Assembly (NCBI RefSeq): GCF_963676685.1
Contig: NC_092350.1
Location: 26,846,001-26,910,000, forward strand
Source: Mytilus edulis
Lineage: Eukaryota
Direction: 5' to 3'
DNA length: 64,000 nucleotides
The translations under genes and the position numbers were made by a program. Below are positions 1-64,000 of the stretch, piece after piece. Numbering within the stretch: the first letter of the stretch is position 1; each line of letters begins with the position of its first letter. The notes under the pieces are model-generated. The model saw nothing but the letters and a program-made list of their open reading frames with translations. It had not been told where the DNA came from and did not search any database.

Positions 1-1712
1 TTTTGACCCTTTATATTTCGCTTTTCGGTGTGAGCCGAGGCACCGTGTATAATGCCGCACTTTGACCTATAATCATTAACATGGTATTCATTGTGACCTG
101 GTTGGAGAGTTGTATCATAATCATTCATACCACATTTTTTTTAATTGATATGTGAACATTTTGTTCAGTATAATATACTTTTAAATTAACCAAAAAACGC
201 ACTGGTACAATCTATTCTCTGTATATCAACATATAAATATTTTTTTTAACTAAACAAAAACATACGACCTTTAAATAAGAGGATGTTTACATGGTTCTTC
301 CAATCAAGGCACTCCATAATTCAACCTCACGAACATCGAGCTCATAAATAATAGTAATTATTATTTTTTTTTAATGGTCGAATAGCAGGAATTAACTGTC
401 ATTATTTGAAGTCATCAGAACACTTTCCTATGAACATGTTAGTGTTCCAAGTGGCTAATTGAAATAATAGTTTCTGTGCTTTCTACTATTGATTTTATAT
501 ACTGAAATTGTTTATTCACAAATAAAGTAACGAATCAGCTTTAAAGTATATCTGTTTAAAAAAGATAAGCTATTAGTTTACTTGTCGTCACAGAAACGTA
601 TATAATAACGCAGGCAGTATATATGTTATGATAGCTACATGGAATATTAAAATCATATGTTACACTTTTATTCAGAATGGGAAAATCATTGTTTTAGATA
701 ATTGTAATGAACAAAATGTAAACAACACTCAATAAATCTCACTCAAAGCCGTGTGTTCGTAAGCCAATGATATATAACAGCCAAAACAGTTAAAGGGCTA
801 TATATGAACCCAAAAAGGACTTACAAATAGCCAAATTCATCCAAGTTCTAAGGAAAATGTAAACATAGCTTCATTTGGATATCCAAGCTTCTTCAATTTT
901 TACCAAAATCTTTGTCTAAAGTAGAATGATTTTTTTTAACTTTTTCTTTTTTTTCCGGGTTGGGGGGTGGGTAGTGGGAGTAACCAGATAAGATATATTT
1001 CCTATCGGCGAAACAGCACTGTCGTGTTAGCTCTTCATTGATATATTCGATAACGTTGGGGGATAATGTACTATCTCATACCGTTTCCTGGATACGTATG
1101 GTTGGATGACATGTTACTGATATGTGTATTCACTAAAAATAAAGTGCAAAATCGGTTGTATCAAACAGTCAAACAAATGTATTGGTCAATTTTTTTTTTA
1201 GGATTTTGTACACATCAAATTTAAATTATTTTTTTTATTAAATAAGGATTTTTTTACTGTTCATGTCTTTGTCTACAATGATTTAAACGAAAGGCGAAGA
1301 ATTTAAAAAAAAAACCCATTCAAAACTAGAAAAAAAAACCCTGCTTCATTGCAAGAAACGAAAAGAAACCTATCAAAAGTTTACAATTGTCCGTCAAATT
1401 CAAATTTTATAAAAAAAATTAAGCAACAACTCGCTATCAGGGAAATTGTCTTAGAAAACCCTAGTAGCGCATACGAACTGTGAGATATATAATGCATGTA
1501 TAGGTATTGCAATATACTAAACGTGAATATAAACAAAAATGTTTGTTTGTTTTTTTTAATTCTTAAAATCTCTTGAACTATAGCTCTTATGCGTGTTTAA
1601 ACTGCGGTCTATAGCGTACAGAATGAAATGAAAGACACATTTTGCAAGTGGTACAAGTAACTCACGCGGATATAGTATCATTGTGTGAAGTACATTTTTA
1701 GTATTTTGTAAA

Positions 1713-2390
1713 TAAAAGAGGGGCGGATGATACCAGATGGACATTCAAACTGATAGATCGAAAATTAACTAAGAACGCCATGGCTAAAAAAGAAAAAAAC
1801 AGACAAAAAAATAGTACACAACATAGAAAATTAAAGACTAAGCAACACGAACCCAACAAAAAACTGGCAATTATATCCGGTGCTCCGGAAGGGTAAGCAA
1901 TTCTAGTTCCACATATTGCACCCGTCGTGTCGATCATGTTATTACAAATCCGGTAAATAGTCTTTAGGTTACATTGATTGATAGGGAACGGGATTATAGT
2001 TACTACATGATAAATATATCCAATATCATATGTGATACGGATATTCCATAACGGTCAACCATCTCGTGATGGCATCCGTAAAATTTACGAAGGGATGATT
2101 TCAACTTCACCATTTAGATCTCTTGGTTTAATAGCTTCCCTTTGTGCAGCAACCCTCTATTAAGGAAATCATGATAGAAAATACAAGCTCGGTAATATCG
2201 TATCAATTGAAATATATACTCCGTTTGCAGGTGCTGCTGGAATGTTGATACATAGAAATGAAAAGTTCATAAATGGAAAACTGAAATCATCTCTTTTGTC
2301 GTAAAGTGTTTTACCGATCCGCATTGTCAATTTCTAGATGTAAGTCAAAATATGACGCAGACTAAATTGTTTCTATTGTATATTATAAAT
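1713..2390 (-). mobile_element. Decayed Penelope-like retroelement fragment (RT C-terminal region plus 3' repeat)
   Basis: The minus strand at ~2020-2330 translates, with a frameshift and a stop, to LYDKRDDFSFP..NF...NIPAAPANGVYIS..IRYYRAC...KSSLRKFYG.HHEMVDRYGISVS, a string I recognise from Penelope-like RT proteins. Its 3' part recurs at 4140-4420, ~19750-19920, 50866-51030, ~52500-52650 and ~58145-58350. Confidence 0.65.
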
Positions 2391-2516
2391 GATAATCTGC
2401 TGTAATATGAAATTCCACTTAGTGTTATGATTTTTTTAATCTTGTATCCCAGCTGGAATTAAAAATATCCGTGAAACTCTAAATAGTTATCAAAGGAACC
2501 AGGATTATAATTTAGT

Positions 2517-2560
2517 CCGCTAGACGCGCGTTTCGTCTACAAAAGACTCATCAGTGACGC
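2517..2560 (-). ncRNA. Type I hammerhead ribozyme motif (core intact, stem I weakened)
   Basis: Reverse complement GCGTCA-CTGATGA-GTCT(tttgt)AGAC-GAAA-CGCGCG-TC-TAGCGG, inside the repeat at ~2481-2725. Confidence 0.7.
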
Positions 2561-3344
2561 ACATATCAACATAGTTATAAAGTCAATCGAGTACAAAGTT
2601 GAAGAGAGTTGAGGATAAAAAAATTCAAAAAGTGGTGCCTAATACGGCTAAGGTTATCTATGCTTGGGACAAGGACATCCCCAGTTTTTGAAAAATTCAA
2701 AGTTTTGTAAACAGGAAATTTATAAAGCATAAAGCATAATCAATATCCTTCAATTGAAAAACAGCAAATTCTATCAATCATTTTGACCTAAGTCGAAAGT
2801 TAGTTTGTCTTTCAAATCCACAAAACTGACAGACATTTGGCCTAAAGTGAGGTCGATCTCCAAAGGTATAGGAAGTCACAAAACGCAATATTTTTTACTT
2901 TACAATTATATAATGGTACAAGTTGAATAGTAAACACAATACTTGATTTATACACATTGACCAGTAAATCATGAAAACGAAAAAGAATGAATGTAACCAA
3001 AAATCTATATTTTTACAATTTCAGCAAAAAAGGAAACATTTCTGACTTAAAAAAGGTTCACGAACTTTTATTTGAATGGACTGACAAACAAACAGTGTAG
3101 GCCTATCCTTATAGAAACTCAGTTCTTGCTAAGGATAAATAAAATTATCAACAATTACAAGCATATGATGTATGTTACAAGAAAATAACATATTCAAGAA
3201 TAAAAATATATATACCCTGGAAGGTAAGTGATACAATAAATAAAACAAGCACACATTGCAAATAAAAAATCCACAAAAAATCACTATGTGACTTCATGTT
3301 TGCAGTCTGGATTAATGCAAAAACTTAAACTTCATGTTCAAGTC

Positions 3345-3740
3345 TTAAGTAAAGTGTGTGTTTCTATGTTGTGATGTTATGCTATTGTTTCAGAAAAAGG
3401 GAGAAGGTTTGGATCCATTAAAACGTTTAATCCCGCTGCAAATGTTTGCACCTGTCCTAAGTCAGGAATCTGATGTACAGTATTTGTCGTTTGTTTATGT
3501 AATTTATACGTGTTTCTCGTTTCTCGTTTTTTTAAATTTTATATAGATTAGACCGTTGGTTTTCCCGTTTGCATGGTTTTACACTAGTAATTTTGGGCCC
3601 TTTATAGCTTGTTGTTCGGTGTGAGCCAAGGCTCCGTGTTGAAGGCCGTACATTGACCTTAAATGGTTTCCTTTTTATAAATTGTTATTTAGATAGAGGT
3701 TTGTCTCATTGGCACTCACACCACATCTTCCTATATCTAT
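3345..3740. repeat. Abundant dispersed repeat family (tail ...gttgtctcattggca..cataccacatcttc)
   Basis: Related copies or fragments at 1-140, 4435-4510, ~23000-23530, ~28330-28490, ~34000-34105, 42563-42663, ~43760-43950, ~44180-44350 and 63900-64000. Confidence 0.7.
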
Positions 3741-4139
3741 TAAGTGTATGCATGCTGTATGACAAAAAGAAGGTTGAAATACCACGTTATATCGTAAAAT
3801 GAAACCAACAAAATTGTTACATAATAAACTAGTGTAACAAGATTACTAAAAACAAATACGACCAATTGGCACTCAAATACATAAGCATACCTTTCAATGA
3901 ATAAAACCACTATTGCAAAACTCTTTTCGTTTCAATGTTAAATTCTGTACAGTTTAGCATACATGGATATTTTGTCTTCAGTTGGGTCATTCATGTCAGT
4001 ACTTTATATATATATATCTTATTATAACTTGTCCTAATAAAATCAACATGTCTTCAATTGAATTTAAGAGCACCCTAGTACCCGGAAGTTTGGTGGTACA
4101 AAACAAGTAAATGTGCCCTCCTTTTATAGTTTCATATAT

Positions 4140-4420
4140 TTTGACCTACCGAATTAGACTATTTACCGGATTTGTAATCACATAAGCAACACGACGGGTG
4201 CCGCATGTGGAGCAGGATCTGCTTACCCTTCCGGAGCACCTGAGATCACCCCTAGTTTTTGGTGGGGTTCGTGTTGTTTATTCTTTAGTTTTCTATGTTG
4301 TGTCATGTGTACTATTGTTTTTCTGTTTGTCTTTTTCATTTTTAGCCATGGCGTTGTCAGTTTTTTTTTTTTTAGATTTATGAGTTTGACTGTCCCTTTG
4401 GTATCTTTCGTCCCTCTTTT
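4140..4420 (+). repeat. Dispersed repeat, same family as the 3' part of the 1713-2390 element (inverted relative to it)
   Basis: Reverse-complement match to ~1713-1965 (ccggatttgtaa...caacacgacgggtgc...cttacccttccggagcacc...tttagccatggcgtt...ggtatct...cctctttt). Confidence 0.75.
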
Positions 4421-6224
4421 CTCTCTTATTCAAAATATAAAAAAAGGAGATGTGGTATGATTGTCACTTAGACAACTCTCCACAATAGACCAAAAGGACA
4501 CAGTAATTAGAATTTCAACAAGGGTTATTTAGAAATGTCATGTACGAAGCTTTCATTTGAAACCAAAATTACTAAATATCTTACTTATTGACCAAGTAAC
4601 AGCTATTCGGAGACAATAATTTGTTTAAAATATGATCTAATTATTTGTGCGTTCATTCTTGCCGGGTCTGAAGTAGTGATTGTACAAATGTATTCTTTAA
4701 AGAAGGCTTGCAGCTACTGAAAACAAGCTCGATGTTCACACTCTACACGTATTCAATCATTTTATTCTACAATCTTTTATCAATGAATAGAAGAGTTTTA
4801 CTTTATTAACCGTACATGGAAACATTATTGTGTGTTATTTCTACAAACACTGACTTCCTTCGCAGAATGAAGAAAAAATATAAATACATAATGATATTGC
4901 TTCAAAATTTATCACCCTAAAAATCAGACGCAGTATCTAAAAAACAATAGAAAAGTTGGAAATTTGCATATTATAGCATGACATTAGTTCCCACTCTTTT
5001 TTTTATAGCTTTATCAATAATATAAGCGCTTTATATACAACTTGTTAATATATTCCTGTTGGTGAATTTCTATGTTTGTAATTAACATATATATAGTATT
5101 CATTCATTTATGGAATATTCATTCGTGCTATTAAAGTTTTGATAAATGAAGAAATCAAAGTCATTGAAACCCAGGACACCACCGCAAAACGCAAATATCG
5201 GACAAACTGAGGCATTTACACTCCCTTAAAAGGACCATACGGAAAATCATCGTCAAGGAAAGTAAAATTCACAATAGGAAAAGACAAATCATTTTGTTGA
5301 ACATATTAGTATCAGGATTGCTATGGGTAATTCGTTGTACAGAGGTTTGAAGCTTTCTGTTTCAACACAAAATTTAATCAAATGACATTTTTTTTAGTTG
5401 TTTTAAAAAACCATTTGTTGTTTTCATTACTTTATTAACTATTGCTGTTAACGTTACTCGTATTCAGTATCAGCTATTATGCACATATATATATCAGGGG
5501 AGCAATAAATTCCCATCGCTTTTTGATAAATAGTAGAGTGTGGATGTATTTTTGTCTTTTTCTCTCTCTTTGAAAAACAACCGTGTGTTAAAATTACATG
5601 AGTATATGCATACTTTTTTTCTTCAAATTTGATCAACAGTAATAATGAAACAATGGACGAAGGACTTGATGTTGTATATGCATATATATAAATTGTCAAA
5701 CAATGTAATTTTAACAAACGTTTTAAGAACTGTTACAAATATCTAAAAACTAATATGTTGCTAGACAAACTAGATTCATCGGGCGTGCACCTATCCAGGT
5801 GATATCGAATTTAGACAAAAACGTGTTGAAGCCTGTTGCACATTACATTTTGCTGCTTAAATAATAACTATATATACAATATTTTTGTACAAAAGTAACT
5901 CAAAGATTAGGCCTTATTATTCGTGTATGCATAAAAAACTGCGTTCACCTTTGAAGGAATTATAGATTATCGTTGACCATCTAACTGAGATTGATTTTCT
6001 TGCATGAGCCGTTACGAGTTGAAATGACCAATGATAATATGTTTATCGCTATTTTACCTCAGGTTATGTTGTCAATTATATGTCAATTTCAATGACAACG
6101 CCACGTGACCCCTTAGTTTCTAGCGATATTTTTTAATATCACTCGACTCCGCTGAAAAAGGATTATCAGTCAGCATGATCAAATGAAAATACAATCTTGT
6201 ATATTAAAATGTTTTGCCTCAATG

Positions 6225-8801
6225 TTATTTAAGTGCTGTAACAAGTTGCCGCCAAAATACTACATCCCCTTGCTCGTCGTTTGGGAATTCTATGTACGAT
6301 TGGGATTGGACGACTTCTAAAATATGCAAAGGAAAATCACGAGCAGATATTTGCTCAAAAACCACAAGGAACAGTACATTTTCGTTATTGCGTTCGTAAA
6401 TACTCTCCATTCTCGCCATATTAAACTCAAACATACACCAGTACGACTTCAGGTAATGGTAAGTCATAATGACAACAGTTTTATGACTATTGTGAATAGC
6501 GGAAGTAATGTTAGTCGCGATGTCATTTCCTGGTAAAAAGTTTCTCTTATGTAAGCATAGGCGAATGCCATTTTCTTTTTCCAGTGTTTGAAGTAATTGT
6601 GTATGAACAAACGATCGATCGTCATCTGCATAAGACACAAAGACGTCATACATATATTCATTTTCATCTTCGTCAATTTGTGGTATCTTACTTCGAGATC
6701 TAATTTTCACCATGTAGTAACAGTATCTCAGCTTCCATCGAAATCGGTAACAAACACCCATGATAAGAACAATTATAAACAATGAAAGCGAAACAAGTAG
6801 TCCGGAAGTGAGAATCACATAGGATGTACATTCCTTTTCCAATGTTGTGAATAGTTCTGGAATATGTTTCATCTGAACACGTTTTCCAGTTGATAATTGA
6901 CAAAAGTAATGAGTTTTATTAACAATGTGTACACTTGTACTTCCCATCCAATCTATAAATTTTTGAGATTCACATGTACAAATCAGTTTGTTCCTCGACA
7001 GATTGATAGTAAGGTTTTTTCTCTTGTCAACTAAGGAATTAATCTGGATAATCGCTTGATTATTGATAAATGTTATTAAGTTATTTCTTAAATTTAAGTA
7101 TGACAGTTTTATCAAATGTGATAATTGAAAGTCAATATTTTCGATAAAATTGTCACTTAGATCTAAAAATTCCATTTTTATTTGAGATTTAAAAATCTGG
7201 TGAGGTAAATTGGATATTCTGTTTTGAGATAAATCAAGTTTTATTACATTTAACAAGTGTTGGAATGTGTTTCCATCGATATCAGATGGTAAGATAAGTC
7301 CCAGTAAATTATTACTCATTGACAACTTCTCTAATACAATGAAATCTGGACCGAAGAAGAACGTCGAAAGATAGGAGCACATATTCGAAGAAAGATCTAA
7401 GTATCTCAATTTCTTTACATTTCTCAATGGGCCAATCCAACGTGTCAAAAGGTTGTTGCTCAAATCAACACTTTCTAGTTTATTATTAGATAGCTCTACT
7501 TCCGTTATGTTATATTGGGAGCCACAAGAACGGTAATTCAATTTTGTAAGGTTGTAGGGTATGGGTATTAACGTTCTTCCAAAACCACCTTGTTCAGTTG
7601 TTCCACCTCGAAACCACACATGTTTAAATTGAGGATCCAAATATTCGTCAAGTCTAACATCAGTGTGCCAAGTACACACAAGGTCTAAGTTGCACTTTTC
7701 TGGGTTACTATCTTCCTTGTGGAATGAATTCATGCCGGATACATCTACAGTTTTTACTGATAAAGCCAACAAGTCATTCACGTATGGTCCTAAGGAAAAC
7801 ATGTTGTCTCTTACTGATAGATGGATCAATGTTGTGGGAAGAAATCTCAAAGCACCAGGTTCTATTTGTTGTAGACGGTTGCTGTCCATATGAAGCTCTA
7901 GGATGGATGTGTTTTTCAAATGCTTTATATGGTTAGTATGCAAATATGTATTCATATCAAAGACTTTATGGATTTTGTTGACTTTCAAAATTTTGATTGC
8001 GGAAAACTGAAGGTCGGCTGTTACATTTTCCAACACCTGAAATTTCAAGCATGTATTTCCTGATAAATCGAGAGAGGCAATATTTTTCATTACATGAAAA
8101 GTCTTTATCTGTAAGGATTTTATTTTGCACATAGATAAATTTAAATGTCGAACGTATGGTACATTCTGAAATGTGTTGGGTGTCAAAACTGGTACTGAAC
8201 AATGTCCTGTAAACCCAGAAAAATCCAGAAGCTTCAGGCGTTTGAGTTTTTTAAACTGTTTACTCAGTATTGCTGTTTTGTTATGCACAAAATCCATTTT
8301 CAAAGTTTCCAATCGCACTAAAGATGATATATCAGGCTGATATTCATCATAAAAGTTTTCCTTCAAATTCAAATAAACTAAGCTTTTAAAACGAGCCAAC
8401 CATTGGTGCGTAAAACTAATCTTTCTCAAATTGTTATGTTGAAGGTCGAGTTCTTTTAACTTTTCTAATCCGATGAAAGAAGATGATGAAATTGAGTTAA
8501 TGTTATTGAATGAAAGATCCAACGATGTTAGAAGTGTGTTTTCCGAAAATATTCCATCTTTAATCACCTCCAAGCTATTCATTCGTAAAGATAGTTTTAA
8601 AAGTACGTTTGGAAACCTTTGTATTCGTGTCATATTTAGTCTTGAACAATCTGCAACGTAAAGCGATGAACTCTGGTCTCTTTTACATGCGCATCTATGA
8701 TCGAACTCACACGGTTTAAATCTATTTTTTCGTTTAATTATTGAGGCAGACCTGTAAAGTATTTCGAATGTTAGAACCAATACATATAACGGTCGTATCA
8801 T
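6225..8801 (-). CDS. Toll-like receptor (single cysteine cluster type), intronless CDS, 858 aa
   Basis: One long ORF. N-terminal hydrophobic leader; LRRNT (CEFDHRCAC...VADCSRL); many LxxLxLxxN LRRs; one juxtamembrane LRRCT (NKLICTCESQKFIDWM...YFC); TM helix (VILTSGLLVSLSLFIIVLIMGVCY); TIR domain with box1 YDVFVSYA, BB loop CLHKRNFLPG, YLKSYWCMFE and box3 FW. Confidence 0.96.
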   Translation of the reverse strand: MIRPLYVLVLTFEILYRSASIIKRKNRFKPCEFDHRCACKRDQSSSLYVADCSRLNMTRIQRFPNVLLKLSLRMNSLEVIKDGIFSENTLLTSLDLSFNNINSISSSSFIGLEKLKELDLQHNNLRKISFTHQWLARFKSLVYLNLKENFYDEYQPDISSLVRLETLKMDFVHNKTAILSKQFKKLKRLKLLDFSGFTGHCSVPVLTPNTFQNVPYVRHLNLSMCKIKSLQIKTFHVMKNIASLDLSGNTCLKFQVLENVTADLQFSAIKILKVNKIHKVFDMNTYLHTNHIKHLKNTSILELHMDSNRLQQIEPGALRFLPTTLIHLSVRDNMFSLGPYVNDLLALSVKTVDVSGMNSFHKEDSNPEKCNLDLVCTWHTDVRLDEYLDPQFKHVWFRGGTTEQGGFGRTLIPIPYNLTKLNYRSCGSQYNITEVELSNNKLESVDLSNNLLTRWIGPLRNVKKLRYLDLSSNMCSYLSTFFFGPDFIVLEKLSMSNNLLGLILPSDIDGNTFQHLLNVIKLDLSQNRISNLPHQIFKSQIKMEFLDLSDNFIENIDFQLSHLIKLSYLNLRNNLITFINNQAIIQINSLVDKRKNLTINLSRNKLICTCESQKFIDWMGSTSVHIVNKTHYFCQLSTGKRVQMKHIPELFTTLEKECTSYVILTSGLLVSLSLFIIVLIMGVCYRFRWKLRYCYYMVKIRSRSKIPQIDEDENEYMYDVFVSYADDDRSFVHTQLLQTLEKENGIRLCLHKRNFLPGNDIATNITSAIHNSHKTVVIMTYHYLKSYWCMFEFNMARMESIYERNNENVLFLVVFEQISARDFPLHILEVVQSQSYIEFPNDEQGDVVFWRQLVTALK

Positions 8802-9377
8802 GACGATGAAATAAATAACGAATTAATTAGTTTTCTCAAATTTTACCCTGACGGTGGAATCATAGAGTTACTAGTTCTACAAGGTCCAAATGTAATACTC
8901 TCATTTGAAACACGTGTACATGTATATATATAAAAAAAACTTCACTCTTTGAACATATTGAATAAGTGGTACCATTACAAGTGGTGCTAAACATATAATA
9001 CAATACTAAGACTTTGACTTATTTATTTCCTTGTTTCACATCCGTAGAGATACTCGATGAACGTATAAACAGCTCTTCAAGTTGACAGCTTTTCACATTT
9101 GTCATTTTGATTTCTTCCTGTTTTTACTACATTTTAAAAACAAATATTCCGTTTATTACCAAAAACAAATAAAATAACTTTTAATTTTTGTTTAAAGTAA
9201 TTCAGATTTATTTCATTTACATTTGGCTTGAAGAGGCTTTTGCATCCTTTTGAATTTGATTGGCAAAATTAAAAAAAAACATGTCTGAGTTCGCATAATA
9301 CTTGCACACCAAATAGGATAGTGGTGGATCATGTTTTAACAACACTTGATGGAAAACTGTAGACGTACATGTATACA

Positions 9378-9893
9378 GTAAAATCACAAAAATACTTAAC
9401 TCCGAGGAAAATTCAATCTGAAAGTCCCTAATCACATGGCAAAATCAAAAAGCAAAACACATCAAACGAATGGACAACAACTGTCATATTCCTGACTTGG
9501 TACAGGCATTTTCAAATGTAGAAAATGGTAGATTGAACCTGGTTTTATAGCACTAAATCTCTCCCTTGTACGACAGTCTCATCAAGTATATGGGTGTTTT
9601 ATAAGTGCGAGAACACGATTCAGATTATTTTTTTAATGGGAGTCAAGATTTTCCAACGTCCTATATTTCGCAAGATAGCAGTCCATGGGCAGACATGTTC
9701 TTAGCATTTTCCCTTCGTAAACATTATTTCCACTAAAAAAATTAATACTGATAAATTTCGAGTAGAGTACTTAACAGACAAGCAGCACTTACTCTATTCG
9801 TTTGATGTGGTTGAGCTTTTGATTTTGCCATTTCATTAGGGACTTTCCGTTTTGAATTTTCCTCAGAGTTCAGTATTGTTGTGATTTTACTTT
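9378..9893. repeat. Two inverted copies of a dispersed repeat (9378-9585 and 9797-9893) upstream of the TLR
   Basis: aaaatcacaaaaatact.aactc.gaggaaaattcaa..ggaaagtccctaat..aatggcaaaatcaaaag occurs on opposite strands; a third copy lies at ~47300-47485. Confidence 0.75.
9839..9848. promoter_or_regulatory. Canonical NF-kB motif GGGACTTTCC ~1 kb upstream of the TLR start codon (repeat-borne)
   Basis: Exact GGGACTTTCC at 9839-9848; a one-mismatch inverted copy TGAAAGTCCC at 9419-9428. Function untested. Confidence 0.35.
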
Positions 9894-10955
9894 TAACTAA
9901 TATTATAATTTTCGTTGCTTTATAATTAAATAAAAACACACCAAAATTGATTTGATACTCAATATGCATCATTGGAAACTTATTTTAAAAACGTTTTAAT
10001 TTCAACCACACACCAAAGTAAAACCAATTGCTATTAAACACCATTATAAAAATTAATAAACGAGCCTGAATACGAAAGTGTCATGCGACGGCGCTTTTCC
10101 ACATGGGAGAGATCCGTTTGTGCCAAAAATGCGTCCTTTTGCGCCACAACTGTTTTTCTCCAATGCTAAGTTTGCGCCACATGTTTTAAAATGACATGGT
10201 ATCATTTGTGCCAAAAAAACCCATATGATTGCACCAATTAGAAGAAAATGACTTCCCTACTCCTTTATTCAGACTTAGAACCGGCAGTTTACACGCCAAA
10301 TGTTTCCTTTTCTGAAACATATTTTCTTCTTACTGCAGCTGCATGGGCACTTCCCAATTTAATGTATGTTGGTAGCTTGTAACTTCACTTTATATATTGT
10401 CCAAAAACACAAACATTGAAGGATGAAATACACAAAACAGTTCATAATAATCTCTAATAATGATAAAGCCCATACGCAATGTGGGAACAAAGCACCGTGT
10501 CAACAGTATATGTGGCTAAGACATAAACAGCAAAAGTTTTTTTTTTTTTTTTTTTTTTATCTCTATTGGTATATCTTTATTAAATATTCAGCACAGCAAT
10601 AAGTTTTTATTCTCTCTCTGCACATTAACTGTCTAATGTATTTTAAGTCATTTCTCTCCAGATGCTCATCTTCATGGTGAAATATCCGAACATATGATAC
10701 GTCAAAAATAAGGATAAATATATGTATCAATCATTAATATTTCTGGATTTACCTGTTGCAATGATAGATCATGTGTTCTTTCACTGAAAAAAACCCCCAT
10801 AAAACGCTTGTCACTATGGAAGCAACAATCAATTTAAATATAAAAGATATAATTTGGACTTTTTCGTATCCTTCGATAAAAAAAAATCGAAATTATTTAA
10901 GATATTGTATCAGAATTATAAATAGTTATCAAAGGTACCAAGATTATCATTAAAT

Positions 10956-10999
10956 ACACCAGACCCGTATTTCTTCTATATAAGACTCATCAGTGACGC
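10956..10999 (-). ncRNA. Degenerate type I hammerhead ribozyme motif
   Basis: Reverse complement GCGTCA-CTGATGA-GTCT(tatat)AGAA-GAAA-TACGGG-TC-TGGTGT. Stems II and III damaged; inside the repeat at ~10919-11070. Confidence 0.5.
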
Positions 11000-11920
11000 T
11001 CAGATCAAAATAGTTATAAAGCCAAACAAGCACAAAGTTGAAGAGCGTTAAGGACCCAAAATTCCAAAATTCAAATAAGTTGCGGCAATGTATAGAGACA
11101 TTTGAATTTATGTATGCAAGTAAGAAAAAACATCTTTCTCCACTTTATATATTATATATTTTACAAATATATATTAATACATACATTGTACTTTATACTT
11201 TTTTTGGATTTAACCTTTGGTTGCGAACGTGCAGAAAAAAATCATATTTATTCAAGTGCATGGGAAACGTTTATCTCACGGACGTATTTTTGTTTCAGGT
11301 ACTATTAATATATTAATAACGCATTTTATATCGAAGTTCCACTATGTTCCATTAGGCCTTGGACTTTAACAATATCCGGGAACATTGGCCATACCTCTTA
11401 TGGTGTTGGAAAACAATTGATGTTCGTTATGACGGTACTCGTCTAAATTGTCATGTTGATAAAGCTATAGGCACATTATCAATCTGAAACTTTATGGAAA
11501 ATTCTAAACAAGAGCAATTCTCTGTTATTACTCTACTTGGGAAACAATTCACTGTTTTATATTACTCGACAAAATAATGGATTTATTTTTATCCAAATAA
11601 ATTAAAGGATTTGTTTACAGCAATTGTAATGCTTTCTTTGATGATTCGTAATTGAAGATTAAGGTGGCGAAATTTACTTTAAAATCAATTATATAATATA
11701 TTTTTTTGTTAATTTTCTGTCAAAATTGTAATCTGCTGCGAATATTCTACTCAGACTATTGTTGTTTAAAGCAATTAAGTATCAGCTGGGATACAATATG
11801 TGTGGTTTGCATCTTTATGCTATACCAGACCGTCTATCATGTATATTTCATGCCTTCAATAACGAAATTTTCCCCTAAAAAGGTGTGAAATTTTGTATGT
11901 AATCAAAATTGTTTTCAAGA

Positions 11921-14444
11921 ACTTCAGAAAACACCAAAAAATAAAACATTTTTTTTTACGAAAAGACAATTAAAAATCGCTGGCAAAATTAAAAATTTTT
12001 GTTTTCAAATATGATATTGGTCAGGTGAGCCACTGTCGAGGCAATGAATAGAAGTACACAGATTTCTTGTTAATTATGGTGATTGTAGATTGTCAGGGAT
12101 GGATTTATGCGGTTTTAGCTTGAAACTTTAATTTCTCGCTTATTTTACCACAAAATATTTCTCGCCACGCTTGGCAAGATATCTATATATTGCACCCTCT
12201 CAAGAAGAATATTTCAATAATTCCGATAAAATTATACCTCAATTTTTTTTTTAAATCCTGGCTACGCCCCTGGAACTAATTGCATGCTTCTTTTATTATT
12301 ATATCAGTTTTGATTTTTTATCAAGGGATTAGTTTAGCCAACATCTCCGTTTTAACATATATATATTCTAATGTAATTGGTTTGGACATTTTTTCCTAAA
12401 ACAAAGGACCATATTAGATTGAAATACCCATTTTTTTCTTTTTCCATCTGCTGATAATAAAATGTTAACCCCACTGAACCACCACACCCTGAAAACATCC
12501 TTTTAGAATGGAACATTGAATGAAGATTGGATGAATTTCTTAAAAACTTCAAATAATTAAAGTCGAGTCAATACAGGGTTTTGGAGAAAACAATTTGGAA
12601 AACAGGGCTGGGCACTGAGTTTGCCAACTTTAGGGCTATACTACTATCTAGAACATTTATTGTCTTGTGATAAGGCAGGGGCGGATTTAGGCGGGGGCGT
12701 GGCGGGCGTGCGCACCCCTTAAAATTTGCAAAGCATGGGTTGCCCTCAGCTCAGTAAAGTATCTGAACAGACGACGAAAACTAATGTCGTCGCATCGTAT
12801 CTGTTTTAACATTCAAAGAAGAATATAAAACAGTAAGTTTAAGAGAATCAACGTGATTACTAATAAACTGACTTACGGTTTATTTATAAGTTCTATAAAT
12901 ATATGATTCTTCAAAGAAAGGTGCCAATAAACTCTTCATAGATACCAGGATTAAATTTTGTATTTACGCCAGACGTGCGTTTCGTCTATAAAAGACTCAT
13001 CAGTGACCCTCGAATCCACAAAAGTTAAAAAGGCCAAATAAAGTACGAAGTTGAAGAGCATTTAGGACCAAAATTCCTAAACGTTTTGCCAAAAACAGCT
13101 ACGATAATTCCTGAGGTAGAAAAGCCTTAGTATTTCAAAAATACAAAAGTTTTGTAAACAGCTAATTTATAAATATAACCATATCAATGATAACAAACGA
13201 GGTACTGCGTTTGATGACAAATATCTTAGGCTTTTAGCAGTTTAAGTGAAACAATTGTGACAGTGTAGTTGCGGATTTTATAAACAATTTCTTTGATAAT
13301 CGAAGTTCAAAAACATCCCTACCCCACTTTTACACGAAGTAGGTGAAATTGACCTACCATCGGTTGGGTTGGTTATTTCATCATGTCCACGGCCAAGAAA
13401 ACAGTCCAGGTTTGATTCTTTCCTAATGAAAGATAGAAATACTGGTTCAAGCGAAAGGTTAGTTTATTAATTTGTATCATTATTATATCTCTGTATCAAT
13501 CAATATATGTTTCTCACTTGCAACCTGTAAAGTTTGCCGAAGCATGCATAAATGGTCAAGGCCCCAACCCGTACTACCGTTTTACATAAAGTCTCACATA
13601 TAGTATCCCATGAAAATACACACATGTTCGTAAGGATCTCATTCTGATTTTAGTGATTTTTGCGCTAAACAAAATGTATATAAAAAGTTTGGCACGACTT
13701 CAGAAAACACCAAAAAATAATAATACATTTTTTTTTATGAAAAGACAATTAAAAATCGCTGGCAAAATTAGAAATTTTTGTTTTCAAATATGATATTGGT
13801 CAGGTGAGCCACTGTCGAGGCAATGAATAGAAGTACACAGATTTCTTGTTAATTATGGTGATTGTAGATTGTCAGGGGTGGATTTATGCGGTTTTAGCTT
13901 GAAACTTTAATTTCTCGCTTATTTTACCACAAAATATTTCTCGCCACGCTTGGCAAGATATCTATATTGCACCCTCTCTAGAAGAGTATTTCAATAATTT
14001 TGATAAAATTATACCTCATTTTTTTTTGTTATCCTGGCTACGCCCCTGGAACTATAACTGCTTCTTTTATTATTATATCAGTTTTGATTTTTTATCAAGG
14101 GATTAGTTTAGCCAACATCTCCGTTTTAACATAATATTCTAATGTAATTGGTTTGGACATTTTGTCCTAGAAATACCCATTTTTTTCTTTTTCCATCTGC
14201 TGATAATATAATTTTAACCATGTTTTAAAACCCCACTGAACCACCACACCCTAAAAACATCCTTTTAGGATGGAACATTGAACAAAGATTGGATGAATTT
14301 CTTAAAAACTTAAGATGATTAAAGTCGAATCAATACAGGATTTTGGAGAAAAGCATTTGGAAAACAGGGCTGGGCACTGAGTTTGCCAACTTTGGGGCTA
14401 TACTACATGTACTACTCTAAAACATTTATTGTCTTGTGATAAGG
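11921..14444. repeat. ~750-bp diverged direct duplication (11921-12675 and 13697-14444)
   Basis: Both copies run from acttcagaaaacaccaaaaaata to ...tgtcttgtgataagg, with scattered substitutions and small indels. Confidence 0.9.
12966..13009 (-). ncRNA. Type I hammerhead ribozyme motif (core intact, stem mismatches)
   Basis: Reverse complement GGGTCA-CTGATGA-GTCT(tttat)AGAC-GAAA-CGCACG-TC-TGGCGT, inside the repeat at ~12938-13192. Confidence 0.7.
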
Positions 14445-14458
14445 TAAAGCCAGGCTTA

Positions 14459-14745
14459 GGCAGCAACCATTTGATTTACGGGGGGGGGGGGGGGGGGGTG
14501 GGGGGGGGTGGGGGGGCTATGTTTTTTTTTTGGAAAAAAAAGTTTGTTTCCAGTTTTTGGAGAGAAAAAATAATTTGTTTTTGATTCTGAGAAAAAAAAA
14601 TTGTTTGTTTCACCCTCACCTGCCACTATATGTAATGCTAAAATTGAAAGAAAAAAATTGTTTTCGACTTGTCGCGAAAAAAATAGATTGTTTTTCGCCA
14701 TAGCCCCCCCCCCCCTCCCCCCTCGAAAATCAAATGGTTGCTGCC
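14459..14745. mobile_element. PIF/Harbinger (Tourist-like) MITE
   Basis: TIRs GGCAGCAACCATTTGATTT / AAATCAAATGGTTGCTGCC flanked by TTA on both sides (14456-14458, 14746-14748). A related partial copy lies at ~20214-20425 + 22068-22118. Confidence 0.8.
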
Positions 14746-15341
14746 TTATCTATTTTAATATAAAACGGGACCAGACTATTTATTCCATTGCCCCCACCCC
14801 CTCCTACTATCGGAAACAAACGAACGGCTTATCAAAATGTATAATTGGGTAAAAAAATGAAGAAAAATACACAAAAATGCAACCAAACGGAAAGGTTATT
14901 AAATAGTACGCTGTAAATATTAAAAGGGAGATAACTGAAGAATGGCATCGACAAAGATACAGGGTTTTATTTATAATCACAGAATAGCATTAATAGCAGC
15001 AGCTGGAGTCGGTAATTAACTATGTTATTTTTGTAATAACTTATTGTCTTGCTTCCTTGTCAAAGTATATCTTCGTAAAACTGTACCAAGAAGATCATTG
15101 TCATTATTAATATATTATAACCCCACTTTTCTATTTATAGAACCTTTTCGTATGCAGTAGTAAGTCTTGTTTTCTCAATATTCTGATCCATTCTGGCTAG
15201 CTCGATTTTATAAAAACAAAAGAGGATAATCATTATCTTTTATAACAATTGTATTATTTGGTTTTTTTTCTTTCTTTCTTTTGTGTTTACTTTTGTTAAT
15301 TTTCTGTGTTGCTGGCACAGGCACTGAATTGTTTCTATCCA

Positions 15342-15441
15342 NNNNNNNNNNNNNNNNNNNNNNNNNNNNNNNNNNNNNNNNNNNNNNNNNNNNNNNNNNN
15401 NNNNNNNNNNNNNNNNNNNNNNNNNNNNNNNNNNNNNNNNN
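15342..15441. other. Assembly gap (100 N) flanked by a near-identical ~670-bp duplication (14670-15341 = 15442-16112)
   Basis: The sequences on either side of the gap appear identical apart from poly-C length, as expected for unmerged overlapping contig ends. Confidence 0.9.
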
Positions 15442-16086
15442 TGTCGCGAAAAAAATAGATTGTTTTTCGCCATAGCCCCCCCCCCCTCCCCCCTCGAAAA
15501 TCAAATGGTTGCTGCCTTATCTATTTTAATATAAAACGGGACCAGACTATTTATTCCATTGCCCCCACCCCCTCCTACTATCGGAAACAAACGAACGGCT
15601 TATCAAAATGTATAATTGGGTAAAAAAATGAAGAAAAATACACAAAAATGCAACCAAACGGAAAGGTTATTAAATAGTACGCTGTAAATATTAAAAGGGA
15701 GATAACTGAAGAATGGCATCGACAAAGATACAGGGTTTTATTTATAATCACAGAATAGCATTAATAGCAGCAGCTGGAGTCGGTAATTAACTATGTTATT
15801 TTTGTAATAACTTATTGTCTTGCTTCCTTGTCAAAGTATATCTTCGTAAAACTGTACCAAGAAGATCATTGTCATTATTAATATATTATAACCCCACTTT
15901 TCTATTTATAGAACCTTTTCGTATGCAGTAGTAAGTCTTGTTTTCTCAATATTCTGATCCATTCTGGCTAGCTCGATTTTATAAAAACAAAAGAGGATAA
16001 TCATTATCTTTTATAACAATTGTATTATTTGGTTTTTTTTCTTTCTTTCTTTTGTGTTTACTTTTGTTAATTTTCTGTGTTGCTGG

Positions 16087-16172
16087 CACAGGCACTGAAT
16101 TGTTTCTATCCATTGGAGACCAACTATCAACGTTGATAGTGTGTCTCCAATGGATAGAAACAAGTGCCTGTG
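16087..16172. repeat. Near-perfect 86-bp palindrome / fold-back
   Basis: cacaggcac (16087-16095) with gtgcctgtg (16164-16172); ttgtttctatccattggagac (16100-16120) with gtctccaatggatagaaacaa (16143-16163); central perfect palindrome actatcaacgttgatagt (16123-16140). Confidence 0.9.
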
Positions 16173-16395
16173 GTTGCTGGTAAGGTTATATTTTATGAAA
16201 GGTCAACAATTAGTACATGTATCATGATCCATGGTATTTCGCATGGGGTTGGGGTTTGTTGATTTCTATCAAATGCAATGTATGCAAAGAAAAGGTAGAC
16301 CGGCATAAATGATAGGCACTTTTCTTCTTGAATATAGTTCAAGTTTAATTGAATAGGTTGGGTTTTTTTCCATAGAAAAGATAACATTTATACAG

Positions 16396-16425
16396 GAATA
16401 GAATAGAATAGAATAGAATAGAATA
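16396..16425. repeat. (GAATA)6 microsatellite
   Basis: Direct reading. Confidence 0.9.
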
Positions 16426-17196
16426 TTTTTATTTCCCAAATTACAGGGCCCATAAAGGGCATAAAATCAGATACAATTGATTTACATAATTGGTAACAAC
16501 AACAATAGAGGCATATACATATATATTTGGAATATAAGCATTGGTCAGAATCAAGCTAAAAACCACATACATTGTATATAATTATTGTGAATAAAAGAAT
16601 AATATGACGTTTTCTGTCTAATGGTATTAACTGTCAAATATTTCGTGAGATAAAGTTTAAATGTTACATGTAACCCAAGTTGTAAATAGTAAACCAGATA
16701 TTAATTCAACTTAATTATATAATTGGATTAGCTGATTAGGTATAGGTACATGTATAGAGTATATATACACAGATATCAAATTGTTAAAGACCAGATAACG
16801 TGATTATTTACTTTATTGCTTTGTTTTGAACTTCCATCCTTTAAGCAAATATGTTTGACCATGTGTAAGTATGTATAATGAAACCTGTTTTGACGATATT
16901 CAATTTACCGTTCATCTCTGCCTTTATTATTTTTGAACTTAAAATCATCGCGTATGTCAACATGGTCAAGTACCGGAAAATTGTGCATATTGGAATATAA
17001 GCATGATAAGTACTAATCCGTTTTTTTTCTTAATTTAAAATAATATCACATATATTTCGATAAATTCTCTTTAAAAAAAGTTACAAGTGAACATATTAAT
17101 CCCGGGGTAATAATTAGGACATTATAAGTAGAAAGAATTCAAGGGAAGTCATCCATTCGTATATTCTATTTCGTGTGAAGAGTAGTGTCTAAAGCA

Positions 17197-20100
17197 ATGG
17201 ATTACACAGAAGTCATGGAAATTGTACAAAATTTTCTTCTTGACCACAAAGCAGCATTGAGTATTGCATTAGGTGTTGGTAAGTTTAATTTCTTTAAATT
17301 GTATTACACTAGAAGTTGTCTTTTTTACCGTTGTCAGGCCTCAAGAGTTTAATTGCTTATTGACATACTGTGCTCAAATTTAAACCTAATTTTTTTTAGA
17401 ACTGTGTTGACCGTTTTTTTTAAAGAATCTACATGGTACATAAAGGCTAACAGACGTTAGGGAAATCTCGCCGAAATCATCAACAAACTCTGTGAGAATA
17501 TTAACTCTTTTTTTCATAGCTAAGAAGAATGCACTAAAAGTTATTCCCTGATCGAATATTTCATTTATTTAACTGTTCCTCTGTTTTGGAATTAATAATC
17601 GAGTTACAATTAAGTAAGTTGATAGTTGAATATACGTTTTTTTCTGTAATTGTCATAATTTTTATTTAATCATTAGATTTACTTCCAATTTAGGTGTAAC
17701 ATTGGTATGTGTAAGACGTTACGCAGCTGGTGTAAGGTATACCAACACAACGACCAGATTAGATGGAAAACATGTGATCATTACTGGTGCTAATGCAGGA
17801 ATAGGAAAAGAAACAGCCATCGATTTGGCTAACAGGGGTAAGTGTGCATACCTCGTTAAGTAAGTCATTTCATAGGATACACGTAGGTTATAATACAGGA
17901 ATGATTTCTGCAGTATCAAATGTTTCATTGTTTTTCCGTTATTTGTTGCATTTTATTTTGGGAATTTTTGGGATGGAAGTCGCATTTCTGATACTATAAT
18001 GTATGAATTGTGAACTCTGAAATAATAATATTGTATAGTAGGTCAGTGAGGTATATTTTTCCGATGACGACATGTTTTCACAAATGTTTTCCACAGTATC
18101 AAAAGTTGTCAGTATGACTATATTTTATTTGATGGACTATATTTTTGTACTATTAGGGGTAGGTATTCGTATTTCTGATAATGTTATAATGAATAAACCT
18201 GAAAATGTAATTTTATGATGAAAGTACAGTATTTACCTCCATAAAAATACTTATATTTTAAAGATTTTTTAAGAATTACTTTAGTTAGTCGTAAAAGAAC
18301 GCCAATATAGGTATAAAAAAAGTAAGACGAAATGATGAATTAGTGCATGATTGAAATGTATCTGTCCCTTTTGTAATCTAGATATTTTTCCAATATTCGT
18401 TTAGAAAAGACACTTGATAAATCATGCATGTACACGTACACATTTTTCGAAATTTTGTTGATTTTCGATATTAGAAGTTTTGTTAAAATGTATACACGTT
18501 CATTCTCTCTACTATTATTCTGATAACTTGGATCGATACATGTGTATTACACATTGTTAGTCTCTTAGTATCATATCTCTGTCATGCCTCTGTTGTGAAC
18601 GAACGGCTATATCCAATTTACTGATGCGTCACAGTTCAATTTGGAGTCCTCATCGCGGTTCGCGTTAAAGTCATTTTCGGCACTACTAATATAAGAATAA
18701 GGGGATGTGGTTGGAGTTCCAATGAGGCAACTATCCACCAAAGTTGAAATGTGTGGATGTAAACTATTAGCTTTTCCGCGGCGGAGCATCCGAGAAACCC
18801 GTTAGATTCGTACAACTCGGGTTAACTTGAGTTAAAAAATCAGTGATAATGTTCATGTGCACAACCGCCCAGAACCGAAGTGAAATTAAAACTTTTCTGA
18901 GTTGACTTCGTTGCATTTGATGCCATACACTAGTTCTGCAACTTACATTTGTACATACTAAGATTCAGATTCAGACTTTCAAAATCGAAGATATAGATAT
19001 TGAAGTGGTTGTTAACTTTCTCATTATGACGTCGAAAAGGACCAACTTACTTTAAATAAATTTTTTATTCTTGGTAAATCCAATTATTGAAATTATACTT
19101 TTTTCTGCATGTCTTATAATTGATTAACATCACCGACTGTATATTTACTCTTGATTCTAATATGACATGCTTCTTTCGCTTTGTAAACAACACCGTAATA
19201 AAATTCTCGATATATCTATACTTAGCGCAGACTCAGAAATATACATAATAATGGCTGTTACAATATACGTCCTAAGTAAATACACATGTATTGGAACCTC
19301 TTTGCACACATGTATTGGAACCTCTTTGCACACATGTATTGGAACCTCTTTACAAACCCTTTGCAAACCCTTTGCCAATTTTATTGTTTGAAAATTGCAA
19401 TTAAAAAAGACAAAATAGCTTTTATTCTTATTCGCTCAGGATAAAATTCGAATATCACGGCCCAGGCCATGTGTAAATGTCTAACAATATATGGCTCTCA
19501 TGAATTATTTCTTAATTTTAACTGGAATGACTGTGTTGGTTTTACCGGTGACAATTGTTCAAATGTTTGTGTCCAGCTTTTAATCATAGAATCTTTGTTT
19601 TGATTTGAAAATTTCATAATAGGTCAAGTTTCGGGGTTAGAACATTTGAAAAACCGATGGTTTACGAATTAGGCGATGTCTTTTACCAATCTACTATTGG
19701 GTAGTGTATAATAATTATTACTTGCTATAATTTATCTCAACGTATCGACGGATCGACGGGTATCACACATGGAGCAGAATCTGATAACTCTTCTGGAGCA
19801 CATGAGATTCGAGTTGCCCAGTCTTAACATTTCTATGTTGTCTTTTGTAAACTGTTTTTATTTTAATATTTTGATCGTTGTTTCATTGGCACTGCCAGTA
19901 TACTATAGACTTATGAGTTTGAATATATATGTATATAAATATACATATATACCTTTTGTTAGGAGCCAAGGTCACGCTTGCCTGTCGAGACATGAAAAGA
20001 GCACAAGATGCAGCAGACGACATCAAACAAATTACCGGGAACCAAAATATTACAGTCAAACAACTGAATCTAGCCTCACTGAAGTCGGTGAGAAGTTTTG

Positions 20101-23100
20101 CTGAAGATATCAACAAAAACGAGACGAGGCTAGATGTATTGATAAACAATGCAGGTAAGTAAACTATGCAGTCGTATATTTGACAAAATGCGCAACAGCT
20201 CATCAAGATAAAAGCTATGGGTTTTTTTTCTGGACAAATTTTTTTTTTCGCCTGCGGCGAAAAACGATCTATTTTTTTCCCGACAGGTCGAAAACAATTT
20301 TTTTCTTTCTATTTTAGCATTACATATAGTGGCAGCTAAGGGTGAAACAAACAATTTTTTTTTCTCAGAATCAAAAACAAATTATTTTTTTCTCCAAAAA
20401 CTGGAAACAAACTTTTTTTCCAAAACTAGAGGCTCTAAAGAGCCTGTGTCGCTCACCTTGGTACATTTGTATATGTGAATATTCAACAAAGGACACAGAT
20501 GGATTCGTGACAAAATTGTGTTTTGGTGATGGTGATATGTTTGTAGATCTAACTTTACTGAACATTCTTGCTGCGTACATATATCCCCATCTATAATGAT
20601 TGGCCCAGTAGTTTCAGTTAAAAGTGTTAGTAAAAATTTACAAATTTTATGAAAATTGTTAAAAATTGACTATCGATTCGTCTGAAATTTTCAGGGCAGA
20701 TAGATCTTGACCTGATAAACAATTTAACCCATGCCAGTTTTCCTCTTAATGCTTTTGTTTTTGAGTTATAAGCCAAAAACTGCATTTTATCCCATGTTCT
20801 ATTTTTAGCCATGGCAGCCATCTTGGTAGGTTGACCAGGTCAACAGACACAATTTTTAAACTAGATACCCCAATGATGATTGTGGCCAAGTTTGGTTTAA
20901 TATGGCGCAGTAGTTTCAGAGGAGAAGATTTTTGTAAAAGATAACTAAGATTTACGAAAAATGGTTAAAAATTGACTATAAGGGGCAATAACTCCTAAAG
21001 GGGTCATTTGACCATTTCAGTAATGTTGACTTATTTGTAAATCTTATTTTGCTGAACATTATCATGATTATTGCTGTTTACAGTTTATCTCTATCTATAA
21101 TATTTTTCAAGATAATAACCAAAAACAGCAAAATTTCCTTAAAATTACCAATTTAGGGGTAGCAACCCAACAACAGGTTGTTCGATTCATCTGAAATTTT
21201 CAGGGCAGATAGATCTTGACCTGATAAACAATTTTACCCCATGTCAGAATTGCTCTAAATGCTTTGGTTTTTGAGTTATAAGCCAAAAACTGCATTTTAC
21301 CCCTATGTTCTATTTTTAGCCATGGAGGCCATTTTGGTAGGTTGACCAGGTCACCGGACACAATTTTTAAACTAGATACCCCAATGATGATTGTGGCCAA
21401 GTTTGGTTTAATATGGCGCAGTAGTTTCAGAGGAGAAGATTTTTGTAAAAGATAATTAAGATTTACAAAAAATGGTTAAAAATTGACTATAAAGGGCAAT
21501 AACTCCTAAAGGGGTCATTTGACCATTTCGGTAATGTTGACTTATTTGTAAATCTTATTTTGCTGAACATTATCATGATTATTGCTGTTTACAGTTTATC
21601 TCTATCTATAATATTTTTCAAGATAATAACCAAAAACAGCAAAATTTCCTTAAAATTACCAATTTAGGGGTAGCAACCCAACAACAGGTTGTTCGATTCA
21701 TCTGAAATTTTCAGGGCAGATAGATCTTGACCTGATAAACAATTTTACCCCCATGTCAGAATTGCTCTAAATGCTTTGGTTTTTGAGTTATAAGCCAAAA
21801 ACTGCATTTTACCCCTATGTTCTATTTTTAGCCATGGTGGCCATCTTGGTTGGTTGACCGGGTCACCGGACACAATTTTTAAACTAGATACCCCAATGAT
21901 GATTGTGGCCAAGTTTGGTTTAATTTGGCCTGGTAGTTTCAGAGGAGAAGATTTTTGTAAAAGTTAACGCAGGACGACGACGGACGACGACGACGACGGA
22001 CGACGACAGACGCCGGACGCAAAGTGATGAGAAAAGCTCACTTGGCCCTTCGGGCCAGGTGAGCTAAAAAACCATAGACCCCCGCCCCCCCTCCCAGAAA
22101 ATCAAATGGTTGCTGCCTAATAGTAAAAAAACAAACCTGTACAGTGATATGTGTAAAAGAGGAAGGTCAGTTGCTTTTTACATACAAGCTTTTTCAGAAT
22201 TGTTAGATATACCTAAAAACTGCAATATTGACATCAAGCATAGGAGGACATCTTAAATTGACATTTTACGAGACTGAAAAAAAACCCTGTACATTTGGTG
22301 GTTTTTTTTTTTGCCTTTTTTGTTATGTTTTTTTGTTTTGTTTTATGAAGAAGTTCGACAATGTTACAAACATATTCCGTCTTCACGCTTAACTACAAGA
22401 CCCGAACACCAGGACAGGCTTTCGACCTTGTAAAATTCTTCTCATCAAGCCAGAAAAATTCAATTAAAATTGTCGAAAAATTGAGCTTCGGGCTTGTGGA
22501 TTCTTTAGTTTTATATTGTGAAGTCTGTAGGCCAATCCTATGTATACGTATACGTAGTCATTGCATTTCAACGGAAATTTTGATTTATAGGAATAATGAG
22601 ATGTCCTTACTGGAAGACAGATGACGGATTTGAGATGCAGAATGGAGTCAATCATTTAGGACACTTTCTATTGACTAATTTATTATTAGATAAGCTGAAG
22701 ATATCTGCTCCAAGCAGAGTTGTAACAGTATCATCTTTAGCACATGAAAGTAAGATCATTTTTAGTATTAATCAAAGTGACAACGTAAATGTATGATACT
22801 TTCAAAACCAAAGATTCTTAACGATTGTTTTTGCAATTTCATCCTAAGATTTAGAGTCAAAAGTCATGTACAAAAACGAGCCATTTCATAAATTAAGGGA
22901 CTGGTGAGGCCAGAAAAAAACCCACTCTCTACATAGATACATCAGGGGCAGTATAAAACGACTGTTTGCATGTCTTTACGCTAAATCCATTGGATGTCGG
23001 ACGTGTACCGATTAATAATTCAGTCTTAGATGCATGATGAGTTCAGCATTCCTCAACTGATTGTTATAATTTGTTATTGTGTTGTATTGTAACACCACTG

Positions 23101-26100
23101 TCCAGGGTTAGGGGAGGGTTAGGCGCCTGCTAACATGTTTAACCCCGCCACATGCTATGTGTGCCTGTCCCAAGTTAGGAGCCTGTAATTCAGTTGTTGT
23201 TTATGCGTTTGCTTTTTGTATAGTTTGTTATTGTGTTGTTGTGTTGCATGTACCAATGTTGAAAGTTAGGGGAGGATTGGGCGCCTCTCAAACGTTTTAA
23301 CCTCGCCATCCACCTTTTGTATGTGCCTGTCCTAAGTCAGGAGCTTGTAATTCAGTGGGTCATTTATTGCTGAGTAACGTATTTGTTACATGCCGCTAGA
23401 TCTCTCGTTTGGATCGTTTTACATTGTGATTCGGGGCATTTTATAGCTGACTTTGTGGTATGGGCTTTGCTCATTATTGAAGGCCGTACGGTGATCTATC
23501 TCATTGGCAGTCATACCACATTTTCCCTTATATATTCAGTACGTAAGCCACAAGATTTCGGAACTAGATGTCTTTGGTATATGTTAAGAACCGTAATCTT
23601 ATTTGATTTTAACTCAATATCAAAACCTAAATTTGTATCTTTTAGAATTTAAATTGATATAAGACTGAAATGTCAAAAATGTCTAAGTAACGTATAACCA
23701 AATAAAACATAAACACTTTCATATTTTATGTTTCGTTTGGTTATACTAAGATATTTTTGGGAAAGGAATCAAAAACAAAAGCGCAACAGTAAAAAGGACG
23801 GAGAATACATCTTAACATATTTACTTTGAAAATGATGTATGTACAGTTGTACAATAGCCTGGCAGTTCCTAAATATAAAATAAAGAGCCTCGTTCTACTT
23901 GTTAATGTCATGTGATGATAAAGAAGTAAATAATAAATAAATGATAACTTGGTAGAGTATGTTGAATTTACGTACAATACAAATTGCCTCGGTCACAATA
24001 TCTCTGATTCGTCTACAGTAACTCACTGCATCTACTACATTCAATGCTTGTTTTGGGCAATGTTTCGTCAAGCGTGTAAAAGTAAATTCAGTTAGCAAAA
24101 GTACTAGAAGCTCGTTCCAAATTATTGAACCATGAAATTTTCAACACGAGTTTTATTTTTTATGTTTTTATGTTTTAATATATAAACAGGAACGACATAG
24201 TTGATTTCAATACACATAAGAGCCCACTACAAATACAAGATATACATGTAGAATAAGAAGATGTGGTATGATTGACAACGATACAACCCTCCACCTAATA
24301 CCAGAGGACTAGCAACTACGGCATTAACAACTCATTTGTTTGGGCTTCCTTGACATTTATATTTAAGCACAAGAATACGTTATTTTAGATAGAAAATATC
24401 AAAAATTCTTTACTGTATAATATTATATATACCGCTAGAAAATAACATTATGCGATATCAGAAAGAAAAACACCTACCATTAACGTGATTGGAATAAGTA
24501 CATGTACTGCTATGTACTTTCTATTTACATATGATATTTTTATACTTTGAAGGAGGAAAGATGAACTTTGACGATCTGAACATGGAAAAGAATTATGATT
24601 CTGGTAACGCGTATTCACAGAGTAAACTTGCAAATGTACTTTTTTCCAGTGAATTGGCAAAGAAACTCCAAGGTGAATATAACATAAGCGTTCAAGATAT
24701 GTTCATTGTTTTCTAATTGTAGGATAAATTTAGTTGCAGATGTTAAATATTGGCGTTAAGTGTTTTACTGTAGAGTATTGGGATACACTCTGGGTAGGGA
24801 AGCTTGAATTGCCTCAATATCGGTTGTATCTCAAATTTCCTTTAATTCCTAAGTTTGTGAAGGTATTAAAGTCACATGGAACGTTTTTCCTGTAATTATA
24901 GCACTACGATTTTTTTTAAAATAAAGTGACATGTAGATGATGGAGTCAATTTTTTCTTTCTTTTTATGGCATTTTTCATGAGTTCCCATTTATTAGTTCA
25001 ACTTTGTTACAAACTGTCCAAATCGATAAATAATATCTTCTTAATACGTTTTTACCCTTTCTTTCATCTTGTATTGCCTTTCGCAGTTACACTGTGTGGT
25101 TGTCGAATATCACGGCGTCATGGTATATGTAACTTCATAAGCAAATCTTTATAATTTTCGTCACATTGAAGATTGATTACTGTGTTTATTTTGTATCAAA
25201 ATAACTGGTCAGTTCTTTCACCATGGAACATCAGTTTTCTTCAATAGCAATAAACTACAAGGACAGAAATATAATTCAAAATCTTAACCACACAGGGAAT
25301 AAATGTGTCGAGTTTTTCGGAAAAAATGTTCGAAACATTATGACGGACATCAGATGCTTAGTAATTGTGAAGGCAACCATAGTCAGGGTTCAGCTTCTAA
25401 AACAAATCCGAGATCCAAAATTAAACCGAGTGGGAAGTCATGAATCTGAATACAAATTGGCATGTTTCTGATGCACTGTACAATGGCTATTTCAGCCTGT
25501 TTTATATTGCTTGTTAAGTAATGGCATCATTGGCATTCGTTGGTGGTGATTTTAATAACACTTTATCTCAATAATAGGCACATGTTCATTTAATGTGCAT
25601 ATGCAATTGCAATTGATAATATTTAATGCTTGTGCATTTTATATTTTAACAGGAACGGGCGTGACGACATATTCTTTACACCCAGGAGTTATAAATACAG
25701 AGCTATCTAGACATGTAGCACAGAGTATTGGATGGAGAATGCTACTTTCAGTGGTAAGACCGTTGATCAAAACTCCAAATGAAGGAGCTCAGACGACCAT
25801 ATATTGTGCTGTAGATGAATCTCTATCTGGGGAAACTGGCAAATATTACAGGTGAGTAGACCCGTGTAATGGGTGATAGGAAAACCATACTAAACGCTGA
25901 AAGGGAACATGAAACAAAACAGAAAAACATGAAGGGATATTGCAATGTTACATGTTGTAATGTTTTTTTTATTAAAGGATATGAGCAAATCAGCTCTAAT
26001 ACGGATGTACCAACATGTGCAATACTAATGACATTTCACTGTGACAGTCGATATAAATCGAGAATTAATATTGCTTTTGAGTCTCGGGTCCAATACAGCT

Positions 26101-26630
26101 AACCTCGAATCTAAAACAGCTTCAATACAAAAACAGCCAGTAAATAACACTAAGTTATATCGACTTAATTGAAGCTTTAAGTTATTATGTACAAAATATG
26201 AATGTTCTTGTTTGGATAATTATATCTAAAGAAAATGTTATAAAAATGTCCATATCTATTATAAGACTACTTGAAAAACAAAGTTTAACCTTCTTGGACT
26301 TGTTTGGCTTGATAAATATTTTGATATGAGCGTCACTGATGAGTCTTATGTAGACGAAACGCGCGTCTGGCGTACTAAATTATAATCCTGGTACCTTTGA
26401 TAACTATTTCATAAATGAAACATTTTATTTCGATGATATTTTATAACATGAACCAAATTTGCGAACTTCGGGCATTATAATACCAATGAATAATCCTAGA
26501 TTTCTATTTGATATGTTAATTTTTTTATAATTGCAGTGATTGTGCAAAAAAGACACCATCAAAAGAAGCACTTAATGATGAAAACGCAAAACGCCTTTGG
26601 GAGCTTTCTGAAAAAATGGTTGGCCTTTAA
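17197..26630 (+). CDS. Retinol dehydrogenase 11/12/13-like SDR, paralog A, 7 coding exons, 329 aa
   Basis: Exons 17197-17278, 17694-17837, 19963-20154, 22591-22749, 24553-24672, 25653-25851, 26537-26630. All introns GT-AG, phases consistent, total 990 nt. Motifs: N-terminal membrane anchor, [12 protein letters not shown] (NADP-type), [37 protein letters not shown]-terminal [14 protein letters not shown]. Confidence 0.93.
19282..19355. repeat. 24-bp tandem repeat x3 (ACACATGTATTGGAACCTCTTTGC)
   Basis: Direct reading; lies in RDH-A intron 2. Confidence 0.9.
20426..22067 (-). mobile_element. Non-autonomous Helentron (HINE/DINE-1-like) with ~2.5-3 internal ~510-bp tandem units
   Basis: Minus strand: TTTTTAGCTCACCTGGCCCGAAGGGCCAAGTGAGC (subterminal IR and hairpin), (GTC)n microsatellite, tandem core (marker tctgaaattt.cagggcagatagatc at ~20681, ~21190, ~21701), 3' GGTGAGCG, hairpin AGGCTCtttaGAGCCT, then CTAG. 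Inserted into a T run with no evident TSD. Confidence 0.8.
26330..26373 (+). ncRNA. Minimal type I hammerhead ribozyme (intact), sense strand of RDH-A intron 6
   Basis: GCGTCA-CTGATGA-GTCT(tatgt)AGAC-GAAA-CGCGCG-TC-TGGCGT. Conserved core CUGAUGA/GAAA/UH, 4-bp stem II, palindromic stem III, stem I GCGTCA pairs with TGGCGT. Predicted cleavage after C26367. Confidence 0.85.
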
Positions 26631-28752
26631 CAATGACACAAACTTGATGGTAATTAAAGACATAACATGCCAGGACAGAACAGCCATCAGCCAAAGGGAA
26701 ACACAACCAGAAGTACGACCATTTTTAAGGAATACTATTTAGAATACATAATGCATAAAACTAAACCCACAAAGGTTGTAAACCAGAACAATGCTACCTC
26801 ATTTTTACTTTTGTATGAATGATACATATAATAAATTCATTTTGAACTAAAGAAGACTGATTTAGAATGTTTCATTTTAAAATTTCTATTTTGCTTTTAT
26901 GTTAACAGTTACATGTAACAAGACAACAAATTTTCTGCAAACTATCGAAGTTTGAGTCTGTAAGAAGGATACTTAAAGGTGTTTTTTTTAAGTTTTTATA
27001 AAGACTGTATTGTATATTGGAAACTCCTTTAGACTAAAAAGTCAAGCATTTGAAGGTATTTAAAATCAAATTATTGTTAAATCTATAAAGGGATACATGA
27101 AATTTTATTGTAGGTCGAGAGGCAGGAAACAGCATTATATCGTTTGTTTTGAACAACTTTGCATCTTAGTAAATAAAGAGCATAGATACTACTGGTGATG
27201 ATAGTTCGAATGCTATTCCATATTTCTTTTTGAAATATTGTTAAGTAACACAGAAGGCAGTATAATAGTACTTTGACATACACCTCATTTATAGCATACA
27301 ATTGTACAATGAAGTTTCAAAAACTTTATAATCAAGACACCAAAAACGTTGATAAAGAAAAAAACAAGAGGCACCCACCAGCCCAAGAGCTCATCTTGTA
27401 AATAAATACAATTTTTATATTTATTTTACTTACAAATTATTATTTCGGGTTTGTTGATTGTTTATAGATATCATTGTGCTTGATATCTATGCCACTTCTT
27501 ACGTTTCTCGATCTTGTTTTTTTGAAAATGCAAACATAGGATAATAACTCCAATTAAACGTTTACTGCCGATTTCGGCCTATTGATTTGATTGTAGATCT
27601 TATTTTGCTGAACATTTGTGGCGTTTACAGTTTTTCTCTGTCTTTTATGTGTTTTTTTTTAGTAATAATGGGTACACATCACCTTTCATAGGCAATAGCT
27701 CGTATGTGAAGATGTTATTGTGATGATATATTTTTTCTCGGCATTATTATAGTTTGCATAAAAAAACTCATAAAAATTGGATACACATGTCTGTTGAGGG
27801 CTTTTACTCCAATAAAGGGTATATCGACAATTTCATAACGGTATGATGACGATGATGATGACGACACATAATTCTGACTCAGGTCGTTCAAGTCTTTGTT
27901 TTTACACTATAATTCAGTGTTCAGCGCGAAGAAGCACCATCTGATTTGATTCGACATGAGTTGAAAGCCATCAATAAATTTAACGGTCGCGAGTAAACCC
28001 AAATCTCTGACACACGGCTAATAACTTTTTGCGTCATATTAGTGTTTTGATATATACGACTAATCAGTGGTGTGCAATTTAAATCAGTTGAAATGCTAAA
28101 TATCTAGCCGAAGAGCATTGAAAACCACAAATTTCGAAAACTCAGCCGTGTGCTCAATAATTGAGTCGGGGTTTTCGTTACTACACATTACGATAACCAT
28201 TTCTAAATTCTTTAAGCTGCTGGTGTTGTCACCTTGTCCAAACATGACATGACGTCTTTATCTTTATGGCGACATTGTTTTAATTAGAGTCTGTGAATTA
28301 AGATTCAAATTTCTTTTCATTTGAATTGCCTTACACATTGTTTAACTTTATAGGTCCTTTTAACAATTTCTGTACGGTTTTGGTTTTGCGAATGGTTGAA
28401 TGTCATGTGGTGACCTAAATTTGCTTACGATAGCGACCCGTTGTCTCTGGTTGATAGCTGTCTCATTGGTTATTATACCACATCTAATTCTTAATTTTAT
28501 ATTGTAAGTAACAGGTTGCTAGTTAGTTCTAGAATTGATTCACACATGCGTATACTTAAGCTGACAATGGGGTATATTATAAAATAACAAACCAACAGGT
28601 CATATTGGTTTGAAATATTGAACATAAATTATATCCAATAACAAGAACAAATCAAGCTTTATGTACAACTTTATATTTGCCATCGCTGCATTCATCTACA
28701 ATATATAATGCGCTTGTATCAGTACAATTATTCATAATTATTTCTATCTTTG

Positions 28753-31700
28753 TTATGTATGTTTTGTAGTGTTTTGGTCAAGTTTCTCGACCAATTTTAT
28801 ACTTCTATTATTTTTGGCAATATCGAGAGCTGTCAGTCCCGATTCATTTTTAAGATTTACATCAGCGTTGTTTTCCAACATTAAATTCACTAAGTCTTCT
28901 CTATTTTTATCACATGATATATGAAGGGGTGTAACTTTATCGAAAGTACTTTTATTAACATCAGCGCCATATTGTAGCAGCAATTCTGCAACATTTTTAT
29001 GGCCATTGAAACAGGAAACATACAGGGGTGTTAAACCACCAACCATGGAAAGGTTAATATCTGCATTATGATCTAGGAGAATTTTCACAACCTCTTCATT
29101 GCCATTATAACTTGAAATATAAAGAGGCGTCGATGACTTTTCAGTTGCAAGATTAACATCAGGGCGATATTTGAACAACAGTTCAATTACTTCAAGATTA
29201 CCATCTTGACATGCCATATACAGAGGGGTCATGCCAACATTGTTTTGGGTATTGATATCAGCTCCGTATCTTAATAAGTATTCGGCTAAATCATAGTATC
29301 CATTATCGCATGCGACATTAAGAGGTGTCAACCCTGCAACTGACCGATGATTAATATCTGCATCTTTTTCTAGGAGGTATTGAACGGTGGCTATGTCATT
29401 TTGTTTACATGCAGCGTATAGTGGAGTAAAGCCTTCTTTAGTTTCAATATCCACATCAGCATCATTTTTAACACTGTTGATCATGATATCTAACACATCC
29501 ATGTGTCCACAAGTACTAGCCAGGTACAGTGGTGTAATGCCCGTGTCATCGCTTTCTGTCAAGTTTGCTTTATACTCTAAGAGCAAGTCTACTATGTCCT
29601 TGTGGTTGTTCTGGCATGCAATATGTAAAGGAGTATATCCTTTATTTGTTTTTATATTGACATCAGCATTGCGTTTAAGTAGAAATTCGACTGCATCTTT
29701 ATGATTGTGTTCACATGCTACATACAATGGTGTGGCTCCAATATCATCGGTAACGTTTATTTCGGCTTTATATCTCAACAATAATTCAGCAACTCTGCGA
29801 TGACCTTGATGTGCTGCAATATATAAGGGAGTAAAACCACCTTGCCGCTTTTGGTTTACATCAGCATGGTTATTCAATAGAAGCTTCACAACTAGATCAT
29901 GTCCTTCCATAGAGGATATAAATAATGGCGAACTTCCTTTAGTACGACAAAGGTTCACATCAGCGTCATTATTTAGAAGTAAGGATACGACTCCTTCGTG
30001 ACCATTCTCAGAAGCAACATACAACGGTGTGCATCCATTGGGTAAACATTGGTTGATATTAGCATGGTAACATAGCAGTAGTTCTACAATTGGGGTATGT
30101 CCATTATTGCATACTATATGAAGAGGAGTGTCCCCTTTTTCAACTACATGATTAACAAAAGCAAAATGTTCGAGAAGCATGTGTACGACATGTGTATGAC
30201 CATTACGACACGCAATATAAAGCGGTGATAAACCACCTTTTTTTGTCTGATTGACATCTGCTTTGTTTTTCAGTAATAACGCTGCAATAGCTGTATGTCC
30301 ATTTTCACATGCGATATAAAGCGGAGTATAACCGAAGTCTGCAGCTAAATTTACTTCTGCATTGTTCTTAAGAAGTAACTGAACATCTTCTAAGTATCCT
30401 TTATGACAAGCCATGTACAGGGCAGTTACACCACTCTTCGTTATTTTATTAATGTCGGCATTATTGTTAAGCAAATGTGAAACGACAGCTAAGTGGCCAT
30501 TATATGATGATATGTGTAATGGCGTAACTCCGTCCTCATTTTCCTGATTTACTTCGATTCCGTGTCTCAGTAGCCAGTCTACAACGTTTATATGTCCGCT
30601 TTCACAGGCACTATACAACTGCCCAAAACCGGTTGTACTATGGACAGAAGTATTAGATTGCTCATTGTGCAGTACATCGATAACATCTGTATGTTTATTC
30701 ATGCTTGCAGCATAAAAAGGTGTGTAACCTTCATCTGTAGCCTGGTTTATATTAGCATACTTCGTTAATAGAAATTTGACTAGCAATGTATGACCTCGTT
30801 CAGACGCAATATAAATAGGCGTAACCCCACCGCTCATTGTTTGATTAACATTGGCAAAGTTGACCAATAAAATGTCTGTAATATGCTTGTTTCCGTTGTA
30901 GCATGCAACGTGTAGGGGCGTGACTCCTTTGTCAGTAGTTTTGTTAGTATCTGCTTTCTTGTTCATTAACATTTCAACTAGATCTGAATTTTGATGAAAA
31001 CAAGAGACATGCAATGGAGTTGCACCAGCACGTGTAGGCTGATCAACATTTGCGCCTTTCTCCAATAAAATCCGTGCTATTTCCTTGTTCTGTTTCTTGC
31101 ATGCGATAAACAATGGAGTGATTCCTTCCTTTTGAGGTTGATTAACGTCTCCATAATGTTCTATTAAATTCTCTACAATATCAAGATGACTTTGTTTACA
31201 TGCGGCATATATTGGCGTCTCTTCAGTAATTGTTTCTTGGTTGACGTCTGTGTGATTCTTCAACAGTAGTTTTACAATATCTTGATGTCCAGAGTAGCTT
31301 GCAGCCCACAGAGACGTTTTTCCATTGCTTGAGATGCCACTGGACAAATTTCTACCTTGCGTTGTAACGAAAAATTCTACAATGTCATAGTAACCTAACT
31401 TGGAGGCCACATATACTGAATCAATGTTATGTGTATGTATGTCCATCATTTTAGAGGTTTTTGATAAATATGATATAAAATGCTTCCTAAAAGATTCATT
31501 TGTCATCTGAAGACAGGAGAACACATCCCAAGATTTTCCTTCCTTCAAATCCTTAATCATCCGTTCCACAAAGCTTTTGTCATGATTGAAGTCTATCGTT
31601 ATGCCTACTCTTTCACAAAGGGGAACAGCAAACGTGCATAAAACTACTCTACTATAAACGACATCAGAATCACCGTATTTGAGAATGCAGTCGGTATGTT

Positions 31701-34700
31701 TTTCGCCAAAGTACCGACAAAGAACTTCAAACATTTTGATATGAGAAACCGTGTACTCTTTCTTCGATTCTTGAATAAATAAACCTTTAAGGTTTTTTAT
31801 ACCATGTATAATATAACTTGAGAAAGACGGCATGGTCGTAGATGTTGTTTTAAAGCACATCTGAAATATGCTTTGCATCTTTGCTTTGTTTTCGGTATTG
31901 GTAATGTACTCTCTTTTTATTTTATTGTTCAGTAGAATTAAGAGAAGCATGAAAAAGTAGCAGTACTCATCATTCTTGTATAGCGCATTCATATATTTTA
32001 CTATATTTTCATACGGACTTCTAATAAAATCTATTTCCATAGATGTATCTCTTTTTTGATGAAAGAGTCTACATATAAGAGGGAAATAATCTACCGGAAG
32101 AGCTTTGCCGAACATTTTGTCTAACTCCATACGCTGATTATATGAATTCCAAATCAGCTGAAATTCATTCAGGCTAAGCGACAACTCATCACTTGACATG
32201 TTACATTCAATTGCTCCTAAGTTTAATAAAATATTTCTAGCATTCTTGTTCCCATACACGTTTGAGTGTATAGTGATGACAAATTTTGAATCCGGACAAT
32301 CTCTTAATTCTGATATGATTGCATCTCCAGAGTCTTCCCAAAGTTCTAGCATAGAAAGATTCATATTACAAATACCAAAAATATCCTCAATAATATAAAA
32401 GTTCTTTCGTTCGTTTTGTTTGATATTCAAAATATCTTTTGGGTTTGTTACAGGTATAAGTTCAAAGCCATTTCGAAGGAATGACAAAGCATTGTGCTGA
32501 AGTGTGAATGACTTTCCTATCCCAGAATTCCCCACCAAAACAACAACCTTGTGATCTTGTATTGTTTGTGATATGGATTTGGTTGCTTTAGTTTCTACAA
32601 ATCTTGCATCTAGCGTTTTCCACTCTAATATTATATCTACAATGATATAGATTATAATTTTACTGAAGACATAGAACTATACATATGGAAAAAGATTTGT
32701 ACTTTAAATATGATTTAGAAAGCAGGTCCTAAGATGGGTTATTTGTTCAAAATGGTTTTTTTTTCGTCAAAGAGGTGTCTACATTAAAAAAGATATTACA
32801 GGGTATATCCTCAATAGTCCATTTACCGATTTGGTTCTGTTATTACACACTTTTTAAACAAATTACTTCCCTTTGTCAATCGTAGATTGGTTCCATACCG
32901 GACAAAAATGGTTTTTGCCAATGCAAAACATGATGAATTGAAAGTGATGTATCGGCGCTTTAACTAATTTTTCATGAAAAATAATTTCTGATGTCAAACG
33001 TATTTCGCTGAACAACAAATTAATGTAATTAAAAGATTTGAAAACCTTCAAGATTACTCACATTACACGCAGGAAAATTTGCTCTTTCTGCTAGCTCTCC
33101 ATTTAAAAAAAATTTATGTCCCTCATAAGGGAGACAGCTACGAGAAGGGATCTCTAATTACAGGGTCAATTACGGGAATTTGCAAATAGCCTATTAATCT
33201 TGAAAGTAAAAGTTGACAAATGAATTTTATAGCTTATTGATGCAGTGAATTGCATTGTTTTACGTTTTAGCATAACGGGGCCCTTTGTATCTTATTATAC
33301 GGTACTGGTTTTTGCTCATTGTCATAGACCGTACCTTCTTCCGTTATTATTCACAGCTTTGTCCTTTAGTCCCGTTGTGTAGTTGTCTTCTTGGAAAATG
33401 AAACCTCCCTCGGCCCCTTTATTATTTTCAAAGAAAAACAGGGGATGGTCAGAATCACAGAAGTGATCACAGAAACAATCGCGAACAAAAACTGTAGCTT
33501 ATATTGAAAACTAAAACCTGTAACCTGGTAAGAAAAATGTACGAACTCCCATATAACTCAAAAGTGGTCTCAATTTGTAGCTAAATACTGGTTTGAATAC
33601 GGTACAGGTATTTTTTAAGTATTATGCGTACATAATCAATTATAAATGAATTAGTAGATAATACCATGCATTTTGTTAGACAGCGAATCATCTCCACGGC
33701 TAACTTCATCCATTAAGTTCCTAATGTCTTCAATGATATATTCAAAATCTTTTCGCTTTAAAGTTTCGACTTTGCCACATATTACCATTAACTTTTCCAT
33801 TGTTTGATGAGGAATCTCAGGGTTGCTCATTATAGTTTTCCTCACGTCAATCAATTTAACCAGTAAACTAACGTAAACGGAATCTAAATCTGCTTTTTTG
33901 AAGACGTCACATTCATCTTTCGAAACTTTACCAGCAATATACTCAATAGCCTAAAAAATATATTGTAAGGTGAATATCTTTGCTTGTGTGGTTCATATAT
34001 GTTTTTTTATAATAAGGATTAGGCCGTTGATTTTCATGTTTGAATTGTTTTACACTAGTCATCTTGCAATGGGGTCCTTTAAAGCTTGCTGTTCGGTGTG
34101 AGCCATATATTCAATGGTGCTTGAAACTTTAATCGAATTCAATCTCATTTTTTAAAATTACAATTACAAGGACCAGAGGCGGATTTAGATGGGTCCCCTT
34201 ATCTGGGAAAAATTGGTTGATTATTTAAGGGAATCCCTGAAGCATGACCAGAGAGGGCCGCCTCTTAGGCAGTCAGTGGGCCTCATTTATAAAATTTTCA
34301 AGATCCGCCACTGAGGACGACCAAGAAAAACTCTAATGACAGGTGTTTTTGTGTTGTTTTTTTTTTTTGTTGTTTTGTATTTTTATATGTCCAGTCGCAC
34401 GTGCTGTAGTAAATTTTAGATGTACATGTACGTGTGTCGTGAAAATGATAAAAATCATACCACACTAATTACCTTTGTTATAGTTCCCCAGTGTCTTTCG
34501 AATTCATCTAATCTCATGGAAGTTTTGGCTTTACTGTTGATGTAATTATAGTAGTAGAAAATAGTAGACACACTTTTCTCAACAGAAGTATCTGGGTCTG
34601 GAGGCAACACGTTCTGGACTTTGATATATGTCAAATGCTGGATGAGAAGAAACTGGAGACTCAAGTCAAACGACGAGGATTTCACTTGAGAATTTCCTAA

Positions 34701-36112
34701 AACAAAAGAAGGATATGTTACATAAATGGAGATACGTTTACAATGTTTTCATCGTGCAGACGCAGAAAGAGCATACATTTGCTTTACTTACTTTCTGTGT
34801 AGCGTAGCAGACGCGACTATATTGGTGTTCTGGAACTAATTCATCGTGTTCAGCTTTAACCAAAATTTTAATTTCATTTGATAACTTCAAAAAACAATCG
34901 TTTGATTTGATCATGAACATTGATAAAACAAATAATTCGTATAATTTATAAACCATCGTATCAGGTTGAGTCCCCGTAATAAATCCGTTCAAAGGCAGAA
35001 CATTCTATTATATAAGGTTATATTTTGCATGAATATATTCATTATATACCAACTGAGGACCAGCTCCGGTTGCGTGATTTTCTCGCTGCGTTGAAGACCC
35101 ATTGGTGGCCTTCGGCTGTTGTATACTCTCCTGTCAGGTTGTTGTCTCATTCTCAACTTTATCATTGTATTCAATAATATTGTATAATAAAAATAAGAAG
35201 ATTTTGAATTTGCCAATGAGACCGCTATCCAAATCTACAACTGTAATAGTTTATCAAAGACCGATGCTACATCCTACTCAATTACCTGAAGGAGGAAACA
35301 TTACTTCTTCCCAGTGAAAGTTGAATATGACGTTCTTTTTAGTCAGATGTTGTAACACATGTTTGTATTGGTTAAGTCTGCTACACAACTGATCTGGCGG
35401 GAACTTCTTATCAAACAAAACTCTCATAGCCCTTGGAGCTAACCTTAACATGAGGTTTGTAAACTTAAGATAATACAGTTCCTCATCTGTTATAGTTGAC
35501 AATTCGAACCTTGAAAGAAAACGAAGGATAAAACATTTCAACATTAACCTTAACATCAAATATTGTATTTGTTTATATCTTGTTATAACAAAGCTGTTTA
35601 AAGCATTATCTATACTGTCTAGCGTTTTAGAATAACATAATATGATAACATTGCCACCTTTTATCTTTATGACTTTGTATTCTATTGTTATTCAATATAT
35701 TTTTTATATGATTATTTTGGATAAAATTTCAATAGCGTTCAAACTACAAAGTGATACTAGTATTATACAAAATGAATTTTGCGGGGTGACACAGTTAATT
35801 ATCATATACAATGATGATGTATACCTCCCATGGTAAAAACTGGCAAAGAAAAAAGGCAACTGACAGTACAACACTCCAAATTAAAAAAAACAACAGATCA
35901 TATATTGTCGTAGACAAATTCTGTTTAGAGGATCGCAACCTATGTTGTCCCCTAGAAGTCTAAAGTTTTTTTTGTCGTTGGTCAGCTGTCTCATCGACGG
36001 ATAACCAACATCTTTTATTCACAATCATTGTCTCTCTGTTGGTGTCCATGTTCATTAACTTACGGTGAATTTCCAATCACGTCTGGAGGAATTACGGGAA
36101 CATTTTCAATTT
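28753..36112 (-). CDS. HEPN(DZIP3-like) - helical linker - nSTAND3 P-loop NTPase - ~26-27 ankyrin repeat protein (NLR/STAND-like); 5' end unresolved
   Basis: Exons (minus strand): 36064-36112 (tentative), 35286-35509, 34473-34696, 33665-33950, 28753-32636; GT-AG and in phase. Exons 35286-35509 and 34473-34696 read like a DZIP3-type HEPN domain (EELYYLKFTNLMLRLAPRAMRVLFDKKFPP...SSSFDLSLQFLLIQHL...LPPDPDTS...FERHWGTITKAI). The last exon has EWKTLDARFVETKAT, Walker A GNSGIGKS, Walker B FYIIED, then 33-aa TPLxxAC ankyrin repeats to the stop. No in-frame ATG upstream of the HEPN was identified. Confidence 0.85.
34174..34313. mobile_element. Short MITE with 5-bp TSD
   Basis: TIRs CAGAGGCGGATTT / AGATCCGCCACTG, with AGGAC on both flanks (34169-34173, 34314-34318). 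A related fragment lies at ~63110-63210. Confidence 0.65.
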
Positions 36113-38427
36113 CTGTAATTGCATCTATATGATTTGTCCTGGTACCCATATTAATTTTCTGTCGAGTTATCAGAAATTAACCATCCTGTAATGGTATACA
36201 TCATTTATATTCAACATGCAAACACATTCACTATCAATTCATTGTTATGCTAATTGTTTCGAATATACATGTACACGTAGTAACGAAAGACTGTCATGGC
36301 CAAGAACGCATTTGTCAAAAATAAAAGTTTCTCATTGGGAAAGGGAGTATATTGTATGAAAGTTGTTTCGTAAGTTTCCTTATTCTTGACAAATATATTA
36401 CACTATGTTATTTTAAAACTAAACGACATATATTTTCGATAACAAAGGATCCTACTGTCGATTTCGATAGGGGTGAGGCGCATGATAAGACATTGGGGCG
36501 TTCTCCACCTCCCCTTTGATTGGCACCCCCTCTTATTTCAATTTACTTCATTTTTTTTCTGGTATTACTCCTCTTTCCAAAAATCATCGATCCGCCCCCA
36601 TGATTTCTAGATAAAAACAGACACCATTTTTAAATGTGAAGTTAAATAGTAATGGAACTCTGGTTCCTTTTCAGCCCTTTTAAGAAGATCTTCAATGTGA
36701 ATAGAGGAACAAGTTGGTGAGTAAAAGAACACGCACATTGGATGACAGGGATATGGAAATCAATCCTAGTTCTGTATTGTAGCTTTTTAACGCTTGTGTA
36801 TACTCGTATGTTTGTGTTCTATAACCGTTTTTAATTTTTTCAATTTCTTGTGTCGATTTAATGGAGTTGTACACACTCTTGTTTCAAAATCTTTATACTG
36901 CAGAATGCCTGTTTCTCCTTACAGACAGGACATTGCAGTAAAAGGTTTTTAAATATACAAATGTCGTCACTTTCATTTTATGTCGACTGCTTCCTTTTCG
37001 TTCAGAGGTCAGATGCCACTTCTTTTATTTTGTTCCTCTCAAAATCTATTACTAGTAATGAACTTTTTGAAATTTCCTTGTGAGAAGAAAATGAATAAGA
37101 TCTTACCAAATTTATACCGCTTTTCCTTTCTTTCAAGATTATATTAAAAAGCACTTACTTAAAAAGTCATACATCTGCGTCGAACATTAACAGTAAAACA
37201 TTTCCACGGTTGCTGACCAATAACAATGCAATGACCGTATTTGTTTGACAATTAAGAACAAAATCGACGATGTGCATAATTTTTTATTGTTTGTAATATT
37301 TTAAACGTCAGCGAATTATGTTTAAAAAATATCTTCACGACTGATTGATATAAAACAGTAATTGAAATTAATAAGAAATATCTAAAAATAAAATGTTAAT
37401 ACTAGATAAGTAATCAGTAGATACATAGTTTGTGATATCTTCGAACGTTGAGTGTTTATATTTTCAAGGAGAGAGCTATCTCATCTTTATACATTTGTAT
37501 GCTTAAAAGTTTAAAATTGCTCTTATTTGAATGAATAAGACAGTTCGACATCCTTTAATACCAATTGTTTTCGCTAGTAACAAACATAACATAAATACTA
37601 CAAACTATTTACAAAATATTCAGACTGACAATTTAAAAGGTGTTGATCCATCATGATATTTAAATTTTGAAAGAGATCTCCGGAGATTTTGAATTATATT
37701 TCTTGTAAAAAGTCTATGCATTTTGATATCATATTGAATGTTTCATAAGACCCCCCCCCCCCCCAAAAAAAAAAAAACCACCAACAGAAAGAAACACCAA
37801 CAAAAAAAAACACCTCCACCACCACCAACAACAACAAAAACAAACGAACAACAAAAAAACAAAAAACAAAAAAACTTACAAGAAACTAACAACAAAAAAA
37901 TAAACAAAAAAACAAAACAAACATTAACAAGTCATTTCTGCCATTGTGCAACATACGTTATTCCCTTTAAATGTATTTCATGGTTTAAACATCACATTCA
38001 ATTGACCTAAGCTAAGATAACATACCGTCTAGTTTCTTTAATTTTAAATACCACTATAAATACAAAATATTGGGGATTCTATTTAGATAGAGATAAAATA
38101 CCGAAGTAATCCAAGTAGAACGAACTAGTTATTTATAAATAAGGTAGAACGCATTCAAGTTAGCTACTAAAGCATTTTAATATTATCCCGCTTTTTATAA
38201 CCGTTTGAACCAATTAATGACAGTTGGAAGCCCTGATCAGACACTTGATAATTCGCCAATTAGTGAATATGTTCATCTCAACGACAAGGAGAGAGAGTCA
38301 GAGAGAAATAAAGTGTTTTTTCTTGTTTTTATTTTTATTTTATCAACAAATTGTTTGAAAAACCAAGGTTATTCCCCTTTGGACGGTAACATAATATATG
38401 TATAATGGTGTAATCTTGTGTGCAGCA

Positions 38428-41400
38428 ATGGAATACACAGAAGTTGTGCAAAACTTTGTTCTTGACCACAAAATAGGACTCAGTGTTGCAGTAAGTGTTG
38501 GTGAGTATGAGTATAATTTCTTTTTCTTCAATTGTTGTATTGTTATGTGTCGACTCATAACATAGTGTGTTTATTGATTTTTTAAGTGTACTATTGTTTT
38601 ACATGGTAGTTTTTAGTAAACTTAAATTACTACAATGGATTCAGTATTATAATAAAAGTTATGGCGACCGCCGCTAATCTATAATACTAAAATTACGAGG
38701 TCCAATTTGTCAGCCGTCATCACGTAAAAACGACGAATCAAAGAATACAACTTTATATATAACTAATATAGTACAAAGGTGTAGATTAAAAATTACACCA
38801 CTTCAGGCCCTTTTGTTTTCCACGTAATTAATATTGCCAATAATTAAGAAGTTCCGGGTCGAGTCCGATACCGATACCAATAGTATATTCATCTGTTACC
38901 TATTACCTTATATGTACGTTCCGCATCTGACAGGCGCACTACCAAACGGTGTATTTAGGATTATGCTTCATACACGGGTCATAAGATTTGAAAGCAGAGA
39001 AAACTGTGTATCTTATAATCGGCATGACTTTATCAGATGAAAATACTAATACTAAAATAAGGCTTGCGCATAGTTATATACTTTAATTCAGTCACGGACC
39101 TGCGAAATCACGGGTGTGTTCTAGTGCTATATTAAAGACGTGTACATGCCAAAATTAATAGGTTCGATAATAATAAAATGAGAGTATGGATACTTTTTGT
39201 TCCAATTAAGAACTCCGGATTGGTAGCATGACACTACACACAAAACAGTTCACTAGGATTTTGTCATTTATTATTTTTATGCCCCACCTACGATAGATGT
39301 TTTCTGGTCTGTGCCTCCGTTCGTTCGTTCGTCCGTGCGTCCGTTCGCCCGTTCGCCAGTCTTCAGGTTAAAGTTTTTGGTCAAGGTACAAATGTAGTTT
39401 TTGATGAAGCCGAAGTCCAATCAACATGATCAACTTGAAATTTTTACTTAGTACACTTGTTGCTTATGATATGATCTTTATAATTTTAAAGCCAAATTAG
39501 ACTTTTTACCCAATATCATGGTCCATTGAACATGGAAAATGATAGTTCGAGTGGAGCATCCGTGTACTTAGGACACATTCTTGTTTATTTTTATTTTTTC
39601 ATCATTTTTTATTATTATTATTAAAATGGAATATTCAAATAGTCTAAATAGTGTTTTTCGTTTTATATGAATAATGTACATTTATTCTAGGCATTACCAG
39701 AACCATAAAATCGTTCAATTATCATCGTTATAAAGTTATATCCTATTATGTTAATTTACGTCCTGTTAAACGTTTGTTTGTACGTCTTTTTTTTTTGAAG
39801 GATTAATTCGGTGTTGGTGGTTGTTGTTTGGTCTGTTAAATACTTTCAGTAGTTCTTGTTACCCTTTTAAAGTTTTATGATATTTGAAATTTTAACTATG
39901 GGGTTAGAATAGCACGGGGAGCAGGTGCGGATCCAGCCATTTGAAAAAAGGGACGGGATCCCAACCCAGGACAAAAAGGGGAGGGGGTTCCAACTATATG
40001 TCCCCATTCAAATGCATTGATCGTCCAAAAAAAAGGGGGGTTCCAACCCCTTGAACCCTCCCCCTGGATCCGCCAATGGCTTATATGAAAAGTTAACGGT
40101 CAACGCATTGTCGCTACTTAAAGCTATAAAGTTCACTTTAAATACGATATCAACACTTGCTACCATCTTATTTTCTAACTTTCACTTATATATATATACT
40201 ATTAGTAGTGAAACATTGGTATTATTTCTTGTACAGCACTAAATTAATCTTTAAGTTAGACATTTTTGCATTTAATTTTAGGTGTTGTGTTATGGGGAAT
40301 ACGACGATATGTGAAGGGACCCAGATATTATGGCAAAAGGCGAATTGATGGTAAAACAGTAATAATTACTGGTGGAAACACAGGGATTGGTAAAGAAACA
40401 GCAATAGATCTGGCAAAACGAGGTACAATGATGAGTACATTTATTGCGCAATTTTAAGCATACATTTACTGCTGTTTTATTAATTATAGATATCAAATAA
40501 GTTTGGTATGCTTTCCTATGAGATAAATCTACGATTTCTATGCACAATACTATCGCTGTAAATATCAAGATATGATACATGTATGTCTTTCGTAACAATG
40601 AAACTGTTTGAAATATACACACCGAGGAATACCACTGCCAAAAAAAAATATTATTAGCTAACCTGTCCCAAAGAACCAAGTGAGCTTTTCTCATCACCTG
40701 GTGTCCGGCGTCCGGCGTCGTTAATTTTTAAAAAAAATCTTCTCTTGTGAAACTACTGGGCCAAATTTAACTAAACTAGACAACAATCATCCCGATCACA
40801 ACGGTATCTAGTTAAATAAAATGTGTCTGATGACCCCGCCCACGAATCAAGATGCCCGAGATGGCTTCAGATAGAACATGCAGTTTTTGGAAACAAAAGC
40901 AAATGTATAACAGTTGCGTTAATGTATGCTTCAATTGTAAATAAAAATATCAGGTGAGCGATACAGTATCACTAGATGCATCTAGTTAAGCAACAAAACA
41001 CTATCTCTGCTGTCATACGTTTTTCAAATTAGTTTAGAAAGCTACCCGTTCGAAACTAAAATATTCAAATCTAGAAAAGGATATTATTGCTACATACGTG
41101 TATATTAATTTTAAGTGTATTTATAGTTAGTTTCATTAGTTAAATTCCGCGTTATGCTTATAGAATTTTTTTTATTATTTAAAGCAAACACATCATCCAG
41201 ATAGTGGTACTCGCTACTAAATTAGTTTAAATGATAGATCATTACTGTGATTCATTCTGAAAGATACAGAAACAAGTATGCTTTTTAAGCCGAAATGTTC
41301 ATATACGTTTTCATTTTTTGTCATTACAGTTAAGACGCACCACACAAATAAAAAAAAATGAAAAAAAAAACTGTCATCACAGTTACGACAAGTTTAATAA

Positions 41401-44400
41401 CGCATCAACTCCGTAGAGGAGGGGGCATTAAGTAATACCCTTGTCCTTCTGTACGTCCGTACAGCCGTTCGTCCCGAAATTGTTTTTGTTCTCTAACTTT
41501 TAAATCAGCTGGTTTAAACCAAATGTTATGACAAAACACAAATCAAGTTTTCCTAGAGGGAAAAAAGGCTGAATTCTTCGTTCTCGTTCTTCAGGCTTAA
41601 GTTTACCTCAACCAAATGTTATGAAACTAAAACACAATTCTTATTATCCACAAATTTAGAAATAGAACGAAGTGTGGAAGCGTCAATTTTACCTTTCTTG
41701 AGTTATGCCCCGTAATAACGTTAAATCAAGCAGGGCAATCATAAGTATTCCATGGACACGTTCCCCATTTGTTTATATCTAATATGTTAACACACCCTGC
41801 GATAATTTCAATGACATTGCAAATACATAAAACTAATTGTTTACAATAATTAAAAAGTAACAACACGTTCTGATATGTGTTATAACAAAAGAAACGGAAT
41901 GATTACATTGGGTTTGCCGTCTGTAAGGGATAGACCGCTCTATAACAAGAAGACATAATCATGATGCAATATCGAAATTTTCAAAAATGTCTTTTTTCTT
42001 TATTGAATTATCATTTCCATGTCCATTCTTTCATGTAATTGCCACACTATGTGTAAATCTAATAAGCAGAGATATTGCAAAAAAAAGTTGTGGTCGCTTA
42101 GTATGAATATGTACATGTACGTGCTCACGTTGAAATTGTATATTTTTAGGAGCCAAAGTTATAATTGCATGTCGTGACATGACTAGAGGAAACAACGCAG
42201 TTGGTGACATTAAACGTCTCAGTGGCAGCACAAATGTTTCGATGGTACAGCTAGATCTGGCTTCATTGAAATCCGTCAGAAAATTCGCTGAGGAAATACA
42301 CAAAACAGAGAAACGATTGGACATACTAATTAATAATGCTGGTAAGATTGAGCTTAGTTTTTTTTCTGAATCAACTGTAAATCTGTTTGCCACTTTATTG
42401 TTATAACATACACGGTACATGTACCAGTTTTGCTGCATCAGATGCGCATTTTGACAATCAATGTTTCTTCAGTGATGCTCTAGGCCAAAATATTTGAATC
42501 CTAAACTTTTTATGTAACCTTCATCTGATACTTTCATAACAAAAAAAGTGGATGTTTCATAATATAAAAAAGAAGATGTGGTATGATTGCCAATGAGACA
42601 GCTCTCCACAAGAGACCAAAATGACACAGAAATTAACAACTATAGGTTACCGTACGGCCTTCAAAACTTTTTCAAGTAACAAAAACAAAATTAGTAAATT
42701 GGTAAATCTGACACTAATGTTTTACACATTCGTGCAATTCAATTCATATGAAGATAATTGTTGTGAAATAAAGGATTACTATCATGACTATTGTAGTTGA
42801 AAAATTATTCAGTTGTCAAAGTACATGTCTATTCGTAACACAGACATGACAGAATAAAAACATCGAACCACCAATGGACCCATTACTTTATTCTCAAACG
42901 ATTCTAACTGTATGCAGGAGTTATGGCTTGTCCTTACATGAAGACAGAAGATGGACTTGAAATGCAGTTCGGAGTCAATCACATTGGCCATTTTCTTTTG
43001 ACCAACCTACTGTTAGATCTGATAAAGAAAGCAGCACCAAGTCGTATTGTTAACGTGTCATCCTTAGCACATGTCTTTAGTGAGTATTGTTAATATCTCA
43101 TTCTTAGCACATTTCTTTAGTGAGTATTATTAACGTGTCATCCTTATCACATGTCTTGAGTCAGTATATTGTTAACGGGTCTTCCTTCAGTTGCTGAATC
43201 TCTTTGTTGGTATTATCAATGTGCAAGCCTTAGCAAATACCATTAGTAGATATTTAGACCATGTCATTCTTAACAACTGTATTGGTACTGTGTATTGTTA
43301 ATGTGCACATATAATTAATTTTTAAATAAGAAGGGATTAAGAATTTATGTGTCATCCTTTGGAAGTAGCTTGGTAGGGTTTTATTATTGTGTCATACTTA
43401 GCACATACCATTGTATAATTATGTTTGTTTAGTGTCATCCATTGCAAATATCTCGGTATGTATTGTTCATGTTTGATCAATAGCACATATCATTCGTATA
43501 TATTGCTAAGAAAACGATTATCATTTTTAGTGGTTTTGTTTTACGTGTCATCCTTAGAAAATATCTTAGTATGTATATTGTTCATGCTTTATCCTTAGCA
43601 CATATCATATCATTAGACCAGATATCATTAGTAGGAATTATTATTGTGTCATCCTTAACAAATCTTTAGGTATGTATTGTTAACAAATCTTTAGGTATGT
43701 ATTGTTAAGGTGAATTGGAATATTCTTGATATTCATTTTATCTGAGTTCAGTACAAGTATGTTTTCCTGTTTGAATGGTTTTTAAATTATAGTAAGTTTT
43801 GGGCCTTTTATAGCTTGCTGTTCGGTATCCGCCATGGGTCCGGCTTAAAAGCCATACTTTGGCCTATAATGGTTCACTTTTTAAAAATTGTGACTTTGAT
43901 GGAAAGTTATCTCATTAATAATACATTTGTATACCACTTCTTCTTATATATAAATGCATGTAATAACCATATAAAGATCTCATAGTTAGTTAAATATATG
44001 TTTTGTTTATTTCATTTTATGTATTTTAGCTGGTCAACTGAATTTTGATGACATTGCAAAGAGGGAAAGGTATTACAATGCGGAAGAAGCTTATACACAG
44101 AGCAAACTGTGTAACATTTTATTTACCAAAGAATTGGCATCTCGATTATCAGGTAAGAAGTTTAGCGAAACAGACTTATGATTGGACCATTGGTTTTCTG
44201 GTTTAAATTGTGTCAAATTTAATCATGTTGAGGTGTTTTATAGATTTCTATATGGTTTGGGTTTTGCTCATTGTTGCAGGCTGTACGGTAACATATATAG
44301 TTGCGTACATACAGGTTATCTGTTTGAAAGTTGTCTCTTTGACAATCAAACCTCATCATTATTTTTAATCAACCTCACACGATTTAATAAAAAAAAATGA

Positions 44401-46691
44401 ATCGTAGTTTGGTTTTACATTTACTTACTAAGAAATCATTTCTCATTTGTAATTGATATTTTTATTAAGTTAACATGTAGTACTATGAATTTATCCAAAT
44501 CTGTTCTATCGAGATATGAACTGTAATTCTCATTTTGATACGAGTAGTCCGCGAGATGCATGAAGTTGTTGATTTAAATTTCAAATCTAATTTTAAAACA
44601 ACTATGTGACATTGTTTGAAGAATTAATAAAATTAAGTCATACTAATATGATACATTTAATTCTTTTTGAAAAACAGCTCTAAAATATATATAACATAAC
44701 AGTGGACTTAGTCACAGAGTGAGTACTTCAGTTCTAACAAAATTAATAAGATACAAAATTTTCCGTTCATGAAATAAGTAATTTTAAGAAACTAAGTTTC
44801 CAACTCCTTCAGTAAAAACTGATCTTTTAGATCTATTAAGCTACGTTTTATAGGTCCGTGTGGTCGTACAGCTCTTAGCGTGTTCAAAAACCGCTGCTGC
44901 TAACTGATTGTCCCCGAAAAAATCATCTGTTTCAGCTTAGTCAACACTGCTTCAATATTCACATGAATTAAATAATACCTTGCTTTAAATAACCATTTAT
45001 AGATACAGAAATTTAAAGAAACAATGAATTGAGGAGCACAAAAGAGGTGGAAGAATCGGACAATAAATATTTATAAATAATGACAAACCTACAAAACCAC
45101 GGTAAAACAGGAACGACGAAATGACAAACAAATCTAGGTATCTATATCAACACTCATTGACCAAATCTGGTAAAAGTTTGTAAGAATGTTTAAAATACGT
45201 AGACTTGTATTTAACAAAAAGTCATTGATACATAATACCATTAAAGATGACTAACACAATCATGTCGTTATAACTGCAGGTACAGGAGTGACAACTTATT
45301 CTCTACATCCGGGTGCTATTGACACAGAGTTAGGAAGGCACTGGAGAAGTAAACAGAGGCTTATTAGAGAACCCATTTATTTCATATATTCTCTCTTTAC
45401 CAAAACTCCATATGAAGGAGCTCTAACTAATATATACTGTGCAGTTGATGAATCATTGGATAAGGAAACAGGAAAATATTACAGGTAAATGATAAACTTT
45501 TAATTGAGACAGCTAGTGCACTATTAGAAAATGAAATATCAAACATTCTTTTGATAAAATGTAATTTTTAATGATCAGATTGAACAGTTTTATATAGTCA
45601 AAATTCGTATTAAGAAACACCAAAACCGAAACAAATGTCCCACTATTATACTATTATAAGTTTCCAGCAAATTCCATAAATTTGTACTTATTGTATTTTA
45701 AAATTGTAAGATTTTTTTCTCTGAATATGTATGGCTTAATTTCCACTGGACATCAAGCAAGCAACAATCTATCAATCAAGTCGAATGTAGACTTTCATTT
45801 TTTCGAAGTGATTTTTATCACTATTTGATGAAAAATAGTATGTTCGGTAAATAAATGAATGTATGTTGCATTTAGTTTTATTTTGGTGGTTTTAAGAATG
45901 ACGACAGCACACTTGTACCAACAAATAGTTGAAGACTACAACAGATATATATCACATGTTAAAACATATGCAATCATTTTAGTCAGTTGAGGTAACTACA
46001 AATCTATCCAAACCAATTACCTCATTTAAAAACTGAACAGAATGTCCCAAACTGCCTCGTAAAATACATGTATATAGAAGAAGCACGAAAAGAACTGTTA
46101 ACGAGCAACCCGAAAACGGTGGCAAACTTTATCATAGACTGTTTAAGGATATGACAAGATGTTATATAAACATTTTTACTTTAACAAAACTACACAATGT
46201 AAAAACTGTAAAACTAAAAATATTGTACATCAAATCAAATGTAGCTATACATGTATAATAATGTTTTCAAATAACAGCGATTCGTAAGCCTATAAGGCTG
46301 GCTGAAAATAAAAATGTTCATAACATAATGTATTATATAATGGCAATTCAGGTTGCACTTTAATGAATTATTCATTCATTCATTCATATAACAATTTGAA
46401 CTGTTACATTCTTTTAGTTGAACAATGCAAATAAACCATCTACTTTAACAGTCAATACAAATGATAAATATAGCCTAGATATGTCGTCTTGAACTCATTA
46501 ACCAAAAGCATACTAGTAATACTTTTGAACTTTTGACTTTTTTGGTGAATACATTTTGTAACATAATTATTAGTGTGAACTGGTTTCATTGTTTCAGTGA
46601 CTGTGCCGAAAAGGCTCCTTCCAAACCAGCTTTAGATGAAGGGGCTGCCAAGAAGTTATGGGAATTGTCAGAAAAACTTGTTGGTCTTTAA
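38428..46691 (+). CDS. Retinol dehydrogenase 11/12/13-like SDR, paralog B, 7 coding exons, 329 aa
   Basis: Exons 38428-38500, 40282-40422, 42150-42341, 42918-43079, 44030-44152, 45280-45484, 46598-46691. GT-AG, same intron positions and phases as paralog A, total 990 nt. Motifs [52 protein letters not shown]. Confidence 0.93.
38678..39124 (+). mobile_element. Non-autonomous Helitron (447 bp) in RDH-B intron 1
   Basis: Starts A|TCTATAATACTAAAA and ends CTAG|T, with a subterminal GC-rich hairpin ACCTGCGAAATCACGGGT ~5 nt before CTAG; A-T target and no TSD. Confidence 0.72.
39922..40078. mobile_element. Short MITE (CAGGTGCGGATCCAG...CTGGATCCGCCAATG)
   Basis: Imperfect 15-bp TIRs; TSD not evident. 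Confidence 0.55.
40652..40986 (+). mobile_element. Internally deleted, diverged HINE of a related family
   Basis: TTAGCTAACCTGTCCCAAAGAACCAAGTGAGCTTTTCTCATCAC...CAGGTGAGCGATACAG...CTAGTT. Confidence 0.65.
42435..42478 (-). ncRNA. Variant, degenerate type I hammerhead motif (second subfamily)
   Basis: Reverse complement GCATCA-CTGAAGA-AACA(ttgat)TGTC-AAAA-TGCGCA-TC-TGATGC. Same spacing as the other copies with different but still pairing stems; core G of GAAA mutated. Confidence 0.5.
43045..43710 (+). repeat. Degenerate ~40-bp minisatellite derived from the RDH-B exon 4 end and splice donor
   Basis: Unit TATTGTTAACGTGTCATCCTTAGCACATGTCTTTAGTGAG. Copy 1 spans the exon/intron junction; roughly 15 progressively decayed copies follow. 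Confidence 0.85.
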
Positions 46692-47829
46692 ATGTGAAAA
46701 ATCTAAGGTGTAAATATATGTATACCTAGTAACTTATCTGTGGCGCAAGAAGAAATGGAAAACAACTGTCTATAATTATGAACATACTGCTGAAATACCT
46801 TAATGATGAAATAAAGACTTTTATTTCCATTTTTTGCTAAGTAGGTCATAATAATTGTAATTGATTTGATAATCTGTTGTGTATTTTATAAACATAAAAA
46901 AAAATTTCGACTTTACTTTTATATGTAATAAACGTCCAGTACATGTAGCACCTAAATATATGAAAAATGCATGCCCTGTTTCCTCAACAAGAATTCGATA
47001 AGTTTACTTGCATTGCTTTTACTGTATTCTGTATGACTCAGTGTACTAAGCTCTTGGATTATTATACTTTTACCTTATTCTAATTCACTAGTAGCACTTC
47101 AGTCCGTCCCTTCTGATGCTGCGTTATCAATCGATATCTTTTTCATCTTATCTTTAAACTAGGACATACTATATTGAATTCGAATATTGCGAAGAATTTA
47201 TTTGCTTTTTAGAATATATATGTCTGTACAACCTGTACAATCTAAACTAATGAGTATGTATCTCTTCTGGCTGGAATTTTAGGCGACTGTCATACATGTA
47301 ATAGGTTTAGCTTTCTATAAAACCAGGTTGAATTCACCATTTTCTACTCAAAGAAGATGTCTGTACCAAGTCCATAATATGACAGTTGTCCATTGATGTG
47401 CCTGAGCTTTTGATTTTGCCATTCGATTAGTGACTTTCCGTTTTGAATTTTCCTTCGAGTTCAGTATTTTATGATTTTACTTTTGAGTCAAACAGGTATG
47501 TTAAATATTATAAATTAAAAACAGTTGATAGCGTTATTTTCTAAACAGGTTAAATGTATACACACATTACAGAAACCTCGATTACTTTTATCATCGGCAG
47601 AGTAAGAGGTTTTGATTAGTTTTACTTGGTATGTATGACGAGACCCGATTAAATATGTTTTTGTTGCATCAGATGAAACTCTTATTTAAAAGGCATCTAC
47701 ATGTAAAAACTAACGGAATAAACGTGACTTTAAGTAGTTTTACAGGTGAATAAATATATCATGTATGTTAACACGTAAAATACAGTAACTCCAACAAACA
47801 AGGACTTTTTAGCCCAACAGAAACAGCTA

Positions 47830-48134
47830 GAACAAGAATGTGTCTCCAGTACACGAATGCCCATCCGCACTATCATTTTCTATGTTCAGTGGACCGTTAA
47901 ACTGGGAGAAAATCACTAAATTGGCATGAAATCTAGAAAGATTATATCATAGGAAACACATGTACTAAGTTTCAAGTTGATTGGACTTCAACTTCAAAAA
48001 CTACCTCGATCAAAATCTTTAACCAAAACTTTAACCTGAAGCGGGACAGACGGACGAACGGACGGACGAACGAACAAACGAATGAACGGACGCACAGACC
48101 AGAAAACATAATGCCCATAAATGGGGCATAAAAA
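47830..48134 (-). mobile_element. Second HINE-like family with a (CGTC/CGTT)n microsatellite
   Basis: Minus strand TTTTTATGCCCCATTTATGGGCAT...(tccg/ttcg)n...GGGCATTCGTGTACTGGAGACACATTCTTGTT. Related copies at ~39275-39585, ~41395-41772, and a 3' fragment at ~51155-51196. Confidence 0.65.
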
Positions 48135-48219
48135 TCATAAAACAGTTTCATGCACTTATACTATGATAGAATACAGACTTTGTTTCAAGTTAGTTAATAT
48201 ATAGTATGCTCAGATATAT

Positions 48220-51200
48220 CTACCGATTTGCTTTGTTACTACGTTTTTTTGGACTTTTCCAATATTGAGCTTCTTCGGCCTTTTTCCGTCTTGGTTTTAA
48301 ACAAAATCCACACACACTGGTTGCAGACTTTTCAACGCCACTGTAATACTTAAACAATGATAACTGTTCATGATTTGTTAGTATTCCTGTGCTTACTATT
48401 TCATCAGAAAATGTTTGGAGAGGAATTGAAGGAATTCTAACTTGGAATAACAATGGTCCAAGTTCCTGTCTTTTTTCTTCTCCACTTGTGTTTTTGTCTT
48501 TTAATTGACATTGAGCTGTAGCCCATTTATTTAAAGTTTTGAAGAGGGTAAGTTCATCAATTAAAATAGAATCAGCTTTCTGAAGAAAAATTGTCAATTC
48601 TTCTGCAGTTAGTGACATAAAATTCTTGTTTTTAACTACTTCTTCAAATTTAGTAGCAATTATAGACAAAGTTGTGTTGTACACATACTCTAAGTGAATT
48701 TGTTTCGAGTACCTAAAAACTTCAATGTAGTTAAATGGACGCTGAAGACAGTCTTGTATTTCACGTTTACATTGGTCTGCTAATTGTGCAACCCCATATT
48801 TTTCGGCACACTGAAAAATGTCCATTCGAGAAACCAACGACTCTTCTTTCCATTGTATGTTGTCAAGATATATAAACCTGCCAAAAATAATTAATTTGAA
48901 TATGTAAAATATAGAATTCAAAAATCTAACTTAATGACTCAATTTTGAGATTAACATAACAATGTGAGTGGTAAAACAAAAGCATTTGAATACAGTTTAA
49001 TCATATATATACTAGCAAATACCCCCAACACATGTACAATCAAACGACAAAAGTATTTGCTCTTACTAGTTAACGCTGAGTGGACAGCGAAGAGGAAGCA
49101 CAACATCAATCAGCTTTGACCGAAACAGCGATGGCATTACTTAGCTTAAACTTTTATGTCACAAATAGCGTAGCGAAGCAAGACGATAACCCCACTTTTT
49201 AGCTCACCTGGCTCGAAGGGTCAAGTGAGCTTTTCTCATCACTTTGCGTCCGTCGTTCGTCGTCGTCGTCGTCGTCGTCGTCCGGCGTCGTCTGTTAACT
49301 TTTACAAATATATTTTTCTCTGAAACTACAAGGCCAAATTTTACCAACTTAGCCACAATCATCATTGGAGTATCTTGTTTAAAAAATGTGTCCGGTAACC
49401 CGGCCAACCAACCAAGATGGCCGCCATGGCTAAAAATAAAACATAGGGGTAAAATGTAGATTTTGGTTTATAACTCTGAAACCAAAGCATTTAGAGCAAA
49501 TCTGAAAAGGGGTTAAATTGTTTATCTAGTAATATTTATCTGCTCTGAAATTTTCAGATGAATTGGACAATAGGTTGTTGGGTTGCTGCCCCACAATTAT
49601 TAAATTTAAAGAAATTTTGCTGTTTTTGGTTATCTTGAATATTAGTATAGACAGAGATAAACTGTCAGCAATAATGTTCAGCAAAGTAAGATCTACAAAT
49701 AAGTCAACATGACCTAAATGGTCAGTTGACACCCTCAAAGAGTTATTGCCCTTTATAGTCAATTTTTAACAATTTTCGTTAATTTTATAAATTTTTGTAA
49801 ATTTTTACAAAATATTTTTCTCTGTGTAACTAAAGGGCCAAGTTTATTATAGATGGAGAAAATTGTAAGTAGCAAGAATGTTCAGTAAAGTAAGATCTAC
49901 AAACACATCACCATCATCAAAACACAAAATTCATGAATCCATCTGTGTCCTTTGTTTAATACATGTATGCACATAGACCAAGGTGAGCGACACAGGCTCT
50001 GAAGAGCTTCTAGTTCGTATTACGGATCGTGAATTGAACAAAGGACATCAAGCATACTGGTATGCGTGATACCGTGAGATGACTGTGTTGTTCATTCTCT
50101 CATCAATAGCGAAACCGACGCTAACAAAATATACTACACTTGTTAAAATTTTTAAACGTTTAAATCCATAGCCTCTCCAAATCGATTTGTAAAGATTAAT
50201 TTGTGTGTTTTGGATTAAATCATGTGTGTTAAAAAAAAAAGCCATTTGGATCAACGACTATAAAATATATTTGCAATAAACAGTTCAATAAATAATAGAT
50301 CTAATAGAAATATAACAAAAAGTAGAAAGAGAATAAATATTTTAAAGTTAACTAAAAGTTTCACAAACCAATTAAGCAATTTTCAAAATTTTCCTCACCA
50401 CCTATTATTACACTAATAAACAAACAAATCGACAGACATGCACATATGGGTGGTTTAATTTTTTTTATCTTTTCATCCCGATTAACAGATTTTTTCAATA
50501 CATATATTATAACCTTTTAAAACAATTAAAATAGTCTTCAAATAGATCCTTTGTTTACAACTTTCGCCTTTGATCATACATCATGCTAACTGTACAAGTT
50601 GCAAGACGGTTAACAATTCAATATTTATAGATTCATGAGAAAATTAATGTTCCAGAATGAATTAATTTGAGGTAGTGGTAGGATTTCAATTGAGAAACCC
50701 CATCCACCAACAACCAAAAGACAAGGATTGACAAATTGTTCCTTTTTTGAAATTTATTGAAACTGTAATATGACTGGAATATTTGGAGGGAAAATTATAC
50801 AGAAATGATTATCCATATGTATAAGACTATAACATCCTCTCAAACATCTAAGACATATTAACATACCCCTAGTTTTTGGTGGGGTTCGTGTTGCTTAGTC
50901 TTTAGTTTTCTATGTTGTGTCTTGTGTAACATTATTTGTCTGTTTGTGTTTTTCTTTTTTAGTCATGGCGTTGTCAGTTTATTTTTGTTCTATGAGTTTG
51001 ACTGTCTCTTTTGTATCTTTCGTCCCTACTCGAGAAGATGCCCGCAAAATCGCGGTTCAGTTTTGAAACAAAGAGTTTTTAAATTTCTCGGGCTCACGTC
51101 AATACCAAATTCGAGTCTTGACCCCGATTGGTCCATTAAACTTAGAAAATGTTAGTGCGAGTGGGGCATCCGTGTACTATGGACACATTCTTGTTTAGAT

Positions 51201-51477
51201 AAATATAAAAAAAAAACATTGGATATTTTTTTAACAGATAGATAAATAAATACCTCAAGAGTAGCTTAAAAATGCCCGGTGAGCAATTCGTTATTTCAAC
51301 GCGCAGTTCATTATTTTCAAATGGTCCTTTCAGCAAACTTTCTAGGAAATTACTTGCGGTTGCAATAATAACTATATGTCCATGAAGTTCCAAATAATCA
51401 TTCTCCGGAAACACAAATATTACATCAGAAAATTTATTTTGTAAATATAACTTTCCTATCCGTTCTTTTACATCCAT
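48220..51477 (-). CDS. BTB/POZ-BACK protein (BTBD1/2/3/6-like), no C-terminal substrate domain, 2 exons, 293 aa
   Basis: Exon 1 51254-51477 (MDVKERIGKLYLQNKFSDVIFVF...HGHIVIIATASNFLESLLKGPF...FKLLLR), phase-2 GT-AG intron, exon 2 48220-48877 (FIYLDNI...AEKYGV...DELTLFKTLNKWA...LGPLLFQVRIP). Confidence 0.88.
49197..50014 (+). mobile_element. HINE, same family as 20426-22067, about one internal unit
   Basis: TTTTTAGCTCACCTGGCTCGAAGGGTCAAGTGAGC...(GTC)n...AAGGTGAGCGACACAGGCTCTGAAGAGCTTCTAGTT; lies in the intron of the - strand BTB gene. Confidence 0.8.
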
Positions 51478-51632
51478 ATTGGATAAATACTGTTTTTAAA
51501 ATTAATGTAGTTAGTGATTGAAAATTGTGATCGATAGTTACTAAGAGATAACAAAAACATATAAGCTTTATCATATCAACTTGAAACATTTGTCAACTAT
51601 TTTGGACATTATAATGTTAATTTAAAAAGAAA

Positions 51633-54162
51633 ATGGATAGATTCGGTATATGTTCTGATAGGCCCATAGATACTATGAGCACTCGGCTTTCTAGAATTTG
51701 GGCAACTGACGAATTTGCAGATATACAGTTTACATTTGGACGAGGAGTCGACGGAAGGAGCTTACCTGGACATAAAATACTATTGTCCATTAGGAGCAAT
51801 GTATTCAAAGCTATGTTTTATGGACCGATGGCAGAAAAAGTTGATGCAGTTGATATAACAGACATAGAATATGATTGTTTTAGGACAATGCTGCGGTAAG
51901 AACATGTTTACATTTTATCATCTATCGAAGCATCGATGTGCCTCTCTGATCAGACCTGTTTAGTTACGGGTTAAAATTCCTAATAACCAAGATTCACTAT
52001 TCTTATTGATATAATAGTACTAACGTTACTGTTTATATAATATAAACTCATTACAGATACCAGGACTAAATTTAGTATATACGCCAGACGCGCGTTTCGT
52101 CTACAAAAGACTCATCAGTGACGCTCGAATCCAAAAAAGTTAAAAATGCCAAATAAAGTACGAAGTTGAAGAGCATTGAGAACCAAAATTCCTAAAAGTT
52201 TTGCCAAATACAGCTAAGTTAATGATATGGTTGTTTGCACAAGAATAAGTAAAAACAAACCACACAATTCCAAGAAGGACAGAATCCACATGACTTTAAG
52301 GGAAAAGGCGAAAAGACAAACATCAGCCCTAAAAACAACGCAGACTATTAATTTTAGATATTGACCACACCAAATTCGTTAAAACAGGTTTGAACTCAGA
52401 CGCCACTGATCATATTGAAGAATCGGCTGTTATATTTTCATATACTAGTTATTCACTGATTATTAAGAACATTATGTATTTAAACTATAATACAAAAAAG
52501 TGGACAATGATATCAAGGGGACTTTCAAATCTCAAAAGTCTAGAGAACCTGACAATACCATGGCAAAACATGAAAGACGACGAAAAGACAAACAATTTCG
52601 TAAACTCTTCAAAACCTGGAATGGAGTGTTATCTCAGGTGATCCGGCGACTGTCTTGTTTTTCATGGTAATAACAAATGTGGTTAAGTGTGTCATTCTTT
52701 GATATCACAATTAAGGAAAAGAGGACAGTCGTGTATGTGGTCACGACAGTTTGAACACATCCGTGGTAATTTGTGATATATATTTCTTCTACTCTGAAAC
52801 TGCATAGCCAAATTCAACCAAACTTGGCAACAATCATCATTAAGGTGTCTAGTTAAAAAAAGATGTGCTCGGTGACCCCGAATGCAAATCAACTTGACCA
52901 CCACTGCTAAACTAAAAGATACCGCATAGTAAGAACCCTTAGATCTACAGACTATCCATATAAACCTATTGATAATTTGAATTTCTTCTGTTAGAAATAG
53001 AATCAAATTGATTGAGAATGCTTTTCTATATATGTTTTTTAGGGATGTGTATACAGATGATATTATTATAACTGAAGAAAACTCTATTGATCTTCTAAAA
53101 GCTGCACACAAATACGAATTTGAGGGTCTCCTAAGCAAATGTCAAAACTATCTATATCGAGAGACAAATATTGACAACTCTTGTTCAATATATAGTTGGG
53201 GAAGACATTTGGGGCTATCCAGCTTGACAGAAAAAGCTCTCGATTTCATAGTAGACAGCGCTGACGATGTTTTAAAAACAGAAGGTTTTCTCAAACTGAG
53301 TAACGATGATTTGCACACGCTTCTTTCAAGAGAGGACATCTGTGCTTTTGAGGAGGAAATAATAACTGCTGCAATAAAATGGGCAAGGAATAAATGCAAG
53401 CAGGACATGATAGAAACAAATGGACAAACAATGAGACAAGCGTTGGGTCCAGTGATTTACACTTTACGCATACCGTTATTATCTCTTAAAAGATATTCCG
53501 ATATTGTTGTCAAGTCCATGATATTGAGTGAGGAAGAGGAATTAAGTTTATACAAGTATTTCACTATGTCTAAAAAGCGTCTTGCAGATCTTTGTGGATT
53601 TGATAAAAGTTCGAGGAACCGGCTTTCGCTTTTCGTTAAAGCAGAGGACATTCACAAAAAGAGGAAAGTGGAAAACATAGATGACACCATAAAGGCAACA
53701 CGGTTTCTACAGACGTCTAAGTCGACGATCTTTGGTGATACATACACGAACAAGTATCAAAAACAATACAATTATCAAAGAACCAACTACTCACAAAAGA
53801 TTTCATTCTTTTCACCGGAGTCATTTTTCATAAATGCAATTACAATTTCTTTCCCATTTTTGAGTGAAAAGAATAAACCTGTACCAGAAGAGATTCAAAT
53901 ATCCGGTTCTGTTCCAACGTGTAAAATTAGGATACCTGTTAACGAAACAAAACTGTTCGATATGAATAGATATGTTAAAGAGAATGAAGAAATTGAAATA
54001 AATTTCACGCCCTTCATCAAATTTGACAAGCAATTTAAGGAAAACGAATCAAGTGGTTGGAGAGAAGTTAAAATAGGATCAAACAAATCAGTGTTCGTTC
54101 AGGTTGAAGGGAGTTATTCTTTTGTTAGTGCAATAGATATATCTGCCTCGAAGATGAAATAA
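51633..54162 (+). CDS. BTB/POZ-BACK protein (BTBD1/2/3/6-like) with divergent C-terminal domain, 2 exons, 460 aa
   Basis: Exon 1 51633-51895 (ADIQFTF...LPGHKILLSIRSNVFKAMFYGPMAE...ITDIEYDCFRTMLR), phase-2 GT-AG intron, exon 2 53043-54162 (VYTDDI...LLKAAHKYEFEGL...EEEIITAAIKWARNKC...ALGPVIYTLRIP). Confidence 0.9.
52081..52124 (-). ncRNA. Minimal type I hammerhead ribozyme (intact), antisense within the intron of the + strand BTB gene
   Basis: Reverse complement GCGTCA-CTGATGA-GTCT(tttgt)AGAC-GAAA-CGCGCG-TC-TGGCGT, inside a dispersed repeat at ~52053-52222. Confidence 0.82.
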
Positions 54163-56056
54163 ATGGATTAATTATAATTTAAAATTAAATTTTAGTGTAA
54201 TTTTTCGATCAGTGCAGTGCTTTTTCATGTTATTTTCCCATGCAGGTTAATAAGCAAAGAGAATGTGTTGATTTCATCATTCAATAATACGTTTTGAGGG
54301 TATGGGGGTCACTTCGACTCGTTTGACGTAGGGTGTGCAGCTTTGAACCATTGAGTACCAGATCCTTTCCATATATTTTGAAAAGAACAAAAAAGATGCC
54401 ATTTCATATATTTGTAACATTTAGAAACAAACGTGTTCATTCCCCAAACGTGTCAAATTTCCCTAAACGTGTCAAAATTACGTGACTGAATTGCAATATC
54501 TGCATAGGCGCTAAAGGGTGCCTAACGTGTCTTTTTTAGAACTTCAAAACGACACAATTACACCTAGCATGTCCATATACAGCCAATACAAATATGTCTG
54601 CCTGTTCAAAACTAATTAATTGCCATGTTCATATTCCTTCTAAATGTGCATGACATATTTGCAACTGGAATTAATCAAAAAGAGTAAATCTATGTGTGGC
54701 AAATTAAACTTGCAATTATGTTAAATATAAACAACTAGCGTTGAACAAAATAATGATATTATAACGTTTCAACTCTATTTTTTAATTCCGGTAAGGCGCA
54801 TACAAACTTAAACATGTATCTTCTTTGATAGCGACTTTAACTTTTCATAATCTCACCGAAATTCGACATCGTCAATAGTGTCCCCAATTCACAGGCACTT
54901 GTCTTAAGAAAAAATCCTATATATACCTTAAAATATAATACCTTACTCACTATTAAGATATATCGTAGATGGGGCACAAAAACATCTAACAAAAACAAAC
55001 ACAGACCGGACCTGGCAGGGTATTCATACATCGCTAACAACAACAAAAAATACCACATAATACATATATGAGAGTTCCCGCAGTAACAGCTCGTTCAGAT
55101 TCAATAACAACCAATAAAAACAACATCTATGCAGTTGAATATATTTCATGCATATCCGTGACGATAATTTATATATAATGCATCCATTAGGTGGCCATGG
55201 GTTATTCAACGTAGGTTAACCTGAACGAAAAAGAAGTCATTTTAACAACCACTTGAAAGAGGACATGTTGTAGAGCGACAGAAACTTTTCTTTGCAAAAA
55301 TCAATAAACACTGAATCCTGTCAAAGATTGTTCAGACTCGGAAGTTCATTTGAGATGTATGCAATTGAAAACTATCAGTCATTCATTAAGCACAAATGAT
55401 GTAAAGCAGTACGCAAATGCAAACAAAATCGGGAAAGACCAATTTTTTTTTTTCAAAAAGGATAATGCAGATCAAGCAAAAAAGGAAATTGTTCTGGAAG
55501 GACAAAATAATTTTCCACCGAGTCATGCAGGATAGTGTAAACAATTTAAAAATCCACCTAAAACAGTTGAATTTTCTGATTATCTTGAGTAGATATGGGC
55601 ATATATATGTATACAAGGACAGATATTCCTAAAAAAAAAAGCATATATCTCTGACATATTTTTATTTATTAAAAACGCTATTCATCTTAACAATATCAAC
55701 TAGAATGTCCCCTAGAGAAATGCTACGTCCATACGAGTAGTTAATTAATAGACATTGTATTCAGTATGAAAATTAACTTCTATTTCTGTAGGGGTTAAGA
55801 TACAAATCTTGATGCAGGTAAAATCACTTCCACTGAATATATAAATATTAATAACATTGACAATTTATAAATATTTCCAATTTAAATTATCTCTGAGGAG
55901 ACATACATGAAAATATATAGCCATAGGTGATTTTACATTTTCAACATAGAAGATGAAGCGGCCAGAGGTCAGTTCAATGTCCAATGGTCACCTGCTGAGG
56001 TGTAACACACAATGTATGCTTGTTCGGTCTCTAAATAAGATTGTTTTAAAATCATA

Positions 56057-57292
56057 ATGCTTGTATTGTTGTGTTTATTATCATTGTGTTCCGATTCTTA
56101 TATGTATTCTGCAAAAGACATAAAGCAGCTTAAGTATGATATTTTTGAATCCAGACAATACGACTATTCAATTAGACCATCAAAAAACTTTTCTGAACCG
56201 ATAGAAATTTATATTAAATTTTGTGTTCTTGGAATAAATGACATTGATGAAGTTAATCAAAGATTTGTGACCTCTGGCAAACTAGACATCGAATGGAAAG
56301 ACGATTATTTAGATTGGAACATTACTGAATACAATAACATATCGTCTTTATCTGTACAACACTATTCGGTTTGGAGGCCTGATATCGCACTGAACAATGG
56401 TCATTCGTCCACTGGAAATTTACACCTGTCTGAATTTGATATTATTGTTTTCAATACGGGTCTTATCAAATGGACACCTTATAGTATTTTTGAGACACAA
56501 TGTGAAATAAATACTATGTATTTTCCGTTTGATAAACAATTTTGTGAAGTGGAATTTGTCTTGTGGACTGCATCTGCAATCGGATCACGTTTTCGAAAAG
56601 CTGAAGTTGAGGTGTCGACACTACATGTAAGGGGAGAATGGAAGTTTGTCAATGTTGATGCGAGTATTATCAACAACGGTTCGCTTCATAAGACCGTCTT
56701 TAAATTCAACTTACAAAGAAAACCAGGAAAAGTTATTCTAGAATTTGTTTTACCAGCAGTTATCATTTCTCTGATGGATTTAATGACATTTTGTATTCCA
56801 TGTGGAAGCGGAGAGAAAATATCGTTCACCACCACTATTTTCTTGGCATTAGCCGTATACTCAACCGTGCTTACGTCAATGCTTCCTGCAACCTCTTCTA
56901 ACTGCATTCTGGGAATATACCTTAAAGCACAGATGGTCATTGAAGCATGCATTGCGATTGTAGCGGCTTTACAGGTTCGACTATTTCATTGTAAAAACAA
57001 GGATAAGCTTCCAAAATGGATGTTAAGGTTTTGTCAGTGGTCTTTTAATCATAAAAGGAAACGTAAAATTCACGCTTGTGACAAACGAGTATCTATATTG
57101 AGTTTATCGGTATATGAAAACAGGAAAGATAATTCTGGTTGCAAAGAGGAAAACAATAACTCTACTCCACACAATATTAATTTTGAAGACGTTTGCCATC
57201 AAATTGACAGAGTTGCTGGTCTTGTTTTCTTTTGCGTTTCATGTATTACATTCATTGCTTATTGTGTTATGATAGGACTTGGAAATTGGTAG
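56057..57292 (+). CDS. Cys-loop ligand-gated ion channel subunit, divergent non-alpha nicotinic acetylcholine receptor-like, intronless CDS, 411 aa
   Basis: Signal peptide; YDYSIRP; WKDDYLDWN; WRPDIAL; Cys-loop CEINTMYFPFDKQFC (C-x13-C, 56501-56545); four TM helices with GEKISF before M2; no vicinal Cys-Cys in loop C. Confidence 0.93.
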   Translation: MLVLLCLLSLCSDSYMYSAKDIKQLKYDIFESRQYDYSIRPSKNFSEPIEIYIKFCVLGINDIDEVNQRFVTSGKLDIEWKDDYLDWNITEYNNISSLSVQHYSVWRPDIALNNGHSSTGNLHLSEFDIIVFNTGLIKWTPYSIFETQCEINTMYFPFDKQFCEVEFVLWTASAIGSRFRKAEVEVSTLHVRGEWKFVNVDASIINNGSLHKTVFKFNLQRKPGKVILEFVLPAVIISLMDLMTFCIPCGSGEKISFTTTIFLALAVYSTVLTSMLPATSSNCILGIYLKAQMVIEACIAIVAALQVRLFHCKNKDKLPKWMLRFCQWSFNHKRKRKIHACDKRVSILSLSVYENRKDNSGCKEENNNSTPHNINFEDVCHQIDRVAGLVFFCVSCITFIAYCVMIGLGNW

Positions 57293-60200
57293 TTTTAATA
57301 ATATATATGCATTTGCATTATGTTTTCACTTTTTATCGTTTTCATACTGATATTTACATTTTTTTAAAGCGAACATTGATAATAAAATAAAGATAGAAAC
57401 ATAGCAAAATAAGTTAAAAGAAAACAGAATAGAAAATAATGCTCCCGAGTTCATATATTATAGGACTAGGAAATTGTCAATTACAGATAAAAAAAAAAAA
57501 AACATAGCTTTTATTAATAAGTTTTAGAAATTAGTGATTGCTGAAATCAGTGAATCAAAACGATAGCATTATTAATAAAGTATAACATGCACACTAGCGG
57601 AGTAAGTGGTCTTTGTAAACACGATGTAGCACGAAAAAGATTATTACATGAATGGGTGTTTTTACTGCTTATCAGAACATTTTTCAATGAATCCATATTT
57701 GAATCGTCTTTGCTAAAATGGTACAAACATTAATTTAGAAGATTTAGTTTTCCGAGTGTTTACCGATGAAGTAATATTTTGTCACTAGATTTCCCCACAG
57801 CACATATATACGAAATCTTTTGATGATCATTAATTTCGATTGTCAATTCTTACTTTATTTAAATATTACTAATGTGTACAAGTTGGAAAAAAAATGTTTT
57901 CATAACGAGTCGCATGTCAATCAGACTGGTAAAATAACAATTATTGGGAAAAAACCCACAGGAATGTGATAACAAAAAAAGATATACGCACATCAAACAG
58001 TTCCGTTGATTTTATAGAGGTCAAACAATGATATTAACATTTCAGCCGTAAGTTAGGATTCTTCCGACAGTTAACAAACGTTAAACATGTAGTGTCGTCT
58101 GAAGAGCTTGAATTACGATACAACTAAAAGCTCTAGAATTTCTATAAAAGAGAGGCGGAGGATACCAAAGAGATGTTCCTACTCTTCATGCTTTAAGTCG
58201 ATGACAATAGTCACGAAGTTAAGGCGAACACAACACAATAGACATTACTTTAGACAAGCAACAGAGTATACAAAACAAAACATAGAAAAATTATGACTGG
58301 GCAACACGAACCCGACCTAAACCTGGAGGGTTCCCAGGTGGACAGGAAAAGGATTTGAAAATGCACATAAAACATTTAAAAAAACTTTTTATCCAGTAAA
58401 TATTCCCATACCTTCGAGTGAAAATACAAACAGGCCATGTCAATGGGCATCTGGCGTCATACTGTCCAATTCTTGAATTTTCACCAAAACAAAGATTTAG
58501 CTTAAAATGCTCTTCATTGATCATGTTGATTGTTTAGTCATGAATGAAATCCTTTTATGCGGTGTTTGCAATTTTACATGAAAATGCAAGGAGTTTGCAG
58601 TCTGAATTTTAAAACCTAAGAATGTATATAAAAATATAAATACTTATAATCGGTTGTCAGATACTCTAATGTCCTGTGAATATATAAAGCCGGTGTTATA
58701 TTGAAAATTCAACCCGTGGTCAAAATCCCATACGGAAAATTGAAAAAAAAAACACATTTAAAACACCACACTATCCCCTTTTCAGGAGGAAAATTCAACT
58801 CCCAGTATTTCCTTTAAGGTTGCACTTTGTAAATACAGCTGTTTCCCGAACCACGCCTCTTTTGGGGAGACACAATTTAGGACTATTACCAGGATAAAAA
58901 ACATACTATTGGGATGAAAAATGAATTATGAGGTAGACAAAAAATAAAGGTAGGGGTAGTATACAAATTTAGTACAAGTATCAACTTTTAGAAGTTCAGG
59001 GCATATTAATGTTGAAAATATGCCGCACAGCTCTATATTTTGACCTTTGAATAAAATAATAGTGCATACCAACTTTCCATTCTAAGATATAATTTTTTAC
59101 GACACTTCATTGTGAAAGTGTCACAGTTTTAGCGGCAAAGGGAGTTCCTATGGACAATTGCATTGTATATATTTACTGAAATGCAACCTATTTGAATTTA
59201 CATTAGGTTTAGCATATTTACATTATAAAGTAGTTATATACATGTAGCTATGACAATTTGAAAATCTGAGGTCTTTAGGCAGGGTTCAATTTTCATTGAC
59301 CGACTAGAAGCGACATATTAATAATTATTGAAATTGAATAGGTATTAACATAAATTTACATTATGGTCGTTAAAATTTATAAGCAAATCGATGAATTATT
59401 AATAAATTGCTCTATTGAGAATACTGATTTAGGATTTTGCACGTGACCAATTTTCGATGTTTGTGTTTGGTTTGTAGATATATAAAGTTATGATTCATTA
59501 AATGATTTATATACTCCTATGGATATGGCCTGTTATTTATGTCTTGCATGAATTTATATTTATCGCATCACATAACACATACACGAAGTAAGGATAACAA
59601 TGATAAAGTCTATAAATGTAGAATAGATTCTGCATGTTGTAAAAACTATTTTGATATAAAAATTTTTTACTAAATTATAAATTAGAGTAAGTAAAGTGTG
59701 TACATTCCTGTCATGCCTGTCGTATTTTAACATTTTCAGAAGAATAAATTTTTCAGACATGAAGAAATTATTTTAATGATATTTGTTTATAGACGTTTAG
59801 TATATCTTTATATACAAGTCTAAATTGAAAACAACGTTCAAACCTATGATTGCGTTGGATAAAAAACGTGTGCGTGTAACAAATTTCGTTGTAAAAGGGT
59901 CTAAATACAGCACAAACAACATTTTCCAAAAGACATGAAAAAAATATATTTTAACAGAACGCATTTGACTAGCAGGTCGAACATCTGATGTTCTTAAACC
60001 CTGCTGACTGCCATTGGCGATTGCCAAATAAATTGATCACAAGGTGTAACAAAATGGATAGCTATATTAACTTAATACCAAGTAGAAAACAATACACTTG
60101 CGGCAAAGATGGTAAACCACAACATGAGGTGCTAAATTTTTTACACCATATCCGGATTTCGACAACTAATGTCTTTTCAGTGATGTTAGGGATCGAAAAA

Positions 60201-63200
60201 TATATATTTGTTCTTTCCTTGAATTATCTTTCTGACGTGATTTTATGTCCGACGAATAATAATAATAAAAGCCCTAGTTTTGCATTTAAACAGCATTGAT
60301 TTTTTATATGAATTCTTGTTGATACAATGTATTAAATTATATGATGCATCTTGATATATAAGAAGATAACCATCTACTGAACTATTCTGCATTTATAACA
60401 ACACATTTTCATATGCAAATACTAGTAGATAAAGGTAAATTATAGGCATCAGGACTTCATAGGTTATGATGATATTGGTGAAGAAGTAGTTTCCTATAGA
60501 ACAACAAAATCAAGAATTATCATACAAATATTGAGCGTTAAAATACCCACTACCTTGTACTGTGTGTTTCAAGTAACACGTACTCATTGATTCTTTTCAC
60601 TGCAGTATTTATAACAACTGTATGTCTTTATTAAAACACGTTTGGAATGTTATTACAACTCACTTATACAACATAGTTTTGGCATGATAAGTATCATCAA
60701 TGGGAAACCCAAAGCTCTAACAATATGAAACGAAGCATTATGCTGTACTTCACTTTCCGCTTTATAAATTTGGTGACTATATTGACTGCGTCTTTCTCAT
60801 TGAAATTGGAGGTGCCACATGACAGATTAGTATACATCAAATATCAACTAACGTAAGGAAACTGACAATGGGAGTCTGCTGAGAAATTTTACAACAAAAG
60901 AGTTAATTTCAATTTCCAATCGAAAATAGTCCATTTCATTTTAACATCATGATGACCAAACACTAGTAACCCGAATTTAACTTGATCGGACAAACACGTG
61001 TTAACGCTATTTAAATGAGATTGATCGTTATTTGATAAAGATTGACAAAAATTAAAAATTATATTTAATTCATTTCAATTCATATCAATTCATTTTAACG
61101 CCAGTCAAATAGATTTCTCTGCAGTCGATCAATTGAAATCAAGTTAGTGGTTAGTTGCGTCAAACTAATAGGCCACGCCCCTGTTAAGCTATTTCAAACA
61201 TGCATTAATTCGTTTTAAACATGGATGAGACCCGGACTTTTTACAGGTAAATCACTTAAGCGAAACGACCTCGATGTATCTATCGTTTGGGCAGAATCAA
61301 TTTGCGCCAATTGCAGTTTTTTGTTTCAAACTTTAAATGCCTACAGTCTTAGTAAAGTCACGTGTTTCACAATTTAAACAAGCGAATGAATAATAGGGCG
61401 CCCGAATAATACACGTGACATGTTCATATATAAGGAATTAAAATAAAAACATTAAAATATATATGCACACGCGGTTTAAAAATGCAAAACTTGTGAATTT
61501 GTTGAAAATAAAATAGATAGATAATTATATAACATGATTTTAATTTGCTCAAATGCACTAGATCTTTATCGCATATAAACATGCGTTTCAAAAATTGCCA
61601 AGTTCTATGAAAACTCGTGGCATGTAAGTTACGTGTGGTCCTTTGCAACTATTTACAAAACTTTATGTATTCCTGTATATTTACCGTTTCTCTTTTTTCT
61701 TTTTAACTATAATAATTCTTTATTCCGTAAGAAAATTAATATACAGCTCATAGGATCAAATACATACACAAATTATACAGTTTACTATATTGTACTCGTA
61801 TGTAAATGTAGACACGGAAAACTACACAGAAATTATTCATTGTGTACATAATTTAAATCGATGTATTTCATATTTTCGGTATTGACTGTAAAAAGTGCTT
61901 AAGTGCAGTATAAGTAAAATACAGAATTAACTCTATCTTTTTTTATATTTCTTTATTTTAGAGGTAAGCTGCTGGCCAAGTTTCACTTATTCTGTCGAAA
62001 ATCATTAACTTCAATAACCAATCAATTGTATTCTGAAAGAAGTTGATTTGTTCTCTGTACGAATACATGAAATATTTCTCACTGAACATTATGTTTGCAA
62101 TCGATGATCAAATACAAATCTACAGTATTTATATGAAAGAGACTTAATAATATATTTCTTTATTATTATTCTACATATATTTGAAGGATCGAAATAATCA
62201 GTTCTACAAATGGATGTTATTTAAAGACTTGAAATTTTACAATTATCAAGTGCATCCATGAAATTTTTATCGACGCACCAAATTTTTCCCTTTCATCGTG
62301 CATAACGATCTTCTTACTTGTTCGTTGCATTCTAAAATTAAAATCCTACACAAATTGCAAAAACTTTTATTCTCCGGCTAGACTGCGTAAAAGATAAATA
62401 TTGCTTTGTTTGTGTATACACAATGTTTTGAAGGCCGATATCCAGTTTGGCTAAAAAAGAATAAATTTGCGCCACAAGTTAATTACGCGAATTCTTTTTT
62501 TGTTTTGTATCACTTAATCATAAAAACTGCAACATTCATTTGCGCCAATAAAACAATCATTTAATTGTGCAAATATCAGTGTATATAAAGTGCGAATCCA
62601 GCTAGTTCATTTTTACTGTTATATGCGGGTATGTCTATTGTAGAATAAAGGATCATGGGAAAACTGTATTTGTTTACGTTTTGAAAATATCAAGTTAAAG
62701 GATTTTAAGTTACGTTTTAACATATTTTCATTGTGATATGTCTTTATAATATACAAACATAGCATTAAAATTCAAAAAAGTGTTATAAAAGCATCATAAT
62801 ATAGCATATCGATTATTGAAAGCGAGCCATTTTAACTATAGATGCGATGAATTATCACTGTTAGTGCAGTCATTATTAATGTAGAATTTTCAAAGATGCG
62901 AGGAATTTTTATTGTAGAATTATGTGATAAATGCACTTGCAACAAATGAAAAAAAACTTAGTTGATGACTTTAGGATTTATGATACATGTATTTTCAAAT
63001 TGAAATACAAACTCCTCATTCATTCTTCATCAAATATATAGCTTTTCAAACTTGTAACAAAAGCGATTCTCAAAATGTCATATTGTATTCTTCAGATTAC
63101 GTTTCTCCTTGATTTTAACTTATATAGGGAATCACTGGAGCGTGACAGCAGCGGGCCCTCTTAGGCAGTCAGTGGGCCCCTACTAATGAAAAATTCTAGA

Positions 63201-63538
63201 TCCGCGAATGGATACTACCGCAGAGGTAAAACCATACACATATGGGTTATTGTACATGAAATGCATGCTTCAATTCATTTTTGTTGATTATAGACCCTTT
63301 GGAACTCTATGTGGGCTATTTCAGCAACTAGGCAAACAATCCCCAAACTAGATACACGGTTAGATTCAGCATGTCAACGAATTCCAAATATCTATATTAA
63401 AGGACATTTGTCTATAAATTTGGACCCCACAAAATTGAAAAAGGGATCAAAAATATAAAAAAATGCATGCATCGAATACATTTGTTATTGAAGGCATGAC
63501 TGTAACAATAGGATGAATATACAAAAATATCTTATTCT

Positions 63539-63785
63539 GGGGTCTCATTGGGGGGTTCTGATCCCGGATCCCGCATACTGTTCTGGCAGATTCCCGTATT
63601 CCGCTTATTGTTTTGTCAGATTCCCGTATCCCGCTTATACTATGCAGTTCTATTTTTTTTGTGATTATCCGTGTCCCGCTAGACTTCATTTCCAGTTTTT
63701 CACTTCACAATCATTTGACTTTCACCTGTCACGCTTGCAAAAAATCGGCAATCCGGCGTGACGCTTATACCCAAATGCGACCCAC
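63539..63785. mobile_element. MITE-like element with internal ~30-bp tandem motifs
   Basis: Imperfect TIRs GGGGTCTCATTGGG / CCCAAATGCGACCC; internal repeats of TTCCCGTAT(T/C)CCGCTTAT. Confidence 0.45.
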
Positions 63786-64000
63786 TATTTTAGTTTTTTA
63801 CTCTATTTTGACTCATATTAAGCCCATTATAAATATAGTAAAAAAGTAGCGTGGATTTTTGTGTCCCTTTTTATCCCGTCTCGTTTCGTTTTTGAGCCAT
63901 ATATAGATGTCGTATGTGACAATGAAACAACTCTCCATCCGATTCACAATTTATAAAAGTAGACCATTATACGTCAAAATACTGTCTTCAACATGGAGTC

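Follow-up and report, generated by a model that had tools for sequence, protein, structure and literature searches.

A close known system to the repeats analysed here is the non-LTR retrozyme of Mytilus galloprovincialis, for which the available text of the original paper (PMC7229834) describes repeats of 350-390 bp with a type I hammerhead, which lack an ORF, are transcribed, exist in thousands of copies and fall into two families of similar ribozymes, as well as self-cleavage and circular RNA; no fixed 3' end, hairpin or specific helper is described in that text. For metazoan retrozymes in general, a 2020 review (PMC7761336, partial text) states that there is no conserved motif from which the mobilising autonomous element could be deduced. 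Vertebrate retrozymes have also been interpreted as non-autonomous passengers of Penelope-like elements, with solo monomers scattered along chromosomes, and the terms mussel, Mytilus and mollus- have no occurrences in the accessible text of that preprint (bioRxiv 10.64898/2026.07.22.740005). In the anole Poseidon element PAc, reverse transcription starts internally, at an AC-rich stem-loop that lies downstream of the hammerhead in the RNA, genomic 3' ends coincide with the start sites, and uncleaved RNA is the main substrate in vitro (PMC11167929); PAc is autonomous, encodes a C-terminal endonuclease and bears the hammerhead in its own repeat, and neither a retrozyme nor a Naiad appears among its tests in the sections available. 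The Naiad clade, dominant in bivalves, is described with a GIY-YIG domain at the N-terminus, a C-terminal reverse transcriptase (RT), a DKA motif, partial tandems, 5' truncation and the lack of a hammerhead (PMC8557442); 'hairpin' and 'stem-loop' were not found in the main text of that paper in the form accessible to us. No literature linking retrozymes to Naiads in molluscs was found in a search of main texts that covered few of the subscription journals.

We analysed a window of 64,000 nucleotides of the Mytilus edulis genome (assembly GCF_963676685.1, contig NC_092350.1, positions 26,846,001 to 26,910,000), to whose numbering the coordinates below refer. The first-pass annotation had reported five hammerheads in it, and five 44-nt motifs with CTGATGA, GAAA and TC are indeed present where, and on the strands on which, it placed them. 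All lie in solo copies of 116-274 bp, each shorter than one unit of the repeat described below, and no second hammerhead was found at any of them. The copy at 2480..2726 (-; subfamily A, 5'-truncated, 87.5% identity over 248 nt to unit A) contains the hammerhead 2517-2560 (-), with a predicted cut after 2523, two mismatches in stem I and its 3' end 43 nt past the cut. The truncated subfamily A copy at 10919..11069 (-; 87.4% over 151 nt) contains the decayed motif 10956-10999 (-), which is likely inactive. The copy at 12926..13193 (-; subfamily B, truncated, 86.1% over 274 nt to unit B) contains 12966-13009 (-), with one stem I mismatch and a 3' end 46 nt past the cut. The remaining two are intact: 26330-26373 (+), with a predicted cut after 26367, in the truncated subfamily A copy 26294..26409 (+; 95.7% over 116 nt), and 52081-52124 (-), with a predicted cut after 52087, in the truncated subfamily B copy 52042..52229 (-; 93.2% over 190 nt). 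The former is a sense insertion in a short-chain dehydrogenase-like gene, whose last intron (25853-26537) holds it 128 nt upstream of the acceptor, the intron limits having been read from the sequence and the strand from spliced reads at upstream introns; the latter is antisense within an intron of a plus-strand BTB-BACK gene, assigned by Pfam matches of the flanking exons and by splice sites in the sequence. The count of five proved incomplete, since two decayed sister-subfamily hammerheads were also located, one in a subfamily C copy at 42421..42498 (-; 85.9% over 78 nt to unit C), with a stem II pair and the core broken, and one of C/D type at 60135..60185 (-; 82.7% identity to unit C over 52 nt), in which both the core and the cleavage triplet are altered.

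The palindromic stem III noted in the better copies was confirmed, ACGCGCGT being perfect in three of the five (2517, 26330 and 52081) and conserved at 6/8 positions in 12966 and 4/8 in 10956. A 4-bp stem II is not kept in all copies, as had been proposed, because the first, core-proximal pair is G-A in 10956, and only 26330 and 52081 keep all 12 pairs. Nor is the type minimal: helices of 6/4/2 bp correspond to the canonical metazoan type I motif (helix I of 6 bp, II of 4 bp, III of 1-2 bp, palindromic loop), the minimal motif needing no helix III, according to the available part of PMC4209133. The minimal hammerheads of Penelope pLTRs share the type I topology, a palindromic helix III region and possible dimers, at least as far as the source text goes, but in the example family helix II has 7-8 bp and helix I 4-5 bp, and the window copies have no linked ORF. 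The covariance-model check suggested in the first-pass annotation succeeded in part: Rfam Hammerhead_1 (RF00163) matched 26330 (33.0 bits, E 2.4e-4), 52081 (32.5 bits) and 12966 (30.4 bits), with E from 2e-4 to 2e-3 and all under the gathering score of 34 bits, copy 2517 was matched as Hammerhead_3 (E 0.026), and 10956 gave no match at E<=1. Weak matches to mir-3121 and ZEB2_AS1_3, far under their thresholds, were set aside. Across subfamilies, 95% of cells pair, and both partners are changed in four of the 12 hammerhead pairs. The monomer hammerhead was the predicted minimum-energy fold in none of the five copies. Cleavage as dimers, which had been put forward, is consistent with the predicted co-folding of the 26330 motif into a two-hammerhead form with an 8-bp intermolecular helix III; that cleavage takes place only in dimers is doubtful, as a cleavage rate of about 0.1/min has been measured for a single cloned repeat from mussel (PMC7229834, partial text).

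Genome-wide, 40,660 motif matches at <=3 mismatches were found in 1.37 Gb, with 12,505 exact and 21,862 core matches, so that the very high load anticipated from the window is real. The reversed-pattern control gave 0 matches in the whole genome, and the motif family is therefore not due to chance. Extrapolating one copy per 13 kb from the window overshot about two-fold, the actual density being one per 33.7 kb at <=3 mismatches. At this threshold the window holds 4 matches in 64 kb against 1.9 expected (P=0.13); its exact matches are about five-fold enriched (3 vs 0.58, P=0.02). In comparison with the roughly 5,000 motifs given in the accessible text on M. galloprovincialis (PMC7229834), this assembly holds 12,505 plus 3,555 exact matches and the 40,660 mentioned above, a rise from about 5,000 hammerhead-like motifs to more than 40,000 for a mussel-type genome.

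Tandem arrays, which had been proposed as a genome-wide check, are present elsewhere in the genome. Their period is 351-368 bp in subfamilies A/B, apart from a few deleted or longer units, and 350 bp in subfamily C, of which one run has nine units; at the family level the tandem units lie within the 150-450 bp retrozyme range. Units of 350-368 bp and hammerheads of types A/B and C resemble what the available text reports for M. galloprovincialis, in contrast to whose tandem units the window copies are solo fragments. Kinship with retrozymes, also suggested at first, is thus supported, and the five motifs are most likely copies of the published mussel non-LTR retrozyme family, to which they were matched by unit size, hammerhead type and family count only. 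Hammerheads and repeat family are already known, and the five window copies are ordinary remnants; what is new concerns the helper, in the form of a hairpin shared with Naiad elements.

To describe insertion ends, 76 insertions were sampled from the window and the initial 13 Mb of one contig, picked by intact hammerheads and including near-duplicate loci; the hammerhead is single in 50 of them and present at least twice in 26. By alignment, their 3' ends are fixed, lying 0-16 nt before GTCGATG in 64 of the 76 and 10-14 nt before it in 53, and the other 12 end elsewhere; 5' lengths vary between 33 nt and more than 400 nt. Target-site duplications were not in excess among these insertions (at least 7 nt in 7/64, vs 6.6% in shuffled pairs), the longest word shared by the flanks averaging 4.86 vs 4.81 in shuffled pairs. 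Inverted neighbours occur near the 5' end in five insertions and near the 3' end in three, with no clear 5' bias.

Roughly 50 nt beyond the cut site, each retrozyme unit contains a hairpin of 60 nt. It recurs, at 83-85% identity to units A, B and C, ahead of the ORF in two Naiad families of this genome that lack a hammerhead. No other stretch shared by retrozyme and Naiad was found at E<0.1. For Chlamys elements, by contrast, the available text (PMC8557442) describes non-autonomous partners that are similar at the 3' end, the piece shared here coming from the 5' end. The hairpin pattern was found at 7,224 places. In the alignment of ten hairpins, which comprises five related groups only and in which the Naiad-1 apical helix is misaligned, 98% of cells pair and 7 of 17 pairs change on both sides, against 36-49% pairing in slid controls, the shuffle control overstating significance. 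Both families show the N-terminal GIY-YIG, the C-terminal RT with DKA, the partial-tandem pLTR and the lack of a hammerhead that characterise Naiads in the available description (PMC8557442). The Naiad-1 protein (1053 aa) has GIY-YIG at 179-269, DKA and YIDD, and the upstream pLTR of this family repeats its 3' end. The Naiad-2 protein, 56% identical to it, has a weak GIY-YIG match at 135-172 (E 0.037), RVT_1 at 645-854 (E 1.2e-4) and DKA at 557; a 1000-codon frame is open in three of four tandem loci, whose period is close to 3,370 bp, and a core-like hammerhead motif is absent from the sense strand of all four.

The Naiad ends coincide with those of the retrozyme. Naiad-1 ends 7-12 nt before the hairpin in 24 of 30 anchor-bearing loci, and Naiad-2 at 9-14 nt in 28 of 30. 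The 3'-end motif of Naiad-2 (12,726 exact matches) was predicted to be followed by GTCGATG within 16 nt, for which 104 matches were found, against 0 in the control; nearly all of them read ACCACTGGGTCGATG, as the retrozyme does, and the whole hairpin continues at 19 of 20 fetched loci. Taken together, the shared hairpin, the shared end offset and the agreement with the Naiad-2 prediction make it likely, at the level of sequence comparison, that retrozyme RNA is copied by the Naiad RT from a start next to the hairpin, and that copying proceeds back over the cut site.

Naiad fragments also occur in the window. Family 2, which likely acts as helper, is represented by a 5'-truncated, broken piece at 1711..2381 (-; detected by tblastn, 82.7% over 694 nt to the full unit), a 3' end at 4130..4420 (+; 96.6% over 291 nt) and a 3' region at 50865..51027 (+; 90.2% over 163 nt), and family 1 by a 3' end at 9369..9581 (-; about 89% over 215 nt) and further pieces at 9793-9899 and 47272-47484. 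The piece at 1711..2381 starts about 100 nt 3' of the retrozyme copy at 2480..2726 and is a separate insertion, the two being divided by about 100 unrelated bases, so that a chimera of both was rejected. No ORF with RT and GIY-YIG flanks the hammerheads in the window, whose sole RT-like piece is this broken Naiad.

We propose, with a probability of roughly 0.75, that the five motifs are solo, 5'-truncated copies of the 351-368-bp hammerhead tandem repeat, most likely the published mussel retrozyme, and that they were inserted by a Naiad RT. Array transcripts would self-cleave and be ligated into circles, as the literature describes (PMC7229834, partial text). The Naiad protein would then bind the hairpin, nick AT-rich DNA and start copying just 5' of the hairpin, by analogy with the anole Penelope-like element. 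The predicted retrozyme start is 42-48 nt from the cut site, and the five copies run 74-221 nt beyond the cut; since they extend past it in spite of so near a start, the template would have no break at the cut, being a circle or else a multimer that was not cleaved. Solo copies would result from early stops, and several rounds would give arrays. With one hammerhead each, none of the window copies can yield a circle alone; without a second hammerhead and without the hairpin they are predicted to be dead ends. It is also fairly probable, although less so than the origin of the copies, that the hairpin is a portable start signal of the Naiad RT, that the retrozyme is a mosaic parasite pairing this captured signal with a hammerhead, and that the circle offers an endless template read from one fixed point.

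The family is transcribed, 5,632 of 8,710,588 and 6,458 of 8,252,136 read records matching it at the family level in two runs of one study, which were chosen by species label and may not be of the same species as the genome. With the strand convention checked on spliced reads, the hammerhead strand dominates by about 5-6:1 in the segment that long copies alone contain. The point at which reads depart from the unit, +40 to +43 (loose ends at 1445-1448), coincides with the insertion ends. No pile-up of read ends was seen at the cut site, which reads cross; this fits circles and also uncleaved RNA. Reads jumping from 1544 back to 1190 span a point internal to the unit and are silent on circularity.

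The repeat could instead derive from the terminal repeat of a hammerhead-bearing Penelope/Neptune element and be moved by it, which was one option of the first-pass annotation and is the model for frog retrozymes. Intact Penelope-type ORFs of 755-959 aa with a C-terminal endonuclease exist in the genome, several carrying hammerhead-like motifs, and 24 of the 57 retrozyme families of Xenopus have matches among repeats, almost all of them Penelope-like (bioRxiv 10.64898/2026.07.22.740005, partial text). Yet the Penelope-type hammerheads differ in sequence and have 6-nt palindromes, no RT/endonuclease ORF accompanies any window copy, and matches to units A, B and C inside 46 GIY-YIG loci look like separate insertions (L043, L064, L085, L091, L095). 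The hairpin is absent from the Penelope-type loci, sampled partially in that 150 of 858 candidates were scored and many loci span only 1.5 kb on each side of the endonuclease; within the 46 loci (209,692 bp) its sole occurrences are in a decayed copy of the retrozyme and at a single Naiad locus that was fetched twice. The fixed 3' end of the retrozyme agrees, moreover, with Naiad ends, and we consider a Penelope origin improbable. It is about as unlikely that the hairpin is common to retrozyme and Naiad through capture but serves, for example, as promoter or in stability or circularisation, the end offset reflecting RNA processing and another RT doing the copying. Lying at the 5' end of Naiad, shortly ahead of the start codon, it is placed where an internal promoter could be; nevertheless, at the 3' end it lies outside the inserted DNA and still fixes that end within a few nucleotides in five families, its compensatory changes point to RNA structure, and the available part of PMC11167929 shows a related enzyme initiating internally, next to an RNA region that it binds. 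That some window copies are co-opted regulators, the sense 26330 copy for instance cutting the dehydrogenase pre-mRNA in its last intron, is very improbable, because this copy, although all its pairs are kept and its host gene is transcribed, spliced and in the same orientation, is young within a family of tens of thousands, has no partner hammerhead nearby and is covered by reads from other copies (their loose ends run on into unit sequence, and neighbouring intron depth is <0.4), and the other intact copy, at 52081, is antisense to its host gene.

Thus, a motif of the kind that the 2020 review did not find in metazoan retrozymes exists here, at a fixed distance from the insertion ends, and it points to a hammerhead-free clade. 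A Naiad helper differs from the pLTR-derivative model proposed for frogs: the vertebrate partners carry the hammerhead in the pLTR, as far as the available preprint text describes them, and the likely helper in the mussel has none and shares only the hairpin. If the proposal is true, it would name the missing helper of an animal retrozyme and define the RNA signal of Naiads, and it would suggest that integration could be open to any RNA circle equipped with the hairpin.

The five 44-nt hammerhead motifs reported by the first-pass annotation (copies 2517, 10956, 12966, 26330 and 52081, named by their starts in the window) were all found at those positions. An Rfam search matched three of the five to Hammerhead_1 (26330, 33.0 bits; 52081, 32.5; 12966, 30.4), all slightly below the 34 bits set as gathering score. 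Of the other two, 2517 matched Hammerhead_3 (E 0.026), and 10956 gave no Rfam match at E<=1. On a type I fold with helices I, II and III of 6, 4 and 2 bp and a GCGC loop, all 12 pairs are intact only in 26330 and 52081. Stem I has two mismatches in 2517 and one in 12966, while 10956 has lost half of the palindrome and the first pair of stem II, so that not all copies keep the 4-bp stem II ascribed to them. Nor are these hammerheads "minimal": by the 2014 definition, as worded in the accessible part of that paper (PMC4209133), which distinguishes canonical metazoan from minimal architecture, theirs is the canonical metazoan one. The monomer hammerhead is the predicted minimum-energy fold in none of the five copies, and the 26330 motif is predicted to co-fold into a two-hammerhead dimer. 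Two additional, decayed hammerheads of sister subfamilies lie on the minus strand (42421-42498 and 60135-60185). The initial observation was thus largely right, with architecture, stem II and density to be corrected.

Every window copy amounts to one incomplete unit, 116-274 bp long, whose identity to unit A or B (reference units taken from elsewhere in the genome) is 86-96%. It reaches 74-221 nt beyond the cut site on the 5' side and 42-48 nt on the 3' side; a 60-nt hairpin found further on in complete units is absent from these copies. Since each has one hammerhead, none would be able to release a monomer or a circle. A dehydrogenase-like gene carries copy 26330 in sense orientation in its last intron, and 52081 lies antisense within an intron of a BTB-BACK gene. 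The window holds a divergent pair of BTB-BACK genes (48220-51495, minus strand; 51621-54162, plus strand), as well as genes for a Toll-like receptor with LRR and TIR (6225-8822, minus), an nSTAND3-ankyrin protein (28753-32676, minus) and a ligand-gated ion channel in a single long ORF (56039-57292, plus).

Other repeats were observed in the window. Three 511-bp tandem units (20516-22070) occupy the intron at 20152-22589 of the dehydrogenase-like gene, with a related copy at 49196-49927; family-level reads on this repeat, which we take to resemble a Helitron-associated mollusc repeat, are deep and strongly of the minus strand (about 45-320 against 1-27). A 100-N gap (15342-15441) has identical duplicated sequence on either side, 771 bp apart (14705-15775), likely an assembly artefact. 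A degenerate 40-bp tandem repeat (43028-43700) starts with a unit that can be read as dehydrogenase coding sequence and seems to have arisen by amplification of an exon end into intronic sequence of a second SDR gene. A near-perfect hairpin (16098-16165) is probably a small inverted-repeat element; its mir-3121 match is weak, at 36 bits where the threshold is 108.

Outside the window the motif is found in units arranged head to tail, 351-368 bp long in subfamilies A and B and 350 bp in C, so that the tandem arrays suggested for checking do exist. Units A, B and C can be aligned end to end, and between subfamilies 4 of the 12 hammerhead pairs, in all three helices, show paired changes, with 95% of cells paired. 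A fourth subfamily, D, with another helix III palindrome and another tail, was seen at L063, L087 (1599-1642) and L095 (7270-7313). In the assembly of 1,368 Mb, a 34-nt hammerhead pattern has 12,505 exact matches, the core pattern 21,862, and the 34-nt pattern with up to 3 mismatches 40,660, one per 33.7 kb, with 0 matches to the reversed pattern in each of the three counts; subfamily C adds a further 3,555 exact matches. The load is indeed very high, yet the density in the window would imply about twice as much, with 4 matches at up to 3 mismatches observed there and 1.9 expected.

The family fits, by published description rather than clone sequences, the non-LTR retrozyme of Mytilus galloprovincialis, for which the accessible text gives 350-390-bp repeats (350-368 bp here), two similar hammerhead families, as is the case here, some 5,000 motifs, abundant circles and, for a single cloned repeat, cleavage at about 0.1/min (PMC7229834). 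The retrozyme family and its circles are already published, and the five window copies are unremarkable remnants of an element of known kind. A 2020 review described metazoan retrozymes as having no motif that reveals a helper (PMC7761336), and a 2026 preprint, in its accessible part, ties frog retrozymes to Penelope pLTRs, with molluscs outside its scope (bioRxiv 10.64898/2026.07.22.740005).

Insertions were compared in a sample of 76 (50 solo, 26 with at least two hammerheads), biased to intact hammerheads and to the start of one contig. In 64 of them the 3' end falls 0-16 nt before GTCGATG, the anchor word at the hairpin, of the next unit segment (10-14 nt in 53), and in 12 it lies elsewhere; 5' ends are scattered, and target-site duplications were not more frequent in this sample than in shuffled pairs. 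A ragged 5' end with a fixed 3' end is a hallmark of target-primed reverse transcription.

Penelope-type elements with a C-terminal endonuclease, present and intact in the genome, are an unlikely helper: among the 46 GIY-YIG loci compared, their hammerheads differ and they have no sequence in common with the units. Canonical Penelope-type families (L094, L086, L091, L061) carry hammerhead-like motifs of their own, with 6-nt palindromes, 3' of the ORF.

Unit comparison gave a weak match to a locus of Naiad, another Penelope-like group. In Naiad-1 the hairpin lies directly 5' of the start codon in 16 of 30 loci, and 3' ends stop 7-12 nt short of GTCGATG in the 24 of these 30 having the anchor. 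A broken RT piece in the window (1711-2381) led to Naiad-2, whose protein is 56% identical to that of Naiad-1. Its 3'-end motif (12,726 exact occurrences) runs into the hairpin in full-length copies, as predicted beforehand, at 104 places (control, 0); the whole hairpin is present in 19 of 20 fetched loci, and in 28 of 30 loci the 3' ends lie 9-14 nt short of the hairpin. The only stretch that Naiad-2 and units A, B and C have in common below E 0.1 is this hairpin, at 83-85% identity. Among ten hairpins 98% of cells are paired, compared with 36-49% in slid controls, and both sides differ in 7 of 17 pairs; a shuffle test was inflated by kinship among the sequences. At the level of sequence, retrozymes thus share with the Naiads both the hairpin and the offset of the 3' end. 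In a Naiad-1 locus (L115, 1409-1489) the hairpin bears an additional 21-nt side stem, and its outer stem shows three compensatory changes relative to Naiad-2 and the retrozymes. The main text of the Naiad paper does not mention any hairpin (PMC8557442), and no published statement of a Naiad-retrozyme link was found in a literature search of incomplete coverage.

We consider it probable, at roughly three chances in four, that the Naiad enzyme copies retrozyme RNA. The protein would bind the hairpin and begin copying just 5' of it, by analogy with PAc, a Penelope-like element of the anole. In PAc reverse transcription begins internally at an AC-rich stem-loop 3' of the hammerhead, genomic ends coincide with start sites, and cleavage is unnecessary (PMC11167929). 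On a hammerhead-cut linear monomer such a start would render a cDNA of only 42-48 nt; the five window copies span the cut site, so the template would be either circular or an uncleaved multimer. One study provided two stranded raw-read runs, in which 5,632 of 8,710,588 and 6,458 of 8,252,136 records fell on one A unit used as reference, the hammerhead strand being ahead by about 5-6:1 in the part of the unit present only in long copies; reads on copy 26330 originate from other copies. Depth is unbroken over the cut site, where neither run listed a pile-up of read ends; this continuity fits circles and uncleaved multimers alike.

Naiad-2 also occurs in tandem, with a period of about 3,370 bp, and has a 1000-codon open frame in 3 of 4 loci and no hammerhead-like core in these loci; at G000:C1 (408005-414764) three Naiad-2 3' ends at 3,370-bp spacing make up a head-to-tail autonomous array. 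This suggests multimeric or circular templates for the Naiads also. For the retrozymes, copying beyond one round would produce arrays, the sole forms capable of giving rise to new circles.

Follow-up and report, generated by a model that had tools for sequence, protein, structure and literature searches.

A gene on the minus strand of the 64,000-nucleotide stretch of Mytilus edulis DNA that we analyzed (the window) is probably a single-copy gene, intact, spliced, and transcribed, that encodes a 1567-amino-acid HEPN-STAND-ankyrin protein, with a dead HEPN motif and an output other than RNA cleavage. From its N-terminus, the protein consists of a short tail, a HEPN domain of the DZIP3 type, a linker, a STAND ATPase module of the nSTAND3 type, and then 27 ankyrin repeats. 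An earlier note on this DNA had proposed that exons upstream of a large open reading frame (ORF) add a HEPN head to an ATPase and an ankyrin array, and that the protein is an immune receptor that clusters HEPN RNases. The observation from the sequence is confirmed, and the interpretation is partly supported.

Gene structure and transcription

Five coding exons give a frame of 4704 nucleotides (1567 codons and a stop). We checked by script that there is no stop within this frame and that AG acceptors and GT donors are present at all coding-exon boundaries. The last exon, E5 (28753..32636), encodes 1293 amino acids and the stop; it contains the ATPase module and the ankyrin array, and it matches Pfam's nSTAND3 and Ank families. 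As the earlier note stated, this exon is the only long ORF in the ORF list (28753..32538, 1261 amino acids). The list also has small ORFs at 35278..35559, 34455..34685, and 33651..33854, which overlap exons upstream of E5.

Upstream of E5, and also on the minus strand, E4 (33665..33950) presumably encodes the last HEPN helix and the linker to the ATPase, E3 (34473..34696) encodes the core of the HEPN_DZIP3 domain, and E2 (35286..35509) encodes the N-terminal part of this domain. E1 (36064..36185) contains the ATG, at 36149, and contributes 28 amino acids and 2 nucleotides. We infer that the acceptor AG of E1 is at 36187-36186, and on reading the sequence we found an in-frame TAA at 36179-36177, upstream of the ATG. 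There is also a 5'UTR exon, E0 (37107..37231, minus strand), whose 3' end is near 37107 with the donor gtaaga. (37231 is only the edge of a depth bin, not the 5' end.) Three upstream exons in phase had been expected, with the gene ending at 36112. E2 to E4 are indeed joined, a fourth coding exon and a 5'UTR exon exist as well, and the coding sequence extends to 36149.

The joints are seen in assembled contigs from two public runs, X1 and X2, which we take to be RNA because their contigs are spliced (the run type itself is a tool's guess). All of the coding joints read CT..AC on the plus strand. The joints 32636|33665, 33950|34473, and 34696|35286 are each present in one contig from X1 and in one from X2, and the joint between E1 and E2 (35509|36064) is present in X2 alone, in one contig with a depth of 3.2. 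Between them, the contigs of the two runs contain all four coding joints, with GT..AG ends. For the joint between E0 and E1, contigs from both X1 and X2 connect 36177 to 37111 or 37106, with 7-8 other letters between; depth is low in the bin for E0. Coverage by X2 is confined to exons and to repeats within introns, while coverage by X1 also extends to some intron sequence that is unique. Two raw RNA-seq runs, of which about 6% (X21) and 18% (X24) of the reads were used, gave zero depth on every exon, so the gene's expression is low or restricted.

The zero depth in X21 and X24 might also be expected of a copy under relaxed constraint that is becoming a pseudogene, still open and spliced, with its function gone. 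Several family-conserved residues have been lost from the HEPN domain and from the ATPase (see below), and the protein collections contained no ortholog or identical protein, which also fits this explanation. We consider it unlikely, given the stop-free frame over five exons, with canonical splice sites throughout, and the spliced contigs, which stem from two runs with two different organism labels. Also, among the listed differences in the contigs from X1 and X2, the 17 in exons include more synonymous changes (10) than non-synonymous changes (7). Finally, the 27 ankyrin repeats remain in register, and Walker A and the invariant aspartate of Walker B are retained.

The HEPN domain has lost its motif

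When we compared E3 alone to Pfam, it matched HEPN_DZIP3 (PF18738) with 37.4 bits (the cut-off is 27; E = 2.6e-9), across positions 37-113 of the 144-position profile. E1, E2, and E4, each searched alone against Pfam, had no significant match. In BLASTP comparisons to an oyster protein (P0001), E2 is similar to the N-terminal part of the HEPN domain (residues 253-316, E = 6e-10) and E3 follows collinearly (residues 319-388, E = 4e-6). The alignment of E4 to residues 394-445 is collinear and non-significant (E = 0.54).

At the site of the family's R-N-x3-H motif (34533..34550, minus strand), this gene reads Y-N-Y-I-N-S: the arginine is replaced by tyrosine and the histidine by serine. In other words, Rx4-6H is absent at the family's position and Y-N-x3-S is found instead. 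Of the 22 closest paralog exons, 20 keep the motif, and so do all 20 of the high-scoring family exons that we sampled (40/42 overall), as well as P0001. Another basic position in E3 has changed as well, with the family's L-L-R-N-L becoming L-I-Q-H-L, and the [ST]-R-I-K segment has become S-T-I-F. (Most of the closest paralogs have S-R-I-K or T-R-I-K, and most high-scoring exons and P0001 have A-R-I-K.) The score of E3, 37 bits, is about half of what we found for 150 scored family matches, which ranged from 68 to 112 bits.

Because both residues of the motif are replaced, RNase output is not supported for this copy. This bears on the receptor proposed in the earlier note, in which the ankyrin repeats drive oligomerization of the STAND module and so cluster the HEPN domains into an active RNase. 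Its architecture is exactly the family's, and most family members keep Rx4-6H, not only in our sample but also in the pearl oyster, where the part of Takeuchi et al. 2022 (PMC9646362) available to us reports the motif in 194 of 202 HEPN proteins. E3 also contains a chance R-x6-H string, 11 residues downstream of the motif and out of the family's register, which might conceivably make up for the loss. Against this, the residues of the motif itself have become Y and S, two more conserved basic positions have changed, and E3 scores at about half of its paralogs' bits, so for this copy we regard an active RNase as quite improbable.

Since 194 of 202 pearl oyster proteins keep the motif, this copy, which lacks it, is in a small minority, and relative to the DZIP3/hRUL138 HEPN family, as described in the accessible part of Anantharaman et al. 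2013 (PMC3710099), it falls in the unconserved remainder. That survey also infers that Swt1-type HEPN domains, which are without Rx4-6H, are involved in binding or sensing rather than in cleavage. Swt1-type domains form another HEPN family, with a PIN-HEPN architecture and a role in nuclear RNA surveillance, so the similarity is only an analogy.

The ATPase module and the ankyrin repeats

Amino acids 1-400 of E5 (31435..32634, minus strand) form a NOD-like module with a P-loop domain, a helical domain, and a winged-helix region. Pfam's nSTAND3 (PF20720) matches amino acids 12-134 (32233-32601, minus strand) with 67.8 bits (the cut-off is 27.2; E = 1.2e-18). This family reportedly derives from surveys by the Aravind group. 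HEPN_DZIP3 on E3 and nSTAND3 on E5 are thus both above cut-off when each exon is searched by itself, and the order that the earlier note described, from an effector-type head through a STAND switch to repeats, is real.

Walker A is G-N-S-G-I-G-K-S (32509..32532 on the minus strand, amino acids 35-42 of E5). Walker B, I-I-E-D at amino acids 81-84, retains the invariant D84 and has glutamate for D83. G38, G40, K41, and D84 are invariant in our alignment of relatives (A2). Two other features of the family are altered. An arginine after strand 4, which we take to be the equivalent of sensor 1, is present in 90% of 39 relatives and is H123 in this gene, and the family's I-H-D motif reads S-H-I here (D to I). 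Together with those in the HEPN domain, these changes could be a sign of relaxed constraint and not of a new role.

We also considered the module's fold. The AlphaFold2 model of the ATPase part (pLDDT 88.8, pTM 0.80) is predicted to have the order of a STAND NTPase, with P-loop, helical, and winged-helix domains. By VIA, Z values were tied (12.7 vs. 12.2), so the assignment to STAND by fold rests on the aligned length: beyond about 210 residues, only STAND proteins align with the model (NLRC4 over 295 residues, MalT over 313, Dark over 272, and NLRP3 over 310-315), and for generic AAA+ proteins the alignments span only about 174-195 residues. SAMD9 had the best TM-score from Foldseek (0.52), yet it was absent from the top 50 by VIA's Z. 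Searching the single ATPase sequence against solved chains gave nothing better than E = 0.48. A profile search of solved structures with A2 was uninformative, as the profile included the relatives' C-terminal repeats and the results were swamped by ankyrin proteins. We dismissed sub-threshold matches of the P-loop to ABC transporters in NCBIfam as generic similarity to Walker A.

Among the Pfam matches to E5 with E ≤ 1, there were no NACHT, NB-ARC, or LRR families, so the gene is NLR-like by its layout and not an NLR by its domain content. As for bacterial Avs proteins, Foldseek's top match for the ATPase model was EfAvs5 (9jap_A, E = 1.5e-5), and a chain of the AVAST5 filament aligned to it with Z = 11.7 over 174 residues. 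The portion of the preprint that we saw (10.1101/2025.07.08.663546) describes Avs5 (AVAST type 5) as Sir2, STAND, and TPR, and assigns its ATPase to nSTAND3 (PF20720). Both this gene and Avs5 thus have an effector, nSTAND3, and helical repeats, in that order, but the effector of Avs5 is Sir2 and its repeats are TPR, instead of HEPN and ankyrin. Using PADLOC, we found matches to the PDC-S73 candidate phage-defence model (3.8e-9) and to mad8 (0.001), but none of the Avs models matched at E ≤ 1. "Avs-like," as the gene had been called, holds for the fold and the Pfam family and does not extend to PADLOC's models.

The ankyrin array occupies amino acids 404-1293 of E5 (28756..31425, minus strand). 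Pfam's Ank matched 24 stretches, and counting by register gave 27 repeats with a 33-amino-acid period, including one unit of 36 amino acids and degenerate caps, in agreement with the previous count of 26-27. All 27 are in unbroken register with the consensus residues. The average pairwise identity of the repeats is 34% and the maximum is 55%.

Divergence within a very large family

At first look, the genome contains at least 504 candidates for this type of ATPase and at least 651 for HEPN_DZIP3. We looked for HEPN_DZIP3 exons within 25 kb of 99 paralogous ATPase exons: 43 have one on the same strand and upstream, 8 have one downstream, and 1 has one on the opposite strand. Many of the paralogs likewise split HEPN over exons, and their matches cover positions 37-115 or so of the profile. 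The protein had been described as hidden by splicing: the introns are real, but this is merely an ordinary intron-containing gene with a recurrent layout.

The family to which this gene belongs is very large, lineage-specific, and made up of NLR-like proteins, and the gene is divergent within it. Its best paralog is just 29% identical, and the gene stands alone, outside any array. Among the top 45 relatives, all have nSTAND3, 42 have Ank, and 11 have HEPN_DZIP3. The named ones are Mytilus proteins with labels such as "ankyrin-2-like" or "DZIP3-like HEPN domain-containing," and such vague automatic names bear out the description of a little-characterised invertebrate family. When we looked for orthologs with the ATPase part, a word-indexed search gave a single hit, to a distant oyster protein (22% identity), and HMMER, run in full against 1.84 billion representatives, gave 817 relatives, none of them over 30% identical. 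A protein search with E3 as the query found no match. We did not find an ortholog or an identical protein in the collections searched.

The most similar proteins are from bivalves, and are known from automatic annotation only. For example, Saccostrea cucullata LOC134228439 (P0001), Mytilus galloprovincialis VDH98827.1 (P0035), and Mytilus trossulus XP_063405131.1 (P0153) share all three Pfam families with this protein, arranged in the same order. Their length is comparable (1593 amino acids for P0001 vs. 1567 here), but the identity of the ATPase module is only 22-30%. Also, these relatives keep R-N-x3-H, which is lost here, and this copy is solitary where others are in arrays.

The gene type is not new, as fusions of DZIP3-type HEPN to ankyrin repeats and NACHT have already been published. 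Such fusions in animals are described in PMC3710099, although the sections of that survey available to us name neither an nSTAND3-type ATPase nor mussels. Similarly, the available part of Takeuchi et al. 2022 (PMC9646362) reports that Pinctada fucata has NACHT proteins with an N-terminal HEPN domain of the DZIP3/hRUL138-like type, that the authors interpret them as NLR-like intracellular sensors, and that HEPN-NACHT genes are expanded in bivalves and vary in copy number. These proteins and ours share a HEPN head, followed by a STAND ATPase and then by repeats; as far as described there, theirs have NACHT with LRR, TPR, or WD40 instead of nSTAND3 with ankyrin. Our literature search for the term "nSTAND3" gave nothing on animal receptors among the matches listed, and in the main text of PMC8195603, to the extent that it was available, nSTAND1 and nSTAND2 are the only nSTAND types named.

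Another explanation is that this is not an immune protein at all, but a scaffold of ankyrin repeats whose ATPase is regulatory, serving ordinary cell biology. NCBI's names for paralogs, such as "ankyrin-2-like" and [quoted passage not shown] point this way, but these automatic names derive from the ankyrin repeats alone. The gene is also single, outside of any tandem array, and old (as judged by the 29% identity of the best paralog and the 34% average identity among repeats), which is less typical of fast-turnover immune genes. However, nSTAND3 is the family assigned to bacterial Avs5 in the part of 10.1101/2025.07.08.663546 that we saw, PDC-S73, a candidate model for phage defence, matches the ATPase at 3.8e-9, and massive lineage-specific expansion is what PMC3710099 and PMC8195603 describe, in the parts available, for conflict systems. 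We therefore view a non-immune role as very improbable.

What the protein might do

In bivalves and corals, the HEPN-STAND-repeat proteins rank with the largest gene families that are candidates for innate immunity, and the papers found by our literature search report no bench test of any of them. By analogy to NLRs and Avs proteins, the ankyrin array would bind a ligand and release the ATPase module to oligomerize. Without the motif, canonical RNase activity should be out of reach for the HEPN head, so this copy would need a different output. The likeliest is HEPN-mediated pairing with other proteins, possibly with catalytically active paralogs, in which this protein would serve as a sensor, an adaptor, or a brake. 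Alternatively, the HEPN domain might be pure scaffolding.

A more specific version is that selection has kept this gene as a natural dead-headed family member, which senses, switches, and pairs with the HEPN domains of active paralogs as their sensor or brake. The family would then form a hetero-oligomeric network, an animal counterpart of the sensor/helper pairs of plant NLRs or of NAIP-NLRC4, and the changes from the conserved arginine to histidine and from I-H-D to S-H-I would be adaptations of the switch, not decay. This is speculative, and we think it is unlikely.

This copy adds little to the family's catalogue, but it does provide a clean natural contrast: an intact, transcribed gene whose switch and sensor look usable and which lacks the two catalytic residues of HEPN. 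Comparing it to a paralog with an intact motif could show whether the HEPN heads of this family truly cut RNA, and whether RNase-dead HEPN-STAND-ankyrin proteins act as sensors or regulators. Non-catalytic partners in other STAND systems are a precedent for such a role.

In paired NLRs the partner gene is next door, but we did not find one here: the only match to the family in the window is the gene itself. Besides it, the window's long ORFs comprise two of the BTB/BACK type, one for a TLR, and one for a Cys-loop channel.

A spliced gene with five coding exons

On the minus strand, a single gene runs from 28753 to about 37107. Just one long ORF is listed within it (28753..32538, 1261 amino acids, starting at an internal TTG), along with three short ones (33651..33854, 34455..34685, and 35278..35559). 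Sequence reading and a script check gave five coding exons: E1, from the ATG at 36149 to 36064; E2, 35509-35286; E3, 34696-34473; E4, 33950-33665; and E5, 32636-28753, which encodes the ATPase and the ankyrin repeats. All of the acceptors are AG, all of the donors are GT, and the phases are compatible. The script check put the summed coding exons at 4704 nucleotides, or 1567 codons and a stop. Because a TAA lies in frame at 36179-36177, 5' of the ATG, the start is well defined on the allele read.

The earlier note had proposed three exons upstream of E5. These are E2-E4, and sequence reading, the script, and contig junctions all agree that they are present. The 5' end of that gene model needed revision: there is another coding exon (E1) as well as a 5'UTR exon, and the coding sequence ends at 36149, not 36112.

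For transcript evidence over 31800-37600, we used two sets of assembled contigs from public runs (X1 and X2, which are RNA by the tool's guess and have two different organism labels) and two raw RNA-seq runs (X21 and X24). Junctions 32636|33665, 33950|34473, and 34696|35286 are each crossed by one contig in X1 and one in X2, which confirms that the upstream exons are joined to E5. The remaining coding junction, 35509|36064, was seen in X2 only. At every joint, the skipped segment is CT..AC on the plus strand, or GT..AG on the gene's strand. A further joint, present in both contig sets, connects about 36177 with 37106-37111 across 7-8 differing letters. Taken with a donor (gtaaga) at 37106, it indicates a 5'UTR exon with its end near 37107. 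(Just upstream of this exon, 37738-38010 is of low complexity and rich in A/C runs, with proline- and lysine-rich ORFs on both strands.)

Depth in X2 is confined to the exons and three intronic repeats. In X1, parts of the unique intron sequence are covered too. In the raw runs, depth was zero on every exon (about 6% and 18% of the reads of X21 and X24 were examined), so it is only the spliced contigs that demonstrate transcription. Three intronic stretches (32770-33351, 33934-34321, and 34904-35291) are covered very deeply by each of the four runs, with X1 peaking at about 12900; they show numerous loose ends, and joints that go backwards at 35112>35078. These are probably transcribed fragments of repeats or transposons, not exons of this gene.

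The HEPN domain lacks the family's motif

We compared the exons to Pfam one by one. E3 matches HEPN_DZIP3 (37.4 bits, cut-off 27, positions 37-113 of 144 in the profile), and E1, E2, and E4, each taken alone, had no Pfam match. We also aligned the exons to an oyster protein with the same three families (P0001, Saccostrea cucullata LOC134228439; 1593 amino acids with PF18738, PF20720, and Ank). E2 aligns to its residues 253-316 (E = 6e-10), E3 follows directly at 319-388 (E = 4e-6), and E4 is collinear after that at 394-445 (E = 0.54, not significant).

Most members of the family have the motif R-N-x3-H, which is of the HEPN RNase type (Rx4-6H). At this position, E3 has Y-N-Y-I-N-S. Our comparison to the closest paralogs covered 29 loci and 23 alignments, one of which (L038) was spurious and was removed. 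Among the other 22 exons, 20 keep the motif; the exceptions are L019, where the H is Q, and L023, which has W and G. The motif is also kept in all 20 exons of a manual selection along the HEPN_DZIP3 score ranking, and in the oyster protein. Two conserved basic positions are changed as well. The family's L-L-R-N-L is L-I-Q-H-L in E3, and [ST]-R-I-K is S-T-I-F (at the latter segment, most of the closest paralogs have S-R-I-K or T-R-I-K, and most high-scoring exons, like the oyster protein, have A-R-I-K). A separate early remark that the HEPN motif is altered is borne out by these alignments.

The gene had been interpreted as an immune receptor whose clustered HEPN domains act as dimerisation-activated RNases. 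The architecture and the family stand. The RNase output is unsupported for this copy, because a HEPN domain without the motif cannot work as a canonical RNase activated by dimerisation. Most likely, the protein would retain the STAND switch and the ankyrin sensor. Its HEPN head is probably a surface for pairing or an adaptor, and might possibly regulate active paralogs. The main interest of the gene is as a natural dead-head contrast for assays of the family.

The ankyrin array and intactness

Pfam finds 24 ankyrin stretches on E5. In total there are 27 repeats in an unbroken 33-amino-acid register, with one unit of 36. Pairs of repeats are 34% identical on average and 55% at most, so the array is old.

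If this gene were a decaying copy, we would not expect its repeats to hold both register and consensus, or its reading frame to be open throughout with every splice site canonical. The spliced contigs also argue against decay, as do the exon differences recorded for X1 and X2: of the 17 listed, 10 are synonymous and 7 are non-synonymous. The sample is small and selected, since 149 further rows lie outside the listing.

The ATPase module

E5 matches nSTAND3 at amino acids 12-134 (67.8 bits, cut-off 27.2). We modelled residues 1-420 of E5 with AlphaFold2, using an alignment that included 39 relatives; the model had a mean pLDDT of 88.8 and a pTM of 0.80. The top PDB match from Foldseek was EfAvs5, a SIR2-STAND protein (E = 1.5e-5), followed by NLRP3, NLRP14, NOD2, Apaf-1, CED-4, MalT, and plant NLRs; Orc/Cdc6 and clamp loaders were among the later matches too. 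Structural realignment with VIA gave tied Z values (12.7 to 11.6). Past the P-loop domain and lid, STAND proteins alone align by VIA (295 residues for NLRC4, 313 for MalT, 272 for Dark, and 310-315 for NLRP3); alignments to proteasomal and p97-type AAA+ proteins span about 174-195 residues. Human SAMD9 (PDB 9zjs_A) had the highest TM-score among the Foldseek matches (0.52, rmsd 7.9 over 476 columns) and is absent from the top 50 by VIA Z.

The Walker A motif (G-N-S-G-I-G-K-S) and the invariant Walker B aspartate are present. Three other positions depart from the family: the arginine after strand 4 (90% R) is histidine at amino acid 123 of E5 (32266-32268); the first Walker B acid, at amino acids 83-84 (32383-32388), is Glu instead of Asp; and in the winged-helix region, at amino acids 298-299 (31738-31743), I-H-D is S-H-I (D to I). 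We take the arginine to be equivalent to sensor 1 of other STAND proteins, and I-H-D to their MHD-type motif. Constraint on these positions could have relaxed, or the switch could have changed.

By sequence, the ATPase part had no match among solved protein chains (best E = 0.48). With PADLOC, it matched no Avs model, and it did match PDC-S73, a candidate phage-defence family (E = 3.8e-9, 33.9 bits, positions 172-293 of 752 in the profile, window 31375-32634 on the minus strand). This match connects the module, at the level of sequence, with a bacterial defence candidate that is uncharacterised. A preprint (10.1101/2025.07.08.663546) assigns the nSTAND3 family to Pseudomonas Avs5.

A large family with a divergent member

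We searched the mussel's own genome (1.37 Gb in 2368 contigs, 14 of chromosome size). For the ATPase part, there were at least 504 first-look candidates, and all 100 that were scored had E < 1e-35, yet identity to the best paralog reaches only 29%. For HEPN_DZIP3, there were at least 651 candidates, and all 150 that were scored were above the cut-off (68-112 bits), many of them spanning about 37-115 of the profile, which is the same exon as E3. At least 43 of 99 paralogous ATPase exons have a HEPN exon upstream on the same strand within 25 kb (at least 27 within 10 kb), as against at least 8 with one downstream and at least 1 with one on the opposite strand. These counts are lower bounds, drawn from 186 HEPN places.

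Among 1.84 billion library representatives, we found 817 relatives. The best 45 all have nSTAND3, 42 have Ank, 11 have HEPN_DZIP3, and 4 have CARD. Six of ten relatives that we checked carry names, and all six are from Mytilus californianus or M. galloprovincialis; M. trossulus is the source of another cluster member. The labels are automatic, such as "ankyrin-2-like" or "DZIP3-like HEPN domain-containing protein."

This kind of gene is already known and has been described computationally, and ours is a further member. Anantharaman et al. 2013 (PMC3710099) defined the DZIP3/hRUL138 HEPN family, and published animal proteins include fusions of this HEPN type to Ankyrin and to a NACHT ATPase. 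Takeuchi et al. 2022 (PMC9646362) report over 50 NACHT proteins with N-terminal DZIP3-type HEPN in the pearl oyster and read them as NLR-like. Papers on coral and Aplysia also mention DZIP3-type HEPN on NLR-type proteins. No bench test of a family member turned up in the literature searched.

Neighboring genes

The studied copy is solitary and the most divergent of its own family, with no family neighbor within the 64-kb window. A Toll-like receptor gene lies about 20 kb away (6225-8801, minus strand); it is a single-exon ORF of 858 amino acids with LRR_8 (1.6e-30), TIR (8.2e-18), and a predicted membrane span. Two ORFs with domain matches, to BACK (48220-48921, minus strand) and to BACK and part of BTB (53008-54162, plus strand), are probably exons of BTB/BACK-type genes. 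An ORF of 411 amino acids at 56057-57292 (plus strand) has both ligand-binding and membrane domains of the Cys-loop neurotransmitter-gated ion channel type.
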